This document shows, piece by piece, positions 1 through 64,000 of a stretch of 64,000 nt of DNA; positions within the stretch are counted from its first letter, which is position 1, and every line of letters starts with the position of its first letter. Both the position numbers and the translations under genes were made by a program. Source of the DNA: Candidatus Aminicenantes bacterium UBA6072 (GTDB lineage Bacteria > Acidobacteriota > Aminicenantia > UBA2199); the NCBI GenBank assembly GCA_002436105.1, contig DIXU01000003.1:107773-171772 (forward strand), in the 5' to 3' direction. The notes under the pieces are model-generated. The model made no database searches and was not told where the DNA came from. It saw nothing but the letters and a program-made list of their open reading frames with translations.

Positions 1-782
<782 letters not shown>

Positions 783-786
<4 letters not shown>

Positions 787-2231
787 AGGCTCTCTCCCCT
801 GCGCCAGCGCAGGACCGGCTTGCGGGCGGCCAGCGTCTCGTCCAGGCGGCGCACCGGCGTGCGGGTCGGGGCCCGGCGCAGCAGCTCGGGATCCTCCCGG
901 GCCTCGCGCAGGACGGTCTCCATCACGGCAATGAACTCGTCCAGGGTCTCCTTGCTCTCGCTCTCGGTCGGCTCGATCATCATCGCCCCGTGCACGATGA
1001 GCGGAAAATAAATGGTGAAGGGATGGATGCCGTAGTCCAGCAGCCGCTTGGCGATGTCCAGGGTCCTGACCGGCAGGCCGCTGTCGGAGAAGACCACCTC
1101 GTGCAGCGAGGGCCCCTTGTAAGGCAGGTCGAGGTGCTTCTCCAGCCGCTTGCGCACGTAGTTGGCGTTCAGCACGGCATCCTCGGCCACGCGCCGGACG
1201 TTCTCCCGGCCCAGGCTCATCAGGTAGGCCAGGGCCCGGACGATGACCAGGAACTGGCCGTAGAAGTTTTTCACCCGTCCGATGCTGCGCGGGTCGTCGT
1301 ACACGACGTCAAAGCCCTTTCCCTCGCGCCGCACCCGCGGCACGGGCAGATGGGGCAGCAGATGCGCGGCCACTCCGACCGGGCCCGAGCCGGGCCCGCC
1401 GCCGCCGTGGGGAGTGGAGAAGGTCTTGTGCAGGTTGATGTGCATGACGTCCACGCCGAGGTCCCCGGGGCGCACCGCTCCCAGCAGGGCGTTGAGATTG
1501 GCGCCGTCCATGTACAGCAGGGAACCGTTGGCGTGCAAAGCATCGGCAACGGCCATGATATCCGATTCGAAAATGCCAAGGGTATTGGGATTGGTCATCA
1601 TCAGCGCCGCCACCTCGGGCGTGAGGTGCGGGCGCAGCTCGGCCAGGCCGATGGTGCCCTGGGGGCTGGATGCGATCTCCTTGACCTCGTAACCCGCGAA
1701 ATGGGCCGATGCCGGGTTCGTGCCGTGGGCCGAGTCGGGGATCAGCACCAGCTTGCGGGGATCGCCCTTCTCCTCCAGGTGCTTGCGCACCATCAGCATG
1801 CCGGTGAACTCGCCATGCGCCCCGGCGGCCGGGGCCAGCGTGAAGCCGGCCAGGCCGGTCAGCTCCTGCAGCCACTCCTCGAGCCGGGCCAGGATTTCCA
1901 GGTTGCCCTGCACCAGGTCGTGCGGGGCGTAGGGATGGGCTTGCAGCTCCTCGGCGGCGGCCAGCTTCTCGTTGATCTTGGGATTGTACTTCATGGTGCA
2001 GGAGCCCAGGGGGTAAAAACCGGCGTCGACGGAGTAGTTGAGCTTGGCCAGCGCCATGTAGTGGCGCACGATTTCCACCTCGGATACTTGGGGGAAATCG
2101 GCGAGTTCCCGGCGCTGCAGTTCCCGGTCGACGGCCGGCTCATCGGGCACGTCGGCCTCGTTCAGTCCGACGCCGATCTTCCCCTCGCGGCTCAACTCGA
2201 ATATCAGCTTGGGCAGGGTGTTCATGATCAT
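783..2231 (-). CDS. gcvPB: Glycine dehydrogenase (decarboxylating) subunit 2
   Basis: 482-aa ORF with the typical P-protein C-terminal half (INLHKTFSTPHGGGGPG PLP-lysine region). It follows gcvPA with a 4-nt ATGA overlap. Confidence 0.95.
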
Positions 2232-3571
2232 TCTCCCAGGGCGTCCAGCAGGCGGTCGATGGCGGCACGGTCATGGACCTCGCTGAAGGCGAGAAGCAGG
2301 CGGTCCTTCTGCCGGGCGTCGAACCAGGCCATGGGAACTCCGGCCAGGATGCCTTGCTTGCGCAGTTCCGCTGCCCGGTCGCTGGCGCTCCCCTTCATGA
2401 CCTCGATGAGCACTTCGTTGAAGAAATTCCTCTCGTAGACCACGCGGAAGCTTCGCTTCCCGGCCGCCGCCCTGGCGAAATAGGCGGCATTCAGGTGGCA
2501 GGCGCGGGCGGCGCGGGTCAGGCCGGCCCGGCCCATGACGGCCAGGTACATGCCGGCGCGCATGGCGCACCAGGCCTCGTTGGAACAGATGTTCGACGTC
2601 GCCTTCTCGCGCTTGATGTGCTGTTCGCGGGTGGACAGCGTCAGCACGTAGCCGCGCTTGCCGTCCAGGTCGCGGGTCTGGCCCACCAGGCGGCCGGGCA
2701 GCTGGCGCATGAACTCCTCGCGCACGGCGATAAAACCCAGGTACGGGCCGCCGAAGCCCAGCGTCAGGCCGAAACTCTGCGCCTCTCCCACCGCCATGTC
2801 GACGCCCGCATCACCCGGCGCCGCGAGATAGGCCAGAGACATGGCCTCGGCCACCACCTGCACGGCGTAGGCCTTGCGCCCATGGGCGGCGACGGCGATG
2901 GCCGGACCATCCTCCACCACGCCCAGGAAATTGGGTGACTGGAAGAGGACGGCGGCCGTGCCGTCGTCGAGTTTGGCCTCCAAATCGGCGGCATCCACGC
3001 GGCCGCTGGCCTCGTCCACGGCCACCGTCACCATTTCGATCGGCAGGTTCTGCACGTAGGTGCGGATGACCGCGGCATACTCGGGATGCAGGCTGCCGGC
3101 CAGCAGCACCCGGCCGCGCCCCGAACGGCGCGTGGCCAGCAGCACGGCTTCGGCGGCGGCGGTGGCGCCGTCGTAGAGGGAAGCGTTGGCCACGTCCAGG
3201 CCGGTCAGCATGGCCATCATGGTCTGGTACTCGAAGATCGCCTGCAGGCTGCCCTGGCTGACCTCGGGCTGGTACGGCGTATAGGGCGTGAGAAACTCGC
3301 CCTTGGCGCTCAGGTAGGTAACGACCTCGGGTATGAAATGGGAATAGGCGCCGGCCCCCAGGAAGCTGAGGTACCCGGAGAAGGAGTTGCGGCGGCCGAA
3401 CTCCCTGAAGAGAGCCGTCAACTCAGGCTCGCTCAACGCCTTGGGCAGCTTGTCCAGGGGCGGGCGGCACTGTCCCGACGGGATGCAGGTGAACAGGTCA
3501 CTGACTTGGGCGATGCCGATGACCCGCTTCATCTCCTCCCGTTCCGCGTCGGTCAGCGGCAGGTATCTCAT
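2228..3571 (-). CDS. gcvPA: Glycine dehydrogenase (decarboxylating) subunit 1
   Basis: 447-aa ORF beginning MRYLPLTDAEREEM, containing FLGAGAY, TPYQPEVSQG and EYQT motifs. It sits in a gcvT-H-PA-PB operon. Confidence 0.95.
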   Translation of the reverse strand: MRYLPLTDAEREEMKRVIGIAQVSDLFTCIPSGQCRPPLDKLPKALSEPELTALFREFGRRNSFSGYLSFLGAGAYSHFIPEVVTYLSAKGEFLTPYTPYQPEVSQGSLQAIFEYQTMMAMLTGLDVANASLYDGATAAAEAVLLATRRSGRGRVLLAGSLHPEYAAVIRTYVQNLPIEMVTVAVDEASGRVDAADLEAKLDDGTAAVLFQSPNFLGVVEDGPAIAVAAHGRKAYAVQVVAEAMSLAYLAAPGDAGVDMAVGEAQSFGLTLGFGGPYLGFIAVREEFMRQLPGRLVGQTRDLDGKRGYVLTLSTREQHIKREKATSNICSNEAWCAMRAGMYLAVMGRAGLTRAARACHLNAAYFARAAAGKRSFRVVYERNFFNEVLIEVMKGSASDRAAELRKQGILAGVPMAWFDARQKDRLLLAFSEVHDRAAIDRLLDALGE

Positions 3572-3574
3572 CGC

Positions 3575-3964
3575 TCACTCCCCGGCAATGCCCTTCAGGT
3601 ATTCCTCGTATTTCTTCAGGTCCATGAGTTCGTCGAGCTCGGAAACCTGCTCGACGCTCATCTTGAAGATCCAGCCCTCGCCGAAAGGATCCTGGTTGAC
3701 CAGCTCCGGGCTGTCCCCCAGCTTGGCGTTGGCTTCGGTCACTTTGCCCGTGACCGGGGAATACACGTCGGAGACGGCCTTGACCGACTCGATGTTGGCC
3801 GCAGGGTCTCCCTTCTTCAGTTCCTTGCCCGCTGCGGGCAGGTCGACGAACACGACATCGCCCAGCTCGTGCTGGGCGTAATCGGTGACGCCGATGACCA
3901 CCGCATCGCCTTCGCGGCGCACCCACTCATGATCCTTGCTGTACAGAAGATTTTCCTTTGCCAT
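3575..3964 (-). CDS. gcvH: Glycine cleavage system H protein
   Basis: 129 aa. YSKDHEWV start region and the lipoyl-lysine motif ESVKAVSDVYSPVTG. Confidence 0.95.
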   Translation of the reverse strand: MAKENLLYSKDHEWVRREGDAVVIGVTDYAQHELGDVVFVDLPAAGKELKKGDPAANIESVKAVSDVYSPVTGKVTEANAKLGDSPELVNQDPFGEGWIFKMSVEQVSELDELMDLKKYEEYLKGIAGE

Positions 3965-3976
3965 GTACGGTTCCTC

Positions 3977-5074
3977 CTACTTGTTTCTTTTATAAAACGG
4001 GGTTTCCACGATCCTGGCGCTGGCCGTCTTTTCGCGAATGGCGATCTGGAATTCATCGCCCACGGCGCAATGCTCAGCGGGCAGATAGGCCAAGCCGATG
4101 GGTTTTTTCAGGAATGGGGCGAAAGTCCCCGACGTGACGGCACCGAAGGCCCTGCCGTCCACGCGGATCGGGTAGCCATGGCGGGCGATGCCCTTGTCGA
4201 GCAGCTCGAAACCCACCAGCTTGCGGCGGATGCCCTCCTGTTTCTGCCGGGCCAGCGCTTCCTGGCCGATGAAGGGCTCCTCCTTCCTGAGCTTGAGTAT
4301 CCAGCCCAGGTCGGCCTCCAGCACCGTGTGGCTGTCGTCGATATCGTTGCCATAGAGTGCCATCTTGGCTTCCAGGCGCAGGGTGTCGCGGGCGCCCAGG
4401 CCGGCGGGCAGGGCATCGTACTTCTCCCCCTTGCCGGCCAGGTCCAGGAACAGCTTGGAGGCGGCGGCGGCGTCGGACTTGAAGTAGATCTCGAAGCCGT
4501 CCTCTCCGGTGTAGCCGGTGCGCGAAACGATGGCGTCCATCCCCTGCACGCGGCCCTGCGCGAAGTGATAGTAGCCCATGGGCTGGAGATCGATTTCGGT
4601 GAACTCCTGGAGCAGCTTTTCGGCCACCGGGCCCTGGACGGCGATCTGCGAGTACTCCTCGCTGCGGTCCTCGAGCTGCACGTCAAATCCGGCGGTGTGC
4701 TTCTTCATCCACAGAAAATCCTTTTCGACGTTGGCCGCGTTGACCACCAGCAGGTACTCGTTCTCCCGGATCATGTAGACCAGCAGGTCGTCGACGAAGC
4801 AGCCGTTCTCGGTCAGCAATCCGGCGTACTGGATCCGCCCCGGCGCCAGCTTGGAGGCGTCGTTGGAGATGAGGTGCTGCACGGCCCTGAGCGCTTCACG
4901 GCCGCGGAACCAGATCTCGCCCATGTGACTGACGTCGAAAATGCCGCCGGTGGTGCGCACGGCCACGTGCTCGGTGTTGACGCCCGAGTACTGAACCGGC
5001 AGGTCCCAGCCGCAGAACTCGACCATCTTGCCCTTCAGGAGGTAATGCGCTTCATTGATCTTGGTTTTTTTCAT
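3977..5074 (-). CDS. gcvT: Aminomethyltransferase (glycine cleavage T protein)
   Basis: 365 aa. GWDLPVQYSG, FDVSHMGE and SRTGYTGEDGFEI motifs. First gene of the gcv operon. SD GGAGA lies 6 nt upstream. Confidence 0.95.
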   Translation of the reverse strand: MKKTKINEAHYLLKGKMVEFCGWDLPVQYSGVNTEHVAVRTTGGIFDVSHMGEIWFRGREALRAVQHLISNDASKLAPGRIQYAGLLTENGCFVDDLLVYMIRENEYLLVVNAANVEKDFLWMKKHTAGFDVQLEDRSEEYSQIAVQGPVAEKLLQEFTEIDLQPMGYYHFAQGRVQGMDAIVSRTGYTGEDGFEIYFKSDAAAASKLFLDLAGKGEKYDALPAGLGARDTLRLEAKMALYGNDIDDSHTVLEADLGWILKLRKEEPFIGQEALARQKQEGIRRKLVGFELLDKGIARHGYPIRVDGRAFGAVTSGTFAPFLKKPIGLAYLPAEHCAVGDEFQIAIREKTASARIVETPFYKRNK

Positions 5075-5099
5075 TGGTTATCTCCAAAAATAAATTAAT

Positions 5100-5128
5100 A
5101 AAATAACACAGACCCCGGGGAATTGCAA
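5100..5128 (-). promoter_or_regulatory. Sigma70-type promoter for the gcv operon
   Basis: Minus strand reads TTGCAA (5128-5123), N17, TATTTT (5105-5100), about 25 nt upstream of the gcvT ATG. Confidence 0.45.
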
Positions 5129-5141
5129 GGCAAATCAGGAT

Positions 5142-5170
5142 TTGACAACCTTTTTCCGGCGTAATATAGT
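5142..5170 (+). promoter_or_regulatory. Sigma70-type promoter for the histidine kinase/response regulator pair
   Basis: TTGACA (5142-5147), N17, TATAGT (5165-5170). Near-consensus hexamers stand out in GC-rich DNA. Confidence 0.55.
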
Positions 5171-5192
5171 GGTTTTTCGACATCGATTATCC

Positions 5193-6401
5193 ATGCGCAC
5201 ACGCCATCGCGAGGAATTCCTGGTCACGACCGCCGCCGCTCTGCAATCGGCCCGCAGCGCCCGCGACTTCCTTGCCTCCTTTTCCGCCATCCTGCGCCGC
5301 TACTTTCCTCTGGAACGCTGCATCGTCTATTTCAAGGAACCCGAGGGCAATGTCTTCAAGCCCTACAGCGACGATGACACGTCGGTTCCCCTGCCGCTCA
5401 TCCCTGAGGAAGCCGACCTGGTCGAGAGTTTCACCGGGCGCAGGGAACCCATGGTCGACGGGCCGCGGACCCGCATGTACTTCGAGCTGTTCGACCGCGG
5501 CACCCGGGGCCTGTTGGCCGGCAACGGCGTCAACCTGATCATCCCGCTGCACGCCAGGAGCTATTTCCGCGGCCTGCTGCTGGCCAGGATCGACCGGAGC
5601 GACCTCGCTGCCGTTCACGAATTGACCGTGGCCGTGCAGACGGCAGCGGTCATGTTCATCCCGCTGATCGAAGCCGAGCGGCTGGAATTCGCCAACGACA
5701 AGAACTTCTACCGCCTGTTCAAATTCGATCGCCTGGTACTGGTGGGGCAAATGGCCGCATCGCTGGCGCATGAGCTGCGTACGCCGCTGACCACCGTGCT
5801 TTTCGAGGCCACGGCCATCAAGGGCCGGACGGGAAACGACGGCGCGATCGCCGCTTCCTGCGAAAAGATCAATCGCGAGATCAACCGCGCCGGGCGGCTG
5901 GTCGAGTCGCTGCTGGTATTTTCCAAGTTCAAGGGGCTCAACCTCAGCCACTTCCCGTTGCGCGAATTCGTGGAGCGGACGCTGGCCGAGATCCCGCCGA
6001 AGAAGATCCCGGACAGCGTGGAGATCCGCGTCCGGGCCGAAAGGGAGATCCGGGTGGCCAGCGACAGCGACCGCCTGAAGCAGGTGTTCATGAACGTTCT
6101 GTTCAACGCCCTGGAGGCCATGGCCGGAAAGGGGAACGGAAGCATCGATATCCGCATCTACAGCGAGTACGACGAGTTGCCGCGGAATATCCACCACGTT
6201 ATCGCCATCCGCGACTCGGGCCCGGGCATTCCCGACGCGATCAAGGACAGGGTCCTGGAGCCGTTCTTCACCACCAAGAAGGAGGGCACCGGGCTCGGGC
6301 TCTACATTTCCTACAGCATCATGAAAACCCTGAAGGGCGACCTGGAGATCCACAGCTCCGGCCAGGGCACCCAGGTCAACCTGATCCTACCCGCGAGGTG
6401 A
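5193..6401 (+). CDS. Cytoplasmic sensor histidine kinase (GAF-like N-terminus, HisKA, HATPase_c)
   Basis: H-box SLAHELRTPLT, N-box NVLFNALEAM, G1 RDSGPGIP, G2 GTGLGLYIS. No TM segment. Start set at ATG 5193 because the track's TTG at 5142 is the -35 hexamer. Confidence 0.85.
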   Translation: MRTRHREEFLVTTAAALQSARSARDFLASFSAILRRYFPLERCIVYFKEPEGNVFKPYSDDDTSVPLPLIPEEADLVESFTGRREPMVDGPRTRMYFELFDRGTRGLLAGNGVNLIIPLHARSYFRGLLLARIDRSDLAAVHELTVAVQTAAVMFIPLIEAERLEFANDKNFYRLFKFDRLVLVGQMAASLAHELRTPLTTVLFEATAIKGRTGNDGAIAASCEKINREINRAGRLVESLLVFSKFKGLNLSHFPLREFVERTLAEIPPKKIPDSVEIRVRAEREIRVASDSDRLKQVFMNVLFNALEAMAGKGNGSIDIRIYSEYDELPRNIHHVIAIRDSGPGIPDAIKDRVLEPFFTTKKEGTGLGLYISYSIMKTLKGDLEIHSSGQGTQVNLILPAR

Positions 6402-7771
6402 GCATGAAAACAGGAAAGCGCATCCTGCTGATCGAGGACGATGAACCCCTGCGTGAATCGATACGCTGCTTTCTCGACCAGAACGGATTCCTGACCGTTG
6501 AGAGCGGCTGCCTGGCCGATGCCAGGCTCCATCTCGAGCGGGAGGCCTTCGACCTGGTCCTGCTCGATCTGACCCTGCCCGACGGAGACGGCATGGACGT
6601 CCTGGAGTGGTTCGCCGCCCAGTACCCGCACCGCATCGTGGTGCTGACCGGCACCGGATCGATCGAAACCGCCGTCCTGGCGATGAAGAAGGGGGCGCAC
6701 GATTTCCTGCAGAAACCGGTCAATCCCGACATGCTGCTGATCACCCTGCAGCGGTCCCTGGCCTTTCTTCAAGCCCGGGATGAATGCCGGGACCTGAAGC
6801 GGGAGATCGGCAACGCCGACGGCTTCGACAAGTTCATCTACCGCAGCCGGGCCATGGCCGAAGTGATCGGCACCGCCAGGCAATATGCCGCCACGTCCCA
6901 CACCATCCTGATCTGCGGAGAGACCGGGACCGGCAAGGAGCTCATGGCCCAAGCCATCCACCGCTGTTCCAGCCGCGGCAGCCAGCCGCTGGTCTCGGTC
7001 AATTGCGCATCCATTCCCGAGAACCTCGCGGAATCGGAGCTGTTCGGCTACAAGAAAGGCGCATTCACCGGCGCCTATGCCGACTCGCCGGGCAAGTTCC
7101 TCCTGGCCGACCGCGGCACGATCCTGCTGGATGAGATCGGCGAGCTGCCGCTCAACATCCAGGCCAAGCTGCTGCGCGTCCTGGAGGATTCGGTGATCGC
7201 CCCCTTGAAGAGCAAGAAACCGCTGCCGGTCAACATCCGGGTGCTGGCGGCCACCAACAAGGACCTGGAGGAGGAAGTGCAGCACAAGCGTTTCCGCGCC
7301 GACCTGTACTACCGCATCGATGAGCTGAAGATCCTGATCCCGCCGCTGCGCTCGCGCCGCGAGGACATCGTGCCGCTGGCCGAGCATTTCCTGGGCATCG
7401 CCAACCTGGTCAATCCCCGGCGCATCACCGGCATTTCCGGCGCGGCACGCCGGCTGCTGGCCCGCTATGACTGGCCGGGCAACGTGCGCGAGCTGAAGAA
7501 CACCATCTTCAAGATCTCCGCCGCCGGGCTCAGTGGCGAGATCGGGCCGGAGCACCTGCCGCTGAAGCTGCTGCACCCGCGCAGGAGCCACGACCGGGGC
7601 GCCCGGCAGCCCAGCCTGGCCGAGGTCAGCCGCGACCACATGCAGGATGTCCTGAGCCAATGCGGCTACAAGTACGCCCAGGCGGCGAAGATACTCGGCA
7701 TATCCCGCACTTCGCTGTACCGGAAGATGTCCGAACAGGATGTCAAAAACAAGAAAAAGACCGTCAGTTGA
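6398..7771 (+). CDS. Sigma54-dependent response regulator (REC, AAA+ and Fis-type HTH; NtrC/AtoC family)
   Basis: REC with [14 protein letters not shown], Walker [15 protein letters not shown] loop ([15 protein letters not shown]), C-terminal [19 protein letters not shown]. 4-nt overlap with the kinase gene. Confidence 0.9.
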
Positions 7772-8438
7772 GGAATTTCAGGTACAGATCCTTGATGTCC
7801 ATGTCCTTCAGGTCGGCGGAATCGGCTTCGAACAGCAGCCGGCCGTTCTTGATGAAGCCCGCGCGGTCAGCGATCTCCGAGGCATAAAAGATATCGTTGC
7901 CCAGGTAAAGGATGGCCTGGCCCTGCGCCTTTTTCTGCAGCAGCAGCTTGTTGAACTTCAGTTCGAAGCTCTTCTCCGACCCGCGGATGAAGTCGTTGAT
8001 GACGATATCCGCCCTGTCAGCGGCCAGGCAAATGGCCAGGTAGACCTGCCGGAAGATGTCCGGCGCCAGGTCGCGCACATTTCTTTTCAGGTGACGTTCA
8101 TGAAAACCGCACACGAGGAGCGTCTTGAAAACGCTCGTTCTCTCATAACCGCAAGCGGCGCAGAGGAATTCGATCCAATCGCCGATGCTGGCTTCGGTCT
8201 CGAAATCGGCAGCGTCCGCGACGCGCTCGATGAAGATCGCCGCGGCCGCCCCGGGCGGGCCGCCGCTGAAAGCGACCTCGCCGGCGTCGGGTCGCCGCAG
8301 TCCGCACAGGATTTCAAAGAAGCGGTCGAAGCCGGGGCGGTTCAGCAGGAAATAGATCTCGCCGGCGGCGATCTCCAGGTTCAGGGGGTCGAGGCGCTCA
8401 TCGCCTTGAACCAATCCCACGTCGCGAATGGCGATCAT
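7764..8438 (-). CDS. ABC-ATPase-fold protein with all catalytic motifs degenerate (pseudo-NBD)
   Basis: The fold-level pattern of an ABC NBD is present (IAIRDVGL...LNLEIAAGEIYFLL, ...GEVAFSG). Walker A is NRPGFDRF, the signature is LAPDI, Walker B is IVINDF and the H-loop is GND. Start taken at the ATG overlapping the upstream stop (ATGA, 8438). Confidence 0.6.
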   Translation of the reverse strand: MIAIRDVGLVQGDERLDPLNLEIAAGEIYFLLNRPGFDRFFEILCGLRRPDAGEVAFSGGPPGAAAAIFIERVADAADFETEASIGDWIEFLCAACGYERTSVFKTLLVCGFHERHLKRNVRDLAPDIFRQVYLAICLAADRADIVINDFIRGSEKSFELKFNKLLLQKKAQGQAILYLGNDIFYASEIADRAGFIKNGRLLFEADSADLKDMDIKDLYLKFLN

Positions 8439-9775
8439 GGCCGGCCTACCTGGCGCTGCAGGCTCAAGAAGGCCAGCAGGAGAAGGGCGGCGCAATAAAG
8501 CGCCGTCAGCATGACCCCGGGAACGAAGGAACGCGGCAGGCGGCTGCGCGAACGGAAGATGTTCTCGCTGCCCTTGACGAAGGACTCCACGGCGGAATCG
8601 GGCTCCAGATAGCGCCTTTTTAGGTAGAACTGCATGAAGCGGTTGCGAAGTTTCATGATGTAGTCCATGAACTCCAGGTAGCCGTGATACCCCTTCCCGG
8701 AGGCTTCGCCGCTGAGAAACTGGTAGTAGGTGGTCGGGAAGAACACCGATCGGCGCTCGTGGGCAGCGATCACATTCTCGATCTGGCGGAAATAGCGCAT
8801 TTCAAGGCCTGTATTCACCAGATAGCTGCTGTTGATGAACTGGACGGCGAACTCTTTCTGCATCTGGCGGACCTGGTCGAGCGAACTGCGGGGATTCGCC
8901 TTCAGGTAGTCGCGGAATTCCTGTTCCATGGCCATCAGGTTGCGGAACTTTTCCAGGTTGATCTTTTCCGCCGGCTCCAGGGACTGCGAATTCCGGAAGA
9001 CGCTGATGCGGCTGAGCTCGGGCAACAGGAAGATGCAGGCGAACCAAACGACAAAGAACCACAGGAAGAAGGTCTTGCGGAAGCGGATCAGCACCGTGGT
9101 CAGCTGCCCCAGCAGATAGATGAAGTCAAGCAACAGGACCAGGAACAGCGAAAAGCATAAAAAAACCCCCCGTTCCTGCCCGGAGAACACGATGCCGCCG
9201 GCTTGCACGCCGACGAACAACCCCATGATCAGGACAAGGAAGAGCAGGTCCAGCCAGAAGAGGCGGGCGGCCGTGGTCAGGAAAAAATACCTGGCCAGCG
9301 GCATGCGGAGGGCCAGGAAGCGCAGATAGGGAGGGCTGACCAACGCCAGGTGGCCGAGATAGAGCATCAGCAGCGAGCCAAATACGAGGAGGATGCCGGC
9401 AAAATCCTTGAAGTACCCGCGCATGAGAAAAAGCTTGTCCCCCTTGAACGAACTGTCGATGCGGATGGCCTCATAATTGTCGATGTTGCTTTCCAGGTCC
9501 TGCAGGATGCTGCTGTTGATGAAGAACAGGTTGAGCGGCGCCGTTTCATACAGGATGCGGAACCCGAATGTGCCGTATTGGGCATAGGTGGCGATCTGCC
9601 GGGTTTTTTCCTTTTCGAAATCGACGAAGAATTTCTTTTCGGCGAGGGAGCGTCGGTATTCATTCACCCCCGACCAGGCAAAATAGCCTGTGGACAATGC
9701 AATCAGGGCGAAGAAGGCCAGATTCTTTTTTTCGGCAAAGATCCTGAATGCTTCGAAGCGAAAAAACGCTAGCAT
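8435..9775 (-). CDS. Polytopic membrane protein, ABC-2-permease-like topology with an extra C-terminal domain
   Basis: 446 aa. N-terminal TM, a roughly 100-aa loop, a block of about 5 hydrophobic helices, then a roughly 160-aa polar domain and a final TM. Translationally coupled to the pseudo-NBD. No family recognised with certainty. Confidence 0.55.
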   Translation of the reverse strand: MLAFFRFEAFRIFAEKKNLAFFALIALSTGYFAWSGVNEYRRSLAEKKFFVDFEKEKTRQIATYAQYGTFGFRILYETAPLNLFFINSSILQDLESNIDNYEAIRIDSSFKGDKLFLMRGYFKDFAGILLVFGSLLMLYLGHLALVSPPYLRFLALRMPLARYFFLTTAARLFWLDLLFLVLIMGLFVGVQAGGIVFSGQERGVFLCFSLFLVLLLDFIYLLGQLTTVLIRFRKTFFLWFFVVWFACIFLLPELSRISVFRNSQSLEPAEKINLEKFRNLMAMEQEFRDYLKANPRSSLDQVRQMQKEFAVQFINSSYLVNTGLEMRYFRQIENVIAAHERRSVFFPTTYYQFLSGEASGKGYHGYLEFMDYIMKLRNRFMQFYLKRRYLEPDSAVESFVKGSENIFRSRSRLPRSFVPGVMLTALYCAALLLLAFLSLQRQVGRP

Positions 9776-9829
9776 GCTTCATCATATCAGATTGACGGAA
9801 AAAGACAACGGCGGTCTGTTTCTGCTGGG

Positions 9830-10462
9830 CTAGATCTTGTAAAAGACCATGGAAGCGTAATTACCGAAGATCATCGTGCTGTTGTACTGCTGCAGCAGGG
9901 CCCACAACACCCGGTTGTCCGGTGAACGGCCGTCGAGCAGTTCTGCCCGGATGCGCTGCAGGGTGTCCAGGAGAACCTGCAGGTTCCGGGCATGGCGGCG
10001 GTAGAACCCCAGGACGTTGCCACGGCCCAGGTAGGAGGAGACCTCGTCCATCGTCTCCTTGCTCAGGCCGTTCTCCTGGGCGAAACGGCCGTAGTCGAAG
10101 TCCTTCAGATGGCCGATGCGCCGGGGGGCATATCCCGCCTCGTTGCCGGTGGCGATGATGTTCTTGAACAGGTCCAGCGCCCGCTCCACGCGGAAGGCGG
10201 CCATGTCGGCCCTCTGCAGTGCCGCATGAACGTTCAGCCCGTTCCGGCCGGCGATCTCCACCTCGTTGAGCAGCAGGAATGCGTCCGCGGCCGATTGCAG
10301 CAACTCGGAAGCGCTGTCGGTGATCATGTCCCCGATCTGCACGCTGGTCTTGCCCGGGAAAGGGGTGGTCGGATCGTTCGCCACCATGACCGCATGCAGA
10401 CCGACAATGGAGATCCCGATCAAGACGACGCCCAGAATCAATTTGACCATACGCTTTTTCAT
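9830..10462 (-). CDS. Membrane-anchored or secreted helical protein, unknown function
   Basis: 210 aa. N-terminal signal/anchor MKKRMVKLILGVVLIGISIVGL. SD AAGGAGG 6 nt upstream. First gene downstream of the predicted sigma54 promoter. Confidence 0.5.
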   Translation of the reverse strand: MKKRMVKLILGVVLIGISIVGLHAVMVANDPTTPFPGKTSVQIGDMITDSASELLQSAADAFLLLNEVEIAGRNGLNVHAALQRADMAAFRVERALDLFKNIIATGNEAGYAPRRIGHLKDFDYGRFAQENGLSKETMDEVSSYLGRGNVLGFYRRHARNLQVLLDTLQRIRAELLDGRSPDNRVLWALLQQYNSTMIFGNYASMVFYKI

Positions 10463-10535
10463 TGCTTACCTCCTTGATATTTCATTCGATTTCCTTATAA
10501 CCCGTTCCTTGGATCCGACCGGTTCATTAGAATTT

Positions 10536-10552
10536 AAGCAATTAGCTTGCCA
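10536..10552 (-). promoter_or_regulatory. Sigma54 (-24/-12) promoter
   Basis: Minus strand reads TGGCAAGCTAATTGCTT, i.e. TGGCA-N6-TTGCT with canonical GG/GC spacing. It lies about 75 nt upstream of the 10462 ATG, and a sigma54 activator gene is adjacent. Confidence 0.55.
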
Positions 10553-10912
10553 TCATGATGGCAGGATCAGCAAACGCTGCCAGGACCTTGATCTTGGCGA
10601 TCGCCCTTCCCCGCGATCGTACTCCGCCCAGGCCTGCTTGTTCAAAAATGGGACACCCGGGACGGGCAAACGGTGAAAAATCCCCTCAGGAATGCTTTTT
10701 TGTTCAAGGGCCCAATTGTCTCATTTCTGGACACCGGGAGCTGAAAATCTTGAGAATGCCTATATCATGACTAATTTGAGGTTTTCCCTTGTTTCAAATT
10801 GAATCATTTGGCTTTATTTCAGGCGCTGTCGGGTGAACGGCGATCCGGGAGCAAACCGGGTCGACGCGGGCATGGACGACGCGGCCAGGCCATTCCCGCC
10901 GCGGGTCACCGC

Positions 10913-12352
10913 TCACTTCAGCAGCTTGACCAGTTTCCCCGCCTCGGGAACGGCATCGAGAGCGATCGAATTGAACACGGACAGCTGCTTCCAGTGCGAG
11001 CGGTCCACTCCCGATCGGGTCAGCAGTGCCTGCAGGGTCTGGCGGCCGTCCGGACGGACCAGGGTCAGGCGTTCGGGGCCGCGGCTCAAGATCTTTGGAT
11101 CGCTCAGGTTCTGGAATGAGTCGATGGAGCGGTTCAGGATGGGATGGTAGGTGTTGGCCGTGCTGTTGGCGCTGATGCCGATGAACGAATAGACCAACGC
11201 CCCCTTGCGAATGCATGAGAGACGGACGGCCAGCGGTTCGCTTTGCTCCTGGGGCACCTGGAACCAGGCATGGCGCGCCTGGAAGGGGCCGATCGCGTCG
11301 CCGGCCGTTTTCAGCAGCTTGGCCTGGCCAAGGCCCTGGGCCTTGGCCTGCAGGTACGGGGCGAGGTCCTGGCTCGTTGTCTCGGCCTGCAGCAGCAGGG
11401 CTGCCCGACCCTCCTTCTCGCCGATCATGACCTGCATGGGTGTGTTCTGCACGACCCAGTTGGCAGGGATCGAAAAACGGAACGCCATTTCCGGATGGTA
11501 AAAGACGCCGTTCTCGACGAAGCCCTGGCGCGGATTGTCGCCGTAGATCAGGCCGTCCAGGCGACGCAAATAATCCTCCTTCTTGATGGCCAGGCCGGCG
11601 TCCTGGCTCGAGAGCTGCTCCTTGACCTTGGCGATGCGGTCCGAGGTCATGGGGTGGGTGGAGAGGAAGGTGGGGATATTGTGGCTGCTCGATTCGGCGC
11701 TCATGTTTTCCAGGGCGCTGAAGAAGCGCAGCATCTCGCCCGGAGCGTATTGCGCCTGGCGGGCATAGCGTATGCCCAGGGAATCGGCCTGGTACTCGTC
11801 GCTGCGGCTGAACTTGAGGAAAAGCAGCTGCGTGCCGATACTGGCCAATCCGGCGAACTTGCGGATATCCTTGCTGACGACGCTGCCGACGACCAGGCCG
11901 ATCTGGGCCAGCATCTGGCCGCTCATCTGGGCCATCGAGTGGCGGGCGGCGACATGGCCCATCTCGTGGCCCAGCACCGCGGCCAGCTCGGCCTCGCTGT
12001 TCATCAGCGCCAGGATGCCGCGCGTCACGTAGATGTACCCGCCGGGTGCGGCAAAGGCATTGACCATCGGCGTGTCGAGGACGGCGAAATAGTGCTTCAA
12101 TTTCGGCCGGTGCGAATTCGGCACCATGCTCTGCCCGACGCGGTTGACGTATTCGTTGAGCGCCTTGTCCTCGTAAATTCCATACTGCTGGCGGATCGCC
12201 TGGTCGGTCTCCTGGCCCATGGCGATCTCCTGCTGTTCGGAGAAGAACATCAGCTCCTTCTTGCCGCTGACCGGATTGACGGCGCAGGCAATGGCCAGCA
12301 GGACCGCAACCAGAATTACGATGATCCATTGTTTGTGAAAAAATCGCTTCAT
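10913..12352 (-). CDS. M48 family zinc metallopeptidase, secreted
   Basis: 479 aa. Signal peptide, NAFAAPGGYIYVTRG, HEMGHVAARH zinc motif. Confidence 0.85.
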   Translation of the reverse strand: MKRFFHKQWIIVILVAVLLAIACAVNPVSGKKELMFFSEQQEIAMGQETDQAIRQQYGIYEDKALNEYVNRVGQSMVPNSHRPKLKHYFAVLDTPMVNAFAAPGGYIYVTRGILALMNSEAELAAVLGHEMGHVAARHSMAQMSGQMLAQIGLVVGSVVSKDIRKFAGLASIGTQLLFLKFSRSDEYQADSLGIRYARQAQYAPGEMLRFFSALENMSAESSSHNIPTFLSTHPMTSDRIAKVKEQLSSQDAGLAIKKEDYLRRLDGLIYGDNPRQGFVENGVFYHPEMAFRFSIPANWVVQNTPMQVMIGEKEGRAALLLQAETTSQDLAPYLQAKAQGLGQAKLLKTAGDAIGPFQARHAWFQVPQEQSEPLAVRLSCIRKGALVYSFIGISANSTANTYHPILNRSIDSFQNLSDPKILSRGPERLTLVRPDGRQTLQALLTRSGVDRSHWKQLSVFNSIALDAVPEAGKLVKLLK

Positions 12353-12442
12353 GGTGCATTTCCTCCTCGACCGGATTCCCTGTTTTTATTCATAGCACAA
12401 ACAATTTTTCAATTCAATTCCCCCGGGCGGGACCCGAGGACA

Positions 12443-12471
12443 TTGCAGCGCCGGCAACGCCGGGCTATAAT
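12443..12471 (+). promoter_or_regulatory. Sigma70-type promoter upstream of ggt
   Basis: TTGCAG (12443-12448), N17, TATAAT (12466-12471). Confidence 0.5.
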
Positions 12472-12493
12472 CCGGCCATGAACTGGAGGCATA

Positions 12494-14188
12494 ATGAAAC
12501 GTTCCCTGATTTTCCTGCTGGGCGTGTCCTTTCTGCCGTCGTTCGCGGGTGACCGCTTGACCGGGCGGCTGGCCGCGACCCGCTCCGAGGTCATCGGCCG
12601 CAACGGCATGGTTGCGGCCAGCCAGCCGCTGGCCGCTCAGGTCGGCATCGACATCCTGAAGAAGGGGGGCAGCGCCGTCGACGCCGCCATCGCCGTCAAC
12701 GCCGCCCTGGGGCTGATGGAACCTTCGGGGTCGGGCATCGGCGGCGACCTGTTCGCCATCGTCTGGGACAACCGCGAGGGCAAGCTGTTCGGGCTGAACG
12801 CCAGCGGCCCGGCACCGGCGGAGCTCCCGCTCGCCTATTTCCGTGAGAAAGGGATCACGCTCATGCCGGAAAAAGGCCCTCTGCCCTGGACAGTCCCGGG
12901 CTGCGTTGCCGGCTGGTTCGCCTTGCACGAGCGATTCGGCCGCCTGGGCATGGGCGACGTCCTGGCTCCGGCTATCGCTTACGCCGAGCAGGGATTCCCG
13001 CTTTCCGAGCTGATCGCCTTCTACTGGCAGCGTTCGCTGCAGGCCTTTGCCGGGTACGAGAATTTCCAGAGGCTGTACGCCCCGGGGGGGCGGGCACCGG
13101 CCAAGGGGGACGTCTTCCGCAACCCCGAGCTGGCCGCCACCTATCGCATCCTGGCCCGCAAGGGGTGCGATGCATTCTACCGCGGCGAGCTGGCAGAGAA
13201 GATCGTCGCCTACTCCGGAAAGGTCGGCGGCTATTTTTCGCTTCAGGATTTCGCCGCCTTCGAACCCGAATGGGTGGAGCCGATGAGCGTCGATTACCGC
13301 GGTTATGACGTCTGGGAACTGCCGCCCAACGGCCAGGGATTGGCCGTCCTGCAAATGCTGCGCCTGCTCGGCCATTTCGACCTCAAGGCCATGGGCCACA
13401 ACTCAGCCGCCTACCTGCACGCGCTGGTCGAGGCCAAGAAGATCGCCTACGAAGACCGCGCCCGCTTCTACGCCGATCCGCGCTTCGCCGCCCGCGATTA
13501 TGCCGCCCTTATCTCCCCGGCCTACGCCAGGAAGCGTCTGGAGCTGTTCGACCGCGAGCGCGCCAGCCGTTCCCTGCCGCCCGGCGACCCGCGCCTGGCC
13601 CAGGGCGACACGGTCTACCTGACCGTCGTCGACAAGGATTTCAACGCCGTGTCGCTGATCCAGAGCAATTACGTCGGCTTCGGCTCGGGCATGGTGCCCG
13701 ACGGCCTCGGCTTCTGCCTGCAGGACCGCGGCGCGCTGTTCAATGTCCAGGATCCCGGCCACGCCAACGCGTTCGCCCCGGGGAAACGGCCGTTCCACAC
13801 CATCATTCCCGGCTTCGTCACCCGCGCCGGCAGGCCGGTCTTTTCCTTCGGCGTCATGGGCGGCGACATGCAGCCGCAGGGGCACGTCCAGGTCCTGTGC
13901 AATATCATCGACTTCGCCATGAACCTGCAGGAGGCGGGCGACGCGCCGCGCTTCCGCCATGCCGGTTCCTCGGAACCCGACGGCACGGTGATGAGCGACG
14001 GGGGCACGCTGTTCCTCGAGAGCGGCGTCGATGCCGAGGTCGTCCGCGACCTGATCCGGCGCGGGCACCGGGTAAGCCGCAGCGCTTCCGAGTTCGGGGG
14101 CTACCAGGGCATCTGGATCGACTGGGAGCGAAAGATCCTGATCGGAGCCAGCGAGTCCAGGAAGGACGGCTGCGCCATCGGCTACTGA
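12494..14188 (+). CDS. ggt: Gamma-glutamyltransferase
   Basis: 564 aa. Signal peptide, GGSAVDAAIA, GIGGDLFA, autoprocessing/nucleophile region QGDTVYLTVVDKDFNAVSLIQSN, and GGDMQPQ. SD GGAGG 4 nt upstream. Confidence 0.93.
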   Translation: MKRSLIFLLGVSFLPSFAGDRLTGRLAATRSEVIGRNGMVAASQPLAAQVGIDILKKGGSAVDAAIAVNAALGLMEPSGSGIGGDLFAIVWDNREGKLFGLNASGPAPAELPLAYFREKGITLMPEKGPLPWTVPGCVAGWFALHERFGRLGMGDVLAPAIAYAEQGFPLSELIAFYWQRSLQAFAGYENFQRLYAPGGRAPAKGDVFRNPELAATYRILARKGCDAFYRGELAEKIVAYSGKVGGYFSLQDFAAFEPEWVEPMSVDYRGYDVWELPPNGQGLAVLQMLRLLGHFDLKAMGHNSAAYLHALVEAKKIAYEDRARFYADPRFAARDYAALISPAYARKRLELFDRERASRSLPPGDPRLAQGDTVYLTVVDKDFNAVSLIQSNYVGFGSGMVPDGLGFCLQDRGALFNVQDPGHANAFAPGKRPFHTIIPGFVTRAGRPVFSFGVMGGDMQPQGHVQVLCNIIDFAMNLQEAGDAPRFRHAGSSEPDGTVMSDGGTLFLESGVDAEVVRDLIRRGHRVSRSASEFGGYQGIWIDWERKILIGASESRKDGCAIGY

Positions 14189-14194
14189 GAACAA

Positions 14195-14402
14195 GTTCGA
14201 AGTTCGGGGTTCGATGTTCGATGTTTTTAAGAGAGGGCAAAAGAACAAAACAGAGCCAATTCCACGGATTGGACAATCCCTGATTTCTTCTTCCCTCAAA
14301 GTCGAGCTTCGAACGACGAACCTATGGCGTCGTACTCCTCATGGCTCTCGTTTTTTTGCCTTCTTTCTTCAACGTCGAACCTCGAACGTCGAACGTCGAA
14401 CC
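14195..14402. repeat. Inverted tandem-heptamer element A (composite)
   Basis: Left array GTTCGAA GTTCGGG GTTCGAT GTTCGAT (14195-14222). Inner partner GTCGAGC TTCGAAC GACGAAC (14301-14321). Outer array CGTCGAA CCTCGAA CGTCGAA CGTCGAA (14373-14400), the exact reverse-complement unit. Inner purine/pyrimidine inverted core and a CCAAT...ATTGG mini-hairpin. Confidence 0.7.
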
Positions 14403-14415
14403 TGTAGATATTTCA

Positions 14416-14444
14416 TTGACATATATGACCTTATTTGTTAAGAT
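14416..14444 (+). promoter_or_regulatory. Sigma70-type promoter for metK
   Basis: TTGACA (14416-14421), N17, TAAGAT (14439-14444). Leader is about 35 nt with SD GGAGG. Confidence 0.55.
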
Positions 14445-14483
14445 TGAAATTCTCCCAACGCAACGATCTTCCTGGAGGTGAAA

Positions 14484-15641
14484 ATGATCAAGGGGAAATA
14501 TCTGTTCACGTCGGAATCGGTGTGCGCCGGTCACCCGGACAAGGTTTGCGACCAGATCTCCGACAGCATTCTTGACGCCTGCCTGGAGCAGGACCCGGAC
14601 GCGCGCGTCGCCATCGAGGCGGTGACCAAGACCGGCATGGTGCTGGTCGCCGGCGAACTGACCACCAAGGCCTACGTCAACATCCCGACCATCGTTCGCC
14701 AGACCCTCAGGGAGATCGGCTACACCAAATCGCGTTACGGCATCGAGTACGAGACCTGCGCCGTGCTGGTGCACATCGAGGAGCAGTCTCCCGACATCGC
14801 CCAGGGAGTGGACGCGGCCCGGGGCCACGAGCAGGGCGCCGGCGACCAGGGCATGATGTTCGGCTACGCCACCAGCGAGACCCCCAGCTACATGCCGCTG
14901 CCCATCGCCATGGCCCACAAGCTGACGGCGCGCCTGGCCCAGGTGCGCAAGAACAAGACGATCCCCTACCTCGGTCCCGACGGCAAGGCGCAGGTGACCG
15001 TGGAATACGAGAACGGCCGGCCGCGCCGCATCACGGCGGTGGTCGTATCCAATCAGCACGACGACAAGATCCGTCATGCGCGCATCGAGAGGGATATCAT
15101 CCGCCATGTGGTCAAGCCCGTGTGCAGCAAGTGGCTGACCCCCGAAACCAAGTTTTACATCAACCCCACCGGCAAATTCGTCGCCGGCGGCCCCTACGCC
15201 GACGCCGGGCTGACCGGACGCAAGATCATCGTCGACACCTACGGCGGCATGGGCCGGCACGGCGGCGGCGCTTTCTCCGGCAAGGATCCCAGCAAGGTCG
15301 ACCGCTCCGGCGCCTACGTGGCGCGCTACATCGCCAAGAACGTCGTGGCCGCCGGGTTGGCGAGAAAATGCGAGGTGCAACTGGCTTACGCCATCGGCGT
15401 CGCCGAACCGGTTTCGATCAACGTCAACCTGTTCGGGACCGGCACGCTGAGCGAAGAGAGGATCACGGCCATGATCCGCAAGGTATTCCCGCTGAAGCCG
15501 GGCGACATCCTCCGCGAACTCAAGCTCAAGCGGCCGATCTACAAGCAGACGGCTTCCAACGGCCATTTCGGCCGCAGCGAGTTCCCCTGGGAGAGGCTGG
15601 ACAAGGTGAAAGAGCTCAAGGCCTTGGCCAAGAGCAAATAA
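14484..15641 (+). CDS. metK: S-adenosylmethionine synthase
   Basis: [51 protein letters not shown] 14484 is preferred over the track's GTG 14478 because GGAGG sits 5 nt upstream. Confidence 0.95.
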
Positions 15642-15785
15642 CCAGACGTTAGACGTTAGATTTCAGACGTCAGCAAGACAAAGAAAGGCATTGGATGATA
15701 AACAGAGAACGGTTGCAAGAAAATGATGGATGTGTTTTTCCCCCTTCTTGCTAACGTCTAACGTCTGGCATCTGATGTCTGAGAT
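15642..15785. repeat. Inverted tandem-heptamer element B
   Basis: AGACGTT-type heptamers (15642-15677) and GTCTAAC-type heptamers (15747-15785). CCAGACGTTAGACGTTAG (15642-15659) is a perfect inverted repeat of CTAACGTCTAACGTCTGG (15751-15768). Core is AAGACAAAGAAAGG ... CCCCCTTCTTG. It starts right after the metK stop. Confidence 0.8.
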
Positions 15786-15816
15786 TTTTCATGATGAATT
15801 TTTTTAGGAGGACACA

Positions 15817-17241
15817 ATGAAAACCACCGACAAGGATCGCACGCTTCCCCATAAGATCGCCGACATCTCCCTGGCCGACTGGGGACGCAGGGAGATGGAC
15901 CTGGCCCGGGCCGAAATGCCCGGGCTGATGGCCATGCGCAAGAAATACGGCCCGCTCAAGCCCCTGCAGGGGTTGCGCGTGACCGGCAGCCTGCATATGA
16001 CCATTCAGACGGCCATGCTCATCGAGACCCTGGTCGAACTGGGCGCCGATGTGCGCTGGGCCTCCTGCAACATCTTTTCCACGCAAGACCATGCCGCCGC
16101 GGCCATCGCCCAGGCAGGCACCGCGGCCGTCTTCGCCTGGAAGGGCGAAACGCTGGAGGAATACTGGTGGTGCACCGAGCAGGCCCTGACCTGGCCCGAC
16201 GGTTCCGGCCCCGATCTGATCGTCGACGACGGCGGCGACGCCACGCTCCTGGTCCATCTGGGCGTGAAGGCCGAGGCCGACCCCTCCCTGCTGCAGAAGG
16301 AACCGGAGAACAAGGAACTGGGCGTCATCCAGCAAAGGTTGCGCGAATCGCTTGCGCGCGACCCGCAGCACTGGAGCCGCATCAGCAACCGCATTCGCGG
16401 CGTTTCCGAGGAAACGACCACCGGCGTGCATCGCCTCTATCAGATGCAGGCCGAAGGCAGCCTGCTCTTCCCGGCCATCAACGTCAACGACTCGGTGACC
16501 AAATCCAAGTTCGACAACCTCTACGGCTGTCGCGAATCCCTGGCCGACGGCATCAAGCGCGCCACCGACATCATGATTGCGGGGAAGAAAGTGGTCGTCT
16601 GCGGCTATGGCGACGTCGGCAAGGGTTGCGCCCAGTCGATGCGCGGTTTCGGCGCCCGGGTGATCGTCACCGAGATCGACCCCATCTGCGCCCTGCAGGC
16701 GGCCATGGAGGGGTATGAATTGTCCACCATGGACGCCATGGCCCCCGTCGGCGACATCTTCGTCTCCGCCACCGGCAATTGCGACGTCATCACCGGCGCC
16801 CACATGGAGAGGATGAAGGACGAGGCCATCGTCTGCAACATCGGCCACTTCGACAGCGAGATCGACATGCACTACCTGGAGAACACCCCCGGCTGCGCCA
16901 AGACGGTCATCAAGCCCCAGGTGGACAAGTGGACGCTGAGATCGGGGCGCTCGATCATCGTCCTGGCCGAGGGGCGACTGGTCAACCTGGGCTGCGCCAC
17001 CGGCCATCCCAGCTTCGTCATGAGCTGCAGCTTCACCAACCAGTGCCTGGCCCAGGTCAAGCTGGCCAAGGGCGGGCTCGAGAAGAAGGTCTACACCCTT
17101 CCCAAGCAACTGGACGAGGAAGTGGCCCGCCTGCATCTGGACTCCCTGGGCGTGACCCTGACCCGACTGACCCCCAAGCAGGCCGCCTACTTGAATATCC
17201 CCGCCGAGGGCCCGTTCAAGCCCGACCACTACCGCTATTGA
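15817..17241 (+). CDS. ahcY: Adenosylhomocysteinase
   Basis: 474 aa. [23 protein letters not shown]-type N-terminus, [13 protein letters not shown] site, [19 protein letters not shown] upstream. Confidence 0.95.
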
Positions 17242-17258
17242 TCCCGGCAGGAGATGCC

Positions 17259-17287
17259 TTTACTATTTTGTTTTAGTTTGCTATCGT
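17259..17287 (+). promoter_or_regulatory. Candidate promoter giving a leaderless REC-HD-GYP mRNA
   Basis: TTTACT (17259-17264), N17, TGcTATCGT (-10 at 17282-17287), then 7 nt to ATG 17295. Confidence 0.4.
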
Positions 17288-17294
17288 GGGTCCA

Positions 17295-18377
17295 ATGAGA
17301 AAGGGCAAGATCCTCATCACCGACGACGAGAAGGATATCCGCGAGCTGCTTCGCGATTTCCTGGAGAGCGAGGGGTTCGAGTGCCAGCTGGCGGCCAACG
17401 CGTTCGAGGCCCTGGAAAAATTCAAGGCGGACGGTGATATCGACCTGCTGATGTCGGACATCCGCATGCCCGGCAAGACCGGCTTGGACCTCCTGGATGA
17501 GATCAAGGCCCTGAACGAGGACGTGATGGTCGTGATGATCTCGGCCGTCAAGGATATCGAGTCGGCCATTGCCGCCATGTCCAAGGGGGCTTACGACTAT
17601 GTCTCCAAGCCCTTCAAGCTCAACGAGGTCGCGTTTGTGGCCAATAAGGCCCTGGAAAAGCGCCGGCTGGTCATGGAGAACAAGGAATACCAGAAGCAGC
17701 TGGAAAAGATGGTCGAGGAAAGGACCAGCGAGCTGAAGCAGGCGCTGATCGAGCTGGACAAGACCTATAGTTTCACCCTGCGCGCCATGGTCACCGCCCT
17801 CGATACCCGCGACACCGAGACCCAGGGCCATTCCCTGCGCGTGGTGCGCTTCACGCTCAAGCTGGCCGAACTGGCGGGCATTGCCGACAAGAACACCCTG
17901 AAGATCTACGAGTACGGCGCGCTGCTGCACGATATCGGCAAGATCGGCATTCCCGACGCCATCCTGCGCAAGCCGGACAAACTGTCCGCCGATGAATGGG
18001 AGACCATGAAGGAGCATCCGACCATCGGCTACAACATCCTGAAGCGGATCAAGTTCCTCGAAGATGCCGCCCAGATGGTCCTGCACCACCACGAGGCCTA
18101 TGACGGCAGCGGCTACCCCGAGGGGCTGAGCGGCGAGAACATCCCCCTGGGGGCGCGCATCTTCCACGTCGCCGACGCCATCGACGCCATGACCTCCGAC
18201 CGCCCCTACAAAAGGGCGATGGCCTTCGATGCCGCGGCGGCCGAGCTGCTGAATTATTCGGGCCGGCAGTTCGACCCGGAGATCATCGCCATCTTCGCCA
18301 AGACCAGCCTGGACTTCTGGATCGCGGAAAAGGCGAGCATCGAGGACAGTATCCGCCGCGACCGTGAAGGCTTATGA
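17295..18377 (+). CDS. Response regulator with HD-GYP domain (c-di-GMP phosphodiesterase family)
   Basis: REC (ILITDDEKDIREL, DLLMSDIRMPGKTG), then HD-GYP (LLHDIGKIGIPD, HHEAYDGSGYPEGL). Confidence 0.88.
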   Translation: MRKGKILITDDEKDIRELLRDFLESEGFECQLAANAFEALEKFKADGDIDLLMSDIRMPGKTGLDLLDEIKALNEDVMVVMISAVKDIESAIAAMSKGAYDYVSKPFKLNEVAFVANKALEKRRLVMENKEYQKQLEKMVEERTSELKQALIELDKTYSFTLRAMVTALDTRDTETQGHSLRVVRFTLKLAELAGIADKNTLKIYEYGALLHDIGKIGIPDAILRKPDKLSADEWETMKEHPTIGYNILKRIKFLEDAAQMVLHHHEAYDGSGYPEGLSGENIPLGARIFHVADAIDAMTSDRPYKRAMAFDAAAAELLNYSGRQFDPEIIAIFAKTSLDFWIAEKASIEDSIRRDREGL

Positions 18378-18833
18378 TCCCGGCGCAGCGCCGCGAAAGT
18401 CGAATTCATAGACCCGGGCGTCCTCGCTAGGCCGGCAATAATAGTCTTTCCGCCTGCCGACCAGGCGGAAGTGATGCTTTTCGTACAGGCGGATGGCTGC
18501 GGCATTGGACTCGCGCACCTCCAGCACGGCGCGCTCGCAACCCCAGGAACGTCCCATATCCAGGAAATGCTTCAACAGGCTCTCGCCCATGCCGCGCCGC
18601 TGCCGGTCGCGGCGTACGGCGATCTTGTGCAGCTCCAGTTCACCGCCCAGCCGCCAGAACAGAAGATAGGCCGCGATCTCCCCTGCCGGAGCGGCCGCAG
18701 CGACATGGAAATGAGCCAGGCGGTTGCCCAGCTCGGCAGCGAAATACTCCCGGTTCCAGGGGTTGGAGAACTGCTGGCGCTCGATGATTTCCACGGCGTC
18801 GAGGTCGGCGGATTGCGCCGGCCTAATCCACAT
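18372..18833 (-). CDS. rimI: Ribosomal-protein-alanine N-acetyltransferase (GNAT)
   Basis: MWIRPAQSADLDAVEIIERQQFSNPW..., and the acetyl-CoA motif RRDRQRRGMGESLL. Downstream of tsaB. Internal Met chosen because the longer ORF overlaps tsaB. Confidence 0.8.
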   Translation of the reverse strand: MWIRPAQSADLDAVEIIERQQFSNPWNREYFAAELGNRLAHFHVAAAAPAGEIAAYLLFWRLGGELELHKIAVRRDRQRRGMGESLLKHFLDMGRSWGCERAVLEVRESNAAAIRLYEKHHFRLVGRRKDYYCRPSEDARVYEFDFRGAAPGS

Positions 18834-19536
18834 CGCTGGAAATGGGCGAACGGCGGGTTTCGGCATCGGGGCGGCGGATATAGAAGGGGTGGAGATCCTG
18901 GGGATCGGTCGTGAACTGCCCGCGCTGAAAACCGGCAAGGGCGATGCGGCCGATTTCGCTGGCCAGGAAATTGGAGCGGACCAAAAGGCGGAATCCGGGG
19001 AAATCGCGGCGCAGCCGGTCGCTGTGGTTCTCGGCGCCGCTGCCGATGAAGACCTTGTCCGGAAGCTCCCCCAGCACCAGCGCAGCCTCCTCCACCTTCA
19101 GCAGGCAAGGGCGGAGCCGTTCGACCATCCGCCCGCCCTCCGGCTGCGCATCGAAGGCATAGGCAGCGGCATAGATCTCGCCCTTGCGGGCGTCGATCAT
19201 GGGCACGATGGTGTGCCGGGTATCGGCGAGCTTGCAGGCCAGCGCCTCCAGGGTGTTCACCCCGACCACCGGCTTGCCGGCGGCCAGAATCAGCCCCTTC
19301 AGCGTCGCCAGCCCCACGCGGATCCCCGTGAAAAGCCCCGGGCCCACGGCGGCGGCGTACAGGTCGATCTGGGACAGCTTCAAGCCCAGGGAGCGCAGCA
19401 GGAACTCCAGGCTGGGGCTCAGCATGGCCGACAGGTCGTCACGCGACGAGAAATTGTATTCCAGGACGATCTCGCCGTCCCGCAGCAGGGCGATGGAGGC
19501 GTCGCGCGAGGAAGTGTCAAAGGCCAGCAGGATCAC
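18823..19536 (-). CDS. tsaB: tRNA threonylcarbamoyladenosine biosynthesis protein TsaB
   Basis: MILLAFDTSSRDASIALL start and GPGLFTGIRVGLATLKGL motif. Confidence 0.88.
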   Translation of the reverse strand: MILLAFDTSSRDASIALLRDGEIVLEYNFSSRDDLSAMLSPSLEFLLRSLGLKLSQIDLYAAAVGPGLFTGIRVGLATLKGLILAAGKPVVGVNTLEALACKLADTRHTIVPMIDARKGEIYAAAYAFDAQPEGGRMVERLRPCLLKVEEAALVLGELPDKVFIGSGAENHSDRLRRDFPGFRLLVRSNFLASEIGRIALAGFQRGQFTTDPQDLHPFYIRRPDAETRRSPISSDVD

Positions 19537-19955
19537 GGGAGCTTCTTTTCCATCACCACCTCGCTGCCGCCGGGCCGGTTGTGGAACTCGAAGCGGTCCA
19601 TGTAACTGCGGATGATCATGATGCCGCGCCCGTTGAAGGATAGCGGGTGGCAGTGGCTGATCTTGTCCTCCACTTCCTGCAGGTCGACCTGGCGGTTGTT
19701 CTCATCGCGAACGCTGATGCGCAGGAACGACCTGTCCCAGGTGAACTCCATATGCACCCGCTTGCTGGGGTCGCGGCCATTGCCGTGGACGATGGCGTTG
19801 TTGGCTGCCTCGCGCAGCGAGATCTCGATCTTGAAAAAAACCTCGTCGGCGATGCCCAGCAGCTTGCGGATGAAGCCGAGCACCAGGACGCTCAATTCGG
19901 TATACTTCAGGTCGCTGCGGAACGAGATCGCGATGCGCTGCTCTTTTTTTGCCAT
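19533..19955 (-). CDS. RsbW/SpoIIAB-type anti-sigma-factor serine kinase (GHKL)
   Basis: 141 aa from MAKKEQ. N-box EAANNAIVHG, G1 VRDEN, G2 NGRGIMIIRSYMD. The longer 230-aa track ORF would run through the divergent promoter. Confidence 0.75.
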   Translation of the reverse strand: MAKKEQRIAISFRSDLKYTELSVLVLGFIRKLLGIADEVFFKIEISLREAANNAIVHGNGRDPSKRVHMEFTWDRSFLRISVRDENNRQVDLQEVEDKISHCHPLSFNGRGIMIIRSYMDRFEFHNRPGGSEVVMEKKLP

Positions 19956-20011
19956 CCGTTCAAGTATAGCAGAACGGAGGGGATTTTGCCACGGAGGCGC
20001 CGCCGGAATGC

Positions 20012-20040
20012 TTGCAAATCGCACCGCGATCCCGTACAAT
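20012..20040 (+). promoter_or_regulatory. Sigma70-type promoter, leaderless geometry
   Basis: TTGCAA (20012-20017), N17, TACAAT (20035-20040), then 6 nt to ATG 20047. Confidence 0.55.
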
Positions 20041-20046
20041 CGCGGC

Positions 20047-21432
20047 ATGGAAAAGAGAGAAGTGGAAAACATCGGCGAGTTTTTTTCCAAGGAGAGCGGC
20101 ATCCTGACCCCGGAAAAAAAGTGGGAGGAGATCTTTTCGGGCTGGCTGGACAAGATCGACCAGGAAAAGATGATGCTCAACCTTTTCGAGCTGAAGCTGT
20201 GGTTCGAGAGCATCGAGGAATTCAACTCATCGCCCTACCTGGAGAACCTGGCATTCCAGCGCCACGCCCCCGGCGAGCGCAACTACGAGTTCTACGTCTT
20301 CGGGCTGCACCAGGCCTCGGCGCGCATCACCGCCCTGCTCAAGGAGCTGGACTTCAAGAAGGACAGCTATTTCCTCAACTTCGAGGAATACGTCGTGGAG
20401 AAGATGCTGGAACAGAACATGGACAAGTCCTTCCCCAGCCTGAAGGAACTCTACTCCCCCGAGTCATGGTTCTACAGCTTCCGCATCTTCCTGCAGAGCT
20501 TCCGCAACCTGCTCAGCGAGATCCTGCGCCTCGACCAGGTCTCGCAGCGTGCCTACCTGTCGATCAAGAAGCTGTACCACCGCGAGCTGCTCAACAACCC
20601 CATCCTGATATCCCTGCTCAAGAAGCAGTTCATCTCCAAGATGGACAAGATCTATCAGCCGGACATCTCATCCATCATCGCCTCCTGCCAGGACAAGATC
20701 CTGCGCAAGAACCTGGGCATCTTCTTTATCCTCTCCTTCCGTGTCCTGAAGATCAACAATTTCATCGAGCTCAACGTGGATAAGAGCAAGTACCTGGACC
20801 TGGTCATCCCTCTGGCCCTTTCCCTGAAGAAGAACATGGATGACCTCATCCACTTCAACGACACGGTCCTGTGGCCGTGCCTGCAATCCAACCCGGAGCT
20901 GAAGAAGAAGCTGGGGCCGATCGGGGACATATTCAAGAGCCTCAAGCTCGAGTACAAGAAGATCTGGGAAGGCGAACTGCCTTTCTATTTCGCCAGCGAC
21001 AGCAGCAAGCTCAAGAAGCGCCAGATGATCCAGAATATCGTGATCATCGCCGAGGTGGCCCTGCAGGAGCTCATCGAGACCCTAGCCCGGCTGTTCAAGC
21101 CCGGCATCCAGGGCAGCAGCATTTTCGAAAAATACGTCTCGCGCAAGCAGAAGTCGATCGAGGTCAAGAAGAAGCTGATCCGCCTGCACACCAAGATCAA
21201 CGATTATTTTGCCCACAGGGAAAGCATCGCTCCCTCCGAGATCTTCTTCGATATCAACCAGTTCATGGAGAGCGACCTGAACTATCTGCTCTACAAGGAT
21301 TGGAACGAATTCCTCGGCTACTACGACAACCTCAGCCGCACCAATTTTTCGGCCGAGTTCGAGCCCACGCTGAGATCGTTCCACAGCTTCCTGACCCGCG
21401 TCCTGAAGGAGATCGTCAGCGAGAAAAAATAG
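20047..21432 (+). CDS. Hypothetical all-helical protein (461 aa), K/F/L/N/S/E-rich
   Basis: Long ORF with strong G/C third-position bias like its neighbours. No motif recognised. The track ORF start (19612) overlaps the opposite-strand kinase gene, so ATG 20047 behind the promoter is used. Confidence 0.6.
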   Translation: MEKREVENIGEFFSKESGILTPEKKWEEIFSGWLDKIDQEKMMLNLFELKLWFESIEEFNSSPYLENLAFQRHAPGERNYEFYVFGLHQASARITALLKELDFKKDSYFLNFEEYVVEKMLEQNMDKSFPSLKELYSPESWFYSFRIFLQSFRNLLSEILRLDQVSQRAYLSIKKLYHRELLNNPILISLLKKQFISKMDKIYQPDISSIIASCQDKILRKNLGIFFILSFRVLKINNFIELNVDKSKYLDLVIPLALSLKKNMDDLIHFNDTVLWPCLQSNPELKKKLGPIGDIFKSLKLEYKKIWEGELPFYFASDSSKLKKRQMIQNIVIIAEVALQELIETLARLFKPGIQGSSIFEKYVSRKQKSIEVKKKLIRLHTKINDYFAHRESIAPSEIFFDINQFMESDLNYLLYKDWNEFLGYYDNLSRTNFSAEFEPTLRSFHSFLTRVLKEIVSEKK

Positions 21433-21543
21433 ACGTCAGACGTTAGACGTCAGTGGTCAGCAAGAAAAGGCTCAGGACATGGTTTTCTACTTCTGGCTAG
21501 CATCTAACGTCTAACGTCTAACATCTAACATCCAACGTCCGAT
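21430..21543. repeat. Inverted tandem-heptamer element C
   Basis: TAGACGTC AGACGTT AGACGTC AGTGGTC AGCAAGA (21430-21466), a short core AAAGGCTCAGGACATGGTTTTCTACTTCTGG, then TAGCATC TAACGTC TAACGTC TAACATC TAACATC CAACGTC (21497-21538). Same unit as element B. The left array begins in the TAG stop codon. Confidence 0.8.
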
Positions 21544-21580
21544 TTTGCCAAGACATCCTCCCTATGCTAAGATTCCCCTG

Positions 21581-24520
21581 ATGAAACGGGCATTCCCCTT
21601 TTCCCTCCTGCTGATCCTGGCCCTGGCGCTGCCGGCCGTACGCTACCCGTTCATCAACTACCGCAGCTCCGAGGGGCTGCCGCAGAGCAACATCACCGCC
21701 CTGCTGCAGGACCGCGAAGGGTTCATCTGGGTGGGCACCCAGGCCGGCCTGGGCAAATTCGACGGCAGCCGCTTTCAATCGCTCACCTCCCGCGAGGGAC
21801 TGGCCGGCAATTACATCACCGGCCTGGAGATGGACCGCGACGGCGTCATCTGGGTGGCGAGCCAGAACGGCCTGAACCGGATCCGCTCGGGGCGCGTGAG
21901 CTCCTGGCCTTTGCCCGACGGCTTCGTGCGCATCATCGCCTACAGCCCCGTCGACCTCACGCTCTGGGTCCTGACCGACCGCAGCCTCTTCACCGTCCGC
22001 GAAGGCCGGACCGGACGCTTCACCCGCTTCCCCGATCCGGGCCGCCTGGTGGGCATGGCCGCCGGCGCCACCGGCATGGTCTTCCATACCTCCGAGGCTG
22101 TCTTCCTGTGGAAAGGAGGCCAGCTGCAGCGGTTCCCCAGCCCCGAGCCGGTCAATTTCGTCAAGGAAGCGGAAGGGCATCTCTTCGTCGGCTGCCGGAA
22201 CGGCCTGTACGTGCTGAACGCCTTCGGGGAATTCAAGAGATACGCCGGCCTGCCCGAGGCGCTGGGCGATGTCACCGACATCCTGTTCGATGCCAGGAAA
22301 AACCTTTGGGTCGGCAGCCGCAGCGGCATTTTCTACAAGAACCTGCAAACGGGTGAAGCCACGGTACTCAACATGGCCAGCGGCCTGATCTACGACCGCG
22401 TATCCAGGTTGCTGCTCGACCGCGAGGGCAACGTCTTCATCGGCACCCGCCTGGGCCTTTCGCAGCTCTCCCGCCACCTGTTCCGCATGTACGGAACGGA
22501 AGATGGACTGCCGTCGACGCATGTCTGGGACATCCTGGAGGACGATGGCGCCGTCCTGCTGGGCTGCGAGGACGGAGTCGCCGAGCTGCGCGACGGCCGC
22601 ATCCGCCCTTTCGCCATCAACAGCCGGCTGAAGAGCCACTCGATCCGCGCCATCGTGCGCCTGAATGACGGGCGCTACCTGCTGGGCTGCGGCGACGGCG
22701 AGATATTCGCGTGGGATCGCCGCGAGCGGCTGCAGAGCCTAACCTCCGGGTTTGCCGTACTGTACGCCATCCGCGACAGCGGCGGCTCGGCCTGGTTCGC
22801 CACCAACCGCGGCCTGCTGCAGTATGACGGTTCCGAGTTCCGCTGGTTCCGCGACGGCCTGAACGATCCGATCGTCTGGGATGTCGCCGAGCTGGAGCCG
22901 GGCGTCCTGCTGGTCGGCACCCGTCGCGGCCTGCAGCAGTTCCGCAACGGGCGCTTCACCTCCAGCGCCTGGGAGAAACTCGTCGGCCGCTCCATCGTCA
23001 ACGACATCCGCGTCATCGCTCCCGACGAGGCGCTGGTGGCCACCGAGATGACGGGGTTGCTCTGGCTCAAGGGCGGCACGCTGAAGCGTCTCACCCGGGA
23101 GCAGGGACTGCTGCACAGCGACGTCTGGTCGGTGCTGCGCGACGAAAGCGGCCACCTTTGGCTGAACACCACCCGCGGACTGGAGCGCTGGGCCCCCGAC
23201 GGTTCCCTGGCCTATTTCAACAAGGAAACAGGCCTTTTCGGGGATGAAGGCTGCGTCCATTCCGCCCTGAAGACGACCCGCGGCAGCCTTTATTTCGGCA
23301 TCCCCCCCGGCCTGGTCGAATACCAGTTCCTGGAAAGCGAAAGGCCGGCGCTCCCGCCCGGGCTGATCATCGACGCTCCACAGGTCCAGGGCAGCGCCGC
23401 CGTTGATCCGCTGTCCGCCGCTCTGCGGCACGACCAGAACACCATTGAGTTCAGCTATGTCTGCCCGACCACCAGCCGCGAAAGCCCCGTCTCCTACCGT
23501 ACCCGCCTCTTTCCCTTCGACAGCGACTGGTCGCCGCCCACGCGCGAGACGTCGGTGCGCTACACCAACCTGCCGCCCGGCACCTACACCTTCTCGGTGC
23601 TGGCCAACAACGGCGGCGGCACGGCCGGCTGGTTCGGCGCCGACCATCGCGTCATCTTCTCCATCGCCAGGCCATTCTGGAAGCGCTGGTGGTTCCTGAC
23701 CCTGGAGCTGCTGCTCGGGCTGGGGCTGCTGGCGCTGGTGATCCACGCCCGCGTCCGCGTGCTGAACCGCCAGAAAAAGAAGCTGGAGGATGTCGTCCAG
23801 GCCCGAACCAACGAGATCGCCGAGAAGAACCGCGAGCTGGCCCGGCTCTCCATCACCGATCCGCTGACCGGCTTGAAGAACCGCCGCTTCCTCGACGAGA
23901 CCATCCGCGAGGACATGAGCATCATCCAGCGCGAGATGCACAACGTGCGCGAGGGCCTGAAGCCCTTTGACGACAAGGCCTCCACCCTGGGCGTATTCAT
24001 GATCGACGTCGACCATTTCAAGCGCGTCAACGATGTGCACGGCCACGAGGCGGGCGACGCCGTGATCGTCGAGATCGCCCGCCGGCTGCTGGCCATGATG
24101 CGCCAGTCCGACAGCGTGGCGCGCTGGGGCGGAGAGGAATTCCTGATCATCACCCGCCAGTCGCGCCGGGCGGACGCCTACCCGCTTGCCGAGCGCATCC
24201 GCCAGACCATCGAGCAGACCGCCTTCGCCGTGTCTCCCGGGCAAACCATCAGGAAGACGATCAGCATCGGCTTCTGCCACTATCCCTTCCTCTGCCAGGG
24301 GGAGGAGAAATTGAGCTGGCACCAGGTGGTGGCCATGGCCGATACCGCGCTCTACCTGGCCAAGCACAACGGCCGCAACCTGGTGATCGGCATCGAACCG
24401 GGCCCGACGCCTTTTCACGGCGACGGGCAGGAACTGCTCGTTGACCTGGCCGCCGCGGTGAACAGGGGCACCATCGTGCTTTCCTGCCGCAAAGCGGTCA
24501 AGATCCCGGCCCACCCATGA
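21581..24520 (+). CDS. Periplasmic two-component-regulator-propeller/Y_Y_Y sensor fused to a GGDEF diguanylate cyclase
   Basis: Signal peptide, many repeats of the xGLxxNxIxxxxxDxxGxxWxGT type, one TM (WWFLTLELLLGLGLLALVI), a coiled coil, then GGDEF (RWGGEEFLII). Start at MKRAFPF. Confidence 0.85.
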   Translation: MKRAFPFSLLLILALALPAVRYPFINYRSSEGLPQSNITALLQDREGFIWVGTQAGLGKFDGSRFQSLTSREGLAGNYITGLEMDRDGVIWVASQNGLNRIRSGRVSSWPLPDGFVRIIAYSPVDLTLWVLTDRSLFTVREGRTGRFTRFPDPGRLVGMAAGATGMVFHTSEAVFLWKGGQLQRFPSPEPVNFVKEAEGHLFVGCRNGLYVLNAFGEFKRYAGLPEALGDVTDILFDARKNLWVGSRSGIFYKNLQTGEATVLNMASGLIYDRVSRLLLDREGNVFIGTRLGLSQLSRHLFRMYGTEDGLPSTHVWDILEDDGAVLLGCEDGVAELRDGRIRPFAINSRLKSHSIRAIVRLNDGRYLLGCGDGEIFAWDRRERLQSLTSGFAVLYAIRDSGGSAWFATNRGLLQYDGSEFRWFRDGLNDPIVWDVAELEPGVLLVGTRRGLQQFRNGRFTSSAWEKLVGRSIVNDIRVIAPDEALVATEMTGLLWLKGGTLKRLTREQGLLHSDVWSVLRDESGHLWLNTTRGLERWAPDGSLAYFNKETGLFGDEGCVHSALKTTRGSLYFGIPPGLVEYQFLESERPALPPGLIIDAPQVQGSAAVDPLSAALRHDQNTIEFSYVCPTTSRESPVSYRTRLFPFDSDWSPPTRETSVRYTNLPPGTYTFSVLANNGGGTAGWFGADHRVIFSIARPFWKRWWFLTLELLLGLGLLALVIHARVRVLNRQKKKLEDVVQARTNEIAEKNRELARLSITDPLTGLKNRRFLDETIREDMSIIQREMHNVREGLKPFDDKASTLGVFMIDVDHFKRVNDVHGHEAGDAVIVEIARRLLAMMRQSDSVARWGGEEFLIITRQSRRADAYPLAERIRQTIEQTAFAVSPGQTIRKTISIGFCHYPFLCQGEEKLSWHQVVAMADTALYLAKHNGRNLVIGIEPGPTPFHGDGQELLVDLAAAVNRGTIVLSCRKAVKIPAHP

Positions 24521-24533
24521 AAAGGAGCGCCTC

Positions 24534-24914
24534 ATGTTCGGATCGATAGGCTTCCCGGAACTGCTCCTGGTTTTTATCGTCGTGCTGCTGGTATTCGGCC
24601 CCGGGAAACTGCCGGAGTTCGCCAAGCTGCTGGGCAAGTTCCTGCGCGAATTCCGCTCGACCGTCGACCAGGCCAAGTCGGCCATCCAGGATGAAATCTA
24701 CAAGGAGGGGATGGCCGATCACATGAAGGATATCAGCCGCGACGTCCGCGAGGCGCTGAACATCACCGGCGACCTTGGCCGCGAGGTGAAGGATGCCCTC
24801 GATGCCGGCGGGACGATCCGGCGCGAGCTCAAGGACGCCCTGGACATCTACGGCATTGCCGAGCCGAAGCCCGCGCCCGGGGCGGAGGAGAAGGATGACG
24901 AGAAAAAGGACTGA
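24534..24914 (+). CDS. tatA: Twin-arginine translocase TatA/TatB-family protein
   Basis: MFGSIGFPELLLVFIVVLLVFGPGKLPE hallmark, followed by an amphipathic, acidic tail. Confidence 0.85.
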   Translation: MFGSIGFPELLLVFIVVLLVFGPGKLPEFAKLLGKFLREFRSTVDQAKSAIQDEIYKEGMADHMKDISRDVREALNITGDLGREVKDALDAGGTIRRELKDALDIYGIAEPKPAPGAEEKDDEKKD

Positions 24915-24918
24915 CGAG

Positions 24919-25665
24919 ATGTCGTTTTTCGAGCACCTGGGCGAGTTGCGCAAGCGCATCGTCTGGTCGCTGGCCTTTGTTTTCCTGTTCTTCCTGGCCT
25001 CGTGGACCGTCGTCGGCAAGCTCTATCACTGGCTGTCGCTGCCGGTGCTGAAATTCCTCCCTCCCGGTCCCGGCGGCGAGTCCAAACTGGCCTTCACCTC
25101 GCTGGCCGAGCCCTTCATGATGTACATCAAGGTGGCCTTCATCTCCTCGCTGTTCGCCGCCTCCCCCTTCATATTCCACCAGCTCTGGCTCTTCATCTCG
25201 CCGGCCCTGTTCCCCAAGGAGAAGCGCTGGGTCGTCCCCTTCGTCTTCGCCACCACCTTCTTCTTCCTGCTGGGCGGCGCGTTCGGCTATTTCATCGTCT
25301 TTCCCCTGGCCTGCAAGTTCTTCCTGGACATCGGCAGCGACTTCACGGCCATCATCACCATCAACGACTATTTCGCCCTGGCTTTCCGCGTCCTGTTCGG
25401 CATCGCGGCCCTCTTCGAGCTTCCCGTCCTGGTCTTCCTGCTGGCCAAGCTGCGCATCGTTAGCGCCCGTTTCCTGCTGCGCTATTTCAAGTACGCCATC
25501 GTGGCCATATTCGTGCTCGCCGCCGTCGTCACTCCCACTCCCGACATGATCACCCAGACGCTGTTCGCGGTGCCCATGATCCTGCTGTACCTGCTGAGCA
25601 TCCTGATCGCCAGGATCGTGAACCCCGGAGAAAAGGAAGAAAAGGGAAGAGAAAGGGAAGAATAA
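24919..25665 (+). CDS. tatC: Twin-arginine translocase subunit TatC
   Basis: MSFFEHLGELRKRI start and six TM segments. An alternative start is 24895. The C-terminal tail EKEEKGREREE is encoded by the left arm of repeat D. Confidence 0.9.
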   Translation: MSFFEHLGELRKRIVWSLAFVFLFFLASWTVVGKLYHWLSLPVLKFLPPGPGGESKLAFTSLAEPFMMYIKVAFISSLFAASPFIFHQLWLFISPALFPKEKRWVVPFVFATTFFFLLGGAFGYFIVFPLACKFFLDIGSDFTAIITINDYFALAFRVLFGIAALFELPVLVFLLAKLRIVSARFLLRYFKYAIVAIFVLAAVVTPTPDMITQTLFAVPMILLYLLSILIARIVNPGEKEEKGREREE

Positions 25666-25760
25666 GGGAAGAGAAAGGGAAGAGAGAGTGGGAAAAACCA
25701 GCGAAGCTTCTTTCTCACTTTGTTTTCCCTCTGCCTTCCCTCTCTCTTCCCTCTCCCTTC
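25628..25760. repeat. Inverted tandem-repeat element D (11-nt purine unit)
   Basis: About four GGGAAGAGAAA units (25628-25697), core AAAAACCAGCGAAGCTTCTTTCTCAC, then TTTTCCC TCTGCCTTCCC TCTCTCTTCCC TCTCCCTTC (25723-25760). The left arm overlaps the last 38 nt of tatC. Confidence 0.65.
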
Positions 25761-25761
25761 A

Positions 25762-25791
25762 TTGACAGCCACCCCTTCTTAATGGTATATT
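25762..25791 (+). promoter_or_regulatory. Sigma70-type promoter for tRNA-Ala
   Basis: TTGACA (25762-25767), N18, TGgTATATT (extended -10, 25786-25791), about 20 nt before the tRNA. Confidence 0.55.
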
Positions 25792-25810
25792 GGCCTCCAG
25801 TCGACCGTCC

Positions 25811-25881
25811 GGGGCCATGGTTTAATGGGAGAACGCGACCTTCGCAAGGTTGAGATGGCGGTTCGATTCCGCCTGGCTCCA
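25811..25881 (+). tRNA. tRNA-Ala (anticodon CGC)
   Basis: Hand-folded cloverleaf. Acceptor GGGGCCA/TGGCTCC with the G3:U70 alanine identity pair. D arm GTTT-AATGGGA-GAAC. Anticodon arm CGACC-TTCGCAA-GGTTG. T arm GGCGG-TTCGATT-CCGCC. Discriminator A. CCA is not encoded. Confidence 0.85.
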
Positions 25882-25921
25882 TAGGAATCAATCTCAACGA
25901 TCTCACTGCTGGTAAGATGGG

Positions 25922-26051
25922 GTACCATGGATCACGTGCCGCTTCCCATGTTCAAAGCCAATTTTCTGCAAGCACCAGTGTTCTTCAACGTGGAACCTGG
26001 AACATGGAACGTGGAACCTGGAACGTGGAACCTGGAACGTGGAACCGGCAA
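25922..26051. repeat. Inverted tandem-heptamer element E (strong right array, decayed left array)
   Basis: Eight NTGGAAC-type units (CGTGGAA CCTGGAA CATGGAA ...) at 25989-26044 plus one degenerate unit. An upstream weak complementary array TACCATG GATCACG TGCCGCT TCCCATG TTCAAAG lies at 25922-25956. Core is CCAATTTTCTGCAAGCACCAGTGTTCTTCAA. Confidence 0.6.
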
Positions 26052-26110
26052 CAGAACTATTGCCTCTGTAGTTTCGTACTTACGCTTGCTAGATCAATAG
26101 GAGGTTACTA

Positions 26111-28198
26111 GTGCAAAAAACAAATGAAAGAAGGCTGTCCGGGATCTTCCTGCTCGCAGCCGCAGTGTTCGTGCTGCTGGCCGGTCCCTTGGCCGCCGAC
26201 GAGGGGATGTGGACACTGGACAACATGCCCCTGAAGCAGCTGAAGGAAAAGTACGGCTTCGAACCGACACCGGCCTGGCTCGAGCATATCCGCCTGGCCT
26301 CGGTGCGCGTGGGCGACGGGGGCTCGGGCTCGTTCGTCAGTCCCAACGGGCTGGTTCTGACCAACCACCACGTGGCCCTGGGCCAGCTGCAGAAGCTCTC
26401 CAGCGCCCAGAAGAACTATGTGGCCGACGGCTTCTACGCCCCGACGCAGGCCGACGAGATCCCCTGCCCCGACCTGGAGCTCAATGTCCTGATCTCCACG
26501 GAGAACGTCACCGACAAGGTGATGGCGGCGGTCAAGAAAGGCATGGACCCGGTCAAGGCCCTGGAGGCCAAAAAGGCCGCCATCGCCCAGATCGAGCGCC
26601 TGAGCCTCAGGAAAACCGGCCTGCGCTCCGACGTGGTCTCCCTCTATCACGGCGGCGAATACTGGCTCTACCGCTACAAGAAATATACCGATGTCAAGCT
26701 GGTCTTCGCCCCCGAGCAGCAGGCCGCTTTCTATGGCGGCGATCCCGATAACTTCACCTACCCGCGCCACGACCTCGACATGGCCATCTTTCGCGCCTAC
26801 GAGAAGGGTATGCCGGCCAAAGTCACCCATTACCTGAAATGGAGCCCCCAGGGCGCCGCCGACGGCGAGCTGGTCTTCGTTTCCGGCCATCCCGGCTCGA
26901 CCAACCGCCTGATGACCCTGGCCCAGATCGAGTTCCAGCGCGACTTCGCCTATCCCCTGCGCATTCAGTCGATGAAGCGCATGCTGGAAGTGGCCCGCGC
27001 CTACGCCGCCGGGAGCCCGGAGCAAGCGCGCCAGGCCGCCGGCATGATCTTCGGCATCGAGAACGGGCTCAAGGTCTCCAGCGGCGAATACGAAGGCCTC
27101 AAGGCCGCCGGCATCATGGAAAAGAAAGCCGCCCAGGAAGCTGAATTCCGCAAGCTGATCGCCGCCAATCCCCAGTGGCAGGCCGAGTACGCCGGCGCCT
27201 GGGATGCGATCGCCGCGGCCATCGAGAAGCAGAAGCCGCGCATGAAGGAGATGACCTACCGGCGCCTCCCGGGCATGCGCCTGGGCGGCATCGCGCTGCA
27301 GATCGTCCAGCTCTCTGCAGAACTGCAGAAGCCCGACGGCCAGCGCCTGGACGGCTACCACACCTCCCAGCTGGACTCGCTGCGCTTCCGCCTCTTCTCA
27401 CCCGCCCCCATCTATCCGGGCCTCGAGGAGGTCATGGCCGTCGATGCCATCAAGCTGATGCTCGAGGAGCTTGGCGCCGATGATCCCTACGTCAAGGCCT
27501 GCCTGGACGGCAAGACGCCCGAGGAGGCGGCCAAGGCCCTGCTGGCCGGCACGCAGCTGGCCGACCCGGCTCTGCGCCGCATGCTGGTTGACGGCGGCCC
27601 GGCGGCCGTGGCCAACTGCAAGGACAGCTACATCGTGCTGGCGCGCAAGCTCGACCCGATGATCCGCGAAATGCGCAAGTGGGCCGAGGACAACATCGAG
27701 AGCGTCTCGAGGCCTGCCGCCGAAAAGATCGGCCAGGCACGCTTCGTCGCCTACGGCAAGAACGCCTATCCCGACGCCACCTTCACCCTGCGCCTCTCCT
27801 ACGGCGCCGTCAAGGGCTATCCGATGAACGGCACCCTTGCCCCCAGCAAGACCACTTTCCACGGCCTCATTGACCGCTCCCTCGGCTTCGACAACAAGCC
27901 CCCCTTCCACCTGCCCGAGCGCGTCGCCGCCGCCCGCGACAGGATCGACCTGTCCACGCCTCTGAACTTCGTCTGCACCGGGGACATCATCGGCGGCAAC
28001 TCGGGTTCGCCGGTGATCAATGCCGCCGGCGAGGTGGTCGGCCTGGTCTTCGACGGCAACGTCGAGAGCTTCATCGGTCGCTACTTCTACGACGACACCG
28101 CCAACCGCACCGTCTCGGTGCACAGCGCGGCCATGATCGAGGCCATGAAAAAGATCTACGGCGCCGACGCTCTGGCCAGGGAAATTCTCGGCGAGTAA
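26111..28198 (+). CDS. Peptidase S46 family dipeptidyl-peptidase (DPP7/DPP11-like)
   Basis: Signal peptide then DEGMWTLDN, catalytic His LVLTNHHVA, catalytic Ser GGNSGSPV. GTG start with AGGAGG 6 nt upstream. Confidence 0.9.
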   Translation: MQKTNERRLSGIFLLAAAVFVLLAGPLAADEGMWTLDNMPLKQLKEKYGFEPTPAWLEHIRLASVRVGDGGSGSFVSPNGLVLTNHHVALGQLQKLSSAQKNYVADGFYAPTQADEIPCPDLELNVLISTENVTDKVMAAVKKGMDPVKALEAKKAAIAQIERLSLRKTGLRSDVVSLYHGGEYWLYRYKKYTDVKLVFAPEQQAAFYGGDPDNFTYPRHDLDMAIFRAYEKGMPAKVTHYLKWSPQGAADGELVFVSGHPGSTNRLMTLAQIEFQRDFAYPLRIQSMKRMLEVARAYAAGSPEQARQAAGMIFGIENGLKVSSGEYEGLKAAGIMEKKAAQEAEFRKLIAANPQWQAEYAGAWDAIAAAIEKQKPRMKEMTYRRLPGMRLGGIALQIVQLSAELQKPDGQRLDGYHTSQLDSLRFRLFSPAPIYPGLEEVMAVDAIKLMLEELGADDPYVKACLDGKTPEEAAKALLAGTQLADPALRRMLVDGGPAAVANCKDSYIVLARKLDPMIREMRKWAEDNIESVSRPAAEKIGQARFVAYGKNAYPDATFTLRLSYGAVKGYPMNGTLAPSKTTFHGLIDRSLGFDNKPPFHLPERVAAARDRIDLSTPLNFVCTGDIIGGNSGSPVINAAGEVVGLVFDGNVESFIGRYFYDDTANRTVSVHSAAMIEAMKKIYGADALAREILGE

Positions 28199-28222
28199 GG
28201 TTTTCAAATCGCGCCAATGAAA

Positions 28223-28255
28223 GGCGGGGGCCCGCGCCCCCGCCTTTTTTATTTT
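28223..28255 (+). terminator. Rho-independent terminator of the S46 peptidase gene
   Basis: GGCGGGGGC-ccgc-GCCCCCGCC followed by TTTTTTATTTT. Confidence 0.75.
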
Positions 28256-28283
28256 GCGGCCAGGCGCTCGACCAACAGAAAGT

Positions 28284-28319
28284 AAAAAGGGCGGGGCACA
28301 GGCCCCGCCCTTTTCATTT
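28284..28319 (-). terminator. Rho-independent (bidirectional) terminator of the S9 peptidase gene
   Basis: GGGCGGGGC-acag-GCCCCGCCC (28289-28310), flanked by AAAAA on one side and TTTTCATTT on the other. On the minus strand it is followed by a T-run. Confidence 0.7.
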
Positions 28320-28343
28320 CAGGCGAAAATTACAGAAGCGGGC

Positions 28344-30302
28344 TCAGCGCACTTCGGCCGAGGCTCCCTCGATCTTCTGCCAGGGCTCGCTGCGGCCGCC
28401 CAGGTGCCGGGCCAGGAACTCGTCGACGCGGCCGTAGAAGTCAAGGCGGTTGACCGGCCGGGCGAAGCCATGCCCCTCGTCGGTGTAGACCACGTAGGTC
28501 ACCGGCAGTTTCTTGTCGCGCATGGCCTGGACGATCTGGTCGGCCTCGCGGATATTGACCCGAGGGTCGTTGGCCCCCTGGGCCACGATCAGCGGCACGC
28601 GGATGTTGGCCGCGTGGAAAAGGGGCGAGATCTTCTTGTTGAAGGCTTCGTCATTCTCGATGTCGCCGATGCGCAGGATCATCTGCCTTTTCATCGGGGC
28701 CCAGTAGGGCGGGATGGACGCCAGCAGGGTCTTGACGTTGGAAGGGCCGACGATATCGACGCCGCAGGCGTAGAGCTCGGGGGTGAAGACCAGTCCGGCC
28801 AGGGTGGCATAGCCGCCGTAGGAACCGCCGTAGATGCAGACTTTCTTGGGATCGGCGATCCCCTTGGCCACTGCCCATTTCACGGCGTCGGTCAGGTCGT
28901 GCTGCATGGTCCCCACGCCCCACTGGCCATTGCCGGCGTTGAGGAACTTCTTGCCGAAGCCGGCCGAGCCGCGGAAATTCACCTGCAGGCAGGCATAGCC
29001 GCGGTTGGCGAACCACTGCGCCTCAGGATGGAAACCCCAGGAATCACGCCCCCAGGGGCCGCCGTGGACGTTGAGCACCAGCGGCAGGTTCTTGCCTTTA
29101 GAGCCCACGGGCAGGGTCAGGTAACTCACCAGCCGGAAGCCGTCGCGGGCCTTGATCACCACCGGCTCCATCTTGGCCAGCTTGTACTTGGCCAGCTCGG
29201 GCCGGTTGAGGAACAGCAGCTCCGCTTTCTTGCTGGCGCGATCATAGAGATAATAGGATACGGAGCCGTCGTCCACCATGGTGGTGACCAGCCACTTGGA
29301 GTCGGCGCGGTCGCGGCCTCCCAGGTAGAACTCGCCGCGGCCGATCTTGGCCAGGGCGGCGAAATCGTCCTGGATCGCGGGGTCAAGGACCCGCCACTCG
29401 TTCTTCAGGTAGTTGAACGACACCGCCTGCACCTTCTTGGTGTCGGGATGGACGAAGGCGCCGCCCAGATCGACCCTGGAGTCACGGGCGATGGTTTCCA
29501 GTTCCTTCCCGCTGGCGGCGTTCAGGAGCACCAGGCGGGTGGTATCGGCGCCCAGGGAAGTAATGAAATAGAGCGACTTGCCGTCCAGCGAAAAATCGAC
29601 GACACCGCCGTTCTCGCCGAAGGGCAGGGTGACCAGGTCGCGCCAGGGGGCGTCCTTGCTGTCGCGTACGCGCACGACAGTCGACGCATCCCGGGGATTC
29701 TGCGCCTGGCAGGCGCGGATTTGGAAGTCGGGGTCAGTGACCCAGCCCAGAACGTCCCCCGGATTCTGGGTGTCGAGGACGATGGCGCCGGTCCTCAGGT
29801 CGACGCGGTGCATGTCGAAGACGCGGCGGTCGCGCAAGTTCAGGCCGACCAGCATCTGCTCGGGAAACTTCTTGTCCAGCATGACATTGGCGGCGCGCAC
29901 GCCCTGGAACGGGGTCAGGTCGCGCACCGCCTTCGTCTCCAGGTCGACCGAGTAGACGTGCCAGTTCTCGTCGCCGCCGATGTCCTGCAGGTAGAAGAGG
30001 CGCGTGCCGTCTTCGGCCCAGAAGTGGATGCGGATGCCGCGGTGGGTGTCGTTGGTCACCTGGACGTCATCCTCCCTGCCGATGGTGCGCACCCAGACGT
30101 TGAGCACCCCCTTGTCCGAGGGGGCCAGGTAGGCCAGGCGCGTGCCGCAGGGCGAGAGGCGCGGCGATGCCTTGACCGGGTTGCCGAACAGCACCTCGCG
30201 CGGGATCAGGGGCACGTCGTCGGGGACGGCGGAAAACATCGGCGCGACGGCCATCAGGACCGCCGCGCAGGCCATGACTAGGCCCTTGCATTTTTTTGAC
30301 AT
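28344..30302 (-). CDS. Peptidase S9 family (prolyl oligopeptidase / dipeptidyl- or acylaminoacyl-peptidase), secreted
   Basis: 652 aa. Signal peptide, beta-propeller half, catalytic GGSYGGY, and DEGHGF near the C-terminus. Confidence 0.9.
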   Translation of the reverse strand: MSKKCKGLVMACAAVLMAVAPMFSAVPDDVPLIPREVLFGNPVKASPRLSPCGTRLAYLAPSDKGVLNVWVRTIGREDDVQVTNDTHRGIRIHFWAEDGTRLFYLQDIGGDENWHVYSVDLETKAVRDLTPFQGVRAANVMLDKKFPEQMLVGLNLRDRRVFDMHRVDLRTGAIVLDTQNPGDVLGWVTDPDFQIRACQAQNPRDASTVVRVRDSKDAPWRDLVTLPFGENGGVVDFSLDGKSLYFITSLGADTTRLVLLNAASGKELETIARDSRVDLGGAFVHPDTKKVQAVSFNYLKNEWRVLDPAIQDDFAALAKIGRGEFYLGGRDRADSKWLVTTMVDDGSVSYYLYDRASKKAELLFLNRPELAKYKLAKMEPVVIKARDGFRLVSYLTLPVGSKGKNLPLVLNVHGGPWGRDSWGFHPEAQWFANRGYACLQVNFRGSAGFGKKFLNAGNGQWGVGTMQHDLTDAVKWAVAKGIADPKKVCIYGGSYGGYATLAGLVFTPELYACGVDIVGPSNVKTLLASIPPYWAPMKRQMILRIGDIENDEAFNKKISPLFHAANIRVPLIVAQGANDPRVNIREADQIVQAMRDKKLPVTYVVYTDEGHGFARPVNRLDFYGRVDEFLARHLGGRSEPWQKIEGASAEVR

Positions 30303-30464
30303 GGGTATCCTCCTTGATGAAGTCTATACATAAAACGTTGGCCGGGAGCATCCGGTTTCTTTTCCAGGCCGCATTCTTGATTTTTTGCCGGGGACGCGAT
30401 CCGCTGCGCCTACCGGGAATCCTCCACCCTGTGTTCGGCGCGCCATTCCCTGCCCGGCATGGCT

Positions 30465-31448
30465 TCAGGAAAGCAGGCCGGGCAGCGCGGCCTCGACCTC
30501 GCGCCAGTGCGCCGCGTCGAGTTTGGCGCCCACCACCTCGACCACTTTGCCCGACAGCAGGGAGCCGATGCGGCCGCAAACGGGCAGCGCATATCCCCGG
30601 ATCATTCCGTAAAGAAAACCGGCGGCGTAGAGGTCGCCGGCGCCGGTCGTGTCGATGGCCCGGGCCGGAATGCATTCGACGCGGTGTTCCTCGTTCTTGC
30701 GCTTGAGCAGGGAGCCGTTCTTGCCCAGCTTGACCACGGCGATGCCGCAGCAGGGCGAGATGCTGACCAGGGCGTCGGCGGGCGAGTTTTTCCCGCTGAA
30801 GGCCATTGACTCGTCCTCGTTGGCGAAGACGATATCGACATAGCCGCCGACCATCTCCTGCAGGAAGGCCAGGTTCTCGCGCACCACGTTGTGGCTGGCC
30901 AGGTCGAGCGAAACCACCAGGCCCGCCTTCTTGGCCAGGCGCAGGGCCGTTTCGGCCAGCGGATGGTTCTGCGCCATGTAGCCCTCGATATGGAAATAGT
31001 CGTAACCGCGGAACAGCTCCTCCGAGAGGTCGGCGGCCTCCAGCTCCACCGCCGCGCCCAGGAAGGTGGCGAAAGTGCGCTCCGAGTCGGGGGTGATGAA
31101 GCCCAGGGCCCGCCCGGTCTGGGCGGTGCCGGGAAACAGGCGGGCCCTTATGCCATGGCGCTCCATCTCGGCGGCGAAGAACTCTCCGTAGCGGTCGCGG
31201 CCGATCTTGCCGATGTAGCCGGAGGGCACGCCCAGGCGCGCCAATCCGCTGATGGTATTGGCTGCCGAGCCGCCGCATGCCTCCTGCTTCTCCAGGTGCG
31301 ATATCCTGTCCAGGATGGCATTGACCTGCTCCTCGCGCACCAGGGTCATGCAGCTTTTGGGCAGGTCCAGCGAGCCCAGCAGCGCGTCATCGTCGATGCG
31401 CACCAGGATATCGACCAGGGCATTGCCCAAACCGAGCACTTTTTTCAT
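30465..31448 (-). CDS. PfkB-family carbohydrate/nucleoside kinase (adenosine-kinase-like)
   Basis: 327 aa. GGSAANT and DTTGAGDLYAAGFLYG motifs. Confidence 0.85.
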   Translation of the reverse strand: MKKVLGLGNALVDILVRIDDDALLGSLDLPKSCMTLVREEQVNAILDRISHLEKQEACGGSAANTISGLARLGVPSGYIGKIGRDRYGEFFAAEMERHGIRARLFPGTAQTGRALGFITPDSERTFATFLGAAVELEAADLSEELFRGYDYFHIEGYMAQNHPLAETALRLAKKAGLVVSLDLASHNVVRENLAFLQEMVGGYVDIVFANEDESMAFSGKNSPADALVSISPCCGIAVVKLGKNGSLLKRKNEEHRVECIPARAIDTTGAGDLYAAGFLYGMIRGYALPVCGRIGSLLSGKVVEVVGAKLDAAHWREVEAALPGLLS

Positions 31449-31481
31449 GGTTCTCCCTCGGGGCGGTCGCGGCCGCGCTCC

Positions 31482-31850
31482 TTACAGTTTCGTGTGGGTG
31501 ATCTTCTCGACTTCGTTCCCGTCGCCCATGGTGAGGATGGTGGCGCTGAGCGAGTTCAGTTCCTTCTCGTCGAGCAGGGCATAGGCGGCGATGATGACCA
31601 GGTCGCCGGGATGGACCAGGCGGGCGGCGGCGCCATTGACCACGATGCCGCCCGAGGCGCGCTTCCAGGGCAGGACATAGGTGGACCAGCGCCGGCCGTT
31701 GTTGACGTTGTAGACATCGACTTTCTGGAAAACGCGCAAGCCGGCTTTTTCCATGATCTCTTCGTCGATGGCGATGCTGCCCTCGTAGTGCAGGTCGGCT
31801 CCGGTGACGGTGGCCCGGTGGATCTTGGCGATCAGGTACGGGATCAGCAT
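31482..31850 (-). CDS. panD: Aspartate 1-decarboxylase
   Basis: KIHRATVTGADLHYEGSIAIDEE, including the Gly-Ser self-processing site. Confidence 0.93.
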   Translation of the reverse strand: MLIPYLIAKIHRATVTGADLHYEGSIAIDEEIMEKAGLRVFQKVDVYNVNNGRRWSTYVLPWKRASGGIVVNGAAARLVHPGDLVIIAAYALLDEKELNSLSATILTMGDGNEVEKITHTKL

Positions 31851-32701
31851 TTTATCTCTCCTGAAAGAGTATTGTCGATCAGGCGCGTCCTGCCGGCGCG
31901 AACGGCGGCGGCGACCAGGGTATTCCCCGGCTCGACCCTGGCGGTCTCCTCCAGGTCGTCCAGGCGGACAATGGCGATGTAATCGACCGCCAGCAGGGGC
32001 TGGCGGGCGATCTCCGCCCTCATGGCCGCGCGCAGGGCCCGGGAATCCCTCTCCCCCGCCTCGATCAGCGCCCGGGCACGCCGCAGCGCCTTGGGCAGGG
32101 CGAGGGCCGCGCGGCGCTCCTCGTCCGAGAGGAAGACGTTGCGTGAGGACAGGGCGAGGCCGTCGGCGTCGCGCACGATGGGCAGGACGCGCAGGCGCAC
32201 GGGCAGGTTCAGGTCGCGGATCATCTGGGCGATGATGCGCGCCTGCTGGGCGTCCTTCTGCCCGAAGTAGGCCCGCTGCGGTTGCAGCAGCATGAAGAGC
32301 TTGAGCACCACGGTGGTTACGCCACGGAAGTGGCCGGGTCGCGAGCGCCCGCAGAGCTTGCCGTCCAGCCCCGTGACATCCACCCAGGTGCGGAAGTCCG
32401 GGGGGTAGATCTCGGCGTCAGCGGGGATGAACAGGACATCCACTCCCTCGCGCCGCAGCTTGGCGGCGTCCTGCCGCGGGTCGCGCGGATAGCGCCCCAG
32501 GTCCTCGCCGGGGCCGAACTGGGAGGGGTTGACGAAAATGGAGACCACGGTCAGATCGTTTTCGCGGCAGGAGGCGCGCACCAGGCTGAGGTGTCCCTCG
32601 TGCAGGTAGCCCATGGTGGGCACGAAGCCCAGCCGGCCTCTCGCGGGGATCGGGGCGGCAAGAGCCCGGCGCAGGCTGGCGATGGTCCGGCAGGTCTTCA
32701 T
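31844..32701 (-). CDS. panC: Pantoate--beta-alanine ligase
   Basis: GFVPTMGYLHEGHLSLV (HIGH-like) and FGQKDAQQ motifs. Start at MKTCRT overlaps the panB stop (ATGA). Confidence 0.9.
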   Translation of the reverse strand: MKTCRTIASLRRALAAPIPARGRLGFVPTMGYLHEGHLSLVRASCRENDLTVVSIFVNPSQFGPGEDLGRYPRDPRQDAAKLRREGVDVLFIPADAEIYPPDFRTWVDVTGLDGKLCGRSRPGHFRGVTTVVLKLFMLLQPQRAYFGQKDAQQARIIAQMIRDLNLPVRLRVLPIVRDADGLALSSRNVFLSDEERRAALALPKALRRARALIEAGERDSRALRAAMRAEIARQPLLAVDYIAIVRLDDLEETARVEPGNTLVAAAVRAGRTRLIDNTLSGEIKC

Positions 32702-33543
32702 CGCAGGAACTCGTCGATATCCAGCTTCAGGTGGTAGCTTTCGCCATCGCTGGGGAAACTGCCGCCCTGGACATCGCGGATATAGCTCTGCAGGGCGCCG
32801 AGCCAAAGGGTGCGGGTATCGGCGTACTTGCGCACGAACTTGGGCATGTAGAGGTCGGTGAAGCCCACCAGGTCGTGGAAGACCAGGATCTGGCCGTCGC
32901 AGCCGCTGCCGGCGCCGATGCCGATGGTCGGGATGCTCAGGTCGGCAGAGATCCTCCGCGCCAGTTCCTGGGGGACCGACTCGAGCACGACGGCGAACAC
33001 GCCGAGCTTCTCCAGGTCAAGCGCATCCCGGTGGATCTCGCGCGCCTTTTCCCGCAGCTTGCCCTGCACCTTGAAGCCGCCCAGTGCATGCACCGACTGC
33101 GGCGTCAGCCCCAGGTGGGCCAGGACCGGGATCTCGGCATCGAGAAGGGCCTCGATCACCCGGAAGCGCTTGCGCCCCCCCTCCAGCTTGACCGCCTCGG
33201 CCCCCCCCTCCTTCACGCAACGGCAGGCGTTCTCCACGCTGCGCTCGATGCCGCCGTGGAACGATCCGTACGGCAGGTCGCTGACCACCAGCGGCAGCGG
33301 CTCGGCGCGGGTGACCAGCGAGGTGTGGTAGACGATTTCGTCCAGGGTCACCTTCAGGGTATTGGCGTGCCCCTGCAGGACCATGCCCAGGGAGTCTCCG
33401 ACCAGGATCAGGTCGATGCCGGCTTCAGAGGCCAGGCGGGCGGTCGGGTAATCATAGGCCGTGACCGCCGCGATCTTCTCGCCGCGCGCTTTTTTCCGCC
33501 CGAGAGTCAGGGCCGTCTTCTTTTCCAGGTCAGGCTGGGGCAT
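32698..33543 (-). CDS. panB: 3-methyl-2-oxobutanoate hydroxymethyltransferase
   Basis: TAYDYPTARL, LVGDSLGMV, VKLEGG and GHLGLTPQS motifs. Confidence 0.93.
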   Translation of the reverse strand: MPQPDLEKKTALTLGRKKARGEKIAAVTAYDYPTARLASEAGIDLILVGDSLGMVLQGHANTLKVTLDEIVYHTSLVTRAEPLPLVVSDLPYGSFHGGIERSVENACRCVKEGGAEAVKLEGGRKRFRVIEALLDAEIPVLAHLGLTPQSVHALGGFKVQGKLREKAREIHRDALDLEKLGVFAVVLESVPQELARRISADLSIPTIGIGAGSGCDGQILVFHDLVGFTDLYMPKFVRKYADTRTLWLGALQSYIRDVQGGSFPSDGESYHLKLDIDEFLR

Positions 33544-34264
33544 AATAGCTGTTCCCCTTTTTGTGGTTCTTGATCTCGTGGATCAGGCCGTCGATGTCCT
33601 TGCGGCTGTTGAAGTCGATCTTCTCGACGTTGACCACCAGCAGCGGCGACAGCTTGTAGTTGAAAAAATAGTAGTTGTAGGCCTCGAAGATCTCCCGCCA
33701 ATATTCGCTGGGGACCCTCTTTTCGTACTCGCTCCCCTGCTTGTGGATGCGCTGCAGCATCTCGGCGAACGAGGTTTGCAGGTAGACGACCAGGCTGCAG
33801 GGATGGATGCGCTCGGCGAAAATGCCCAGGATGCGCTTGTAGATGTCCAGGTCCTCGTCGTTGAGCACGGTGTGGGCGTAGATGCCGTCCTTGTAGAAAA
33901 TATAATTGGCGACCATGGTCTTCTGGAACAGGTCCTTCTGCTTCATCTCCAGCTGCTGGTTGAAGCGGTTGATCAGGAAGATGAGCTGGGTTTTGAGGGC
34001 CAGCGGATTGTAGCCGGAGGAGAATGATTCGTAATAATCCTTGAGGAAGGGGTTGCCCTGGCCCTTGAGCCCGGGCCGGGAAGGGTCGGCGAAGGGGGGC
34101 TGGCCCTGGCCGCCGGGGCCGGGCCGGGCGTGCTGGACCACGGAGTACTCGCCCTGATTGTCGAGGAACAGGCGGGCCTTGAATTCCTCGGCCAGAATCC
34201 GGGCCAGCTTCGTTTTCCCGGATTTGACCAGACCCTCCACGGCGATGTACTTGAGATCGGTCAT
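33530..34264 (-). CDS. Deoxynucleoside-kinase-family protein
   Basis: P-loop IAVEGLVKSGKT at the N-terminus and dNK-like length, with a Gly/Pro-rich insertion (HARPGPGGQGQPPF...). Confidence 0.7.
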   Translation of the reverse strand: MTDLKYIAVEGLVKSGKTKLARILAEEFKARLFLDNQGEYSVVQHARPGPGGQGQPPFADPSRPGLKGQGNPFLKDYYESFSSGYNPLALKTQLIFLINRFNQQLEMKQKDLFQKTMVANYIFYKDGIYAHTVLNDEDLDIYKRILGIFAERIHPCSLVVYLQTSFAEMLQRIHKQGSEYEKRVPSEYWREIFEAYNYYFFNYKLSPLLVVNVEKIDFNSRKDIDGLIHEIKNHKKGNSYYAPA

Positions 34265-34272
34265 CGGGCCTG

Positions 34273-34301
34273 ATTATATCATGCGCGGGCCGGGCTGTAA
34301 A
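34273..34301 (-). promoter_or_regulatory. Candidate promoter giving a leaderless dNK-panBCD mRNA
   Basis: Minus strand reads TTTACA (34301-34296), N17, TGaTATAAT (-10 at 34278-34273), then 8 nt to ATG 34264. The -35 lies in the loop of an 8-bp hairpin (34288-34312) following glyA. Confidence 0.45.
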
Positions 34302-34325
34302 TCGGCCCGGCCGGGCGCCGCAGGC

Positions 34326-35618
34326 TCACACGTACTGCATTTCCAGGAAACGCGACCGCAGCTGGTTGACCTTGTCCTTGACCTGCTTGCCCCGAATGGC
34401 CCCGGCCATGAGCTCGCCCAGCTCGGCGAAATCCTTCTCCTTCATGCCGAAGCGGGTCATTTCCGGGGTGCCGATGCGCAGGCCCGAGGGGTTCTGGGCG
34501 TCGGTGTCACCGGGGAGCATGTTGTAGTTGCAGATGACATCATTGGCCTCCAGGGCCAGCGCCGCCTTGACGCCGCCGCCGAATGAGGCGACGTTGACCG
34601 CGATCTGGTGCGAGCGCGTATAGCCGAACTCCCTGGCCTCGACGGGAATGCCGCTGGCCTCCATGGACTTGGCCAGCGCCACTGCGTTCCTGCAGATCTG
34701 CTCGGCATAGTCCTTGCCGTGGGCCTTCATCTCGCGCGCTGCCACCAGCAGGGCCGGCAGGCTGTAGAGGTGGTGGTTGGAGGAAGTTCCCGGGAAGACG
34801 CCGCGGTCGGCGGCCGACCAGTATTTCTTCTCCCCATCGGCGTCCAGGTTGGCCAGGATCACACCGCGCTGGGGGCCGGGAAAGGTCTTGTGGGTGCTGC
34901 CGGTGAGCCAGGTGGCCCCCTCGGCCAGCGGGTCCTGGAACTGGCCGCCGGCGATCAGGCCGAGGACATGGGCGCCGTCGTAGAGAATGGGAATCTGCAG
35001 CTGGCGGCACAGAGGGGCCAATTCCCTGACCGGGTCGGGGAACAGGTAGAGGCTCTTGCCCATGACCAGCAGGTTGGGCTTGACCTCCTCGATCAGATCG
35101 AGCGACTTGGCCACGTCGATATGATAGCGGTCTTCGGTCAGGGGGAAGAAGCTCAGCTTGACCGAGTTCTCCTTGCCGGGCTTCAGCACCTGTCCGCGCA
35201 TCTGGATGCGCCGGCCCATGATGCCGAAGAAATTGTGGCTGATATGGCCGCCGGCGTCGGTGGAGTTGGCGATGACCGCGTCGCCGCCGCGCAGCCAGGC
35301 CATGGCGATGGCCGTGTTGGCGTTGTTGCCGCTGTAAGGCCGCACCTCGGCCTGGGCGCAGCCGAACAGCTCGCGCATCTCGCGGGCGGCCATGGTCTCG
35401 ATCTCGTCGATGAATCGTGTCCCCTGATAATAGCGGTTGATCTTGTCCGGGGTGTTGGGGTGGCCTTCGGCATAGCGGCCCATGAAGTCGTTGAGCTGGA
35501 TGGAACGCACCGCCGGGCTGGGCGTGTTCTCGCTGGCGATCAGGTTGATGCATTGCCTGCCCCGCCATTCGTTCTGCTTCTCGACTATGGCGAAAATGTC
35601 TTTCGTGTCAACGGGCAT
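34326..35618 (-). CDS. glyA: Serine hydroxymethyltransferase
   Basis: 430 aa. LIASENTPSPAV, and the PLP-lysine region GSTHKTFPGPQRG. Confidence 0.93.
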   Translation of the reverse strand: MPVDTKDIFAIVEKQNEWRGRQCINLIASENTPSPAVRSIQLNDFMGRYAEGHPNTPDKINRYYQGTRFIDEIETMAAREMRELFGCAQAEVRPYSGNNANTAIAMAWLRGGDAVIANSTDAGGHISHNFFGIMGRRIQMRGQVLKPGKENSVKLSFFPLTEDRYHIDVAKSLDLIEEVKPNLLVMGKSLYLFPDPVRELAPLCRQLQIPILYDGAHVLGLIAGGQFQDPLAEGATWLTGSTHKTFPGPQRGVILANLDADGEKKYWSAADRGVFPGTSSNHHLYSLPALLVAAREMKAHGKDYAEQICRNAVALAKSMEASGIPVEAREFGYTRSHQIAVNVASFGGGVKAALALEANDVICNYNMLPGDTDAQNPSGLRIGTPEMTRFGMKEKDFAELGELMAGAIRGKQVKDKVNQLRSRFLEMQYV

Positions 35619-35667
35619 GTGACCTCCTGGTTTTGACGTGATATTCTTATAAGAAAAAAGCTTGCGG

Positions 35668-35748
35668 AATCAGTGATGAGTGATGCGTGATGAGTGATGA
35701 GAAACAGCGAGCCAACATCGTGCTTTTCTTTCCCATCACTATGGATCG
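35668..35748. repeat. Tandem-heptamer element F (asymmetric)
   Basis: AATCAGTG ATGAGTG ATGCGTG ATGAGTG ATGAGAA (35668-35703), core ACAGCGAGCCAACATCGTGCTTTTCTTTCC, then only CATCACT ATGGATC (35733-35746) as the complementary partner. It lies between the rpiB stop and the glyA start. Confidence 0.55.
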
Positions 35749-35779
35749 TTGAATCTGTCGGCTCATCAGGATTCTCGGG

Positions 35780-36250
35780 TCATTCAACCTTCTTTTCAAC
35801 CTGATCGCGCAGGTAATCCAGCCGGGCCTGGTGGCGCCCCCCGGCAAAGGGCGTCTCGAGGAACACGGCGACGATGCGCAGGGCCGTGGCGGGGTCGAGG
35901 ACGCGCGCGCCCAGGGCGAGGATATTGGCGTCGTTGTGCTGGCGGGCCACGCGGGCGGCTTCTTCCGTGTGACAGAGGGCGGCGCGCACGCCGGAGAACC
36001 TGTTGGCCACGATGGACATGCCGATGCCCGAGCCGCAGATCAGGATGCCCACGGCGTGCTGCGGATCGGCGGCGACCCGGGCGGCGGCCAGGGCTCCGAA
36101 CTCGGCCCAATTGGAGGGCTGCGGAGAATGGGTGCCGACGTCATCGACGGTTCGACCCTGTTGGCGCAATGCGGCGACGATCCTCCCCTTCAGCTCGAAC
36201 CCCGCGTGGTCGGAGGCGACGATGACGTTCATGCCGCTGCCGGTGTCCAT
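35780..36250 (-). CDS. rpiB: Ribose-5-phosphate isomerase B
   Basis: VIVASDHAGFELK and ILICGSGIGMSIVANR motifs. An alternative start is 36232. Confidence 0.9.
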   Translation of the reverse strand: MDTGSGMNVIVASDHAGFELKGRIVAALRQQGRTVDDVGTHSPQPSNWAEFGALAAARVAADPQHAVGILICGSGIGMSIVANRFSGVRAALCHTEEAARVARQHNDANILALGARVLDPATALRIVAVFLETPFAGGRHQARLDYLRDQVEKKVE

Positions 36251-36256
36251 GGGGCC

Positions 36257-36568
36257 TCAGCTGGCGAAGCCCAGGTCCAGCCTGAGCGAATCGCCGGGAT
36301 TCAGTATCAGGGCCACGTACTCGACACGTCCCGGCTGGCCGACCGGAAAATAGATCAGCTCCACGTCGAAGGTGTCGCCGCCGGGCCAGGACAGGGTGAG
36401 GGTATCGGTTTGGCCGACCGCGATCGTCGTTGAATGGTAGTCGAGGGTGACCACGATGTCGCGGACGCCGGTGTTGCGAACGTTCACCCGGGCTTCGCTG
36501 CTGCGCGCGCAGCCGCCCAGCCAGATCAAGGCGGGGAATACTGCCAGCCACGCGATTTTTTTGCTCAT
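36257..36568 (-). CDS. Small lipoprotein, unknown function
   Basis: 103 aa from MSKKIAWLAVFPALIWLGGC (lipobox LGGC). SD AAGGAG upstream. The 231-aa track ORF is an N-terminal over-extension. Confidence 0.6.
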   Translation of the reverse strand: MSKKIAWLAVFPALIWLGGCARSSEARVNVRNTGVRDIVVTLDYHSTTIAVGQTDTLTLSWPGGDTFDVELIYFPVGQPGRVEYVALILNPGDSLRLDLGFAS

Positions 36569-36710
36569 GGGACTCCTTTCAGGCCATAAATTAAACCATT
36601 TCGCCCCGCAAGTCAATAGCGGCGGCGGTCGCCGGCCCCCCGTTCCGATGGGACCGGGACGTCGGGATCGAAGCGGCCCCTCCAGCCGTCGTTGCGGGGC
36701 GGTGCGGCCA

Positions 36711-38231
36711 TCAGCCGTAGGGGATCTCCCGCTGCTCCTCCTCGGCGCCGACGCGGATGGCGGGAATATCGCTGCGCGGGCAAACGCTCTCGCAGATGCC
36801 GCAGCCGATGCACAGGTCGGGAACGACGTAGATCTGCCGGACTCGCCTGAGCCGGCCGCGGAAATCGTGCACCTCGACCTCGCGGAAGCGGATGGCTTTC
36901 TCAGGCACCGGGCAATGCTCCTCGCAGACGGCGCAGTTGTAGCCGTCGGCATAGGTGTAGCAGGCGCTGCGGTCGATGACCGCGGTGCCGATCTTGAACT
37001 GCTTCTTCTCCTCCAGGGTCAGCCTGGCCAGGGCGTGGGTCGGGCAGACCTGGGTGCAGCGGTGGCACTCGTACTCGCAGTAGCCGCTGGTCGGCACCAG
37101 CACGGGGGTCCAAACCCCCTCCAGCCCGGCCTGGAATACGGCCGGCTGCAGGGCGTTGGTCGGGCAGGCCTGCAGGCAGGCGCCGCAGCGAATGCATTTT
37201 TCCAGGAATTCCTTCTCGCCGACGGCGCCGGGCGGGCGCAGGAAGGAATGGGTCCTGGCGCTGCGGGCCGGGGCGATCAGGGGCAGGGCGGCCGCGGCCA
37301 GGCCGACGGCGGAAGCGCCCAAAAGGCGGCGGCGGCCCAGGTCCAGGGCAGGTCGCCGGCCGGAGACGGGAAGGCCGAAGCGCAGGTCGATGGCCGCCTC
37401 GGGACAATCGCTCACGCAGTTGAAGCACAGGACGCATTCCGACTTGAGATAATCCTTGAAGGGACTGCCGTAGTAGGTGCAATGCGCGGCGCAGGCGTTG
37501 CATGAGCGGCACTTGTCGTTGATCGCCAGGCGCAGCAGCGACCAGCGGCCCAGCAGGCCGTACAGGGCCCCCAGGGGGCACAGGTAATTGCAAAAGAAGC
37601 GGCGGCGGTGGAGGTTCAGCAGCAGCAGGCCGAGGAAAATGACGCCGATGCCGGCGGCCTGCAGGAAGGAGCGCTGCGTCACGGTGAGCAGGACGCGGCG
37701 CCCGAGTTCATACAGCGGTTCGGGCCCCGCCAGCAGGGCCTGCTGCAAAAGGGCGTTCGCGCCCGGCAGGATCACGGTGGCGGCGCTGCGGGTGAGCAGG
37801 GAAAAGGGATCGATCCAGCCCAGGAGCTGGACGGTGAAGAGCGAGGCAACCAGCAAGGCGGCGAGCAGCAGGTACTTCAAGCGCAACGGCTTGCGGGCCA
37901 CCGGCATGCGGCGCTGCCCGCGGCGCGCACCCAGCCAGGTGAAGAACTGGTTCATAGCTCCCAGGGGGCATATCCAGCCGCAGAAGAAACGGCCGAGCAG
38001 CAGGGTCAGCAGCAGCGGCGCCAGCGCGAGCAGGAAGATGCGCAGGAAAGGCCCGGCCAGCAGGCTGACCCACAGGAAAAGCGGGTCGAAATAAAAGAAA
38101 AGCCCGGCCCAGGGCAGGCGCGCCGCGTCTCCCCCGCCGCTGCGCACGAGGAGAAGGAAGAAGAGGACAGTGAAAATGATCTGGCTGAGGATGCGCGCCC
38201 GCTGCAGCAGCCGCCCCGTTCGCCTGTCCAT
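36711..38231 (-). CDS. NapH-like membrane polyferredoxin fused to a NapG/MauM-like 4x[4Fe-4S] ferredoxin
   Basis: N-terminal TM helices with CGWICPLG and FCNYLCPLG. Internal RRxLL TAT-like motif followed by LRPPGA. At least four CxxCxxCxxxCP clusters. Confidence 0.8.
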   Translation of the reverse strand: MDRRTGRLLQRARILSQIIFTVLFFLLLVRSGGGDAARLPWAGLFFYFDPLFLWVSLLAGPFLRIFLLALAPLLLTLLLGRFFCGWICPLGAMNQFFTWLGARRGQRRMPVARKPLRLKYLLLAALLVASLFTVQLLGWIDPFSLLTRSAATVILPGANALLQQALLAGPEPLYELGRRVLLTVTQRSFLQAAGIGVIFLGLLLLNLHRRRFFCNYLCPLGALYGLLGRWSLLRLAINDKCRSCNACAAHCTYYGSPFKDYLKSECVLCFNCVSDCPEAAIDLRFGLPVSGRRPALDLGRRRLLGASAVGLAAAALPLIAPARSARTHSFLRPPGAVGEKEFLEKCIRCGACLQACPTNALQPAVFQAGLEGVWTPVLVPTSGYCEYECHRCTQVCPTHALARLTLEEKKQFKIGTAVIDRSACYTYADGYNCAVCEEHCPVPEKAIRFREVEVHDFRGRLRRVRQIYVVPDLCIGCGICESVCPRSDIPAIRVGAEEEQREIPYG

Positions 38232-38237
38232 GGCCGG

Positions 38238-39179
38238 TCAGGCCGACAGGCTCTTGAGCGCGATTTTGGCGATATCGATCTCGCCCATCCCGCGCTCGTG
38301 GGCCGCCTGCAGGAACTCGACCTGGCGGGCGTCGCGGCCGAACAGCGCGGCGGCGGCCACGTCGGCGTGCATGATCTGCGGGGAGGCGATGACCGTGCGC
38401 CGCTCCTCCACGTCGCTCAGCCGGCCGCCCACCGGGCCGTTGCGGACAAGGACGCGCCAGGCGTCGACCACGACCAGGTGGCTGCGGAAGCCGTTGGCCA
38501 GGTCGGCGATGTTCTCGCCCATGTCGCGGTGCAGCTTGCCGCGATTGCCGCCCAGGATGCCGAAGAGGTTCTTCATGGCGATGGTCAGCCCCGAGCTGCC
38601 GTGGTGCTTGAGGATCGGCACGTTGATGAACTTGTCCACCTCGAGGTGGTCGCGGTACACCGGCCACTTGCCGAGGAACTCGCCCTTGAAGTCGTGCAGC
38701 ACCAGGCGGTTCTCGTCGCTGAAGCGGACCTCGGCCCCCGCCCGGCGCGCCATGGCCTCGATGCCGCTGCGCTGGTAGCAGTCCTCGGCCTTGTGGCAGG
38801 TGTTGTCCATGACCACGACCTTCTTGGCCCCGGCGGCGAAGGCGAGCTCGATGACGGCGCGCAGCACCTCGGGATGGGTGCAGGCGGCCTGCTCCGTCGT
38901 GCGGTTCCAGCCGATATTGGGCTTGACCATGACCACGTCTCCGCGGGAGACAAACTGGTTCATGCCGCCCAGCTCGGCCACGGCCCGCCGGGTGATCTCG
39001 TAGGGAGAGGTACCCTTGACCTGGATCACGCCGGCCGCGCCGCCGGTCTGCGCCCGTACCGCGGGGGCGGATCGAGCGGCAGCCGGAGACGCGGGCGCGC
39101 CCTGGGCGCGGGCGAGCGCCGGAACGAGCAGCCCCGAGGAGACCCACATGCCGTTGCGGACGAATGTTCTTCTTTTCAT
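38238..39179 (-). CDS. TAT-signal periplasmic protein, DUF362-like
   Basis: MKRRTFVRNGMWVSSGLLVPALARA twin-arginine signal, and the GDVVMVKPNIGWN motif typical of DUF362. It sits 6 nt upstream of the polyferredoxin gene. Confidence 0.6.
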   Translation of the reverse strand: MKRRTFVRNGMWVSSGLLVPALARAQGAPASPAAARSAPAVRAQTGGAAGVIQVKGTSPYEITRRAVAELGGMNQFVSRGDVVMVKPNIGWNRTTEQAACTHPEVLRAVIELAFAAGAKKVVVMDNTCHKAEDCYQRSGIEAMARRAGAEVRFSDENRLVLHDFKGEFLGKWPVYRDHLEVDKFINVPILKHHGSSGLTIAMKNLFGILGGNRGKLHRDMGENIADLANGFRSHLVVVDAWRVLVRNGPVGGRLSDVEERRTVIASPQIMHADVAAAALFGRDARQVEFLQAAHERGMGEIDIAKIALKSLSA

Positions 39180-39230
39180 GGAACCATTCTAACGGATCGC
39201 GGACCGGCGGTCAATGGTGCGGGCCGGGGA

Positions 39231-40685
39231 CTACTTCATGCTTTTCAACAGCCCCGCCATGAAGTCCCACACCTTGCCGATCGAGTCCACATGAATCTTT
39301 TCGTCGGGCGCATGGGGATTCTTCAGGGTCGGGCCGAAGGAGATCATGTCCATGCCTTCCTTCTTGTCGCCGATGATGCCGCATTCGAGCCCGGCATGGA
39401 TGACCTCCACGAGGGGTTCCTTGCCGAACAGCTTGCGATAGACTTCCTTGCAGCGCGCCAGCAGCGGCGACTGCAGGTTGGGCTGCCAGGCGGGATAGCC
39501 GTTGCCGCTGACGGCATCAGCGCCGGCGAGGCGGGCGATCGCCTCGATCCTCCAGGTCAGGGCGTGCAGGCGCGACATGACCGAGCTGCGCTGGCTGGTG
39601 ACGATCTCCAGCTTGCTGTTGGTGATGCGGACGCTGGCCTCGTTGTTGGAGGTCTCGACCAATCCCTTGATCTCGGCGGACATGGCGGCCACGCCGTGGG
39701 GCAAGGCCAGGAGCAGGTCGAGGATGCGGCCGCTGTCGGCGGTGTTGAGCGGGCGCTTGCCCATGGTCTCCAGCTGGAGCTCGACGCTGACCTTCAGGTT
39801 GGGATCGGTTTTCCTGAACTCTTTCCTGAACGTCCCCTCCAGCTCGGAAACGATGCGCTCAATGTCCTTGAAGCTGTCGCGGGGGATGAATATGTCGGCC
39901 CAGGCGTCGCGGGGGATGGCATTGTGTGCCGTGCCGCCGGAGACGTCGGCCAGGCGGACATCGCACTCGCGGCGCACCTGCATCAGTGCCCGCACCAGGA
40001 CGCGGATGGCATTGGCGCGCTCCTCGTTGATGTTGACCCCGGAGTGCCCGCCGTTCATGCCGCCGGCCTTCAGGCGCGCCATGACGAAACCTTCGGGGGC
40101 GTCCTCGTAGTGCACGGCCAGGCTGATGCGCGTGTCGCGCCCGCCGGCGCAGCCGACGGTGAACACGCCCTCGTCCTCGGAGTCGACGTTGAGCAGGATC
40201 TTGCCCTCGATGAAGTCGCCCTGCAGGGCGTTGGCGCCGGTCAGCCCGGTCTCCTCGTCGACGGTGAACAACAGCTCCAGCGGGGGATGAGCCACCTCCT
40301 TGTCCAGGGCCAGCACCATGGCCATGGCCAGGGCGATGCCGTTGTCGGCCCCCAGCGTCGTGTGGTCGGCTTTCAGCCATTCGCCGTCGAAGACAAAGCG
40401 GATCGGGTCCTTGGAAAAGTCGTGGGGCGAGTCGGCCGTCTTCTCGCAGACCATGTCCATGTGCCCCTGGATGACGACGATCCCGGACTTCTCGTATCCC
40501 GGGCTGGCCGGAACCTTGATCAGCACGTTGCCGACCTTGTCCTGCCTGGACTGCAGGCCGTTCTTCCCTGCCCAGTCGAGCAGGAAGGCGCCGATCTTCT
40601 CTTCATGCTTGGAACAGCGCGGAATGGCGCTGATCCGCTCGAACAGATCGAGGATCTGCTTCGTTTTTTGGTGACGGATATTCAT
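39231..40685 (-). CDS. pepD: Aminoacyl-histidine dipeptidase (M20C, PepD)
   Basis: FERISAIPRCSKHE, IQGHMDMVCEK, LGADNGIA and VDSEDEG motifs. Start at MNIRHQ. Confidence 0.88.
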   Translation of the reverse strand: MNIRHQKTKQILDLFERISAIPRCSKHEEKIGAFLLDWAGKNGLQSRQDKVGNVLIKVPASPGYEKSGIVVIQGHMDMVCEKTADSPHDFSKDPIRFVFDGEWLKADHTTLGADNGIALAMAMVLALDKEVAHPPLELLFTVDEETGLTGANALQGDFIEGKILLNVDSEDEGVFTVGCAGGRDTRISLAVHYEDAPEGFVMARLKAGGMNGGHSGVNINEERANAIRVLVRALMQVRRECDVRLADVSGGTAHNAIPRDAWADIFIPRDSFKDIERIVSELEGTFRKEFRKTDPNLKVSVELQLETMGKRPLNTADSGRILDLLLALPHGVAAMSAEIKGLVETSNNEASVRITNSKLEIVTSQRSSVMSRLHALTWRIEAIARLAGADAVSGNGYPAWQPNLQSPLLARCKEVYRKLFGKEPLVEVIHAGLECGIIGDKKEGMDMISFGPTLKNPHAPDEKIHVDSIGKVWDFMAGLLKSMK

Positions 40686-40789
40686 TGAATCGCTCCTTGG
40701 CGGAAAACTTTTCAGAAAAAAAACTATAATGGAAACATCCCCAAAAGTCAATCCCGGCCCGGGCCGGCGCCCCGGGCGCCGCCGGCCTG

Positions 40790-40818
40790 TTGCAAACCGC
40801 TGTCATCCGGCATACAAT
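40790..40818 (+). promoter_or_regulatory. Sigma70-type promoter, leaderless geometry
   Basis: TTGCAA (40790-40795), N17, TACAAT (40813-40818), then 8 nt to ATG 40827. Confidence 0.5.
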
Positions 40819-40826
40819 GGCGGCGC

Positions 40827-41582
40827 ATGGTGCGCATTCCGGCCGCTCTCCTGCTGTTCAGCCTGCTATTTCCCGCTGCGGAGATCGCTCCCAGCGGCAT
40901 CACCTGCTGCGACGAGCAGAAGATCCGCCTGGCCATGACCGAGGAGGCGCTGCGGCGCATCGCGAACCGGAGCGAAGGCCGCGCCCGGAGCGAAACCGAT
41001 TACCTGTGCGCCCAGGCGCATGAACGCATCCGCGGCCGCCTTCCTTCCGGCGGCCGCGACCAGGTCCTGGACTTCATGCGCCAGGCCCTGCGGCAAAACG
41101 ACACCGACGAGGACACGCGCGAATTTCAGAAGCTCGTCGGCCACTTCATCCTGGGCATGACCCTGGAGATCGGCCATACATTCCAGGACGAGTACGACCA
41201 GGCCCGGGCGGCGAAGGAAAAGCTCGACAGGCTGCTCGACACGCTGGAGGACTCTCCCCTTGCCGGGGAGGAGGCCTTGAGCCGGGCCCTGTTCCACGCC
41301 GACCTGACCGAAAAGGAATTGCGGCGCATCCGGGCCCTGGAAAGGAAATGGCGGGAAAAGGAGGCCTTTGCCTCCCCCTTCGATGAGTTCAGCGAACTCA
41401 GAAGGAATGTCCTCGGCCTTGCCGCCGATCCCGATCAGCGCATGACCTTCATGCTCGCCGGGCGCTACCGGGCCGACCACCCTTTCCTGGACGAGTTCCT
41501 GAAGAATTACCGTCGCCTGGCCGCTGATTTCCGCGAAACAGCGCGCCGCGTGAACGAGCTTCTCGACACCCGGGCAGATTGA
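40827..41582 (+). CDS. Hypothetical secreted helical protein
   Basis: 251 aa with a signal-like N-terminus MVRIPAALLLFSLLFPAAE. No motif recognised. Confidence 0.55.
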   Translation: MVRIPAALLLFSLLFPAAEIAPSGITCCDEQKIRLAMTEEALRRIANRSEGRARSETDYLCAQAHERIRGRLPSGGRDQVLDFMRQALRQNDTDEDTREFQKLVGHFILGMTLEIGHTFQDEYDQARAAKEKLDRLLDTLEDSPLAGEEALSRALFHADLTEKELRRIRALERKWREKEAFASPFDEFSELRRNVLGLAADPDQRMTFMLAGRYRADHPFLDEFLKNYRRLAADFRETARRVNELLDTRAD

Positions 41583-41706
41583 GTGCCATCCCGGCCGCGT
41601 TCTCCATGCTCTTTCCCGGGTTGAATTCGCTCGCGAAATATTCTACAATCCACCCCATGAATGCACGAAATTCCCGGATGAACGGCAAAGGACACGGTCG
41701 CGAAGC

Positions 41707-43434
41707 ATGCTGGACCCACTGAGCGCGAACGGTCGGGGAAAAGGACGCATCGCCATTCCAGCGCCGCTGCTGGCGCTGGCCGCCGCCCTGTTGACCGGGC
41801 TGATCCTCCGTTTATGGGGCATCCAATGGGGATTCCCGCGCATCGACCTGAGCCCGGACGAGCTCAATATCTGGAGGATCAGCGCCCGCTTGAACTGGCA
41901 ACACCTCGACCCCGGGTTTTACAACTACTCGGGGCTGACCTTCCACCTGAATTTTTTCGCCGTCCAGCTGCTGCGCCTCTTCGGCGTGACGATCGAGCCG
42001 CACACCATCCTGCTGGTCAGCCGCTTGTGGAGCGTGTTCTTCGGCACCCTGACCATCGCCATGGCTTTCCTGGCCGCCCGCGATTTCTTTGCGGACGAGC
42101 GAGCCGGCGCCTGGGCGGCGTGGGCCGTCGCCCTGCTGCCGATTCACGCCTGGCACTCGCATTTCGGAACCAGCGACATCGGCCTGGTCTTCTGGATGAC
42201 GACCGTCTTCTGGCTCTCCGTGCGCGCCGGCCGGGAACCCAGCCTCCGGCGCTTCCTCCTGGCCGGTCTGGCGGTGGGTTTCGCCGTCGGCGTCAAGTTC
42301 AACGGCGCATTGGCCGCCATCACCCTGCTGGTCGCAGCGATCGTCGCCTGGCGTGAACGGCGCATCCCGCGGCCAGGACGGGTCTTGTTGCTGCTGGGGG
42401 CATCCGCGGGCGCCGCGCTTTTGGGATTCTTCATTGTCTCGCCCTATTCGCTCATCCACCTGGCAACGACCGTAAGCGCATTTTTTTTTGAATCCGCCCA
42501 CGTCAAGGGCGGGCACTACGGCTTCGACCTGTCGCCGGACGGCTTCCCCTATTATCCCTACGCCTATCAATTATTCGCCGCCTTTCCCTTCTCGTTCGGC
42601 GTGCCCCTCTACCTGGCCACGCTCATTTCGCTCATCCATTTCATCTTCCGAAGCGGGAAAGCGCAGCGGCTTCTCGGCCTCGCCTTCCCGCTCGCCTACC
42701 TGGGCATACTGGCTTCGTGGAAGTTCGTGCCGACGCGCTATTACCTGCCGGCGCTCCCCATCCTGCTGATTCTCGCTTCCCGGGGCTTCAGCCGGGCGCT
42801 GGCCGCTTCCGGCCGCTGGCGCAGGTTTGCCGCGCGGTCGGCCGCCTTCCTGGTCCTGGCCTACACGCTCGCCTACAGTGCGTCCACGGTGGATCGCTTC
42901 CGCCTGGACACGCGGCTGGAGGCCGCCCGCTGGGCCCGGCAGGCGGTTGGCCCCGGCAGCCGCTTCATCCTGGTCGAGCCCATCTTTGACCGCAACGCCC
43001 TCGTCCCCGCCGACGCTCCCGCCCCGATGTCCTTTCCCGTCCCGTTGGAACGGGTGATGGAGAAATCCTACATGCCGTTGCTCGACCGCGGGCGCTTCCA
43101 GGTGACGACCCGCGACCTGCCGAGCACCGTCTCGGACATGGAGCGCGGCCGGCTGGGCCCCAACGACGTCCTGTGCCTCAGCAGCCTGGTTTACCTGCGC
43201 GATGTGCGCCTGGGCCGGAAGGCCGAGGGCCGCCTGCGCCTGTGGAATACCATCCGCCGCAATCCGCGCCGGTTCCGTCGCCTGAAGGTCTTTGATTCAC
43301 CGTTCCTGAACCGCCGCTTCTATGCCGCTCTGGACCCGATGTTCGCCTGCGACTTCGTTTCGCCGACCCTCGAATTCTACGTGCCGCGGCCCCGGATCGG
43401 GGGTCCCACTCGCGAAAGCCCGGCGCAGCCCTGA
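41707..43434 (+). CDS. GT-C fold glycosyltransferase (family 39 / ArnT-PMT-like)
   Basis: 575 aa, more than 10 TM helices. DE motif in the first external loop (IDLSPDELNIW) and a soluble C-terminal domain. Confidence 0.8.
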   Translation: MLDPLSANGRGKGRIAIPAPLLALAAALLTGLILRLWGIQWGFPRIDLSPDELNIWRISARLNWQHLDPGFYNYSGLTFHLNFFAVQLLRLFGVTIEPHTILLVSRLWSVFFGTLTIAMAFLAARDFFADERAGAWAAWAVALLPIHAWHSHFGTSDIGLVFWMTTVFWLSVRAGREPSLRRFLLAGLAVGFAVGVKFNGALAAITLLVAAIVAWRERRIPRPGRVLLLLGASAGAALLGFFIVSPYSLIHLATTVSAFFFESAHVKGGHYGFDLSPDGFPYYPYAYQLFAAFPFSFGVPLYLATLISLIHFIFRSGKAQRLLGLAFPLAYLGILASWKFVPTRYYLPALPILLILASRGFSRALAASGRWRRFAARSAAFLVLAYTLAYSASTVDRFRLDTRLEAARWARQAVGPGSRFILVEPIFDRNALVPADAPAPMSFPVPLERVMEKSYMPLLDRGRFQVTTRDLPSTVSDMERGRLGPNDVLCLSSLVYLRDVRLGRKAEGRLRLWNTIRRNPRRFRRLKVFDSPFLNRRFYAALDPMFACDFVSPTLEFYVPRPRIGGPTRESPAQP

Positions 43435-43468
43435 AGCGGGAGGGACCGCGCCCGGCCGCTGCCGGAAC

Positions 43469-43497
43469 TTGAAATCCTCCCCGATATTGCGTACAAT
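43469..43497 (+). promoter_or_regulatory. Sigma70-type promoter, leaderless geometry
   Basis: TTGAAA (43469-43474), N17, TACAAT (43492-43497), then 6 nt to ATG 43504. Confidence 0.5.
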
Positions 43498-43503
43498 GCG
43501 TTG

Positions 43504-44328
43504 ATGGAAAACACCTCGATCCCGCCCGGGGAGACCCCCTGGCAGCTGAAAATGTTCAACCGCTCGCTGAAGAAAAAGATGAAGGTCGCGACCCTGGCCC
43601 GCCATTTTCCCTGCCTGGAAAGCCGCACCTGCCTGCTGGTGACCTGCGGCGACAACAACGGCGCCATCAATTGGAAGATCCGCGAAATGGGCGGCCGCTG
43701 GACCTGGGCCGATTTCGAGGCGCAGGGCATTCCGGGAATGGAGGAGCTTCTCGGCGAACCGGTGATCCGCATCGACCGCGCCCTGTCCCGCCTGCCCTTC
43801 CCTGACGGAGCCTTCGATTTGGTGGTCAGCATCGACGTGCACGAGCATCTGGATGATCCCCTGCCCGTTTCCCGCGAACTGGCGCGCGTCGCCCGGGCGG
43901 GCGGCACCGTGATCATCACCACCCCCAACGGCGATGAAAAGAAACTGGCGGTACGCATCAAGAAGGCCATCGGCATGGACGCCAAGGCTTACGGCCACCG
44001 GCGCATCGGCTTTGATATCCCTGACTTGCGCCGGCTGGCGGAAACGGCCGGGCTGACCTTCCGCCGCGGCGACTCCTATGCCCGCTTCTTTACCGAGATG
44101 ATCGAGCTGGCGATCAATTTCCTTTACGTCAAGGTGCTGGCCAAAAAAAGCTCCGCCAAGGTCGAGGAAGGCACGATCGCCCCGGTGAGCCGGGACCAGC
44201 TCGAGTCGGTGAAGAAAAGCTATCGTCTGTACTCCCTGGTCTACCCGCTTTTCTGGCTGGTCTCCCGCCTCGATGTCCTGGTCTTCTTCACCCGCGGCTA
44301 CGCCGTGGTGGCCGTGTGCGCCAAATGA
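43504..44328 (+). CDS. Class I SAM-dependent methyltransferase with a C-terminal hydrophobic segment
   Basis: LLVTCGDNNG (motif I-like), FDLVVSIDVHEHLDDP and GGTVIITTP. Confidence 0.8.
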   Translation: MENTSIPPGETPWQLKMFNRSLKKKMKVATLARHFPCLESRTCLLVTCGDNNGAINWKIREMGGRWTWADFEAQGIPGMEELLGEPVIRIDRALSRLPFPDGAFDLVVSIDVHEHLDDPLPVSRELARVARAGGTVIITTPNGDEKKLAVRIKKAIGMDAKAYGHRRIGFDIPDLRRLAETAGLTFRRGDSYARFFTEMIELAINFLYVKVLAKKSSAKVEEGTIAPVSRDQLESVKKSYRLYSLVYPLFWLVSRLDVLVFFTRGYAVVAVCAK

Positions 44329-45320
44329 TCGCCGTCGTCACCGGCGCCAACGGCTTCATGGGGCTGCAGCTGGTGAAGGATCAGCTCGCCCGCGGCAGCG
44401 CCGTGCGCGCCGTGGACCTGCACCGGGAAAGGCTGGACGCGCTCAGCGCCGGACCGGCACTGGAGATTTTCCAGGCCGACATCGGCGACCCGGAGACGAT
44501 GAGGAAGATCGTGTCCGGGGCCGACGTGGTCTTTCACCTGGCCAGCGCCCACCTGGTGGTCAGCCTGGGCGAAGAGGCCTACTGGCGGATCAACCGCGAC
44601 GGGGCCCGCCGGCTCGTCCGCCTCTGCGGCGAGGCCGGCGTCGGCCGCTTCGTCCACTGCAGCACTGTCGGCGTCTATGGCGAGATCAGCGATCCGCCCG
44701 CTGACGAAACGACTCCCTGCCATCCCGACCTGGTGTACGAGAAGAGCAAGCTGGCCGGAGAGGAAGCCGTGCGGGCCGAGGCGGAACGGACCGGACTGCC
44801 GCTGGTCGTGATCCGCCCGGTCTGGGTATACGGCCCGGGCTGCCCGCGCACCCAAAAACTGTTCCGCTCGCTGCGCAAGGGCACATTCGTCTTCATCGGT
44901 TCCGGCCGCAGCCTGCGCCACTGCATCCATATCGACGATTTCAACCTCGCCTGCGCGCTATGCGCCGCCCGGCCCGAGGCCGTGGGCGAGACGTTCATCA
45001 TCGGCGATTCCGCCGCGATCACCCTGCGCGAGCTCCTGGGCCACATGGCCGCCGCCTGCGGCTGTCGCCCGCCCAGGATCCGCCTGCCGCTGTTCCTGGC
45101 CCGCCCGCTCTTCGCCGCGGTGGAGCGGCTGTCGCTGATGCTGAAGCGCGAACCGCCGGTTTCCACCCGCACGCTGAAGTTCTTCACCAACAACACGGCG
45201 TTTTCCATCGCCAAGGCGCGGAGGCTTCTGGGATTCGCGCCGCGCTACGACGTCGCCGCAGGCATGCGCCGCACCTGGGATGAGATCAGTCGCCCGCAAA
45301 CCGGCGGCGGGGAGCGCTGA
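44316..45320 (+). CDS. NAD-dependent epimerase/dehydratase (extended SDR)
   Basis: VVTGANGFMGLQLV Rossmann motif and the catalytic YEKSK. Confidence 0.88.
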   Translation: MRQMIAVVTGANGFMGLQLVKDQLARGSAVRAVDLHRERLDALSAGPALEIFQADIGDPETMRKIVSGADVVFHLASAHLVVSLGEEAYWRINRDGARRLVRLCGEAGVGRFVHCSTVGVYGEISDPPADETTPCHPDLVYEKSKLAGEEAVRAEAERTGLPLVVIRPVWVYGPGCPRTQKLFRSLRKGTFVFIGSGRSLRHCIHIDDFNLACALCAARPEAVGETFIIGDSAAITLRELLGHMAAACGCRPPRIRLPLFLARPLFAAVERLSLMLKREPPVSTRTLKFFTNNTAFSIAKARRLLGFAPRYDVAAGMRRTWDEISRPQTGGGER

Positions 45321-45322
45321 CC

Positions 45323-47185
45323 ATGTGCGGCATCTGCGGCTTCACCTGGGAGGACCCACCGGTCGTGCACGCCATGGCCGATGCGCTCTCCCACCGCGGC
45401 CCCGACCAGGACGGCTATCATTGCGCTCCCGGGATTTCCCTGGGGCACCGCCGGTTGTCGATCATCGACCTTTCCGAGAACGGACGCCAGCCCATCGCCA
45501 ACGAGGACGGCAGTTTGTGGCTGGTGCACAACGGCGAGATCTATAATTTCCGCGAAGTGCGGAGTTGGCTGGAAGGCCGCGGTCACGTCTTTCGCAGTCG
45601 CTCCGATTCGGAGGTGCTGCTGCACGCCTTCGAGGAGGAGGGCATGGATTGCCTGCGGCGCATGAACGGCATGTTCGCATTCGCCCTCTGGGACGCCAAG
45701 GGGCGGCGACTGCTGCTGGCGCGCGACCGGCTGGGAGAAAAACCGCTGTATTACTCCCAGTTTGGGGGGAAGCTCGCTTTCGCCTCGGAGATCAAGGCCC
45801 TGCTGCGGAACCCCGGCGTGCCCAGGGGGATCGACGACGAGGCCATCGACTGCTTCCTGGGCTTCGAGTTCATCCCCGCGCCGCTGACCGCCTTTGCCGG
45901 CATCCGGGCCCTGCCCGCCGGCCACTGGCTGGAATGGCGCGGGGAAAGCGCCGTGGTCCGCCCGTATTGGCGCCTGCGCCAGGAAAGCGAGGAACGCCCG
46001 GAAAAGGAGTGGATCGAGGCGCTGCGCGAGCATCTTGAGCGGGCCGTGCGCCTGCGCCTGGAAAGCGACGTGCCCCTGGGCGCATTTCTCTCCGGCGGCA
46101 TCGACTCGAGCACCGTGGTGGCCATGATGCGCCGCGCCGATGCCGGCCCCATCCGCACCTTCGCCCTGGGCTACAAGGAATCGGGATTTTCCGAATTCGC
46201 CTATGCCCGGAAGGTCGCTTGCCATTTCGCCACCGATCACAGCGAGCTGATGATCGACCCCATTACTCCGGAGGTCATCGAGAAGGCGGTCTGGCACCTG
46301 GACCAGCCTTTCTCCGAATTCTCGGTCCTGCCCTATTACCTGATCTGCCGCAAGGCCCGCGAGCACGTCACTGTCTGTCTTTCAGGGGAAGGGGGTGACG
46401 AGGTGTTCGCGGGCTATGACCGCTTCAAGGCCAGCAAGGCCGAACGCTACCTGCGCCGGCTTCCGGCTCCCCTGCGCCGGGCGGCCGGTCGCCTCGCCGC
46501 TTCCCTTCCCGACCGGCCCCAGAAAAAGGGCGCGTTGAACAGCCTGCGGCGCTTCTTTCAGGGGGCCGCCCTCCCCGCCGGCGGCCATATGCGCTGGCAG
46601 TATTTTCTCACCGCGGAAACCGCCGCGGGCATTTTCCGCCAGCGCAGCGGCGAGGAGGTCCTGGCCTCCACCCTGGCCTGGGCCGACCGCGCCGCCGAGG
46701 ATTCCGGGGGGCGCGGCGACCTGGAACGCGAGATCCTCTGCGAACTCGGGTTCATGATGCCCGAAAATCCCCTGATGAAGGTGGACAAGATGAGCATGGC
46801 CTGCGCACTGGAGATCCGCGCTCCGCTCATCGATCATGAGCTGGTCGAGTTCGCCATGCGCATCCCGGCCCGCCTCAAGCTGGCCGGCTGGACCACCAAG
46901 GCCGTGCTCAAGAAGGCCATGGCGGACCTTCTTCCTCCGGGGATAGCGTACCGGCCCAAGCACGGCTTCAGCTTTCCGATCAAGCACTGGCTGCGCGGCG
47001 ACCTGCTTTCCTACATGGACGATGTGCTGAACGGCTCGCCGCTCATCGCCGAGAGGTTCGACGGCAAAGCCGTCCGGCGTCTCGTCGCCGAGCACCGCGC
47101 CGGCAGCAGGAACCACGATCACCTCCTGTGGAGCCTGGTGAACCTTGCCCTGTGGCACAGGCGATTCCTGGCTCCGCACCCCTGA
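45323..47185 (+). CDS. asnB: Asparagine synthase (glutamine-hydrolysing) family amidotransferase
   Basis: MCGICGF N-terminal nucleophile, and the PP-loop SGGIDSS. Confidence 0.92.
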   Translation: MCGICGFTWEDPPVVHAMADALSHRGPDQDGYHCAPGISLGHRRLSIIDLSENGRQPIANEDGSLWLVHNGEIYNFREVRSWLEGRGHVFRSRSDSEVLLHAFEEEGMDCLRRMNGMFAFALWDAKGRRLLLARDRLGEKPLYYSQFGGKLAFASEIKALLRNPGVPRGIDDEAIDCFLGFEFIPAPLTAFAGIRALPAGHWLEWRGESAVVRPYWRLRQESEERPEKEWIEALREHLERAVRLRLESDVPLGAFLSGGIDSSTVVAMMRRADAGPIRTFALGYKESGFSEFAYARKVACHFATDHSELMIDPITPEVIEKAVWHLDQPFSEFSVLPYYLICRKAREHVTVCLSGEGGDEVFAGYDRFKASKAERYLRRLPAPLRRAAGRLAASLPDRPQKKGALNSLRRFFQGAALPAGGHMRWQYFLTAETAAGIFRQRSGEEVLASTLAWADRAAEDSGGRGDLEREILCELGFMMPENPLMKVDKMSMACALEIRAPLIDHELVEFAMRIPARLKLAGWTTKAVLKKAMADLLPPGIAYRPKHGFSFPIKHWLRGDLLSYMDDVLNGSPLIAERFDGKAVRRLVAEHRAGSRNHDHLLWSLVNLALWHRRFLAPHP

Positions 47186-47186
47186 C

Positions 47187-47984
47187 ATGTTCTCGCGCAT
47201 CGCCGTCGATTTCCACCTGCATTTTTACAGGGATTACGACCCGGAGATCTTCTGGCAGGCGTTATGCCGCAACCTGGCCGGGGATGCGATCGCCCGGCTG
47301 GATGACAGGATCCCCCTTCAGCGCCTGGCTCTGCTGACCGAGGCGCCGGGTTGCGACTGGTTCCGCCGCTGGGCCGCGCCGGGGGCGGCGCTGCCGGGAG
47401 GCTATTCTTTCGCGGCCACTTCCGAGCCCTACTCCCTGGCCCTGTCCGCCAACCGCGAGATCCTGGCCCTGATCGTCCGGGGCCGGCAGATCATCACCGC
47501 GGAGCGCCTCGAAGTACTGACCGCGGGCGACTTTCCCGCCGTCGAGGACGGGCTGCCGCTGGCTCGCGTGCTGGAGGCGCTGGCCGCAGCCGGAGCCCTG
47601 GCCATCATCCCCTGGGGAGCCGGCAAATGGCTCGGCGGCCGCGGCCGCCTGCTGAGGAGGCTGGCATCGACCCCGGCCCCGCCACGGGTATTCCTGGCCG
47701 ACAACCCGGCCCGGCCTTGCTTCTGGCCGGCACCGCGCGCCTTCCGCATGATGGAGCGCCAGGGCCGGCCTGTCCTGCGCGGTTCCGACCCGCTGCCGCT
47801 CCCCGGGGAAGAGCGGCGGGCAGGTTCTTTTGCGAGTCGCTTCGAGGCGGAATTCGATCCGCTCCGGCCCCTGGCGTCCCTGCTGAAGTTACTGGACGGG
47901 AATGCCCTCATCCGGGACCTGGGCCGGCCGGACGGAGTGTTCACCTTCTTTTCCAGGCAAATCGGCTTGCGCTTGCGCACATAG
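47187..47984 (+). CDS. Hypothetical protein (possible metal-dependent hydrolase)
   Basis: 265 aa from MFSRIAVDFHLHFY, 1 nt after the asnB stop. Only the DFHLH motif hints at a PHP/amidohydrolase-like metal site. Confidence 0.5.
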   Translation: MFSRIAVDFHLHFYRDYDPEIFWQALCRNLAGDAIARLDDRIPLQRLALLTEAPGCDWFRRWAAPGAALPGGYSFAATSEPYSLALSANREILALIVRGRQIITAERLEVLTAGDFPAVEDGLPLARVLEALAAAGALAIIPWGAGKWLGGRGRLLRRLASTPAPPRVFLADNPARPCFWPAPRAFRMMERQGRPVLRGSDPLPLPGEERRAGSFASRFEAEFDPLRPLASLLKLLDGNALIRDLGRPDGVFTFFSRQIGLRLRT

Positions 47985-48025
47985 AACGAATGGATGCAGG
48001 GAAAAGCCTCAAGCGCTCCGGTCGC

Positions 48026-49384
48026 TCAAGAAGAGGCCAATTGCCCGGTCCGTGCCGCGATCTCGACGGGAATGACGGCCGGAACGGATCCCTTTTCATG
48101 GAACCAGGTGATCAATTCCCTTTTCAGGTCAAAAAACAGCCGATATTTCCCAGGAGGCAGGGTTAAGGACAGTTCGGTCCGGAAGGCGAACGTCTCGCCC
48201 ACGGCGACATCCTTGGGGATGACGATCTCGCCCAGTGCGGGGTTCAGCAGGCTTCCGGATTCGTCCAGCAGCTGGATGCCGATGGCGATGCGATGGCTCA
48301 AGCCCTTGGTATGCCAGGTGAAATTGCATTCATTGGTCAATTGGATGTCCAGCCCCAGCTTGGCCGCGCCGGCAATGATTTTGCTCGCGCCGCTGACCTG
48401 GATCCGGCCCCGGTAAACGAGAGGAGAGAAAACGATATCGCTTTTCCAGGCCCCTTTTTTAACCGCGTTGCCCTCCTTTTTGAACGTGACCGCCAGGGAG
48501 GTGAACACGGAGTTCAGGAAGCGCAGTATCACATGGGGGGACTTGAACACTTCCTGGGGCAGCTTGACCCAATTGTGCAGATAATGATCCTCGATCCTCA
48601 GGTCCATCCCGCTTTCCGCCAATAGGAATCCGTTCCTTTCGAACAGGTCAAGGACTTCGTTGACGGAAAAAATCCTGGTGTTGGGCACGCGGCCAGCCAG
48701 CCGATTCAGCCGGATCTCGGTCGTGATCGTGCATGCCCCGCCCGGCTTCAATACGCGGTACATTTCGGCGATCGCCTTTTCGATCTGGCGGAGACCGCCG
48801 AAATGCTCGATGGAAGACGCCGAGAAAACGAAATCAAAGGAGTTGTCGGCGAATTGCAGTTCCAGGGCGTTCATGCGCCTGAAATCAAGGTTTTCCCGGG
48901 GATACAGGAAAGGGGCGTATTTCTCGGGAATGTCGGGAATATCGGGCTCGTCCTCGCCCCCCAGGAAACTTCCCTCATAGAGATCGACGGCGACCATCTT
49001 TTTTATCTTGTAGGCCAGGTAATACAAAATCTGCTCCCGGCCGGCGCCGATGGCCAGGCCGCGGTTATCGGGATGCAGATAGCCCAGCTTTTTCAAGACA
49101 TAGATGATCTGGGTGAATTCCCATATCTTGCGATGGAAGCTCTCCTCATTCATGGAGAAAATGATGCGGAAATCCTCCAGAATGTCATGCCATTCCCGGT
49201 TGCAGAGATCGGCCACATGAGGGATCTTGTTCAGCGGCACGGCCGCGCGAGCCCTTTCTTCCTTCAGCTCCCGCCAATTTACGACCGGGTACAGCATCCT
49301 GTCGAATGGCCGCAGGAAGGCGTTGTAGGCCTTGTTGGAAAAAAGAACGCGGTTGATTGCCGTTTTCAGCTTTTGTGCAGGCAT
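48026..49384 (-). CDS. SAM-dependent methyltransferase with a C-terminal beta-rich domain
   Basis: GLAIGAGREQ (motif I), FDFVFSASSIEHFGG and VLKPGGACTITTE. The start is uncertain (49384 or 49441). Confidence 0.7.
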   Translation of the reverse strand: MPAQKLKTAINRVLFSNKAYNAFLRPFDRMLYPVVNWRELKEERARAAVPLNKIPHVADLCNREWHDILEDFRIIFSMNEESFHRKIWEFTQIIYVLKKLGYLHPDNRGLAIGAGREQILYYLAYKIKKMVAVDLYEGSFLGGEDEPDIPDIPEKYAPFLYPRENLDFRRMNALELQFADNSFDFVFSASSIEHFGGLRQIEKAIAEMYRVLKPGGACTITTEIRLNRLAGRVPNTRIFSVNEVLDLFERNGFLLAESGMDLRIEDHYLHNWVKLPQEVFKSPHVILRFLNSVFTSLAVTFKKEGNAVKKGAWKSDIVFSPLVYRGRIQVSGASKIIAGAAKLGLDIQLTNECNFTWHTKGLSHRIAIGIQLLDESGSLLNPALGEIVIPKDVAVGETFAFRTELSLTLPPGKYRLFFDLKRELITWFHEKGSVPAVIPVEIAARTGQLASS

Positions 49385-49536
49385 TGCGAGGCAAAATAGC
49401 ACAAAGCCGGCACGGTTGTCAAGCCGGCGCGATGGGGGCATCCTGACGGCGGCTCCAAGGCGCGAATGGGCGCGGAGCGCCGGCCCGGATCGCGGATATT
49501 CCCTTTCGCCCCCGATTTTGCTATAATATTTCCGTC

Positions 49537-51252
49537 ATGATCCCCAACAGCATCAGGATTTTTTTTATTCTCGCCCTGCTTTTCATCATCTTTTTCTCCT
49601 TCTCCGTCGACCTGGCCGACATCAAGCACGGAGGCTTTTTTTCCGACGAATCGACCTATTACGGCATTATCCAGAGCCTGGCCCTGGACGGCGACCTGAA
49701 GTACGAGCGCAAGGACATCCAGCGCATCCGGGAAAAATTCTGGGTCGGCCCCATGGGCCTGTTCCTGAAAAAAGGCAGGGACGGCCAGCTCTATTTCGCC
49801 AAGTCGTTCATCTATCCCCTGCTGGCGGCTCCTTTCTTCCGCCTGTTCGACGTGCATGGCATCCTGCTGGCCAACGGCCTGATGCTTCTGCTGGTGCTGT
49901 GGATGGGCTTCCTGCTCCTGCGCCGGTACCACCCGACGCAACAAAGCTTCTCCTTCACGCTCATCTACCTCTTTTCCAGCGTCGGCTTCATCTACATCTG
50001 GTGGACCACCGCCGATTTGTTCAATTTCTTCGTCAACTTCGCCGCCCTGTTCTTCTTTTTCTTTGCGTTCAAACGACCGGCCTGGAGCTACCTGGCCGCC
50101 CCGCTTTTCGCGGCCGCCGTCTTTTCCAAGCCCAATAACCTGCTGCATATCGGCGTTCTTTTCCTGCTGCTGCTCTACCGGAAGGAATGGAAGCGCTTCA
50201 TCGTCCTGGGCCTGCTTTGCGCGCTGTTCCTGGCCGGCCTGTTCGCCTTCAATTTCCTCCAGACCGGGGAGATCAACTACCAGGGCGGCGAGAGGAACTC
50301 GTTCTACGGAAAATTCCCGCTGGAAAGGGAGGATTTCACCTTCAGCAGCGGCAACCAGATGAGTACCGACACCTACTGGAGCCGCTTCTACCTGAGCCCG
50401 GAGATCGCCCTGTACAACCTGTTCTATTACATCTTCGGGCGCTTCACCGGCATGTTCATCTATTTCTTCCCCGCCGTGTTCATCCTGCTGCTCTTCTGTT
50501 TCCAGAAAAAGAGCAGCGAAGATTGGTTCCTGCTGGCCGGCATCATCCTGGCCATCCTGTGCTATGTCCTGCTCATGCCCGACAACTATTTCGGGGGCGG
50601 CGGATCCCTGGGCAATCGCTATTTCATGAACATCTTTCCCCTTTTCTTCTTCCTCGGCCACCGGAAGCGCAATTTCCGGTTTTCCATCGTCCCGCTGTTC
50701 GCCGCCGTGATCTTCCTCTCGCCGGTGTACATGGACTCGCTGTCCCATTCCGCCTCGCCGCGCTATCCGGGGGTCACCTTCCCCAGCCGGCTGTTTCCCG
50801 CCGAGAAGACCCAATACAGCACGCTGCCCAGCAACACCAATCCCAGGGCCTTCAATAAAAAGATCGGCGACCAATACACGCTGTTCATGCTCAATGACAG
50901 CTACAACCCGATCGAGGGCGATTTCTTCTGGACCAAAGCGGATCAGGAGTTGGAGTTCTTTCTGCTGGCTCCCCGCCGGGTCCGGTCCTTCGTGGTGCAA
51001 CTGAAGAACATTCCCAAGCCCAACCAGGTTTCCCTGGCGATCGAGCACAAGCGGCACAGGGTGTATATCGAGCCCGGAGGGGTGCGGTCGGTCGCTTTCA
51101 GCAAGGTGCCCGGCCTGCGCATCGATTCGCGGCGTTTTCTTTATCTGTTCAAGATCAGGAGCGACCGCTCCTTCTGTCCCTACTTCGAAGCGGCCGGTTC
51201 ACGTGACTTGCGCAAGCTGGGGGTACAGACCCGCATCCAGCTCCTGTACTGA
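49537..51252 (+). CDS. Polytopic membrane protein, GT-C-like glycosyltransferase
   Basis: 571 aa, more than 10 TM helices. First-loop motif SDESTYYGIIQSLALDGDL parallels the motif in the 53256 protein. Extended -10 TGcTATAAT (49522-49527) lies 9 nt upstream of the ATG. Confidence 0.65.
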   Translation: MIPNSIRIFFILALLFIIFFSFSVDLADIKHGGFFSDESTYYGIIQSLALDGDLKYERKDIQRIREKFWVGPMGLFLKKGRDGQLYFAKSFIYPLLAAPFFRLFDVHGILLANGLMLLLVLWMGFLLLRRYHPTQQSFSFTLIYLFSSVGFIYIWWTTADLFNFFVNFAALFFFFFAFKRPAWSYLAAPLFAAAVFSKPNNLLHIGVLFLLLLYRKEWKRFIVLGLLCALFLAGLFAFNFLQTGEINYQGGERNSFYGKFPLEREDFTFSSGNQMSTDTYWSRFYLSPEIALYNLFYYIFGRFTGMFIYFFPAVFILLLFCFQKKSSEDWFLLAGIILAILCYVLLMPDNYFGGGGSLGNRYFMNIFPLFFFLGHRKRNFRFSIVPLFAAVIFLSPVYMDSLSHSASPRYPGVTFPSRLFPAEKTQYSTLPSNTNPRAFNKKIGDQYTLFMLNDSYNPIEGDFFWTKADQELEFFLLAPRRVRSFVVQLKNIPKPNQVSLAIEHKRHRVYIEPGGVRSVAFSKVPGLRIDSRRFLYLFKIRSDRSFCPYFEAAGSRDLRKLGVQTRIQLLY

Positions 51253-51281
51253 GCCATTTGCCGGTGCCGTCCCGGCCGGGA

Positions 51282-51310
51282 TTGACAGGCCGCCGCGATT
51301 CTCCTACCAT
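51282..51310 (+). promoter_or_regulatory. Sigma70-type promoter, (near-)leaderless geometry
   Basis: TTGACA (51282-51287), N17, TACCAT (51305-51310), then 9 nt to ATG 51320. Confidence 0.5.
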
Positions 51311-51319
51311 GGAGCCAGG

Positions 51320-52066
51320 ATGAAGATCCAGGCCGACTTGCATATCCATTCGACCCTCTCGCCCTGTGCTTCCCTGGAGATGTCGCCGGCGGCGATCGTG
51401 CGCCGGGCCGCGGAACTCGCCCTGGACCTCATCGCCGTCACCGACCACAACAGCATGGAAAACGGCTTCACGGCGGCGGCGCTGGGAGAAAAAGCGGGAA
51501 TCAAGGTACTCTACGGCATGGAGGCGCAGACACGCGAAGACGTCCATGTGCTGTGCTATTTCGAGGACCGCCTCCAGGCCGAGCGTTTCAACCGGCACAT
51601 CTATGCGCTGCTGCCCGACACGCCGAACCATCCCGATTATTTCGGCGACCAGGTAGTGGTCGACGAGGAGGACAATATCGTCCGCCACGAGGAGAAACTC
51701 CTGCTCAACGCACTGGACATCTCCGTTCCCGAACTGGTCGACCTGGCGCGCCGCCATGACGGCCTCGTCGTCCCGGCCCATGTCGAGGCCCCGCCCTACG
51801 GCCTGCTGGTCAACCTGGGCATGGTGCCGGCCGAGCTCGAGGGCTCTCCGCTTGAGGTAGCCTGCGATACGGCCAGGGAACGCGTGCTGCGGGATTTTCC
51901 AGCCCTGGCCGGCCATCCGCTGCTTCGCAACTCCGACGCCCATTTTCTCAAGGATATCGGCAGGGCACGCACGGTATTCTCGGCTCCGTCACCGGCGCTG
52001 CCCCTGCTCCTGGCGGCGGCGAAAGCCGGGACGTTCCATGTCGTATGCCCGGAGTCCCATGGTTGA
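51320..52066 (+). CDS. PHP-domain phosphoesterase
   Basis: MKIQADLHIHSTLSPCA, IAVTDHNS and VVPAHVE metal-ligand motifs. Confidence 0.8.
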   Translation: MKIQADLHIHSTLSPCASLEMSPAAIVRRAAELALDLIAVTDHNSMENGFTAAALGEKAGIKVLYGMEAQTREDVHVLCYFEDRLQAERFNRHIYALLPDTPNHPDYFGDQVVVDEEDNIVRHEEKLLLNALDISVPELVDLARRHDGLVVPAHVEAPPYGLLVNLGMVPAELEGSPLEVACDTARERVLRDFPALAGHPLLRNSDAHFLKDIGRARTVFSAPSPALPLLLAAAKAGTFHVVCPESHG

Positions 52067-52613
52067 AGACCTTTGTTTTCACCTGGTGGACCTTGTGCAG
52101 AATTCCGTTGCCGCCGGCGCCCGCGTCATCCGCGTGCAGATCCGGGAATCCCGCGCTTCCGACACCCTGGAACTGGAAGTGGCTGACGATGGGCGCGGCA
52201 TGGATGACCGGACCCTGCTCCAGGCGCAGGACCCGTTCTTCACCAGCAAGGGCTACAAAAAAGTCGGCTTGGGCATCCCGCTGCTCAAGGCCACCACCGA
52301 AGCCTGCCGCGGCGATTTCGCCATCGCCAGCCGTCCGGGACGCGGCACGCGGATCCGGGCCAGCATGCAGAGGAGCCACCTGGACTGTCCGCCCCTGGGC
52401 GACCTCGAGGGGACCCTGCTCTCCTTGCTGGTCAGCCTGGATGCGGTGGACTTGCGCTTTTCCTTCCAGGGGGGGCGCGGGTCGTTCGCCGTCGCCTCGG
52501 CCGAGGCGCGCGCCCACGCCGGCGACCTGCCCCTGTCCCATCCTGATGTCTATCGCTTCCTCAAGGAATTCATCCGTTCCGGCCTGGGAGGGCTGCTGGC
52601 CCCGGCGCCATGA
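52059..52613 (+). CDS. Stand-alone GHKL (histidine-kinase-like) ATPase
   Basis: N-box DLVQNSVAAGA, G1 ADDGRGMD, G2 KVGLGIPLL. 8-nt overlap with the PHP gene (ATGGTTGA). Confidence 0.75.
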   Translation: MVEDLCFHLVDLVQNSVAAGARVIRVQIRESRASDTLELEVADDGRGMDDRTLLQAQDPFFTSKGYKKVGLGIPLLKATTEACRGDFAIASRPGRGTRIRASMQRSHLDCPPLGDLEGTLLSLLVSLDAVDLRFSFQGGRGSFAVASAEARAHAGDLPLSHPDVYRFLKEFIRSGLGGLLAPAP

Positions 52614-52750
52614 GCCGCCGGCGGCGGCGCCGCCTGGTTGATTCCGTTTTCTCCCCTGCGTTCCCCTTTCACGCGGATCCATCCTCCCCGGGCACCGGCG
52701 GATTCCGGCGGAATTGTCCCCGGCCGGGATTGTATGCTACAATGGCGGCC

Positions 52751-53230
52751 ATGGGCTTCGACAAAGACATCCTCATCGAAATCCTGAAAAATCTCGCCCT
52801 GTTCAGCGAGTTGAACTTCGGCGCCGTCAAGGAGCTGGCCTACCTTTTTTCCGAGCGGGTCTTCCAGGGCGGCGAGTCCATCTTCGAGGAGAACGAACCG
52901 GGCGATTCGCTGCTGGTGATCCTTTCCGGCGAGGTGCGCATCACCCAGCGCGCCGACGTCCACGGCGAGGAGACCCTGACCGTCCTAAAGAAAGGCGATT
53001 TCTTCGGCGAAATGGCCCTGCTGGAGGACCTGCCGCGCAGCGCCACCGCCATCGCCCACAGCGACACGTTCATCATGGAGATCAGCCGCGAGCGCTTCAT
53101 GCGCTTCGTGGAGAAGGATCCCGCCAGCGGCGTGAAGATCCTGATCACCCTGGCCCGCAGCCTCTCGGCGCGGCTGCGCGAGGCCGACAACAAGATCAAG
53201 GCCTACGTCAATCTCAGCCAATGGATCTGA
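52751..53230 (+). CDS. Stand-alone cyclic-nucleotide-binding (CAP effector) domain protein
   Basis: GDFFGEMALLEDLPRSATAIA phosphate-binding cassette. No DNA-binding domain. TACAAT (52738-52743) lies 7 nt upstream of ATG 52751. An alternative start is 52742. Confidence 0.85.
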   Translation: MGFDKDILIEILKNLALFSELNFGAVKELAYLFSERVFQGGESIFEENEPGDSLLVILSGEVRITQRADVHGEETLTVLKKGDFFGEMALLEDLPRSATAIAHSDTFIMEISRERFMRFVEKDPASGVKILITLARSLSARLREADNKIKAYVNLSQWI

Positions 53231-53255
53231 CCCTGCGCTTCTTTCAGCAGCCAGG

Positions 53256-55388
53256 ATGAAAAGAGACGCCCATTCCGGCTGGCAGCGCCTGCTGCCGAGC
53301 CTCGCGGGTGCCGCCGCACTGCTGGCCACCTGGGCGCTGGGCGACGGCGGGCTGTTCCTGTTGCTGTGTTTCGGCGCCGCGATCGCCGGCATTGAATACG
53401 GCTGGCGATTCCTGTCCGGCCCCGGCCCGACGCCTTACCAGTTCATGCTTTTCTCGCCCCTGCTGCTGGTGCACTATGCCTCGATCGGCGATTTCCGCAT
53501 CCGCCTGGCCTGTTTCTTCATGATCACCTGCGTCATTACCCTGGCCCTGCGCGCCCCCAGGCGCCGGCCGAAGCTCTCCATGGCCGGCATCCGGCCCTGG
53601 CAGGCCTGGGCGCTCGCCTTGCTGACATCCATGCTGGCCGCTTTCCTGCTTCACGCCCAGGGCATCCAGCTCTCCGGCGACGAACCCCACTACGTCATGA
53701 TCTCCCAGAGCCTGGTAGAGGACGGCGATTTCGACCTGAAGAACAACCTGGAGCAAAAGAAGTATTTCTCCTACCTGCCGGTGGAGCTCCGCTTTCACGG
53801 GGCGATCCATTCCGGCCGCTACCGTTCCTTTCACCTTCCCGGCCTCTCGTTTCTCCTGGCTCCCTTCTTTTTCCTGTTCAAGCTCCTGGGCGGTCTGATC
53901 CCGGGCAGCCTCTATTTCCGCCTGGCGGCCGCGCTGATCAACTCGCTTTTCTCGCTCGCTCTTTTCCTGATCCTGCGCCAGGCCTGGCCGGAAAAGGACA
54001 ACGGCGCTTTCTACTGCTTTTTCCTGTGCACGTTCCCGCTGTGTTTCCATGCCGTGCACCTGTTCCCCGAATTGCCCGCCGCCGCCTTGACCCTGTACGC
54101 CTACATTCTCGGACGCGACCAGAGGCGCTATGCCCTCGCCGGTCTGCTGCTGGCCGGCACGGCCTGGCTGCACCTGAAATACTCCATTCCCGCCCTGGTG
54201 CTGGCCCTGTTCCTCGGCGCCCGCATCGGGAGGGAAGGCGGCCCGCGCCTGAAGCAGCTGGCGCGGCTGCTGGCCGCCCCGGCCCTGAGCCTGGCGCTGC
54301 TGGGGCTGTACAGCCGCATCCTCTACGGCTCCTTCGACCCCCGCGTCATTTCCCCGGAGAAGAACTTTCTGGCCATTCCCCTCCATTTCCGGCTCGAGAC
54401 GCTGCTCTCCTTCTTCCTTGACCAGCGCGACGGCCTACTGGTCTACGCGCCTCTCTTCTTGCTGCTCTTCCTGGCCTGGCGCAGGGACGTCCGTGCCGGT
54501 ATCCGCGATTTCGGCCTGCTTTCCACACTGTTTTTTTCCTACATCCTGTTCCACGCCTTCACCACCGTGCGCGGCGGCTATTCGCCGGCGGCGCGGCCCG
54601 TTCTTTTCGTCCTGTGGATCATGTGCGTTTTCCTGGTGGCCGTTTACAGGAATTCGTCCTCGGGCATGCTCCGGGCCCTTTTCAGAATGCTGGCCGGGAT
54701 GACGGCCTTCGCCACGGTCTGGTTCATGTACTATCCGTTGTTCCTGTACCAGCCGGTTACGCGCGAGGTGAGCCAGCGGGCCTCCTCCCTGCTGTGGTTC
54801 CTGAGCAGCGAGGCAATCGACCTGGCATCCCTGTTCCCTTCCTTCCTGAAGCAAAGCAACTCGGGCTACTGGCCGAACTGGGCCTGGCTGGGCTTGCTGG
54901 CCGCCGCGCTGGCGGTTTATTATTCCGGGAGCGCGCGGCCATCCCGGCCCCGGGCCGCCCGGGGCGTGTTCGCCGCCCTGGGCCTCGGGCTGCTGTTCCT
55001 GTTATGTTATTTCCCCCATGTGCTCCTGCAGACCCGCCATGCCGCCGGCGGACTGTCTTTTTTCTGCAATTCGAGGAATTTCGTATTCCGCCCCGACATG
55101 AGGGCTTTCCGCGTCCTGGCCGGCCAGGACTATGACCTGTACATCGACCTGAAGGGCAGCGCGGCAACCGGGATGGACCTGCATGTACTGGATGGGGATC
55201 AGGTGGCGCTGAAGGTGCGGAACGGCCGAAACCTGCTGCTGGAGGCCCAACGTTCCCCAAAGGAACGGCTGGCGTTTCCCCTGAGCCGACTGAAGAGATT
55301 CTCGCTGGCGAAAAGGGAATTGATCCACATCGGCCTGGAAACCCGCGCCCTTGCTCCCCAGGCCATGTTCTGGCTGGAGTTCAGGTAG
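53256..55388 (+). CDS. Large polytopic membrane protein, GT-C-like
   Basis: 710 aa, about 14 TM helices. Loop motif SGDEPHYVMISQSLVEDGDFDL. Soluble C-terminal roughly 130 aa. Confidence 0.65.
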   Translation: MKRDAHSGWQRLLPSLAGAAALLATWALGDGGLFLLLCFGAAIAGIEYGWRFLSGPGPTPYQFMLFSPLLLVHYASIGDFRIRLACFFMITCVITLALRAPRRRPKLSMAGIRPWQAWALALLTSMLAAFLLHAQGIQLSGDEPHYVMISQSLVEDGDFDLKNNLEQKKYFSYLPVELRFHGAIHSGRYRSFHLPGLSFLLAPFFFLFKLLGGLIPGSLYFRLAAALINSLFSLALFLILRQAWPEKDNGAFYCFFLCTFPLCFHAVHLFPELPAAALTLYAYILGRDQRRYALAGLLLAGTAWLHLKYSIPALVLALFLGARIGREGGPRLKQLARLLAAPALSLALLGLYSRILYGSFDPRVISPEKNFLAIPLHFRLETLLSFFLDQRDGLLVYAPLFLLLFLAWRRDVRAGIRDFGLLSTLFFSYILFHAFTTVRGGYSPAARPVLFVLWIMCVFLVAVYRNSSSGMLRALFRMLAGMTAFATVWFMYYPLFLYQPVTREVSQRASSLLWFLSSEAIDLASLFPSFLKQSNSGYWPNWAWLGLLAAALAVYYSGSARPSRPRAARGVFAALGLGLLFLLCYFPHVLLQTRHAAGGLSFFCNSRNFVFRPDMRAFRVLAGQDYDLYIDLKGSAATGMDLHVLDGDQVALKVRNGRNLLLEAQRSPKERLAFPLSRLKRFSLAKRELIHIGLETRALAPQAMFWLEFR

Positions 55389-55391
55389 GGG

Positions 55392-57155
55392 CTACTCCGC
55401 CCGGGGGCTTTCCCGGCCGGCGCTGTCCACCGCGCTGACCGCGTACTCAAACACGCGCGCCGTTGCTCCGAGAGTGCGGTCCAGGTACTCGAAACTCGTC
55501 TGGGTGCCTGCCGGGACGGTGTGAAAATGGCTGAAGCCGCCCATGCCGATCTCGCGGCGGTAGATCTTGTAGGAAACGATCACGGCTCCGATCTGTTCAT
55601 TGCGCGGATTGCGATCCCAGTTGATCCGGTACAGGTACTCGACGGAAAACAGATTGCGGTTTTCATGGCGCTGGAATTTCAGGTTCAAGGGAGGCGCCAG
55701 GCCGAAGATCTCGACTTCACCGGTGGCGGTGGCCGTGGCGCCGTCGTCATCGGTCACCTTCAGGGTGATCTCGAAGCGGCCCTCCCTGTTGTACACGTGG
55801 CTGACGATCTTGCCCGTGCCGGAGCCGCCGTCGCCGAAATCCCATTGATAGCTGGAGATCGTGCCATCGCTGTCCTTGGATTTGCTGGCGTCGAAAGCGA
55901 CCGACACGGGATAAAGCCCGCCAGTCGGTGAGAACATGAAGAATGCCGTGGGGGGGACATTGGGGTCGGGTTCGGGCGCGGGGCCGGGCGGATTCGGATC
56001 GGGGCTCTCGCCCTGGCTCCAGGTGAGGTAGACGGCCGAGGTCTGATGGGCCACCGCGACCGCAGCCTTGCCCGACGAGGACAGGGCGCTGCTGGAAAAG
56101 CCCGGGATGATCCCCGTCGTCGGGATCTTCTTGTGGCCGGTCCATTGCCCGTTCTGCCTCCAGTTGAAATAGACCGTGCTGCCCGCCCATTCGCTGACGA
56201 AGACATTCGCGCTGTTGAGGGCGCTCACGCAGATCTCATGGTAGGCCCGGGCGCCGTCATTGGAGATCAGGAAGCGGCTGGAAAAGCCGCTGCCGGTCCA
56301 GTACTTGTAGTAGGTGTCGCGGTTGACGCCGATGTTGTAGTCGTTCATCATGATGATGTGCAGCAGGCGGGTGGGGTCCACGGTGAGTCGCGGGCGATGG
56401 TTGCCGTCCTTGACATCAATGGCGCTCCCCCAATTCGCGCCCTGCTTGTTGGAGCGCCGGCTGTAGGCGATCGTGTAATTGCTGCCCCAAAGCTGCTGCC
56501 AGGCGATATGGACATAGCTGGAGTCGACGGTCACGTCGGGGTGCTTGGAGCGCCCCGTCATGGGCCAGGATTCCATGGTAACGGAGCCGCCGTACTTGCT
56601 GATGAACTGGCAACGGGCGGCGGGCCAGATCATGAAGGCGATGAACACGTTGTCGTTCTCGTCGGCGGCCATGCGCAGGTCCTCGACCTTGCGCGTGACG
56701 AAGCCGCCGGGGATGGTGCCGGTGATGTTCAGCGTGCGCAGGGTCGATACGGCCGACCAGCCGGAACCGTTGTTGTAGCGGTATTTGACGTACTGGGTGT
56801 CGGCACTGTAGCTCGACGCCTCGATCCAGACCGCGTGCATATGGCCCTTGCGGGTGATGTAAAGGAAGGCTTCATAGCCGATCAGCGATGTTTCGCTGAT
56901 ATTGCGCTCGAAAGCGACCCGGCTGCCGTCGTAGGAGCTGAGATGGATGTCGCGACCGGCCTGGTAGAGCACGTACATCTTCCCCGCCGGGGAGAACTGG
57001 ACGATGGGCTTGTAATAGGCCGTCGTGGCCGATGCGACGATGCGCACCGGGCTGGACCAGGGAAAAAGCATCTGGGCCCCAACGAGGAAAAATAACAGGA
57101 CGGGGACAACAAGCGACGATTTCGCTGCATGTCGGGTGGCCGTGTCGTGATTCAT
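55392..57155 (-). CDS. Secreted propeller-like, PKD and Fn3 protein (paralog 2)
   Basis: N-terminal anchor, repeated hVxW....Y blades, PKD domain (FDASKSKDSDGTISSYQWDFGDG...VTDDDGA), and a C-terminal Fn3-like domain. Clearly paralogous to 60444..62252. Confidence 0.75.
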   Translation of the reverse strand: MNHDTATRHAAKSSLVVPVLLFFLVGAQMLFPWSSPVRIVASATTAYYKPIVQFSPAGKMYVLYQAGRDIHLSSYDGSRVAFERNISETSLIGYEAFLYITRKGHMHAVWIEASSYSADTQYVKYRYNNGSGWSAVSTLRTLNITGTIPGGFVTRKVEDLRMAADENDNVFIAFMIWPAARCQFISKYGGSVTMESWPMTGRSKHPDVTVDSSYVHIAWQQLWGSNYTIAYSRRSNKQGANWGSAIDVKDGNHRPRLTVDPTRLLHIIMMNDYNIGVNRDTYYKYWTGSGFSSRFLISNDGARAYHEICVSALNSANVFVSEWAGSTVYFNWRQNGQWTGHKKIPTTGIIPGFSSSALSSSGKAAVAVAHQTSAVYLTWSQGESPDPNPPGPAPEPDPNVPPTAFFMFSPTGGLYPVSVAFDASKSKDSDGTISSYQWDFGDGGSGTGKIVSHVYNREGRFEITLKVTDDDGATATATGEVEIFGLAPPLNLKFQRHENRNLFSVEYLYRINWDRNPRNEQIGAVIVSYKIYRREIGMGGFSHFHTVPAGTQTSFEYLDRTLGATARVFEYAVSAVDSAGRESPRAE

Positions 57156-57161
57156 GGAGTA

Positions 57162-57190
57162 ATTATAGAACAATTGGCGGCGCTTTTCAA
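57162..57190 (-). promoter_or_regulatory. Sigma70-type promoter, leaderless geometry
   Basis: Minus strand reads TTGAAA (57190-57185), N17, TATAAT (57167-57162), then 6 nt to ATG 57155. Confidence 0.5.
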
Positions 57191-57325
57191 TTTTCGCCCG
57201 CGGAAAAAGGACGCCCCCCGCAGCCGGCGGACCGCGCACCCAAGCGGGTGCCGGCCCGCTTCACTGGCAACGGAAGGAGGACTCGGCCCATGGCGCCGCC
57301 GCTCGCGGCGCCGGGCCGGATCCGT

Positions 57326-60300
57326 TTACAGCAGTATGCCAAAACCCAGGTTCAGCTCCAGGCCACCCAGGTTCAGCGGGTCATCCAGATCGGAGTCGGG
57401 ATAGATATCCTTGCTGGCCATGTTGAATTTCAGGAACAATTGGCCGAATATCTTCTTGGACAACCGGTAGTAGCCTCCGGCCAGGGCGTTGAAGCCGATG
57501 ACCGTCGCCTTGATTTCCTCGATCGGGTTGTCATCCTTGACCAGGAAGACATTGGCACCGGCGCCGGCAAAGGCGCTGAGCTTGCCTTTTTCCATCAGGT
57601 AATAGCGCACGGACGCCGCCAGGGGGGTCATCCGGAACTTCATCTCCACCGGGCTCCATGCCGGCTGGTTGTTCTTCGCCGCCAGCCCGCCGCTGACCCA
57701 GAAATCCATCTTTTGGGCGAAGCGGAATGCGATCGAACCGCCAAAGCCGCTCAAGGAGACGTAGGCGTCCTTGAATTTCTGGTCGAACATCATGTAGTAG
57801 GTGCCGTGCAAGGCGATTCTCAGGCGCTCGCCGAACATGGGCGCCTTTTCAGCCACGACCGGCTTTTCCTCTCTGACCGCGGTTTTGAAGACGATGGTCG
57901 AGACCACCCGTTCATCCTGCAGTTCAAAGCTGATCTTCTCCACGTTATATTTCAGGACCAGGTCGATCAGTTGTTTCTGCGTTTCCAGCCCGGAGTAGAT
58001 CTTCAGCACCGGCTGCTTTTTTATCTGGGTTCTTTCATAACGCTCGCATGGCAGGGTTTCCCTGTGGGCCTCGATATAGGCGATGAATTCATCGATCCCG
58101 GGCAGCTGCGGCACGGCTTCCTTCGCCTCTTTCTCCTTGCGCCGGGCCTCGGCCGCCGCCTTCTCCTTCGCCAGTTTTTCTTCGTCGACGAGGGTGACCT
58201 TCTTGCCGTCGGCCAGGCATTCGAAGCCGGAAACGATCAGCGGCATGCCCGCGCCCAGCCCGGCGGCCACATGTGTCCGGCCGGCCTCGCTCGCGCCGCG
58301 GGTGACATAGAGCTTTTTTGCCTTCTTCTTCTCGGCCACGTAGACGAAATCGCCGAGGCTGTCCTGGAAAAGCACGCCGCTGGGCACGGTGACCGCATCC
58401 GCGTGCTCGGCTTTCAGCTTGCGGGCGGTGTACGTTTTCCCGGCTGCGATCCGCCCGGAGCCGTTATCCAGGCGCAGCTGCACCTTGGCGTCGCGGACAT
58501 CGATGACTTCGGCGATCCATTCATCGTCCGATCCCTCGAACTTGCCGGCGATCCTTTCACCGCTGACGAAACGGCTGGGGTCCGTCACGGTGAGCGTGAC
58601 CCGCAGCTGTTGTTCGGTCAAGATCTCCAGCAGGACGGCCTGGCCGACGACATCGGCCCCTGCCGCCACCTGGATGTTCTGCACGATCCCCGCGACCGGA
58701 GCGGCCAGCGACTGGATGAATGGCGCGGCCTTCTCCTCCAGCCGCTCCAGCGCTTTCTGGTAGGCCAGCTCGGCCGCCCGGATGGCCTTTTCGTTCTTCA
58801 CCTTCGCTTCCTGGCGCGCCAGCAGCGCTTCCCTCCTGCGCCCGGCCTCCTGGCGCAGGGCGGTGACCGCCTCGTCCTCTCCCACGCTCAGGACGAGCAG
58901 TTCCTGGCCCTGCGTCACCAGGGAGCCTTCGCTCACCTTCAGGGCGTGAACCAGCCCGGCAACGGGCGCGGCGACGGCGATCGTTTCCGGCAAGGCCGGT
59001 GCTGAATCATACCCGTATTCGGAAAATGTTTCCGCCCGGGTCAGTTCGGTCAGGACCGGGACTCTCTTGGCGCACGCCGGTTGGGCTGCGGCAGCCTGCC
59101 GGGCCTCCAGCCTGGCCTGGGCCCTGGCTTTTTCCTCTTCTTCCCTTCTGGCCTTTTCCGCGGCGGCCTTGGCCCTTTTCTCCTCTTGCTTCCTGGCCTT
59201 CAGTTCGGCCGCGGCCGCTGCCGCGGCCTGCTTGGCCTCCAGCTTGGCCCGGGCCCTGCTTTCCTTCTCTTCATCCTTGCTGGCCTTGGCTGCCGCTGCA
59301 TCGTCCGCGGTCGGTTGCGCCTTGCTCGCGGCGCTGAGCCGGGCTTGCTCCATGGCCAGCTGCTCCGGATTGATGACGCGGATCTTCTTTCTGTCGGCAA
59401 GGCAATCGAAACCGGAAACGATGAGCTGCATGCCCGGGACCAGGCCCTTCTCGATCAGGGTCCGGCCAACTTCGCTCGCCCCGCGGGTCACGTACAGCTT
59501 TTTTGCATTCTTCTTCTCGGCCACGTAAACGAAATCGCCCCGGCTGTCATGGAACAGGGCCGCGTCGGGAATGGCGACGGCGTCGGCATGCTCGGCTTTC
59601 AGCGTTTTCACTTCAAAGGCCATGCCTTCTTTCAGCAGGCCGGCGGCGTTGTCCACCATGAACGTGACCAGGCCGTCGCTGACGGCGATGACCTCGGCCC
59701 GGCCCTGGAAGTTTTCGGCGCTGCCGTCCAATTTCTGGCCGACGGCGAAGGTTTCTCCTTCCTGGCCGCGGCGGTCAAGGGTGTAGATCATGCGCCCGGG
59801 GTTGGCGATCTCCAGCAGCACGGCATCGGCAGCGACCTCGCTTCCCAGGTCCTGGACAAAATGGACCCTGCCGGTCGCCGGCGCCGCGACGCCCTTGCGG
59901 CTGGATGCCTTTTTCTCTTCCAGCAGGGCCAACGCCTCGTTGTATTTCTTTTCCGCCGACTGAATGGCTCTTTCGCTCTTCTCCTTCCAGTTGAGGCGGG
60001 CGGTCCAGACCTTCTTGCTGGCTGCCACGTCCGCTTCGAGCTTGGCCAATTCCTCGCCGGAGATGGTCTCGATGGCCAGTATCTCCTGCCCGGCAAAGAC
60101 CAGCGAGCCTTCGCCGACCCTGACTTCGGCCAGTTTTCCCGCCGCCGGGCTTTTCACCGCCACGGTCCCGGGCTGCGCCGACAGGGAATGGCGGTGGTAT
60201 TCAAAAAAAGTTCCCGCGCTGACCGTTTCCAGGGCCACGGCCACCTTTTTGGGACATTTCACGGAGATGCTTTCATTTTCCTGGGGCACGTTCCTTTCCT

Positions 60301-60376
60301 GGGTCGTGCCGGCGACCCGTGCCTGGAGGGAGAGGCAAAGCAGAAAACAGCCCAATAGCAACAATGATTTTTTCAT
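57326..60376 (-). CDS. Fusion protein: signal peptide, two tandem membrane-fusion-protein (HlyD/RND-adaptor-like) modules, K/A/E-rich linkers, C-terminal beta-barrel-like domain
   Basis: Two roughly 290-aa modules (aa 55-345 and 448-738 of the track ORF) each have a lipoyl-like half, a coiled-coil hairpin, a second lipoyl half and a beta-barrel (…AIPDAALFHDSRGDFVYVAEKKNAKKLYVTRG… versus …TVPSGVLFQDSLGDFVYVAEKKKAKKLYVTRG…). The last roughly 170 aa show alternating hydrophobic beta-strand patterning. Start at MKKSLLLL with AAGGAG SD. Confidence 0.75.
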   Translation of the reverse strand: MKKSLLLLGCFLLCLSLQARVAGTTQERNVPQENESISVKCPKKVAVALETVSAGTFFEYHRHSLSAQPGTVAVKSPAAGKLAEVRVGEGSLVFAGQEILAIETISGEELAKLEADVAASKKVWTARLNWKEKSERAIQSAEKKYNEALALLEEKKASSRKGVAAPATGRVHFVQDLGSEVAADAVLLEIANPGRMIYTLDRRGQEGETFAVGQKLDGSAENFQGRAEVIAVSDGLVTFMVDNAAGLLKEGMAFEVKTLKAEHADAVAIPDAALFHDSRGDFVYVAEKKNAKKLYVTRGASEVGRTLIEKGLVPGMQLIVSGFDCLADRKKIRVINPEQLAMEQARLSAASKAQPTADDAAAAKASKDEEKESRARAKLEAKQAAAAAAAELKARKQEEKRAKAAAEKARREEEEKARAQARLEARQAAAAQPACAKRVPVLTELTRAETFSEYGYDSAPALPETIAVAAPVAGLVHALKVSEGSLVTQGQELLVLSVGEDEAVTALRQEAGRRREALLARQEAKVKNEKAIRAAELAYQKALERLEEKAAPFIQSLAAPVAGIVQNIQVAAGADVVGQAVLLEILTEQQLRVTLTVTDPSRFVSGERIAGKFEGSDDEWIAEVIDVRDAKVQLRLDNGSGRIAAGKTYTARKLKAEHADAVTVPSGVLFQDSLGDFVYVAEKKKAKKLYVTRGASEAGRTHVAAGLGAGMPLIVSGFECLADGKKVTLVDEEKLAKEKAAAEARRKEKEAKEAVPQLPGIDEFIAYIEAHRETLPCERYERTQIKKQPVLKIYSGLETQKQLIDLVLKYNVEKISFELQDERVVSTIVFKTAVREEKPVVAEKAPMFGERLRIALHGTYYMMFDQKFKDAYVSLSGFGGSIAFRFAQKMDFWVSGGLAAKNNQPAWSPVEMKFRMTPLAASVRYYLMEKGKLSAFAGAGANVFLVKDDNPIEEIKATVIGFNALAGGYYRLSKKIFGQLFLKFNMASKDIYPDSDLDDPLNLGGLELNLGFGILL

Positions 60377-60443
60377 GAAGACTCCTTGGCTCATGTGAAT
60401 AGAATTAATTCCCGATCATTGACCGCGGCCTGAATGCGACGGT

Positions 60444-62252
60444 TCAATTGCCGGTATTGACGTACGGGCTCTGGTGGTCAGCGGCGTCGACCGCGGCCAC
60501 CGCATAGACGTAGTTCTTGCCCTCTTCGACGTTGACGTCGGCGAAGGCGAAGCGGTCCGCGCCCACCGTGCCCTTGAGCACATACGTGCTGTCGTCGCTG
60601 CCGGCGACCTTGCTGAAAATGCGGTAGGAAGCGATATCGTAGCCCTCCTGGCTGTTCCTGGGATTCGCCTTCCAGGTGACCACATAGCCTTTGCGATCGT
60701 AGATCAGGGTGGTGATGCGCTCCGGCTTCGCCGCGACGTCCAGCGCCGAATACAGGGCGGCGACCTTGACGGTCTTGTTGGCGATGCCGCGTCCGCCCTT
60801 GTCATCGATGGCGGTCAGCCGGATCGTCATGTTGCCCCATTTTCTGAGGAACGCGTATTCGCTGGTGACGCCTTCCACGGTGACGTTGTCGTTGACGATC
60901 CGCCACTCGTACCTGACGATCGTGCCGTCGCTGTCGTAGCTTTCCGAAGCGTCCAGCTTGATCGTCTCGCCCCAGAAGAGCGTGTCCTTGTCGGTCTTGA
61001 TCTTGGCCACCGGCAGGGAGTTCACGACCAGCTTGCCGCTGAGCAGCAGCTCGATGCTGTCGCCGGCGGCATAGGAGATGGCGCCGATGCCGAGGGAGTT
61101 CAGGTCGCATTCGCCGAAGGAGGACCAGGCCTTGATGCGGTTGATGACCCCCAGGCCGCCCCATTTGCCGTTGCGCATCCAGTTGAAAAAGTTGATGGCG
61201 CCGCCCGTCCAGGTCTGGGAGTGGATCAGCACGTTGTTGGCGTCCAGGGGGGCGATGGCCGGGGTGTGGTACAGGTTCGTATTGGTATCAGAGACCATCC
61301 AGCTGCCCGAGAAGGCCGCGCCCTTCCAGACACGGTAGTGGAGATCGCGGGCGGTGCTGTTCTCCCCGTCCTTCATGTAGACCATGTGCGGCACCTGGTT
61401 GCGGTCCACGCGGATGAAGGGGCGGTGGCCGCCGCTGAAAACGACCTTCTGCAGCAGGCTCCAGGAGGAGCCCGGGGTGTTCTTGCGCCGCGCGTAGCGG
61501 ATGGTGTAATCCGATCCCTCCAGCTGCTGCCAGGTCAGGTGGACGAAGTTGTCGTCGGCGGCCACGCTGGAGTGCTTGCTGCGCCCGCCCATGGGGAAGG
61601 GATCGGAGTAGATCTTGCCGTCGTACATGCTCACGGCGCCGCAGCGGGCGATGGGCCACATCATGTAGGTGACGAAGACGTTGTTCTCGTCATCGACGGC
61701 CAGGCGCACGTCGTCCAGCTTTTCCGGGTTCCAGCCCCCGGTCGTGCCAATGATGTTCAGCGTCCTCAGGGTGGTGATCGGCGACCACTCGGCACCGTCG
61801 AAATTACGGTACTTGATATTCTGGATATTGGCGTTGGCGCTCAGGGCCTCGGCCCAGATGATGTGGATCCTGCCGTCGGGGGTGATGGCCATGTCGGGCT
61901 CGTAGGCCATCTGGTTGTCCTCGGAGACGTTCTTGACCATGACCGGCTTGACGCCGTCGTAGCTGTAGAGCTTGATCGAGCGCTTGTTGGTCTTTTGGTC
62001 GTCGATATTGTCCTTGAAGCAGACATACACCTTGCCGGACGGGTGGAAACGCACGATATTCTTCTCGTTATAAACGTGCAGCGCTTCCTTGGCGATGGTC
62101 ACCGGTGCCAGCCAGCTGATGGCGGCGACGTTCGGTGCCAGGTCCAGCGTACGTTCGTCCTGGGCCGCCGCCTTGGTGAAACGGGAGCCGGCCAGGAAGA
62201 CCAGGGACAGGGCGGCCAGCGCGAGGCGGCCTGCTTTTTTGGTATCCATCAT
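60444..62252 (-). CDS. Secreted propeller-like, PKD and Fn3 protein (paralog 1)
   Basis: 602 aa with a signal peptide. Conserved blocks shared with 55392..57155 (LRTLNI.GT, DDENNVFV.YMMWP.ARC, GGRSKH, VH..WQQL.GS.YTI.Y.RR.N). PKD and Fn3-like C-terminus. Confidence 0.75.
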   Translation of the reverse strand: MMDTKKAGRLALAALSLVFLAGSRFTKAAAQDERTLDLAPNVAAISWLAPVTIAKEALHVYNEKNIVRFHPSGKVYVCFKDNIDDQKTNKRSIKLYSYDGVKPVMVKNVSEDNQMAYEPDMAITPDGRIHIIWAEALSANANIQNIKYRNFDGAEWSPITTLRTLNIIGTTGGWNPEKLDDVRLAVDDENNVFVTYMMWPIARCGAVSMYDGKIYSDPFPMGGRSKHSSVAADDNFVHLTWQQLEGSDYTIRYARRKNTPGSSWSLLQKVVFSGGHRPFIRVDRNQVPHMVYMKDGENSTARDLHYRVWKGAAFSGSWMVSDTNTNLYHTPAIAPLDANNVLIHSQTWTGGAINFFNWMRNGKWGGLGVINRIKAWSSFGECDLNSLGIGAISYAAGDSIELLLSGKLVVNSLPVAKIKTDKDTLFWGETIKLDASESYDSDGTIVRYEWRIVNDNVTVEGVTSEYAFLRKWGNMTIRLTAIDDKGGRGIANKTVKVAALYSALDVAAKPERITTLIYDRKGYVVTWKANPRNSQEGYDIASYRIFSKVAGSDDSTYVLKGTVGADRFAFADVNVEEGKNYVYAVAAVDAADHQSPYVNTGN

Positions 62253-62415
62253 TGAACCTCCATTGATTTTCGAAGATATTTTGGCGAAAAATTGATTTTT
62301 TCATATTTCCGGATGCTTGTCAATAACCCGGCTGCCCGGCCGGGATCAACGGTCGAAGATCGCCGCGGGCACCCCCCCGCGAGGATAGCCGCCCGGGATC
62401 TGAAGAGAAAAAGAA

Positions 62416-63762
62416 TCATAAATATCCCAGCGTCTCGAGGCTCTTCTTCTCTTTTTCAGATAGTTTCCCCTGCGGCTGGCTCGCCTTGCCGCTCAAGTAA
62501 TTGCCGTGCGCGCGAAGGAACGACTCGAAGCGGGCTGCCAAGACCCGCGCGGCCGCCGCCTGGGAGCTGAAGAGGTTCTTCGTTTCCCGGGGATCGCTGA
62601 AATAGTCGAAAAAATGATCGGGGGGCAGGTGCAGCCGCTTGGACAGCCTGGGATTGATCTTGACGTAGTGCTGCCTGCCCCTGACCACGGCGTGGGAACT
62701 CGTGCCCAGGATGTAGAGCAGGCGATCTTTCTGGGGTTGCAGCAGGCTGACGCCCTGGAGCGGGTACGGCGGCTCGAGCCGCAGCAGCTGCAGGACGGTG
62801 GGATAGATGTCCATGAGGCTGACCGGGGTGCGGACGGTGCGCGGCTTGCGGCCGGGGATGCGCATCATCAGCGGGATCCGTGCCCCCGCGGTGAAGGTCA
62901 GCGGGCCATGGTCAAAAAACAGGTTCCGTTCCCCCAGGTCCTCCCCATGATCGGCGGTGACGATCACGACGGTATCCTTGTCCAGCCCCAGTCGGGAAAC
63001 GGCATCCAGTACCTTGCCGATCTCGGCATCCACGTAGCTCACGGCGCCGTCATAGCGGGCGATGGCATGGCCCTCGCTGAAATCGCCGAGCTGCTCCAGC
63101 TCGCGCCGGACCGGCCCGGGCATGATGCAGGGATTCAGGGCGCGCAGGTTGCGCCCTCTCGGGCGCTGGGGGATGAATTCCGCGGGCGGGACATAGGGGG
63201 TATGCGGATCGATGTAGTTGACCCAGAGAAAGAAGGGCTTTTCGTGCTTCGCCCCGAGAAAGTCAAGCACCCGGGAGGTGATGAACGGGGTGGATTCGGG
63301 CTTGGTTTCGGCATGGGTCCAGGCCTCGGTGTAGTCGGCAAACCCCTGGTCGAACTGGAAGAAGCGCGAGAGGTTGGCGTTGTCGACCACCGCCGCCGTA
63401 TGGTAGCCGTTGATCGTCAGCAATTCGGCCAGGGTGAGGAATTTTTCGTTCAGCGGGCCGCGGTTGGGCTTGGTCCTGTGGATGCTGGGATGCAGGCCGG
63501 TCAGCATCGAGGCGAAGGAGGCCGATGTCTTGGGAATGGTGCAGAAGGCGTTCTCGAAGAACAGGGATTTCTTCGCGAATTCATCGATGCGCGGGCTGGC
63601 CGGATGCGGATAGCCGTAGCAGCCCAGGTGGTCCGCCCGCAGCGTGTCCACGGCCAGGATGACGATGTTGAATTTTTTTCCGGCCTCGGGTTCCCGGCCG
63701 CAGGATGACAGGAACATTGCGGAAACCACGAGTATTAGAACCGAGAGTGCTGTCTTGAACAT
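62416..63762 (-). CDS. Sulfatase-like hydrolase/transferase (alkaline-phosphatase superfamily) lipoprotein
   Basis: Lipobox LSSC, metal site VILAVDTLRADHLGCYGY, and TADHGE. There is no C/S-x-P-x-R. The nucleophile position aligns to Thr in PKTSASFASMLTG. Start at MFKTALS behind the promoter. Confidence 0.85.
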   Translation of the reverse strand: MFKTALSVLILVVSAMFLSSCGREPEAGKKFNIVILAVDTLRADHLGCYGYPHPASPRIDEFAKKSLFFENAFCTIPKTSASFASMLTGLHPSIHRTKPNRGPLNEKFLTLAELLTINGYHTAAVVDNANLSRFFQFDQGFADYTEAWTHAETKPESTPFITSRVLDFLGAKHEKPFFLWVNYIDPHTPYVPPAEFIPQRPRGRNLRALNPCIMPGPVRRELEQLGDFSEGHAIARYDGAVSYVDAEIGKVLDAVSRLGLDKDTVVIVTADHGEDLGERNLFFDHGPLTFTAGARIPLMMRIPGRKPRTVRTPVSLMDIYPTVLQLLRLEPPYPLQGVSLLQPQKDRLLYILGTSSHAVVRGRQHYVKINPRLSKRLHLPPDHFFDYFSDPRETKNLFSSQAAAARVLAARFESFLRAHGNYLSGKASQPQGKLSEKEKKSLETLGYL

Positions 63763-63770
63763 GAGTGGAT

Positions 63771-63800
63771 ATTGTATCATGCTATAATAAAACCTGTCAA
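63771..63800 (-). promoter_or_regulatory. Sigma70-type promoter, leaderless geometry
   Basis: Minus strand reads TTGACA (63800-63795), N18, TACAAT (63776-63771), then 8 nt to ATG 63762. Confidence 0.45.
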
Positions 63801-63857
63801 GTCATGGTTTGGCTGGCGGCCGTCCCCGCTGCGCCCGTTTTGGCAGTCCGGGAACCG

Positions 63858-64000
63858 TCAGGTCAGCCGCGATTGGAAGCGCTCCAGGAACTCCTGGACC
63901 GAGAAGATGCGCTTCATGCCGAACTGGTGGACCGAATTGGCGGAAAGGTCGCGGGCGCGGGCGGCGATGAAGTCCAGGTTGGTCTCGGGATCCCTGCCGG
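63858..64000 (-). CDS. C-terminal fragment of an unidentified protein (5' end off the window)
   Basis: The frame is open to the window edge with strong G/C third-position bias. Translation is ...DPETNLDFIAARARDLSANSVHQFGMKRIFSVQEFLERFQSRLT*. Family not recognised. Confidence 0.4.
   Translation of the reverse strand, partial: GRDPETNLDFIAARARDLSANSVHQFGMKRIFSVQEFLERFQSRLT

Follow-up and report, generated by a model that had tools for sequence, protein, structure and literature searches.

Across genomes, sigma-54 is found together with its activators, with the cell exterior as their common theme (PMC3162934). In the NtrB/NtrC system acting on glnAp2, a soluble kinase and its cognate regulator (receiver, AAA+ domain with GAFTGA, Fis-type helix-turn-helix [HTH]), encoded by translationally coupled genes, work through several dyad enhancer sites ~100-250 bp upstream of a -24/-12 promoter. 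ZraS/ZraR and AtoS/AtoC are each a dedicated pair controlling one neighboring sigma-54 operon; for ZraSR the stimulus is envelope stress. PrsK/PrsR (TIGR02916/TIGR02915) is the PEP-CTERM/exosortase-associated kinase and sigma-54 regulator. Among membrane modules, NosDFY and Wzm/Wzt (ABC-2, type V exporters) have a six-helix membrane protein with a large loop after the first transmembrane helix (TM1), and BceAB is an ABC-derived module genetically coupled to, and induced by, its own two-component system, BceRS. The BceAB transporter combines an active ATPase with an FtsX-type permease; the kinase of this system is membrane bound, the regulator is of the OmpR type, and expression is sigma-70 dependent.

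The locus described here lies in a 64-kb stretch (herein the window) of contig DIXU01000003.1 of Candidatus Aminicenantes bacterium UBA6072 (GCA_002436105.1), where a three-gene minus-strand operon converges with a plus-strand histidine kinase/NtrC-type regulator pair (Table 1). We read it as a classical two-component, enhancer-dependent sigma-54 switch driving the operon, whose products probably form a membrane complex, and give this reading a probability of about 0.8. It draws on the promoter, on palindromes at conserved positions, on domain content, on synteny, and on the co-occurrence of activator and promoter type. Regulation of the operon is well supported as ordinary, textbook wiring; what stands under that switch would be an uncharacterized ABC-transporter-like complex without any ATP-binding motif.

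Table 1. Features of the locus, in window coordinates
Feature	Position	Strand	Remarks
Sigma-70-type promoter of kinase/regulator pair	5142..5170	+	TTGACA 5142-5147, 17-nt spacer, TATAGT 5165-5170
Soluble histidine kinase, 402 aa	5193..6401	+	~170-aa N-terminal domain (GAF-like, unproven), HisKA, HATPase_c
NtrC-type response regulator/enhancer-binding protein, 457 aa	6398..7771	+	Receiver, AAA+ with GAFTGA, Fis-type HTH
ABC nucleotide-binding-domain relic, 224 aa	7764..8438	-	Motifs for ATP binding and hydrolysis missing
ABC-2-related six-helix membrane protein, 446 aa	8435..9775	-	AlphaFold2 model; family matches to PF12679
Membrane-anchored helical-bundle protein, 210 aa	9830..10462	-	First operon gene in this genome
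Sigma-54 -24/-12 element TGGCAAGCTAATTGCT	10537..10552	-	Sole match in window; kept in 15/15 orthologous loci
Predicted enhancer site 1	10637..10657	.	Degenerate palindrome TGTCCCATTTTTGAACA (operon strand), center 95 bp upstream of -24 TGG
Predicted enhancer site 2	10715..10735	.	Center ~173 bp upstream of -24 TGG
Predicted enhancer site 3	10788..10808	.	Weak, possibly decayed; center ~246 bp upstream of -24 TGG

Rereading the window bore out the sequence features and coordinates of a preliminary description of this DNA, including the three-gene minus-strand operon, with a shifted start for its third gene. The open reading frame of that gene spans 7764-8495, and the ATG at 8438 is a more likely start than 8495 because ortholog alignment and public gene calls agree on the same 224-aa protein; the gene then begins in an ATGA overlap with the permease stop. 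At the other end, the last operon stop (7764-7766) and the regulator TGA (7769-7771) produce the convergent 8-bp overlap already described. Upstream, the spacer of 450 bp (10463-10912), likewise as described, separates the operon from an M48 peptidase gene. No Rfam element was found in leader or spacer. The kinase gene starts at 5193, as first assigned; a TTG at 5142 was rejected as its start, since it supplies the first three letters of a conserved sigma-70 -35 hexamer. Of 13 orthologous loci examined, 12 carry TTGAC-N17-19-TAnnnT at the matching position upstream of the kinase gene.

The -24/-12 element, TGGCAAGCTAATTGCT, fits 11 of the 12 specified positions of TGGCACG-N4-TTGCW and ends 74 nt ahead of the ATG at 10462, in the correct orientation (it had been placed about 75 nt upstream); AGGAGG precedes that ATG. 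It is the one occurrence of TGGCA-N6-TTGCW in the window, which is not significant on its own because 17 of 100 shuffles also yield at least one match anywhere; its significance comes from position and conservation. Conservation in orthologous loci had been named beforehand as a test: TGGCA-N7-TGC, with a spacer that varies, is conserved at the head of the operon in each of the 15 orthologous Candidatus Aminicenantes loci with upstream coverage, and 15 of the 18 matches to TGGCA-N7-TGC[AT] in 813 kb (both strands) lie there in the same orientation. The -12 GC predicts a transcription start near 10526. An rpoN gene was found neither in the 64-kb window nor in any fetched locus.

Upstream of the promoter, the palindrome TGTCCCA-N3-TGGGACA occurs in up to three copies, centered ~95, ~175, and ~245 bp from the -24 TGG; two or three copies are present at fixed distances in 14 of 14 related loci, and a few scattered two-mismatch matches occur outside those positions. 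All 14 related loci have an equivalent of site 1 (92-97 bp upstream), 13 of them one of site 2 (170-178 bp upstream), and 10 one of site 3 (236-250 bp upstream). A matrix trained on the relatives only, with the window left out, places its top three scores of the 64-kb window at the three palindrome positions: 23.3 bits for site 1 (two mismatches), 17.4 bits for site 2 (three mismatches), and 10.3 bits for site 3 (next best window score, 2.3 bits; shuffle maxima average 8.3). The window palindromes are the weakest among all loci compared (relatives, 19.5-34.2 bits). They are absent from the preliminary description and emerged from the orthologous loci.

The kinase has HisKA (E=2.9e-11) and HATPase_c (E=9.1e-21) matches in Pfam, and reading the sequence revealed no hydrophobic membrane segment. 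It had been called a GAF kinase; the kinase assignment stands, and the GAF assignment is reduced to sub-threshold hints. The N-terminal 189 aa have no Pfam match at E<=1, GAF_3 matches that stay below threshold occur in 6 of 13 orthologs (best E=0.002), and the best PDB profile match of the N terminus is 3p01_A (E=0.25). The regulator matches Response_reg (E=6.2e-21), Sigma54_activat (E=6.4e-64), AAA_lid_14, and HTH_8 (E=5.8e-11), its GAFTGA loop (7058) is intact, as it is in 14 orthologs, and its gene begins at a GTG that lies in a GTGA overlap with the kinase stop.

The pair thus resembles NtrB/NtrC in domain content, kinase solubility, translational coupling, and the spacing of dyads from the promoter. 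The palindrome, however, is not that of the NtrC site, a membrane operon takes the place of nitrogen assimilation as target, and sensor pair and target converge with an 8-bp overlap. An NtrC ortholog was rejected (TIGR01818, 320.7 bits against a cut-off of 558.6), and the best NCBIfam models for the regulator (PrsR, AtoC, NtrC) all score under their cut-offs: PrsR, the top model, aligns at full length with 358.6 bits (cut-off, 502.6 bits), and AtoC, a type Ia activator, reaches 337 bits. AtoS (158 bits) and ZraS (119 bits) are the best-scoring kinase models, yet scores for these two systems are far under the equivalog cut-offs of 479-760 bits; unlike ZraS and AtoS, the kinase has no membrane or periplasmic sensor domain, and the target genes are unrelated. 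The PrsK model (TIGR02916) aligns over residues 10-417, N-terminal domain and catalytic core, but only through model positions 291-679, without the N-terminal part, and with 83 bits against a cut-off of 300. No exosortase or PEP-CTERM genes were seen among the neighbors examined.

Conservation of the five-gene neighborhood, which had been proposed as a check, was found in Aminicenantes genomes (54-92% amino-acid identity among close orthologs), and the arrangement is still recognizable in two remote loci (L013 and L014) at about 30-48% identity. Wherever promoter and palindromes are present and the downstream sequence reaches far enough, the pair adjoins the operon. Distant loci (L016-L027) have the same membrane module without the pair, and these activator-less loci carry sigma-70-like TTGACA-17-TAnAAT promoters and XRE regulators. 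The proposal that the neighboring pair drives the operon promoter thus gains support from the element in 15 of 15 loci, the phased palindromes, the intact GAFTGA loop, and the sigma-70-like promoters where the activator is missing. Enhancer-binding proteins can act on distant promoters, and a protein encoded elsewhere might drive a genuine sigma-54 promoter here, the pair having other targets and its adjacency being coincidental. Regulator binding to the palindromes is a prediction, the HTH recognition helix is of the generic Fis type, and L013 keeps a related pair (40-48% identity) with no recognizable -24/-12 element ahead of the helical-bundle gene, so that the co-occurrence of activator and promoter is imperfect. 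Such a distant activator is nevertheless very unlikely given the constant adjacency and the sigma-70-like promoters of the pair-less loci; moreover, the 64-kb window encodes no second GAFTGA protein, and no DNA-binding protein other than the regulator was seen in the conserved neighborhood. The recognition helix, LGISR[TS]SLYRK, is invariant across all palindrome-carrying loci, and we infer that the neighboring activator, and no other, binds the palindromes.

In most relatives two extra genes follow the promoter, encoding a CarboxypepD_reg-domain protein (12 relatives) and a single-domain receiver (8 relatives); both are missing from the window. One relative (L001) is reduced in the same way and still has a perfect site 2, another (L002) retains a 50-codon remnant, and some have an additional hybrid kinase upstream. 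The window operon is therefore a reduced version whose lineage lost the first two operon genes, and the "self-contained" circuit of the preliminary description holds for this lineage but not for most relatives. Because its palindromes are the weakest and those two genes are lost, the switch in the window could be weakened or partly decayed. Taken further, it would be a decaying remnant, with the operon transcribed mainly by read-through from M48 or from a sigma-70 promoter and the -24/-12 element a leftover. Besides the gene losses and the low palindrome scores (the third barely above background), this would fit a sigma-70-like match inside the 54-nt gap ahead of the permease gene, as well as the M48 gene, which points in the same direction, so that some read-through into the operon is possible; no convincing terminator follows it, the sole hairpin match overlapping enhancer site 1. 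We nonetheless hold this remnant reading to be highly improbable: the -24/-12 element is still a near-perfect match, sites 1 and 2 score far above all else in the window, L001 keeps its perfect site despite the same reduced layout, and the genes for regulator, kinase, and the three operon proteins are all intact, with purifying selection evident in comparison with the closest relatives. For the operon genes dN/dS is 0.12-0.33 overall (helical bundle, 0.12-0.30; membrane protein, 0.12-0.21; ATPase relic, 0.14-0.33).

The AlphaFold2 model of the 210-aa protein (pLDDT 85) has an N-terminal hydrophobic helix (residues 2-28) followed by a helical bundle, in agreement with its description as a membrane-anchored helical protein. 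It has no family in Pfam or NCBIfam, and its fold matches are generic four-helix bundles such as the Tsr/Tar ligand-binding domains (E ~0.1); its gene adjoins the permease gene in nearly all loci, distant ones included. The model of the 446-aa protein (pLDDT 82, pTM 0.81) has a ~90-aa loop after TM1 and a ~125-aa four-helix insert (residues ~269-390) ahead of the final TM. The 446-aa protein of the window has no match in Pfam and none with E<0.2 in the fold search, where the sole suggestive match, and the only one with appreciable probability, is NosY (7qba_D; probability 0.80, TM-score 0.44 by target length), itself a member of PF12679 (ABC2_membrane_2). Three family members (P0348, P0439, and P0442) pass the PF12679 threshold, and this, together with the insert, agrees with the "ABC-2-like permease with an extra domain" first described. 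Close homologs (60-88% identity) have a constant length of 446 aa; the family comprises about 1,000 clusters.

The 224-aa protein was aptly termed a pseudo-ATPase: its PDB sequence matches are ABC ATPases (FbpC, the ABC transporter chain 6amx_A, LptB, and ABCG23; E=2.3e-5 to 1e-3), yet every ATP-binding motif is lost. In the FbpC alignment NRPGFDR stands opposite GASGCGKT, and LAPDIF, IVINDF, and YLGND occupy the signature, Walker B, and switch stretches; these degenerate motifs are common to 17 of 17 orthologs. Like NosDFY, the module pairs its membrane protein with an ABC ATPase fold, but it differs from NosDFY and Wzm/Wzt in that this partner has no Walker A, LSGGQ, catalytic glutamate, or switch histidine, in the four-helix insert, and in an obligatory membrane-anchored helical-bundle partner; unlike NosDFY, it has no NosD-like or substrate-related gene. 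With a membrane protein of ABC-2 lineage and a partner clearly derived from an ABC ATPase, the operon might be an ordinary ATP-driven ABC-2 exporter (of lipid, peptide, or polysaccharide, for example) in which an active ATPase encoded elsewhere pairs with or replaces the degenerate subunit. ABC transporter heterodimers with one degenerate site are common, and JGI annotation labels the homologs ABC-2 ATP-binding proteins. Here, however, all four catalytic motifs are lost rather than a single site, a Walker A is missing from all 123 fused family representatives, and the fused proteins would be expected to pair as homodimers, leaving no room for an active partner. No second ATPase gene stands beside the membrane module in any locus, and we consider an exporter of this kind unlikely.

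Under the two-component switch that we favor, the kinase and regulator genes (5193-7771) would be transcribed from their own sigma-70 promoter, so that the sensor pair would always be present. A putative cytoplasmic signal, sensed by the kinase N-terminal domain, would control phosphorylation of the receiver, and the phosphorylated regulator would assemble on the three palindromes upstream of the -24 element, at distances of ~95, 173, and 246 bp. Looping the DNA and hydrolyzing ATP, it would then open the closed sigma-54 RNA polymerase complex at TGGCAAGCTAATTGCT, switching on the operon (10462-7764). Its product is most likely a three-part membrane complex: a membrane protein of the ABC-2 type whose outward-facing loops are enlarged, an outward-facing helical-bundle partner with a one-helix anchor, and a cytoplasmic ATP-binding-domain relic that would be incapable of binding ATP. 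Because the relic could not bind ATP, we tentatively, and with low confidence, expect an inducible device that faces the envelope and serves as a scaffold or in binding or sensing, rather than an ATP-driven pump. The likeness to BceAB-BceRS is one of logic only; a physical link between module and kinase, as that analogy would have it, is speculation. Third-position GC of the operon genes is typical for the genes of this genome.

The preliminary description of the region, a histidine kinase/NtrC-type regulator pair convergent with an operon behind a sigma-54 promoter, is confirmed as a whole on its sequence features. All five genes are real, with a third-position GC content (0.78 to 0.87) typical for the genes of this genome. 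The kinase and regulator genes are coupled by a GTGA overlap, the start of the 224-aa gene overlaps the preceding stop as ATGA, and the stop codons of the two convergent units overlap within 7764-7771, as had been proposed.

Features of the sigma-54 region and its flanks (window positions; matrix scores from sites in relatives)
Feature	Position	Strand	Remarks
Glycine-cleavage genes (flank)	783-5074	-	
Kinase/regulator promoter, TTGACA-17-TATAGT	5142-5170		kept in 12 of 13 loci
Soluble histidine kinase	5193-6401	+	HisKA, HATPase_c
NtrC-type response regulator	6398-7771	+	receiver, sigma-54 interaction domain, AAA lid, Fis-type HTH
Third operon gene (224 aa)	ORF 7764-8495, start ATG 8438	-	start from ortholog alignment and public gene calls
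446-aa gene	8435-9775	-	
210-aa gene	9830-10462	-	
Sigma-54 -24/-12 element, TGGCAAGCTAATTGCT	10552-10537	-	only TGGCA-N6-TTGCW in 64 kb
Site 1	10637-10657		23.3 bits, top score in window
Site 2	10715-10735		17.4 bits, second score in window
Site 3	10788-10808		10.3 bits, third score in window
M48 peptidase (flank)	10913-12352	-	
Flanking ORF	12494-14188	+	putative gamma-glutamyltranspeptidase, by reading of sequence

A sigma-54 promoter was defined as a properly oriented sequence resembling TGGCACG-N4-TTGCW in front of a gene, in which the GG dinucleotide is ten bases from the GC. For TGGCAAGCTAATTGCT, 11 of the 12 specified positions agree; the element sits within the 450-bp spacer, reads in the direction of the operon, and ends 74 nt before an ATG preceded by AGGAGG. 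A single match in the window is not significant alone, because 17 of 100 shuffles contain at least one TGGCA-N6-TTGCW match; the weight of the element comes from its position and conservation. A search with the 446-aa protein profile gave 27 related loci (L001-L027) from a collection with a single genome for each species; 15 of these loci have the same gene arrangement and coverage of the upstream region. TGGCA-N7-TGC is found at the head of the operon in all 15, with a variable spacer, so that the element is conserved in orthologous loci. Across the window and all loci (813 kb, both strands), TGGCA-N7-TGC[AT] has 18 matches, 15 of them at the operon head and in the right orientation. Rfam detected no element in 9700-11000 and hence gave no sign of a leader riboswitch or small RNA.

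When the upstream regions were aligned, a palindrome emerged, TGTCCCA-N3-TGGGACA, that the preliminary description had not seen. Each locus carries two or three copies, centered 92-97, 170-178, and 236-250 bp upstream of the TGG of the -24 element; outside these positions the loci contain only a few scattered matches with two mismatches. A position matrix built from 38 sites in relatives, with the window left out, was used to scan the entire window; the three highest scores fall on sites 1 to 3 upstream of the operon promoter, and the next-best score anywhere is 2.3 bits. The spacing of the sites (78 and 73 bp, with the first 95 bp from the promoter) agrees with that in the relatives. This layout is as expected for an enhancer-binding protein that oligomerizes on several dyad sites and loops to the promoter.

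The regulator has the three features of a group I NtrC-type enhancer-binding protein: a receiver (Pfam Response_reg, E = 6.2e-21, residues 9-115), a GAFTGA-bearing AAA+ domain (Sigma54_activat, E = 6.4e-64), and a C-terminal Fis-type HTH (HTH_8, E = 5.8e-11, residues 406-445). An 11-residue receiver motif that includes the phospho-acceptor aspartate is conserved in all orthologs, and the GAFTGA loop is intact in the window and in 14 loci. The regulator is the sole DNA-binding protein found in the conserved neighborhood, and its recognition helix is invariant across all loci that bear the palindrome; we infer that it would bind the three palindromes. The proposal that the neighboring pair drives the sigma-54 promoter of the operon is thus supported, and extended, by the conserved promoter and palindromes; the transcription start is a predicted one, near 10526, and the signal putative. 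The co-occurrence of activator and sigma-54 promoter is not perfect: L013 shows no recognizable -24/-12 element despite a related pair (40-48% identity). In L014, TGGCACATTCCCTGCA lies 385 nt upstream of the helical-bundle gene. In these two loci, whose kinase/regulator pairs are divergent, no palindrome of the TGTCCCA-N3-TGGGACA type was found, and inverted-repeat scans upstream returned nothing like an enhancer site.

A regular-expression search of six-frame translations of the window and the 27 loci yielded no ORF with an RpoN box, and the literature search returned no work on sigma-54 in Aminicenantes. Since the GAFTGA activator is conserved, and sigma-54 and its activators co-occur as a rule (PMC3162934), we infer that rpoN is probably present in the genome. 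Sigma-54 regulons are generally associated with the cell exterior (PMC3162934), which is consistent with, though not specific for, an envelope-facing operon product. Assignment to named two-component systems was considered and rejected for PrsK/PrsR, AtoS/AtoC, ZraS/ZraR, and NtrB/NtrC, as the NCBIfam scores lie below the equivalog cut-offs for both the regulator (PrsR, 358.6 bits against 502.6; AtoC, 336.7 against 714; NtrC, 320.7 against 558.6; ZraR, 291.7 against 760) and the kinase (PrsK, 83.2 bits against 300; AtoS, 158.4 against 646).

The kinase had been described as a GAF kinase. Its HisKA and HATPase_c domains bear out the second half of that name; behind the first half stand sub-threshold matches. 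At E ≤ 1, Pfam gives no GAF match for the window protein, its N-terminal segment matches GAF_3 at E = 0.17, and 6 of 13 kinase orthologs have sub-threshold GAF_3 matches (best E = 0.002). A profile of the kinase N terminus searched against the PDB has 3p01_A as its best match (E = 0.25). Of the neighboring hybrid kinases, only one begins with a GAF domain. The pair has a conserved promoter of its own, which argues that the sensor pair is made independently of its target. An apparent TTG start at 5142 belongs to the -35 hexamer of this promoter, so 5193 is the true kinase start. Back to back with this promoter, at 5075-5141, a minus-strand TTGCAA-17-TATTTT lies upstream of gcvT and is probably the promoter of the glycine-cleavage operon; the orthologous spacers preserve a block, TAAAATAACACAG. 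The spacer hardly appears long enough for a glycine riboswitch.

At the other end of the pair, the stops of the operon and the regulator gene overlap or nearly abut in the junctions inspected (e.g., L002-L004 and L006), with gaps of 0 to ~35 nt, and no room for a terminator was seen there between the convergent units. Once the operon is induced, its transcripts would then continue, in antisense orientation, through the genes for the regulator and kinase, and such transcription could act as negative feedback by transcriptional interference.

The circuit had also been called self-contained, which holds for the window and L001; most relatives have two extra genes in the operon (L003-L011, L015, L018, and L023; e.g., L006:4988-6278). 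The first gene after the sigma-54 promoter in 12 of the 15 loci encodes a ~290-aa protein with an N-terminal CarboxypepD_reg domain (E = 4.7e-13) and no obvious signal peptide; in eight loci a gene for a single-domain receiver follows, ahead of the helical-bundle gene. Both are missing from the window and L001, and L002, a close relative on contig DCVK01000061 of the MAG UBA2190, retains a 50-codon remnant corresponding to the first 50 codons of the CarboxypepD_reg gene (L002:4635-4784), which argues that the lineage of the window lost both by deletion. The self-contained circuit is thus a derived state. The palindromes of the window have the weakest matrix scores of all loci, so the sigma-54 switch may be weaker in this lineage. 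Outright decay is less likely, as the five genes are all intact; dN/dS of the three operon genes relative to close relatives is 0.12-0.33. In six loci (L003-L006, L009, and L018), a hybrid kinase gene separates the M48 gene from the promoter and enhancer sites; in L006 (L006:2635-4686) the kinase has GAF, PAS, HisKA, HATPase, and receiver domains. Together with the receiver protein encoded in the operon, this suggests a second phosphorelay input in the relatives that is missing from the genome of the window. The helical-bundle gene is tandemly duplicated in L004 (5554-6934) and L005 (5595-6934), the copies having ~51-56% identity to the window protein.

Regulation at this locus is a well-behaved further example of a familiar sigma-54 switch; the output module is more unusual. 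The 224-aa protein had been called a pseudo-ATPase, and this description stands. PDB chains of ABC ATPases match it at E = 2.3e-5 to 1e-3, the best alignments (such as 6amx_A) spanning most of the protein, and it has partial NCBIfam matches (E about 1e-6); it is thus homologous to the nucleotide-binding-domain fold. The Walker A motif GxxGxGK[ST] is absent, with NRPGFDR at the aligned position, as are the LSGGQ signature, the Walker B aspartate-glutamate, and the switch histidine (LAPDIF, IVINDF, and YLGND, respectively). These degenerate motifs are common to every ortholog, and Walker A is absent in all 17. Representatives of the family in which permease and relic are fused (P0358 and P0377) match CcmA, lantibiotic-protection, or LptB models, and none of 123 fused representatives has a Walker A motif. 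A literature search for ABC ATPase domains lacking Walker A returned exclusively eukaryotic half-site examples.

The predicted model of the 446-aa protein is confident (pLDDT 82) and contains six membrane helices, of which the first is followed by a ~90-aa loop and the last is preceded by a ~125-aa insert of four helices. Neither this model nor that of the 210-aa protein matched a PDB fold at E < 0.03, and the permease sequence profile found nothing in the PDB; the only fold match of the 446-aa model with appreciable probability (0.80) was NosY, at a TM-score of 0.44 by target length and E = 0.96. The window protein has no Pfam match to PF12679 (ABC2_membrane_2), but family members P0348 (34.7 bits), P0439 (31.8 bits), and P0442 (32.1 bits) exceed the 27.2 bits of its gathering threshold, and a precomputed match exists for P0095; ABC-2 membership is therefore transitive rather than direct. 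The relationship appears real but distant. The 210-aa protein had been described as a membrane-anchored helical protein, and its model (pLDDT 85) indeed shows a membrane helix at the N terminus that leads into a helical bundle, with fold matches limited to generic four-helix bundles. By analogy with the ABC-2 topology known from the literature, the outer side should be occupied by the two enlarged loops together with the helical bundle, and the C terminus should be cytoplasmic, an arrangement that agrees with the fused permease-relic forms. No component gave a meaningful match to PADLOC defense-system models, leaving an anti-phage role without support. We conclude that the operon would encode a complex of ABC-exporter descent that faces the envelope and is incapable of using ATP.

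An exhaustive search with the permease profile returned 1,088 clusters (50% identity), among which 621 have E ≤ 1e-30, and most of the top representatives are single fusions of 600-700 aa with a membrane domain and a relic domain. In the distant loci L016-L027, the helical-bundle and permease genes are present and the kinase/regulator pair is absent; the permease gene is a fusion with the relic domain (600-680 aa; e.g., L020:6307-9858). Sigma-70-like TTGACA-17-TAnAAT promoters are seen in L016, L019, L020, and L026, and genes for XRE-type HTH proteins are often convergent or nearby (L017, L022, L026, and L027; of these, that of L017 was checked against a family library). With slightly less than even odds (about 0.45), we read the operon proteins as members, in split form, of an undescribed but widespread family in which an ABC-2 domain is permanently joined to an ATP-incompetent relic to form a non-transporting envelope device. 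In the loci examined, a membrane-anchored helical-bundle protein nearly always accompanies the family; on the same reading, the family would have dedicated regulators, of the sigma-54 two-component kind in this lineage and of the XRE type elsewhere.

If this is true, a descendant of ABC exporters would serve as an inducible scaffold, ligand trap, or signaling device at the envelope. Insight into the role of such a complex could reveal how the scaffolds of transporters come to be reused outside transport. One membrane module appears to be under sigma-54 in one lineage and under sigma-70 and XRE regulators in others, a case of regulatory swapping. The analysis also flags a sizeable unannotated family derived from ABC transporters, with ATP-binding motifs missing throughout. 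Candidatus Aminicenantes, to which homologs assign the organism, is a candidate phylum known from metagenome-assembled genomes, and the locus provides a clean, testable enhancer-promoter-activator set in it; TGTCCCA-N3-TGGGACA could be used to map targets of the regulator in such genomes. The current understanding of sigma-54 control is not overturned.

Several further observations concern the loci and the wider window. A conserved, unannotated protein of 224-241 aa starting with METQEKIRRIIEYMNIPDFEQ is encoded convergent to the module in L019, L020, L021, and L025, and apparently in several further distant loci; in L019 and L020 a putative adenylation-domain (NRPS-like) gene lies upstream, from reading of the sequence. 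Several of the metagenome-assembled records among L001, L007, L014, L025, and L027 are labeled "uncultured Clostridia bacterium" and one "Chrysiogenales"; L001, L007, and L018 have 58-92% protein identity to loci from Aminicenantes records and share their gene neighborhood, and the Clostridia and Chrysiogenales labels look unreliable. Two other signaling genes in the window, for which no link to the sigma-54 circuit was found, encode a receiver-HD (HD_5) response regulator (17286-18377, plus strand) and a 991-aa protein that combines Reg_prop and Y_Y_Y repeats with a GGDEF domain (21545-24520, plus strand), the latter suggesting cyclic-di-GMP signaling.

Follow-up and report, generated by a model that had tools for sequence, protein, structure and literature searches.

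Repeat arrays at six intergenic sites

The window, a 64-kb stretch of DNA from an uncultured Aminicenantes bacterium whose positions serve as coordinates throughout, contains tandem arrays of a 7-nt unit at five intergenic sites and of an 11-nt unit at one. TRF called period-7 arrays at the sites E1 (14193-14225 and 14371-14401), E2 (15643-15673 and 15751-15766), E3 (21431-21453 and 21503-21539), E5 (25987-26046) and E6 (35672-35701) and period-11 arrays at E4 (25628-25685 and 25725-25760), and it found no period-7 array elsewhere in the 64 kb. In 50 first-order Markov resamples of the window, which served as the null model for the array count, 15 period-7 arrays were found in all (0.3 each, maximum 2), versus 7 observed in the window. 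An earlier note had described all six sites as inverted arrays. The repeats are real at all six, but the true inverted-array hairpins number only four, at 14.2, 15.6, 21.4 and 25.6 kb (z -2.8 to -6.6 for folding against dinucleotide shuffles), whereas those at 26.0 and 35.7 kb are essentially one-armed arrays.

Anatomy and position of the elements

E1 (14195..14402, + strand, like all parts of E1-E4) is a composite hairpin which lies 3′ of the ggt stop codon (14186-14188). It consists of a left arm (GTTCGAN)x5 (14195-14228), a 5′ inner stem AAGAGAGGGCAAAAGAACAAAACAGAGCCA (14229-14258), a central insert holding a degenerate second right arm (GTCGAGCTTCGAACGACGAACC; 14259-14341), a 3′ inner stem TGGCTCTCGTTTTTTTGCCTTCTTTCTT (14342-14369) and a right arm (NGTCGAAC)x4 (14370-14402); the inner stem sequence is AAAACAGAGCCA...TGGCTCTCGTTTTTTT. 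The fold of -87.1 kcal/mol (z -6.6) was matched by 0/200 shuffles. E2 (15644..15783) follows metK (TAA, 15639-15641), with a left arm (AGACGTY)x4 (15644-15671), an inner stem whose sides AGCAAGACAAAGAAAGGC (15672-15689) and TTTTTCCCCCTTCTTGCT (15735-15752) enclose a loop (15690-15734), and a right arm of RACGTCT and variants (15753-15783) followed by A-TTTTT. It holds a perfect 18-nt inverted repeat (I15) and folds at -48.7 kcal/mol (z -4.6). E3 (21430..21540) follows a 474-aa orphan gene, and its array opens with the TAG stop codon of that gene. Its left arm (AGACGTY)x3-4 (21430-21458) and right arm (TAACRTC)x5-6 (21499-21540) flank the inner stem sides AGCAAGAAAAGG (21459-21470) and TTTTCTACTTCTGGCT (21483-21498) and a loop (21471-21482); the element contains the inverted repeats I2/I4/I18 and folds at -37.3 kcal/mol (z -5.3). 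E4 (25627..25760), the element with the 11-nt unit, has a purine arm (GGGAAGAGAAA)x5 (25627-25695), the first 38 nt of which encode the C-terminal tail of TatC (tatC stop 25663-25665), a loop AACCAGCGAAGCTTC (25696-25710) and a pyrimidine arm (25711-25760); its fold of -59.5 kcal/mol (z -2.8) was matched by 1/200 shuffles.

E1-E4 thus share one architecture: a unique inner stem, purine-rich on its 5′ side and pyrimidine-rich on its 3′ side, is flanked by arrays of complementary units, so that the DNA between the stop codon and the following -35 box forms one long imperfect hairpin. As the earlier note had stated, the arms differ between loci and between orthologous loci of relatives, yet remain self-complementary. 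The arrays of E1-E4 begin 0-6 nt past the stop codon or overlap it, and the right arms of E1, E3 and E4 end 1-13 nt before a promoter-like site on the + strand. These sites are TTGACA-17-TAAGAT for metK (14416..14444, 13 nt past E1), which is kept in all relatives regardless of the preceding repeat unit, TTGCCA-17-TAAGAT (21545..21573, 4 nt past E3) and TTGACA-18-TATATT (25762..25791, 11/12 match, 1 nt past E4), the last belonging to the tRNA-Ala(CGC) gene (25811-25881).

E5 is a single array, (NTGGAAC)x8.6 (25988..26046, + strand), located 5′ of an S46 peptidase gene (start codon 26111). Its possible partner arm (~25925-25960) is only degenerate, a small hairpin GGCAACAGAACTATTGCC (26047-26064) follows directly 3′, and its folding was not significant against dinucleotide shuffles (z -0.1). 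E6 (35672..35744, - strand) lies between rpiB (stop 35780-35782) and glyA/SHMT (start 35618), both on the minus strand. In the direction of transcription it comprises a short left arm GTGATGG with purine-rich GGAAAGAAAAG, then GCTCGCTGTTTCTC, then a right arm (ATCACTC)x4 (35701-35672, - strand), and neither strand gave a significant fold (z -0.8 and -0.7). The proposed start at or near a stop codon does not extend to these two sites: E5 begins 106 nt 3′ of tRNA-Ala and lies 64 nt 5′ of the next start codon, and the good array of E6 is found 78-108 nt beyond the rpiB stop. The proposed semi-conserved core is not significant: AAACAGMGA occurs twice in the window versus 0.63 expected, a count equalled by 14/100 shuffles; in E6, the supposed core is merely the complement of the stem's 3′ pyrimidine half.

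By contrast, the claim that these gene ends do without a canonical terminator held for E1-E4, where a consensus scan found no GC-hairpin/T-run terminator; the same scan found canonical terminators elsewhere in the window (28219-28248, + strand; 28316-28283, - strand). Only E2 has a T-run (TTTTT) adjoining its stem. A relative with 92% identical MetK (L286) has 0 arrays in 19.6 kb and carries plain GC hairpins of -11 to -22 kcal/mol directly after the same three stop codons. Array-bearing gene ends lack the compact local hairpin found at other gene ends: the first 60 nt fold at -0.20 versus -0.32 kcal/mol per nt (p 6e-6).

Turnover among relatives and distribution across phyla

The spacers of related contigs turn over fast. 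Depending on the relative, the unit 3′ of ggt is GTTCGAN, AGACGTY, GTGACRA or ACGGCNN; orthologous spacers carry different units in relatives with 91-96% identical MetK, and copy numbers at the same spacers range from 0 to 8. Variation in unit number is evident at the E5 site, with 8 units in the window, 6 in L289, 3 in L288 and 0 in L290. The E6-site array is present in L288 and L289 and absent from L290, where the rpiB-glyA spacer measures 29 nt. Despite full sequence replacement, an element occupies the metK-ahcY spacer in 6/7 relatives and the orphan-GGDEF spacer in 8/9. E4 is kept at the tatC locus in L289 and L290; L290 has a half copy of this 11-nt element. In L284, though not in L282, a TTCCAAN hairpin holds in its loop a paralogous E4-type element that shares the inner stem AGTGGGAAA...TTTCYCACT with E4, and in L281 a CGTTATG element is nested inside an ACGGCNN hairpin. 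The inner stem AGCAAG...CTTGCT is common to E2, E3, the E1 counterpart in L280 and copies in L182 and L087, which are paralogous copies at different loci. The promoter and tRNA-Ala unit between E4 and E5 is inverted in 2 relatives, and sister lineages differ in array density, from 0 to 12 per 10 kb. Across 13 Aminicenantes loci, arrays were never found within genes and occupied ~29/96 co-directional versus 0/22 divergent spacers (Fisher p 0.0017), counts that include orthologous spacers and are not independent data points.

The earlier note had left open whether hairpins are selected or generate the repeats. About 24% of stem positions are mismatched, transversions are as frequent as transitions, and each orthologue alignment contains only 1 compensatory pair and several broken pairs. 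On the sense strand G·U pairs were not in excess over A·C pairs, which were in fact commoner (47 versus 80). Because there is neither this excess nor more than little covariation, the complementarity looks like a product of how the arrays arise and not of selection on individual pairs; nothing points to selection acting on the RNA fold, and the evidence favours generation by a hairpin over selection for one.

Further arrays exist beyond the window, both in related Aminicenantes contigs and in other phyla. Heptamer arrays, whatever their unit, were common in ~1.7 Mb of sequence from other phyla and often formed inverted pairs, and even an arbitrarily scrambled heptamer was arrayed and paired in inverted orientation in at least 120 contigs from many phyla. 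The predicted enrichment at gene 3′ ends is seen in the Aminicenantes lineage and in two independent multi-phylum samples, whose spacer classes rest on crude gene calls. In 93 loci selected with AGACGTY, arrays occupied 27% of the spacers between co-directional genes, 50% of those between convergent genes and 13% of those between divergent genes, with medians of 5 nt from stop to array and 71 nt from array to start. A replicate with the scrambled unit ACAGGTY gave 29%, 41% and 23%, respectively, with 13 nt and 32 nt. Most arrays in these samples are one-armed and, like E5 and E6, show the 3′-end bias without forming hairpins. In array-rich loci period 7 exceeds periods 5 and 8 by 10-30 fold. 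Arm order is constant within a unit family across phyla (45 versus 9), and stop triplets in the units favour the sense strand (89 versus 51; controls not significant).

Precedents and proposed origin of the arrays

The STRR of heterocystous cyanobacteria had been offered as the only comparable repeats, a view that overlooks other systems. Heptanucleotide repeats were noted in 2007 as over-represented in many bacteria, with polymerase slippage proposed as the origin of the 7-nt preference (cited in PMC4692102, PMC4679880). The long SSR/STRR of cyanobacteria, including Calothrix, are likewise predominantly of period 7, intergenic and taxonomically patchy (PMC4692102, PMC4679880), but these accounts describe single direct arrays and do not focus on inverted pairing or stop-codon adjacency; Nostoc has few inverted pairs (PMC4692102). 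In marine Beggiatoaceae, TAACTGA forms intergenic direct heptamer repeats of 2-6 copies shared by scattered lineages, but as a single unit, in forward orientation just upstream of start codons and inverted in only 1 of 170 sets (PMC4679880). The nearest precedent with the same layout is the set of 70-75 convergent inverted GGGAATC array pairs per genome of Xanthomonas campestris/axonopodis, which can form stem-loops, lie mostly between co-directional ORFs at a mean of 28 nt from the upstream ORF end versus 160 nt to the next ORF, are transcribed, and keep their position from species to species although they differ in length and sequence (Rehm et al. 2015, PMC4692102). Tandem 7-nt units, inverted pairs and placement near the upstream ORF end are common to both, but in Xanthomonas a single G-rich unit dominates and has been interpreted as forming G-quadruplexes (PMC4692102). 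Here, at least 5 unrelated units, mostly without G-tracts, occur in 22 kb; inner stems are unique, some copies are nested, and at orthologous sites the unit has been replaced outright.

The REP/BIME of enterobacteria and pseudomonads are extragenic palindromes clustered after gene 3′ ends, with proposed roles in mRNA 3′-end protection and termination. They too are mosaic or nested and occur as several families per genome (PMC3116915 for REPINs). However, REPs are 20-40 nt long, conserved with a 5′ GTAG-type motif and linked to RAYT transposases, whereas the present elements have tandem-repeat arms and no conserved motif. We know of no enzyme for heptamer-array hairpins. Eukaryotic Foldback elements have inverted termini that are themselves tandem repeats, and a Porphyromonas MITE contains an internal minisatellite (PMC4596501). 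Inverted termini, dispersed copies, presence/absence between relatives and nesting recall such elements, but we saw no target-site duplications, conserved interiors or related autonomous element. Intrinsic terminators include U-tract-free hairpins and promoter-coupled terminators (bioRxiv 10.64898/2026.08.19.745784). Similar to these, E1-E4 place a hairpin immediately between the stop codon and next promoter of tandem genes, with an inner stem A-rich 5′ and T-rich 3′, and ordinary hairpins take these positions in one relative. The elements differ in that, E2 excepted, they have no T-run beside the stem; the 20-40-pair stems with many mismatches and the 12-85-nt centres are far longer and larger than in known intrinsic terminators, which speaks against a terminator reading.

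Our best reading, held with roughly even confidence, is that slippage-made repeat hairpins occupy the terminator slot between stop codon and promoter and probably act as terminators or insulators. That the hairpins do nothing, being slippage products in unconstrained intergenic DNA paired by template switching at pre-existing small palindromes, is rather unlikely but the most serious rival. Expansion halting at constraint would give the same stop-to-promoter span and fewer arrays where two promoters share a spacer; stem decay, with the absence of G·U bias, agrees, as do the relatives that do without arrays (L286, and L290 with its 29-nt spacer). Since one-armed arrays share the 3′-end bias without hairpins, position might reflect tolerated insertions and not function. 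Under bacterial deletion bias, however, the persistence of elements in the metK-ahcY and orphan-GGDEF spacers is unexpected unless they regenerate very rapidly, array-bearing gene ends have no other hairpin, and the sense-strand preference of stop triplets hints at strand-specific constraint. Non-autonomous mobile elements (MITE-, REP/BIME- or foldback-like), whose arms would be terminal inverted repeats or hairpin substrates for an enzyme encoded elsewhere, seem improbable. The same arms and inner stem recur at unrelated loci and genomes (including L280 ggt-metK), elements are nested in L284 and L281 and present as a half copy in L290, close relatives hold different families in the same spacer, and patchy density and fixed arm order would fit. 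Yet comparable orthologous spacers show neither target-site duplication nor a clean empty/filled site, same-arm copies have unrelated interiors, families share no terminal motif, copy-number ladders arise in situ, and the 64-kb gene map, read without a protein-family scan, contains conserved, syntenic, mostly housekeeping genes and nothing transposase-like; that a scrambled heptamer also forms arrays in many phyla is easier to reconcile with a general mutational process than with a specific transposase.

Arrays acting in cis on the downstream gene, as protein-bound sites or by unit numbers that shift promoter context in a phase-variation-like manner, are a distinctly less probable rival. Right arms abut -35 boxes, E5 and E6 precede start codons by 53-64 nt and vary in copy number between relatives, heptamer repeats are reported to have regulatory effects on the recO/recF promoters in Nostoc (bioRxiv 10.1101/2022.06.06.494920), and TAACTGA lies upstream of genes in Beggiatoaceae (PMC4679880). 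However, no single binding protein fits, because the unit differs from locus to locus; in both wide samples arrays lie nearer the upstream stop than the downstream start and are under-represented in divergent spacers, the class richest in promoters, and the promoter is conserved while the preceding repeat is replaced. Least credible, and very improbable, would be cruciforms or slipped structures that influence supercoiling, replication or recombination at the DNA level. Reverse complementation leaves arm order and the purine-first rule unchanged, which makes them properties of a duplex palindrome, the sense strand bears no RNA signature, and the unit between E4 and E5 is inverted in 2 relatives; yet the bias is towards transcript 3′ ends and not any replication landmark, and stems this long and imperfect, with centres of 12-85 nt, would generally be poor at extruding as cruciforms.

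The six loci are heptanucleotide (in one case undecanucleotide) simple-sequence-repeat arrays of a kind over-represented intergenically in certain bacterial lineages, a local case of a widespread, already noticed repeat class and not a new element type. On the preferred reading of slippage-made hairpins in the terminator slot, replication slippage would lengthen or shorten arrays in 7-nt steps, intrastrand template switching or copying from other loci would make or keep the two arms alike, and point mutation would afterwards let them decay. Elements would turn over rapidly, with occasional copying into other spacers or into loops of other elements; paralogous copies with the same inner stems at different loci call for such an inter-locus mechanism beyond slippage. 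Growth would stop at constrained sequence, the stop codon on one side and the promoter on the other, and arrays would fill the slot that a compact terminator hairpin holds after other genes and, in the array-free relative, at these very gene ends. In the transcript, the hairpin would most likely serve as a terminator, read-through barrier or 3′-end protection and so insulate the upstream transcription unit from the promoter abutting the right arm.

Repeat hairpins of the window and their anatomy

Tandem Repeats Finder (TRF) confined the period-7 arrays of the 64 kb to the sites named in the earlier note and placed a pair of 11-nt arrays at 25.6 kb. Seven arrays with period 7 and at least three copies were detected in the window, compared with 0.3 per 64 kb of first-order Markov resample; as a control, 512 kb of unselected loci around MetK genes from other phyla held six. 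The claim of tandem 7-nt units, once of 11 nt, is therefore borne out, and at least three head-to-tail 7-nt copies occur above chance, as in repeats of the LSSR/STRR type, with an 11-nt unit at the fourth locus. The window gene map, built from codon usage, was consistent with the genes called on the contigs carrying a MetK identical to that of the window (JGI 3300001567 and SRR5323176); the MetKs of two Candidatus Aminicenantes MAGs are 87% and 78% identical to it. On this map every array is intergenic, the sole overlap being the left arm of the element after tatC, which reaches 38 nt into that gene.

The earlier note had ascribed one architecture of paired arms to all six loci. Folded as single strands, four of them are predicted to form one long imperfect hairpin each and surpass their dinucleotide shuffles: E1 after ggt (unit GTTCGAN; 14195-14402; -87 kcal/mol, z -6.6), E2 after metK (AGACGTY; 15644-15783; -49 kcal/mol, z -4.6), E3 after an orphan gene (AGACGTY; 21430-21540; -37 kcal/mol, z -5.3) and E4 after tatC (11-nt unit; 25627-25760; -60 kcal/mol, z -2.8). 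The architecture did not extend to E5, before the S46 peptidase gene (NTGGAAC; 25988-26046; z -0.1), or to E6 in the rpiB-glyA spacer (ATGAGTG; 35672-35744; z -0.8), which fold no better than shuffles; both are single arrays whose partner is vestigial at most. The genes flanking E6 lie on the minus strand, and in the transcription sense its well-formed array is the right arm. What had been read as the core of E6, AAACAGCGAGCC, is the complement of the pyrimidine-rich 3' stem half. The proposed semi-conserved core itself was lost on counting, as AAACAGMGA gave two matches against 0.63 expected, which is not significant; where present (E1, E6 and elements of the relatives L281 and L291) it is the 5' half of the inner stem, with its complement CGCTGTTTCT on the opposite side. 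The repeat feature is real, if only partly in the form first described.

In E1-E4, outer arms of tandem units enclose a unique inner stem, purine-rich on its 5' side and pyrimidine-rich on its 3' side, and a variable centre of 12-85 nt. E1 is composite, with the inner stem AAAACAGAGCCA...TGGCTCTCGTTTTTTT and a degenerate second right arm inside the centre. The central insert of E1 also carries (14285-14310) a pyrimidine motif, CCCTGATTTCTYCTYCYTCCC, found again in the loop of a post-metK hairpin of a more distant Aminicenantes MAG (L004, 4196-4220), with no further intergenic copies in the fetched loci. In a search of Rfam 15 at gathering score only tRNA-Ala passed and no element matched; in E-value mode E4 gave only sub-threshold miRNA-hairpin look-alikes.

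The left arms of E1-E4 start 0-6 nt past the stop codon, with E3 opening on the orphan gene's own TAG, whereas E5 begins 106 nt past tRNA-Ala and is thus not adjacent to it; the claim that every copy starts at a stop codon or RNA end holds for the former and fails for the latter. At 25628-25665 the purine arm of E4, built of the 11-nt repeat, doubles as coding sequence for roughly the final 13 codons of tatC (tail GEKEEKGREKGRIR), as it does in the relatives L289 and L290. The next start codon lies from about 33 nt (E2) to 81 nt (E1) beyond the element, and tRNA-Ala 50 nt beyond E4. Promoter-like sites begin 1-13 nt past the right arms of E1 (TTGACA-17-TAAGAT), E3 (TTGCCA-17-TAAGAT) and E4 (TTGACA-18-TATATT). 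As had been claimed, a consensus scan found no canonical terminator at the E1-E4 gene ends. The same scan gave two canonical GC-hairpin/T-run terminators facing each other at 28219-28248 (+) and 28316-28283 (-), in the spacer where the S46 peptidase and S9/S15 peptidase genes converge, so the genome does use textbook terminators.

Turnover of the elements in relatives

Ten syntenic contigs were recovered via MetK and S46-peptidase protein clusters plus exact look-ups. The ggt-metK spacer, filled by GTTCGAN in the window, holds AGACGTY in L280 (MetK 96% identical), GTGACRA in L281 (93%), ACGGCNN in L282 and L284 (92% and 91%) and merely an 11-bp hairpin, AAGTTCGAAC/ATCGAACTT, in L286 (92%); the metK promoter that follows is kept in all relatives compared. 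In the metK-ahcY spacer, AGACGTY occurs in the window and L280, GTGACNA in L281, L282 and L284, and a left arm only in L003; L286 has no element in a spacer of 48 nt. Eight genomes carry hairpins of AGACGTY, ACGGCNN, CGTGACG, CGTGATT or CGTTATG in the spacer between the orphan gene and the GGDEF gene, where L286 has a plain GC hairpin. Array length varies among L280-L290, and unit number varies at single sites, as the earlier note would lead one to expect: NTGGAAC is present in 8, 6, 3 and 0 copies at one site, and ATCACTC, the transcription-sense unit of E6, is present or absent at its spacer.

Elements are also found within and beside one another. After ahcY, L284 has an 11-nt-unit element with the E4 inner stem nested in a TTCCAAN hairpin, a nested copy that L282 lacks; in L281 a CGTTATG hairpin is nested in an ACGGCNN hairpin, and L289 and L290 carry ACGGCNN insertions in the spacer from tRNA-Ala to the S46 gene. 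The inner stem AGCAAG...CTTGCT recurs in elements with AGACGTY arms at three separate loci and in a further two MAGs. The same-arm copies E2, E3, L280, L182 and L087 share arms and 6 bp of inner stem, with unrelated interiors.

Three further observations concern these contigs. The segment between E4 and E5 (25762-25881), with tRNA-Ala(CGC) and its TTGACA-18-TATATT promoter, is inverted relative to tatC and the S46 gene in L288 (about 9740-9890) and L291 (about 9660-9800) and oriented as in the window in L289 and L290. L287 (ERZ27315036 k141_125606, 1-11161) is identical to the window over the directly compared ggt-metK spacer, including E1, and its upstream gene coordinates are those of the window's contig. 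Identity falls to 85% for its MetK, and the genes downstream (priA and others) are different ones, so that either the assembly is chimeric or a recombination breakpoint lies within metK. Finally, the long spacer that separates the M48 peptidase gene from a downstream 210-aa gene, both on the minus strand, holds repeated 16-18-bp palindromes, TGTCCCAnnnTGGGACA, in L281 (5984-6491), L282 (6068-6402) and L284 (6184-6505), degenerate in the window (10463-10912). A sigma-54 activator gene lies nearby (6404-7771), and the palindromes may be activator binding sites.

The earlier note had taken the changing but self-complementary arms as a sign of a hairpin either selected or generated. Self-alignment of 26 elements on the sense strand gave 860 Watson-Crick positions, 47 G·U, 80 A·C and 145 transversion mismatches. 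With 47 G·U against 80 A·C, the wobble signature of a selected sense RNA is absent. RNAalifold of orthologous trios gave one compensatory pair per alignment and several broken pairs, so nucleotide-level covariation fails as evidence as well. Because of these results, the apparent covariation is best read as both arms being replaced wholesale together and then decaying; of the two alternatives, generation is favored and selection is not. The comparisons point to a generative process in which slippage plus intrastrand template switching would make both arms, with some copying between loci. An account in which the units are prone to expansion as a 6-bp palindrome plus one base (GACGTC, TTCGAA, CACGTG, CGTACG) was rejected, as 14 of 106 distinct units had this form against 15.7 ± 3.0 among composition-shuffled units.

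Array density ranges from 0 in the 19.6 kb of L286 (JGI 3300069939 Ga0619461_07120597) to about 1-5 per 10 kb in sister contigs. Since L286, with a MetK 92% identical to that of the window, is array-free, the formation or removal of arrays may be governed by a factor specific to the lineage.

Occurrence and placement across phyla

A scan for three AGACGTY units, with one genome per species, found them, among the matches listed, in Gemmatimonadota, Acidobacteriota, Bacteroidota, Gammaproteobacteria, Actinomycetota and others. That AGACGTY is special or horizontally spread was rejected, because the scrambled control unit ACAGGTY behaves alike (at least 120 contigs, many phyla); viral contigs with AGACGTY arrays numbered only six. 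In the multi-phylum samples drawn with the two units (L083-L199, 0.83 Mb, and L292-L411, 0.86 Mb, respectively), arrays with period 7 numbered 250 and 304, those with period 5 numbered 8 and 8, and those with period 8 numbered 8 and 29. Many unrelated heptamer units occur in both samples. Neighboring arrays no more than 400 nt apart were reverse complements in 34 and 31 pairs, direct repeats in 10 and 16 and unrelated in 75 and 95.

By crude, self-trained gene calls, the AGACGTY sample had arrays in 27% of co-directional, 50% of convergent and 13% of divergent spacers, and the ACAGGTY sample in 29%, 41% and 23%, respectively; in co-directional spacers the arrays started a median of 5 and 13 nt past the stop codon and ended 71 and 32 nt before the next start. 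At the Aminicenantes loci, after four array-bearing spacers were moved from convergent or divergent to co-directional because of spurious antisense gene calls, arrays were found in about 29 of 96 co-directional spacers, in none of 22 divergent ones and never inside genes. Further copies and enrichment at gene 3' ends, both to be expected from the earlier note, were thus found. Stop triplets (TAA/TAG/TGA) in the units of co-directional spacers were sense-only in 89 cases and antisense-only in 51 (p = 0.0017, on the crude gene calls), and composition-matched control triplets had no significant strand bias in the multi-phylum samples.

Within a unit family, arm order is nearly fixed across phyla and in the window (45 versus 9 overall, a count that depends on the two selected families), as [AGACGTY]..[RACGTCT] and [ACAGGTY]..[RACCTGT]. 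Such a palindrome shows one arm order on either strand, so that the order belongs to the palindrome and says nothing about strand; a purine-first order as a mark of transcription direction was accordingly dropped (10 versus 7 outside the two families, not significant).

Function and relation to known repeats

Heptanucleotide over-representation in some bacterial genomes has been known since 2007, when a survey, as cited in PMC4692102 and PMC4679880, found heptanucleotides the commonest long SSRs in many bacteria and polymerase slippage was proposed. Xanthomonas campestris has 186 GGGAATC arrays and 70 cases of convergent inverted pairs; the arrays are transcribed, have a mean distance of 28 nt to the upstream ORF and 160 nt to the downstream one, and keep their position while varying in length between species (Rehm et al., PMC4692102). 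Speculative regulatory roles have been discussed for heptamer repeats (PMC4679880; bioRxiv 10.1101/2022.06.06.494920), and our literature search found no mention of such repeats in Aminicenantes or of AGACGTY arrays. Like the Xanthomonas pairs, E1-E4 are convergent complementary arrays within a few hundred nucleotides, which E5 and E6 are not, and E1-E4 and the arrays of the wide samples (5 versus 71 and 13 versus 32 nt) lie nearer the upstream ORF end than the next start. Unlike the Xanthomonas unit, whose G3 tracts have been interpreted as forming G-quadruplexes, GTTCGAN, AGACGTY, NTGGAAC and ATGAGTG have no G3 tract; such tracts occur in E4 only (GGGAAGAGAAA), 8 nt apart. The elements belong to a known class of heptamer arrays and hairpins at gene 3' ends and extend it to a new phylum, where several unit families occur together.

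Gene ends with arrays lack the compact local hairpin of other ends (-0.20 versus -0.32 kcal/mol per nt over the first 60 nt, p = 6e-6), the array-free L286 has ordinary hairpins at the corresponding places, and the right arm borders directly on the next promoter, an arrangement described for promoter-coupled terminators (bioRxiv 10.64898/2026.08.19.745784). For these reasons, the repeat hairpins appear to occupy, and probably fulfil, the terminator/insulator slot. They differ from an intrinsic (Rho-independent) terminator with its compact GC-rich stem and short loop, in that the stems of E1-E4 are long and imperfect with centers of 12-85 nt. For the T-tract expected directly 3' of such a stem, the picture is mixed: E2 is followed by A-TTTTT, conserved in L280, no T-tract adjoins E3 or E4, and in E1 a T7 run comes after an inner stem with an 83-nt insert inside it. 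The main rivals are that the elements are functionless filler, which the generative process above could produce, or that they move like REP or MITE sequences. Mobility would accommodate the arms and inner stem shared between loci; unlike MITEs, however, which exist as many near-identical full-length copies, the same-arm copies have unrelated interiors, and filled and unfilled orthologous spacers compared by eye had neither a target-site duplication nor a clean empty site. REP/BIME elements have a short palindrome of conserved sequence with a 5' tetranucleotide, and here no outer-end motif is common to the families. Integron attC sites, CRISPR and riboswitches were rejected on anatomy, since the genes concerned are housekeeping genes that have promoters of their own, spacers and repeats do not alternate, and Rfam gave no match. 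A reader of NAG at 7-nt intervals, such as a ring-shaped RNA-binding protein resembling HutP, would fit UAGACGU units and not the others.

A broader version of the terminator-slot reading, that heptamer-repeat hairpins serve many bacterial phyla as a general, self-renewing barrier separating one transcription unit from the next, strikes us as rather unlikely. Slippage would keep regenerating long hairpins in the terminator slot, and the array could also serve as a universal translation stop, since 7 is not a multiple of 3 and three or more units put any stop triplet in all three frames. If true, it would connect the sense-strand enrichment of stop triplets (89 versus 51) with the fixed arm order (45 versus 9), and would imply a lineage-specific on/off factor for array formation, because density among close relatives varies between 0 and over 4 arrays per 10 kb.

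For annotation, long repeat hairpins right after stop codons likely stand, in many phyla, where terminators are expected. The Aminicenantes lineage offers an unusually clear comparative series, in which five or six spacers can each be traced across some ten relatives and run from array-free through a plain hairpin to multi-unit nested hairpins, with the adjoining promoter conserved throughout. This series makes two questions directly testable, namely whether the hairpins terminate or insulate transcription and which genomic factor separates array-rich from array-free sisters.

Follow-up and report, generated by a model that had tools for sequence, protein, structure and literature searches.

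The window analyzed here, i.e., a stretch of 64,000 nucleotides on contig DIXU01000003.1 of Candidatus Aminicenantes bacterium UBA6072, includes a tatA/tatB-type gene, tatC and a tRNA-Ala gene, with a palindromic repeat, designated element D, lying across the 3' end of tatC (Table 1). The predicted TatC protein contains a Pfam TatC domain that spans residues 5-219 (E 6e-64), and solved TatC structures also match it. Its C-terminus reads ...NPGEKEEKGREREE, followed by the stop codon. The promoter of the tRNA-Ala gene is located outside the repeat. Since its TTGACA starts at position 25762, the pyrimidine arm of the repeat ends 1 nt short of the -35 box, as stated in the original prediction. In many relatives, the tRNA-Ala gene is inverted.

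Table 1. Features of the tatC-tRNA-Ala region (positions in the window)
Feature	Position	Strand	Basis or remark
tatA/tatB-type gene, upstream of tatC	24534..24914	+	Pfam TatA_B_E, E 1.3e-16
tatC CDS, 248 aa and TAA stop	24919..25665	+	translation
Native tail codons, N-P-G-E-K-E-E	25621..25641	+	kept in orthologues without the element
Element-derived tatC end, K-G-R-E-R-E-E and TAA	25642..25665	+	family alignment
Purine (5') arm: four GGGAAG-type 11-nt units and inner core AGAGTGGGAAAA	25642..25696	+	
Hairpin loop/spacer	25697..25710	+	differs between species
Pyrimidine (3') arm: TTTCTCACTTTG and CTTCCCT-type units	25711..25760	+	
Sigma-70-type promoter of tRNA-Ala: TTGACA, 18 nt, TATATT with TG extension	25762..25791	+	
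tRNA-Ala(CGC)	25811..25881	+	ARAGORN; Rfam tRNA, 64.6 bits
			

Sequence features of element D

The end of tatC lies within a 62-nt purine run (25627-25688), whose sole pyrimidine is T25663 of the TAA stop codon. The window has no longer purine run (36+25 nt, versus a maximum of 24 in shuffles). The opposing pyrimidine tract is ~45 nt long, with a 27-nt pure pyrimidine run. Tandem Repeats Finder (TRF) identified an 11-nt array at 25628-25685 (5.4 copies of GAGAAAGGGAA) and a complementary array at 25725-25760 (3.3 copies). The inverted-repeat arms (25646-25695 and 25711-25760) are 76% complementary, and an RNA hairpin is predicted at 25615-25775 (dG -60.9 kcal/mol, z -2.65).

The purine arm had been described as starting 38 nt before the stop codon. 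This figure counts the stop codon itself; the purine run begins 35-36 nt before its first base, and the repeat proper starts at 25641/25642, 21-22 nt ahead of the stop.

A dispersed palindromic repeat family

Element D belongs to a family of dispersed palindromes that occurs in a single clade of Candidatus Aminicenantes. A covariance model based on the window copy and 15 unrelated copies matched the window at 25638-25769 (114.8 bits, E 5e-35). With the relatives' sequence sampled as 8-kb loci, the model searched 571 kb and identified about 80 distinct copies. They are spread over 12 Aminicenantes assemblies, and a single fragmentary MAG accounts for ~29 of them. A search with a 20-nt core pattern yielded 86 stretches in genome contigs, ~64 of which were true copies. 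Family copies are about 113-138 nt long (~119 nt, 25642-25760, for the window copy) and almost all are intergenic. In UBA2199, Prado015, JTS-AC306 and Zod_Metabat.920, the element is absent at tatC and copies occur elsewhere, and metagenome contigs join the segment 25641-25696 to many different flanks. The original view that element D is the sole repeat with an 11-nt period is correct within the window, but the copy is not unique, as it belongs to this family.

Members of the family share a common architecture, in which tandem arms with an 11-nt period carry GGGAAG blocks on one side opposite CTTCCC blocks on the other; enclosed between the arms are an inner core (AGAGTGGGAAAA ... TTTCCCACTCT) and a loop of variable sequence. 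The conserved blocks are GGGAAG/CTTCCC heptads, and the 4 nt between them vary. Copies usually have the termini (G)CTCAGGGAAG ... CTTCCCTGGAG(C), and since the whole element is palindromic, these are terminal inverted repeats. The tatC copy lacks the outermost termini (GCTC... / ...GGAGC). It could have arrived by recombination rather than transposition. No Rfam family matched the element, tRNA being the only match. Literature searches found no papers on Aminicenantes repeats and nothing useful on STRR sequences. The repeat family appears to be undescribed, while its fusion to a gene end is an event of an already known kind.

The genomic context could be classified for 62 copies by crude gene calls (stop-to-stop ORFs with GC3 >= 0.75). 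By these calls, 20 copies lie between divergent genes, 35 between tandem genes (17 in one orientation and 18 in the other) and 7 between convergent genes; the tatC copy itself lies at the 3' end of a transcription unit. The lack of orientation bias and the apparent lack of a preference for gene 3' ends suggest a selfish element similar to miniature inverted-repeat transposable elements (MITEs) or REPINs. One copy is present in L155 and L147 and absent at the orthologous site in L166, but the comparison gave no exact insertion junction because other short arrays occupy the L166 site. No target-site duplications were seen in the flanks of 45 copies, out of 75 whose flanks were usable. We also searched for other genes that end in the element; the 13 long ORFs found were spurious, with GC3 of 0.39-0.72 versus about 0.85 for real genes.

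The C-terminal tail of TatC

Three lines of evidence agree on the left boundary of element D: the family alignment, the onset of the match in other copies (25641-25643) and the point at which similarity to element-less orthologues stops. Similarity breaks fall at 25641 and about 25758, in agreement with the covariance-model match; on the tatC side, similarity to L006 and L012 reaches 25641, and that to L003 reaches 25634. The two 11-nt units that open the purine arm supply the end of tatC, and they align with the family units AGGGAAGAGAG / AGGGAAGAATG. What reads as a single array is of two origins, with GEKEE (25627-25641) being native tatC and KGREREE and the stop codon (25642-25665) coming from the repeat.

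The comparison of TatC C-termini in related genomes, which had been proposed as a check, separated these two parts. The orthologues L003, L005, L006, L018, L019, L025 and L027 carry NPG[E/K]K(E)E, followed by a different downstream sequence or by nothing of the kind, and distant TatC proteins, including a solved structure, also have K/E-rich tails after an NP motif. In contrast, an ending of the KGREREE type occurs at exactly 7 orthologous loci, all with the element, and at none of ~50 other Aminicenantes tatC loci. It follows the element among the loci compared, whereas the GEKEE part is also found without it. A normally non-coding repeat has thus been recruited into a coding sequence, as proposed, and encodes part of the TatC tail and its stop codon. 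The low-complexity tail as a whole had been attributed to the repeat; this applies to the last seven residues and the stop codon, and not to NPGEKEE. As the proximal tail is shared with element-less orthologues, the outcome named in advance as contrary to the prediction, i.e., a tail conserved without the array, was half borne out.

The stop codon is at the same place in all seven loci, as TAA or TGA, and proteins ending in KGREREE are 246-248 aa long, compared with 242-244 aa for those with other endings. The alternative suggestion, that repeat expansion shifted the end of the coding sequence, does not fit the data: all 7 species have the same unit count ahead of the stop, and the gain or loss of one unit would cause a frameshift that adds 37 or 59 residues. 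No indels were seen in the coding portion of the arm among metagenome contigs matched at 85%, which come from different strains or loci.

In the fused gene, the native NPGEKEE runs directly into the element-encoded KGREREE, and the stop codon is provided by a T that is common in family copies (unit GGGAAGAAT[G/A]A). A unit with this stop-forming T, GAAT[GA]AG, is present in 32 of 72 family copies, 28 of them outside tatC. Codons made of purines alone specify no residues other than K, E, R or G. The fused tail is thus similar to the K/E-rich cytoplasmic tail native to TatC, which may be why the extension is tolerated. The extension is located past the Pfam domain and the last helix. TatC tails across Aminicenantes vary in length from hardly any residues to about 26, which indicates weak constraint on the tail, and the element-derived residues themselves differ among loci (KGRAREE, KGREKAE and KGRKREE). 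For annotation purposes, KGREREE together with the purine array should be regarded as repeat-derived rather than as a lineage-specific functional motif of TatC. More generally, tatC shows how a selfish repeat of palindromic form can harmlessly remodel the end of a gene for a core membrane protein, and the chimeric tatC end has persisted across several species.

Conservation of the fused copy and its possible role

The same tatC junction is found in seven species-level genomes. Among the seven copies, the arms are 88.5-90% identical (mean pairwise), compared with 68.5% at 94 fourfold-degenerate tatC sites, and the loop is 61.6% identical. The hairpin is therefore either kept by selection or homogenized. 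The number of units in the distal 3' arm differs between species. When paired positions were examined across 80 copies, 86% were Watson-Crick pairs and a further 8% were G-T pairs, but the excess of G-T over A-C was only 1.6:1 once two consensus G-T pairs were set aside, and double changes were too few to prove pairing by compensatory substitution. The closest relative by flanking identity, L006 (91%), has another tatC 3' end, as do L003 and L021. This implies later replacement or allele exchange, and the distribution of the element on the tree is not cleanly clade-like.

The best explanation of these data, which we consider probable, is that element D is an old, orthologously inherited copy of the dispersed palindromic repeat, and we infer a role for its hairpin at this locus. 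Acting either as a stem-loop at the RNA 3' end or as a palindrome in the DNA, the hairpin may be kept because it ends or stabilizes the tatA-tatC transcript and insulates this transcript from the tRNA promoter, which begins 1 nt downstream. A terminator scan of 25628-25775 revealed no intrinsic terminator and no U-tract, the stem being followed by CAUUGACAGCC; canonical terminators with a GC hairpin and a T-tract exist elsewhere in the organism. Family copies are present in assembled contigs of distant relatives from RNA-labelled libraries, in which DNA content is possible, and one contig in such libraries, subject to the same caveat, runs from the tatC end into the arm. Global minimum free energy folds of the regions downstream of tatC in relatives were uninformative regarding where stems start.

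It is also conceivable, though rather unlikely, that the copy is an immobile selfish remnant that has no function at this locus, with the tail being tolerated and the conservation resulting from gene conversion. The family as a whole behaves as a selfish repeat, the tatC copy has lost its family termini, and the wide range of tail lengths, the variable element-derived residues and the variable number of distal 3' units all fit such a history. Conversion of the tatC copies by other family copies, and not selection for a function, could account for arm conservation. Against a neutral remnant, fourfold sites diverge about three times faster than the arms while the loop drifts, which is the pattern expected of a maintained stem, and the element has been retained at an identical junction in the seven species.

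DNA structure and a proposed local origin

The original prediction considered the element to be homopurine/homopyrimidine and to have H-DNA potential. The tract was confirmed, with its one interruption, but mirror symmetry was not above chance: the best mirror arm has 13 matches over 15 nt, and 21.5% of composition-matched shuffles equal or exceed it. The arms are instead related as an inverted repeat with a predicted hairpin or cruciform geometry, and not as a mirror repeat.

A regulator acting at the DNA level, i.e., H-DNA or a cruciform that tunes the tRNA-Ala promoter, or phased GGGAAG boxes that bind a protein, is a quite improbable alternative to an inherited repeat copy with a maintained hairpin. 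It would suit the purine tract and the pyrimidine tract that ends next to the -35 box, as well as the 11-nt period, which is near one helical turn, and the conservation of the arms at the DNA level, with constant heptads and variable intervening nucleotides. The absence of an orientation bias also fits a DNA feature better than a strand-specific RNA. However, the mirror symmetry needed for H-DNA is imperfect and no better than in many shuffles, the element-less L003 has the fully conserved promoter in the same position, and no candidate binding protein was identified.

In L012, L017, L024 and L006, a different, locus-specific array of 8-nt units starts within the last three tatC codons, so in this clade gene ends may seed arrays locally. 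This array of 8-nt units ('type B') was not dispersed in Aminicenantes and occurred at orthologous loci only. That element D itself arose in this way, with K/E codons of tatC slipping into an 11-nt array, the stop codon being pushed downstream and the pyrimidine array forming locally, is very improbable: the native codons GGAGAAAAGGAAGAA do merge seamlessly with the array, which TRF calls as one, but the same core and arm order recur at the about 80 unrelated loci in 12 assemblies, which largely refutes a local origin, the similarity break with element-less orthologues falls exactly at the left end of the family, and the invariant unit number and the frameshifts described above also speak against it.

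Array hairpins in Aminicenantes

In addition to element D, the window contains five other hairpins whose arms are arrays, built of 7-nt units. Such array hairpins fill many co-directional intergenic gaps in Aminicenantes, and a Calditrichia genome has many copies of the same architecture. Array hairpins also flip in place (L017 versus L024) and accompany inversion of the neighboring tRNA gene. Some are nested in each other's loops; complementarity between left and right flanks was not above a mismatched-flank control, so nesting is anecdotal rather than general.

Element D may be the mobile representative of a broader class of array hairpins, as yet undescribed, with arms of 7-, 8- or 11-nt units, although we regard this as doubtful. 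If one mechanism builds, spreads and homogenizes these hairpins, they would constitute a new bacterial repeat system of which the tatC fusion would be a by-product. The shared mechanism could involve a transposase or recombinase that recognizes hairpins, or a protein binding the phased units. At the level of the family, the analysis uncovered a repeat of an uncultured phylum that has unusual arms with an 11-nt period and links to rearrangement of the neighboring tRNA gene.

Comparison with known systems

Element D resembles an intrinsic terminator in that a stable stem-loop is located right after a stop codon and right before the next promoter. It differs in having a stem of about 50 nt per arm that is A/G-rich and interrupted by internal loops, in lacking a U-tract and in belonging to a family that is apparently not enriched at gene 3' ends. 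Long purine/pyrimidine tracts and a locus that is rearranged between relatives are features shared with bacterial intrastrand triplex motifs, which are reported to be tied to genomic instability (Holder et al. 2015, PMC4666352). Unlike in the mirror repeats of H-DNA, the tracts of element D pair as an inverted repeat, favoring a hairpin or cruciform.

Cyanobacterial STRR sequences are intergenic arrays of heptanucleotide direct repeats. Intergenic direct-repeat arrays of the heptanucleotide TAACTGA are reported in Beggiatoaceae (PMC4679880). The arrays in the window are likewise short intergenic tandem units. TAACTGA and STRR arrays are direct repeats with one unit genome-wide, whereas the window arrays are paired with a complement, their unit sequence differs by locus and the unit of element D is 11 nt.

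REPINs are REP doublets that form hairpins and are mobilized by RAYT transposases (Bertels & Rainey 2011, PMC3116915). The family described here similarly consists of extragenic hairpins with inverted arms and a spacer, present in tens of copies per genome in random orientation and with no target-site duplication seen. REPs carry a conserved 5' GTAG motif, which the family consensus lacks, the nearest match being GTGG in the inner core AGAGTGGGAAAA, and the arms of the family differ from REPs in being internally repetitive with an 11-nt period.

Among the known enterobacterial small mobile repeats, RU-1 and RU-2 (ERIC/IRU-type, MITE-like) fuse to the 3' ends of genes, adding 4 aa to ECA4072 and about 35 aa to the ECA3499 amidase (Delihas 2007, PMC2759123). 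Of the MITE features, small non-coding multi-copy elements and terminal inverted repeats were observed in our family, and target-site duplications were not. As with RU-1 and RU-2 (about 100-170 bp), a dispersed, normally intergenic hairpin repeat reaches across the stop codon into the 3' end of a conserved gene, the protein is lengthened past its conserved domain, the stop is supplied or replaced, and orthologues without the repeat end differently and are shorter. Element D differs from RU-1 and RU-2 in sequence family and phylum and in its arms, which are 11-nt pure purine/pyrimidine arrays, and its fusion to tatC is no oddity of a strain but is conserved across at least 7 species.

The tatC 3' end and its repeat

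The layout of the tatC locus, as collected in the table, agrees in its essentials with the original prediction. TatC ends in ...ARIVNPGEKEEKGREREE*, and RNA spanning 25615-25775 is predicted to fold into a long interrupted hairpin (-60.9 kcal/mol, z = -2.65 versus dinucleotide shuffles).

Features of the tatC locus and of hairpin elements elsewhere in the window
Feature	Coordinates	Strand	Details
tatA/B-type gene	24534-24914		upstream of tatC
tatC	24919-25665	+	248 aa; Pfam TatC over residues 5-219
Purine run	25627-25688		exceeds all others in the 64-kb window by a wide margin; sole pyrimidine T25663, first base of the TAA stop
11-nt-period array	25628-25685		5.4 copies, consensus GAGAAAGGGAA (TRF)
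Complementary array	25725-25760		3.3 copies (TRF)
Imperfect inverted repeat	25646-25695 and 25711-25760		76% complementary; the two TRF arrays are its arms; pyrimidine arm ends at 25760
Sigma-70 promoter	TTGACA at 25762; TATATT ending 25791		very good match; 18-nt spacer with TG extension; 3' of the pyrimidine arm
tRNA-Ala(CGC)	25811-25881		
Further array hairpins	14189-14405, 15641-15790, 21430-21540, 25920-26050, 35672-35745		tandem 7-nt-unit array, spacer, complementary array
Intrinsic terminators	28215-28255 and 28283-28320		back-to-back, GC-rich hairpin and T-tract, between convergent genes

By its tatC relatives the window belongs to Candidatus Aminicenantes (OP8, Acidobacteriota). The locus was compared with 61 tatC loci of that phylum, retrieved with their flanks and numbered L001 onwards, L001 being the best TatC match (96% protein identity). 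The window and six relatives (L001, L002, L004, L007, L013 and L020) share a tail of the type ...NPGE(K)EEKGREREE, an identical stop position (TAA or TGA), the purine/pyrimidine hairpin at tatC, and a co-directional tRNA-Ala with the same promoter. Neither the hairpin, in a covariance-model search, nor the KGREREE ending was found at any of the remaining Aminicenantes tatC loci. The proximal tail NPG[E/K]K(E)E is common to orthologues with quite different downstream sequence (NPGEKAEE in L003, NPGKKEEE in L005, NPGKKEEVDG in L006, NPGDKKTAEE in L018, NPGKKQEPD in L019, NPGEKAEEE in L025 and NPGKKEETE in L027), and the length of the Aminicenantes tail ranges from almost none to about 26 residues. 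Since even very distant TatC proteins, including one of solved structure (...VNPYKPEEKEDDEEE), carry a K/E-rich tail after the NP motif, a charged tail is native to TatC. The part peculiar to repeat-bearing genomes is the final seven residues only.

The left end of the element is set at 25641/25642 by three independent lines that agree. The alignment of the dispersed family described below places it there, copies from other loci begin matching there, and collinearity stops at 25641 with L006 and L012 (at 25634 with L003). Because similarity to L003 resumes at 25758, the right end lies at about 25758-25760. Given these boundaries, 25621-25641 (codons N-P-G-E-K-E-E) is native tatC and 25642-25665 (K-G-R-E-R-E-E and the stop) represents the first two repeat units of the purine arm; the one array called by TRF thus combines native K/E codons with repeat units. 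The unit that supplies the T of the stop, GAAT[G/A]AG, is a common family variant (32 of 72 copies, 28 of these 32 away from tatC) and its distance from the core takes either of two fixed values, one of which is used by the tatC copies. The tatC stop codon most probably came in with the element. The proposal that a repeat was recruited into the coding sequence holds for the last seven codons and the stop, but not for the proximal NPGEKEE, which has counterparts in element-free orthologues.

A dispersed repeat family in Aminicenantes

When metagenome contigs were aligned to the region, segment 25641-25696 occurred on many contigs with unrelated flanks. Searching one genome per bacterial or archaeal species for exact occurrences of the inner core (20 nt, GGGAAGARARAGTGGGAAAA) gave 86 stretches, of which about 64 are complete palindromic copies, every one in Aminicenantes MAGs. 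Core matches outside this phylum have no second arm and were dismissed as chance. In the 571 kb of core-bearing loci, a covariance model built from 15 unrelated copies and the window copy detected about 80 distinct copies, with at most three within 8 kb; they are spread over 12 assemblies, about 29 of them in one fragmentary MAG, and these assemblies include genomes without the element at tatC.

A typical copy consists of a left terminus and purine arm, (G)CTC AGGGAAGACAA AGGGAAGAGAG AGGGAAGAATG AGGGAAGAGAG AGTGGGAAAAG, a loop of about 14-20 nt, and a pyrimidine arm and right terminus, CTTTCCCACT TTGTCTTCCCT CTGCCTTTCCCT CTGTCTTCCCT CTCTCTTCCCT GGAG(C). In the predicted structure, internal loops of 4-5 nt lie between four 6-8-bp helices (AGGGAAG/CTTCCCT), and the inner helix has 11 bp; among paired cells in the 80 copies, Watson-Crick pairs account for 86% and G-T pairs for 8%. 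Rfam contained no family matching the repeat, and searching the literature for Aminicenantes repeats gave nothing.

A contig labelled Syntrophales (L126) shares the repeat's left arm and the right-hand flank with L117 from Aminicenantes UBA2190, and is probably mis-binned. According to the run index, four hydrocarbon-metagenome runs (X1-X4) contain 100% of the sampled words of 24500-26200, yet no contig matched 25500-25722 at >=97% identity; at 85% identity, matches came only from high-depth (~370-410x) repeat copies of different loci.

By crude gene calls (stop-to-stop ORFs, GC3 >= 0.75), 62 copies could be classified: 20 have divergent neighbours, 35 co-directional neighbours (17 copies in one orientation, 18 in the opposite one) and 7 convergent neighbours, so that on these calls the family has no orientation bias and does not favour gene 3' ends. 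The flanks of the copies showed no visible target-site duplications. At one orthologous site the element is present in two species and absent in a third. This profile is what a MITE- or REPIN-like selfish repeat would show, and not what a dedicated terminator would. No convincing gene was seen to end inside any copy at other loci, and the tatC overlap is the exception within the family. No U-tract follows element D, the tatC-locus copy in the window; it may plausibly act as a transcript-end stem-loop that insulates tatAC from the adjacent tRNA promoter. The terminators listed in the table indicate that the organism also uses ordinary terminators.

Tolerance of the fusion and possible maintenance of the hairpin

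The extension falls outside the Pfam domain and past the final transmembrane helix, and the tail is cytoplasmic by the established topology of TatC, in which both termini are in the cytoplasm. A purine-only tract can encode just K, E, R and G, with no stop in any frame, and the fused tail consequently resembles the native one.

Mean pairwise identity among the seven orthologous tatC-locus copies is 88.5% in the coding part of the 5' arm, 90% in its non-coding part, 89% in the 3' arm and 61.6% in the loop; at 94 fourfold-degenerate sites, the tatC genes concerned are 68.5% identical. That the stems are conserved while the loop drifts points to constraint on the palindrome; homogenisation of the arms by gene conversion from other copies fits these data equally well. 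If a single 11-nt unit were gained or lost on the 5' side of the stop, or if T25663 were lost, translation would run on through the pyrimidine arm and add 37-59 residues, many of them hydrophobic. This explains why all seven species have the same number of units before the stop, while distal 3' unit number varies. The proposal that the end of the coding sequence was moved by repeat expansion is therefore not supported. As to triplex or H-DNA potential, the tracts are long enough, but specific sequence support was lacking, as the best mirror repeat (15-nt arm, 13 matches) was matched or exceeded in 21.5% of composition-matched shuffles and the two tracts form an inverted, not a mirror, repeat.

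History of the locus

All seven element-bearing loci, and L003 as well, have the tRNA-Ala(CGC) gene in the same direction as tatC. In 13 further relatives, among them L006 and the outgroup L025, this gene and its promoter are inverted, so that the gene is convergent with tatC. In flanking nucleotide identity L006 is the closest to the window (91%; L001 and L004, 87-89%), and it has the inverted tRNA and promoter (L006:3865-4005), no purine/pyrimidine element, and a tail (...KKEEVDG) like that of more distant lineages. A 3-kb tree, read for topology alone, placed the element-bearing loci in one clade that also holds L003, L006 and L021; L026 was oddly placed. Most simply, the element was acquired once, and some lineages later had their tatC-3'-end/tRNA segment replaced or exchanged. 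The gap between tatC and the tRNA gene is a hotspot of rearrangement.

Other array hairpins

Palindromes with tandem-array arms are not limited to this family. Each of the five further array hairpins in the window begins at a stop codon or directly behind one, and stops shortly before the promoter of the following gene. Their 7-nt units (e.g., AGACGTY, AAGTTCG, AACGTGG/AACCTGG and AGTGATG) differ between loci, and the elements at 15641 and 21430 have a common unit and spacer start (CAGCAAGA..AAAG..GGC).

At tatC itself, L012 (2925-3025), L017, L024 and L006, which do not have the purine/pyrimidine element, carry a different, 8-nt-unit array (GTTGAAGG GTTGATGA GTTAAAGG ...) that begins inside the last three codons and stop of tatC (..GAAGAAGTTGAAGGGTAG). 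A second array, unrelated to the first, therefore overlaps this gene end too, but within Aminicenantes its signature is not a dispersed one. The whole palindromic element 3' of tatC in L017:3710-3900 is the exact reverse complement of that in L024:3710-3900; the element has flipped in situ between the terminal inverted repeats that it carries, GGGTAAATGG...CCATTTACCC.

Many copies of an 8-mer array hairpin (GTTGATGG GTTGATGG GTGAATGG ... / ... CCATCAAC CCATTAGC CCATCAAC), which shares its architecture with the Aminicenantes arrays downstream of tatC and has units similar to theirs, occur in the Calditrichia MAG JACKAP01 (L172:3925-4045 and about 17 other loci), and some Flavobacteriaceae loci (L168, L201) also have several matches. 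A heptamer array (GTGTTAGTGTTAGTGTTTGTGTTAGCAA...) lies inside the loop of the family copies in L086, L103, L129, L132, L160 and L164, and CGTACGG-type arrays flank those in L107, L120, L085, L094 and L141, so that hairpins are nested inside hairpins. Flank-flank complementarity of family copies was not above a mismatched control overall, and nesting is therefore not a general rule. The array-hairpin population of these genomes is a more intriguing lead than the tatC fusion.

Comparison with known systems

The observation at tatC is real, and its initial interpretation half right. The enterobacterial RU-1/RU-2 (ERIC-type) repeats provide well-documented cases in which a dispersed hairpin repeat is joined to the 3' end of a gene, extends the protein and supplies its stop (PMC2759123). 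The tatC fusion is the same kind of event in a variant form, and is by itself of moderate to low interest. The family as a whole is most like REPINs or MITEs (PMC3116915), but was assigned to neither, as it showed no target-site duplications and no REP GTAG motif. It differs from the known cases in its arms, which are built of tandem 11-nt units, strictly purine in one and strictly pyrimidine in the other, in its host phylum, and in the persistence of the chimeric tatC end across species.
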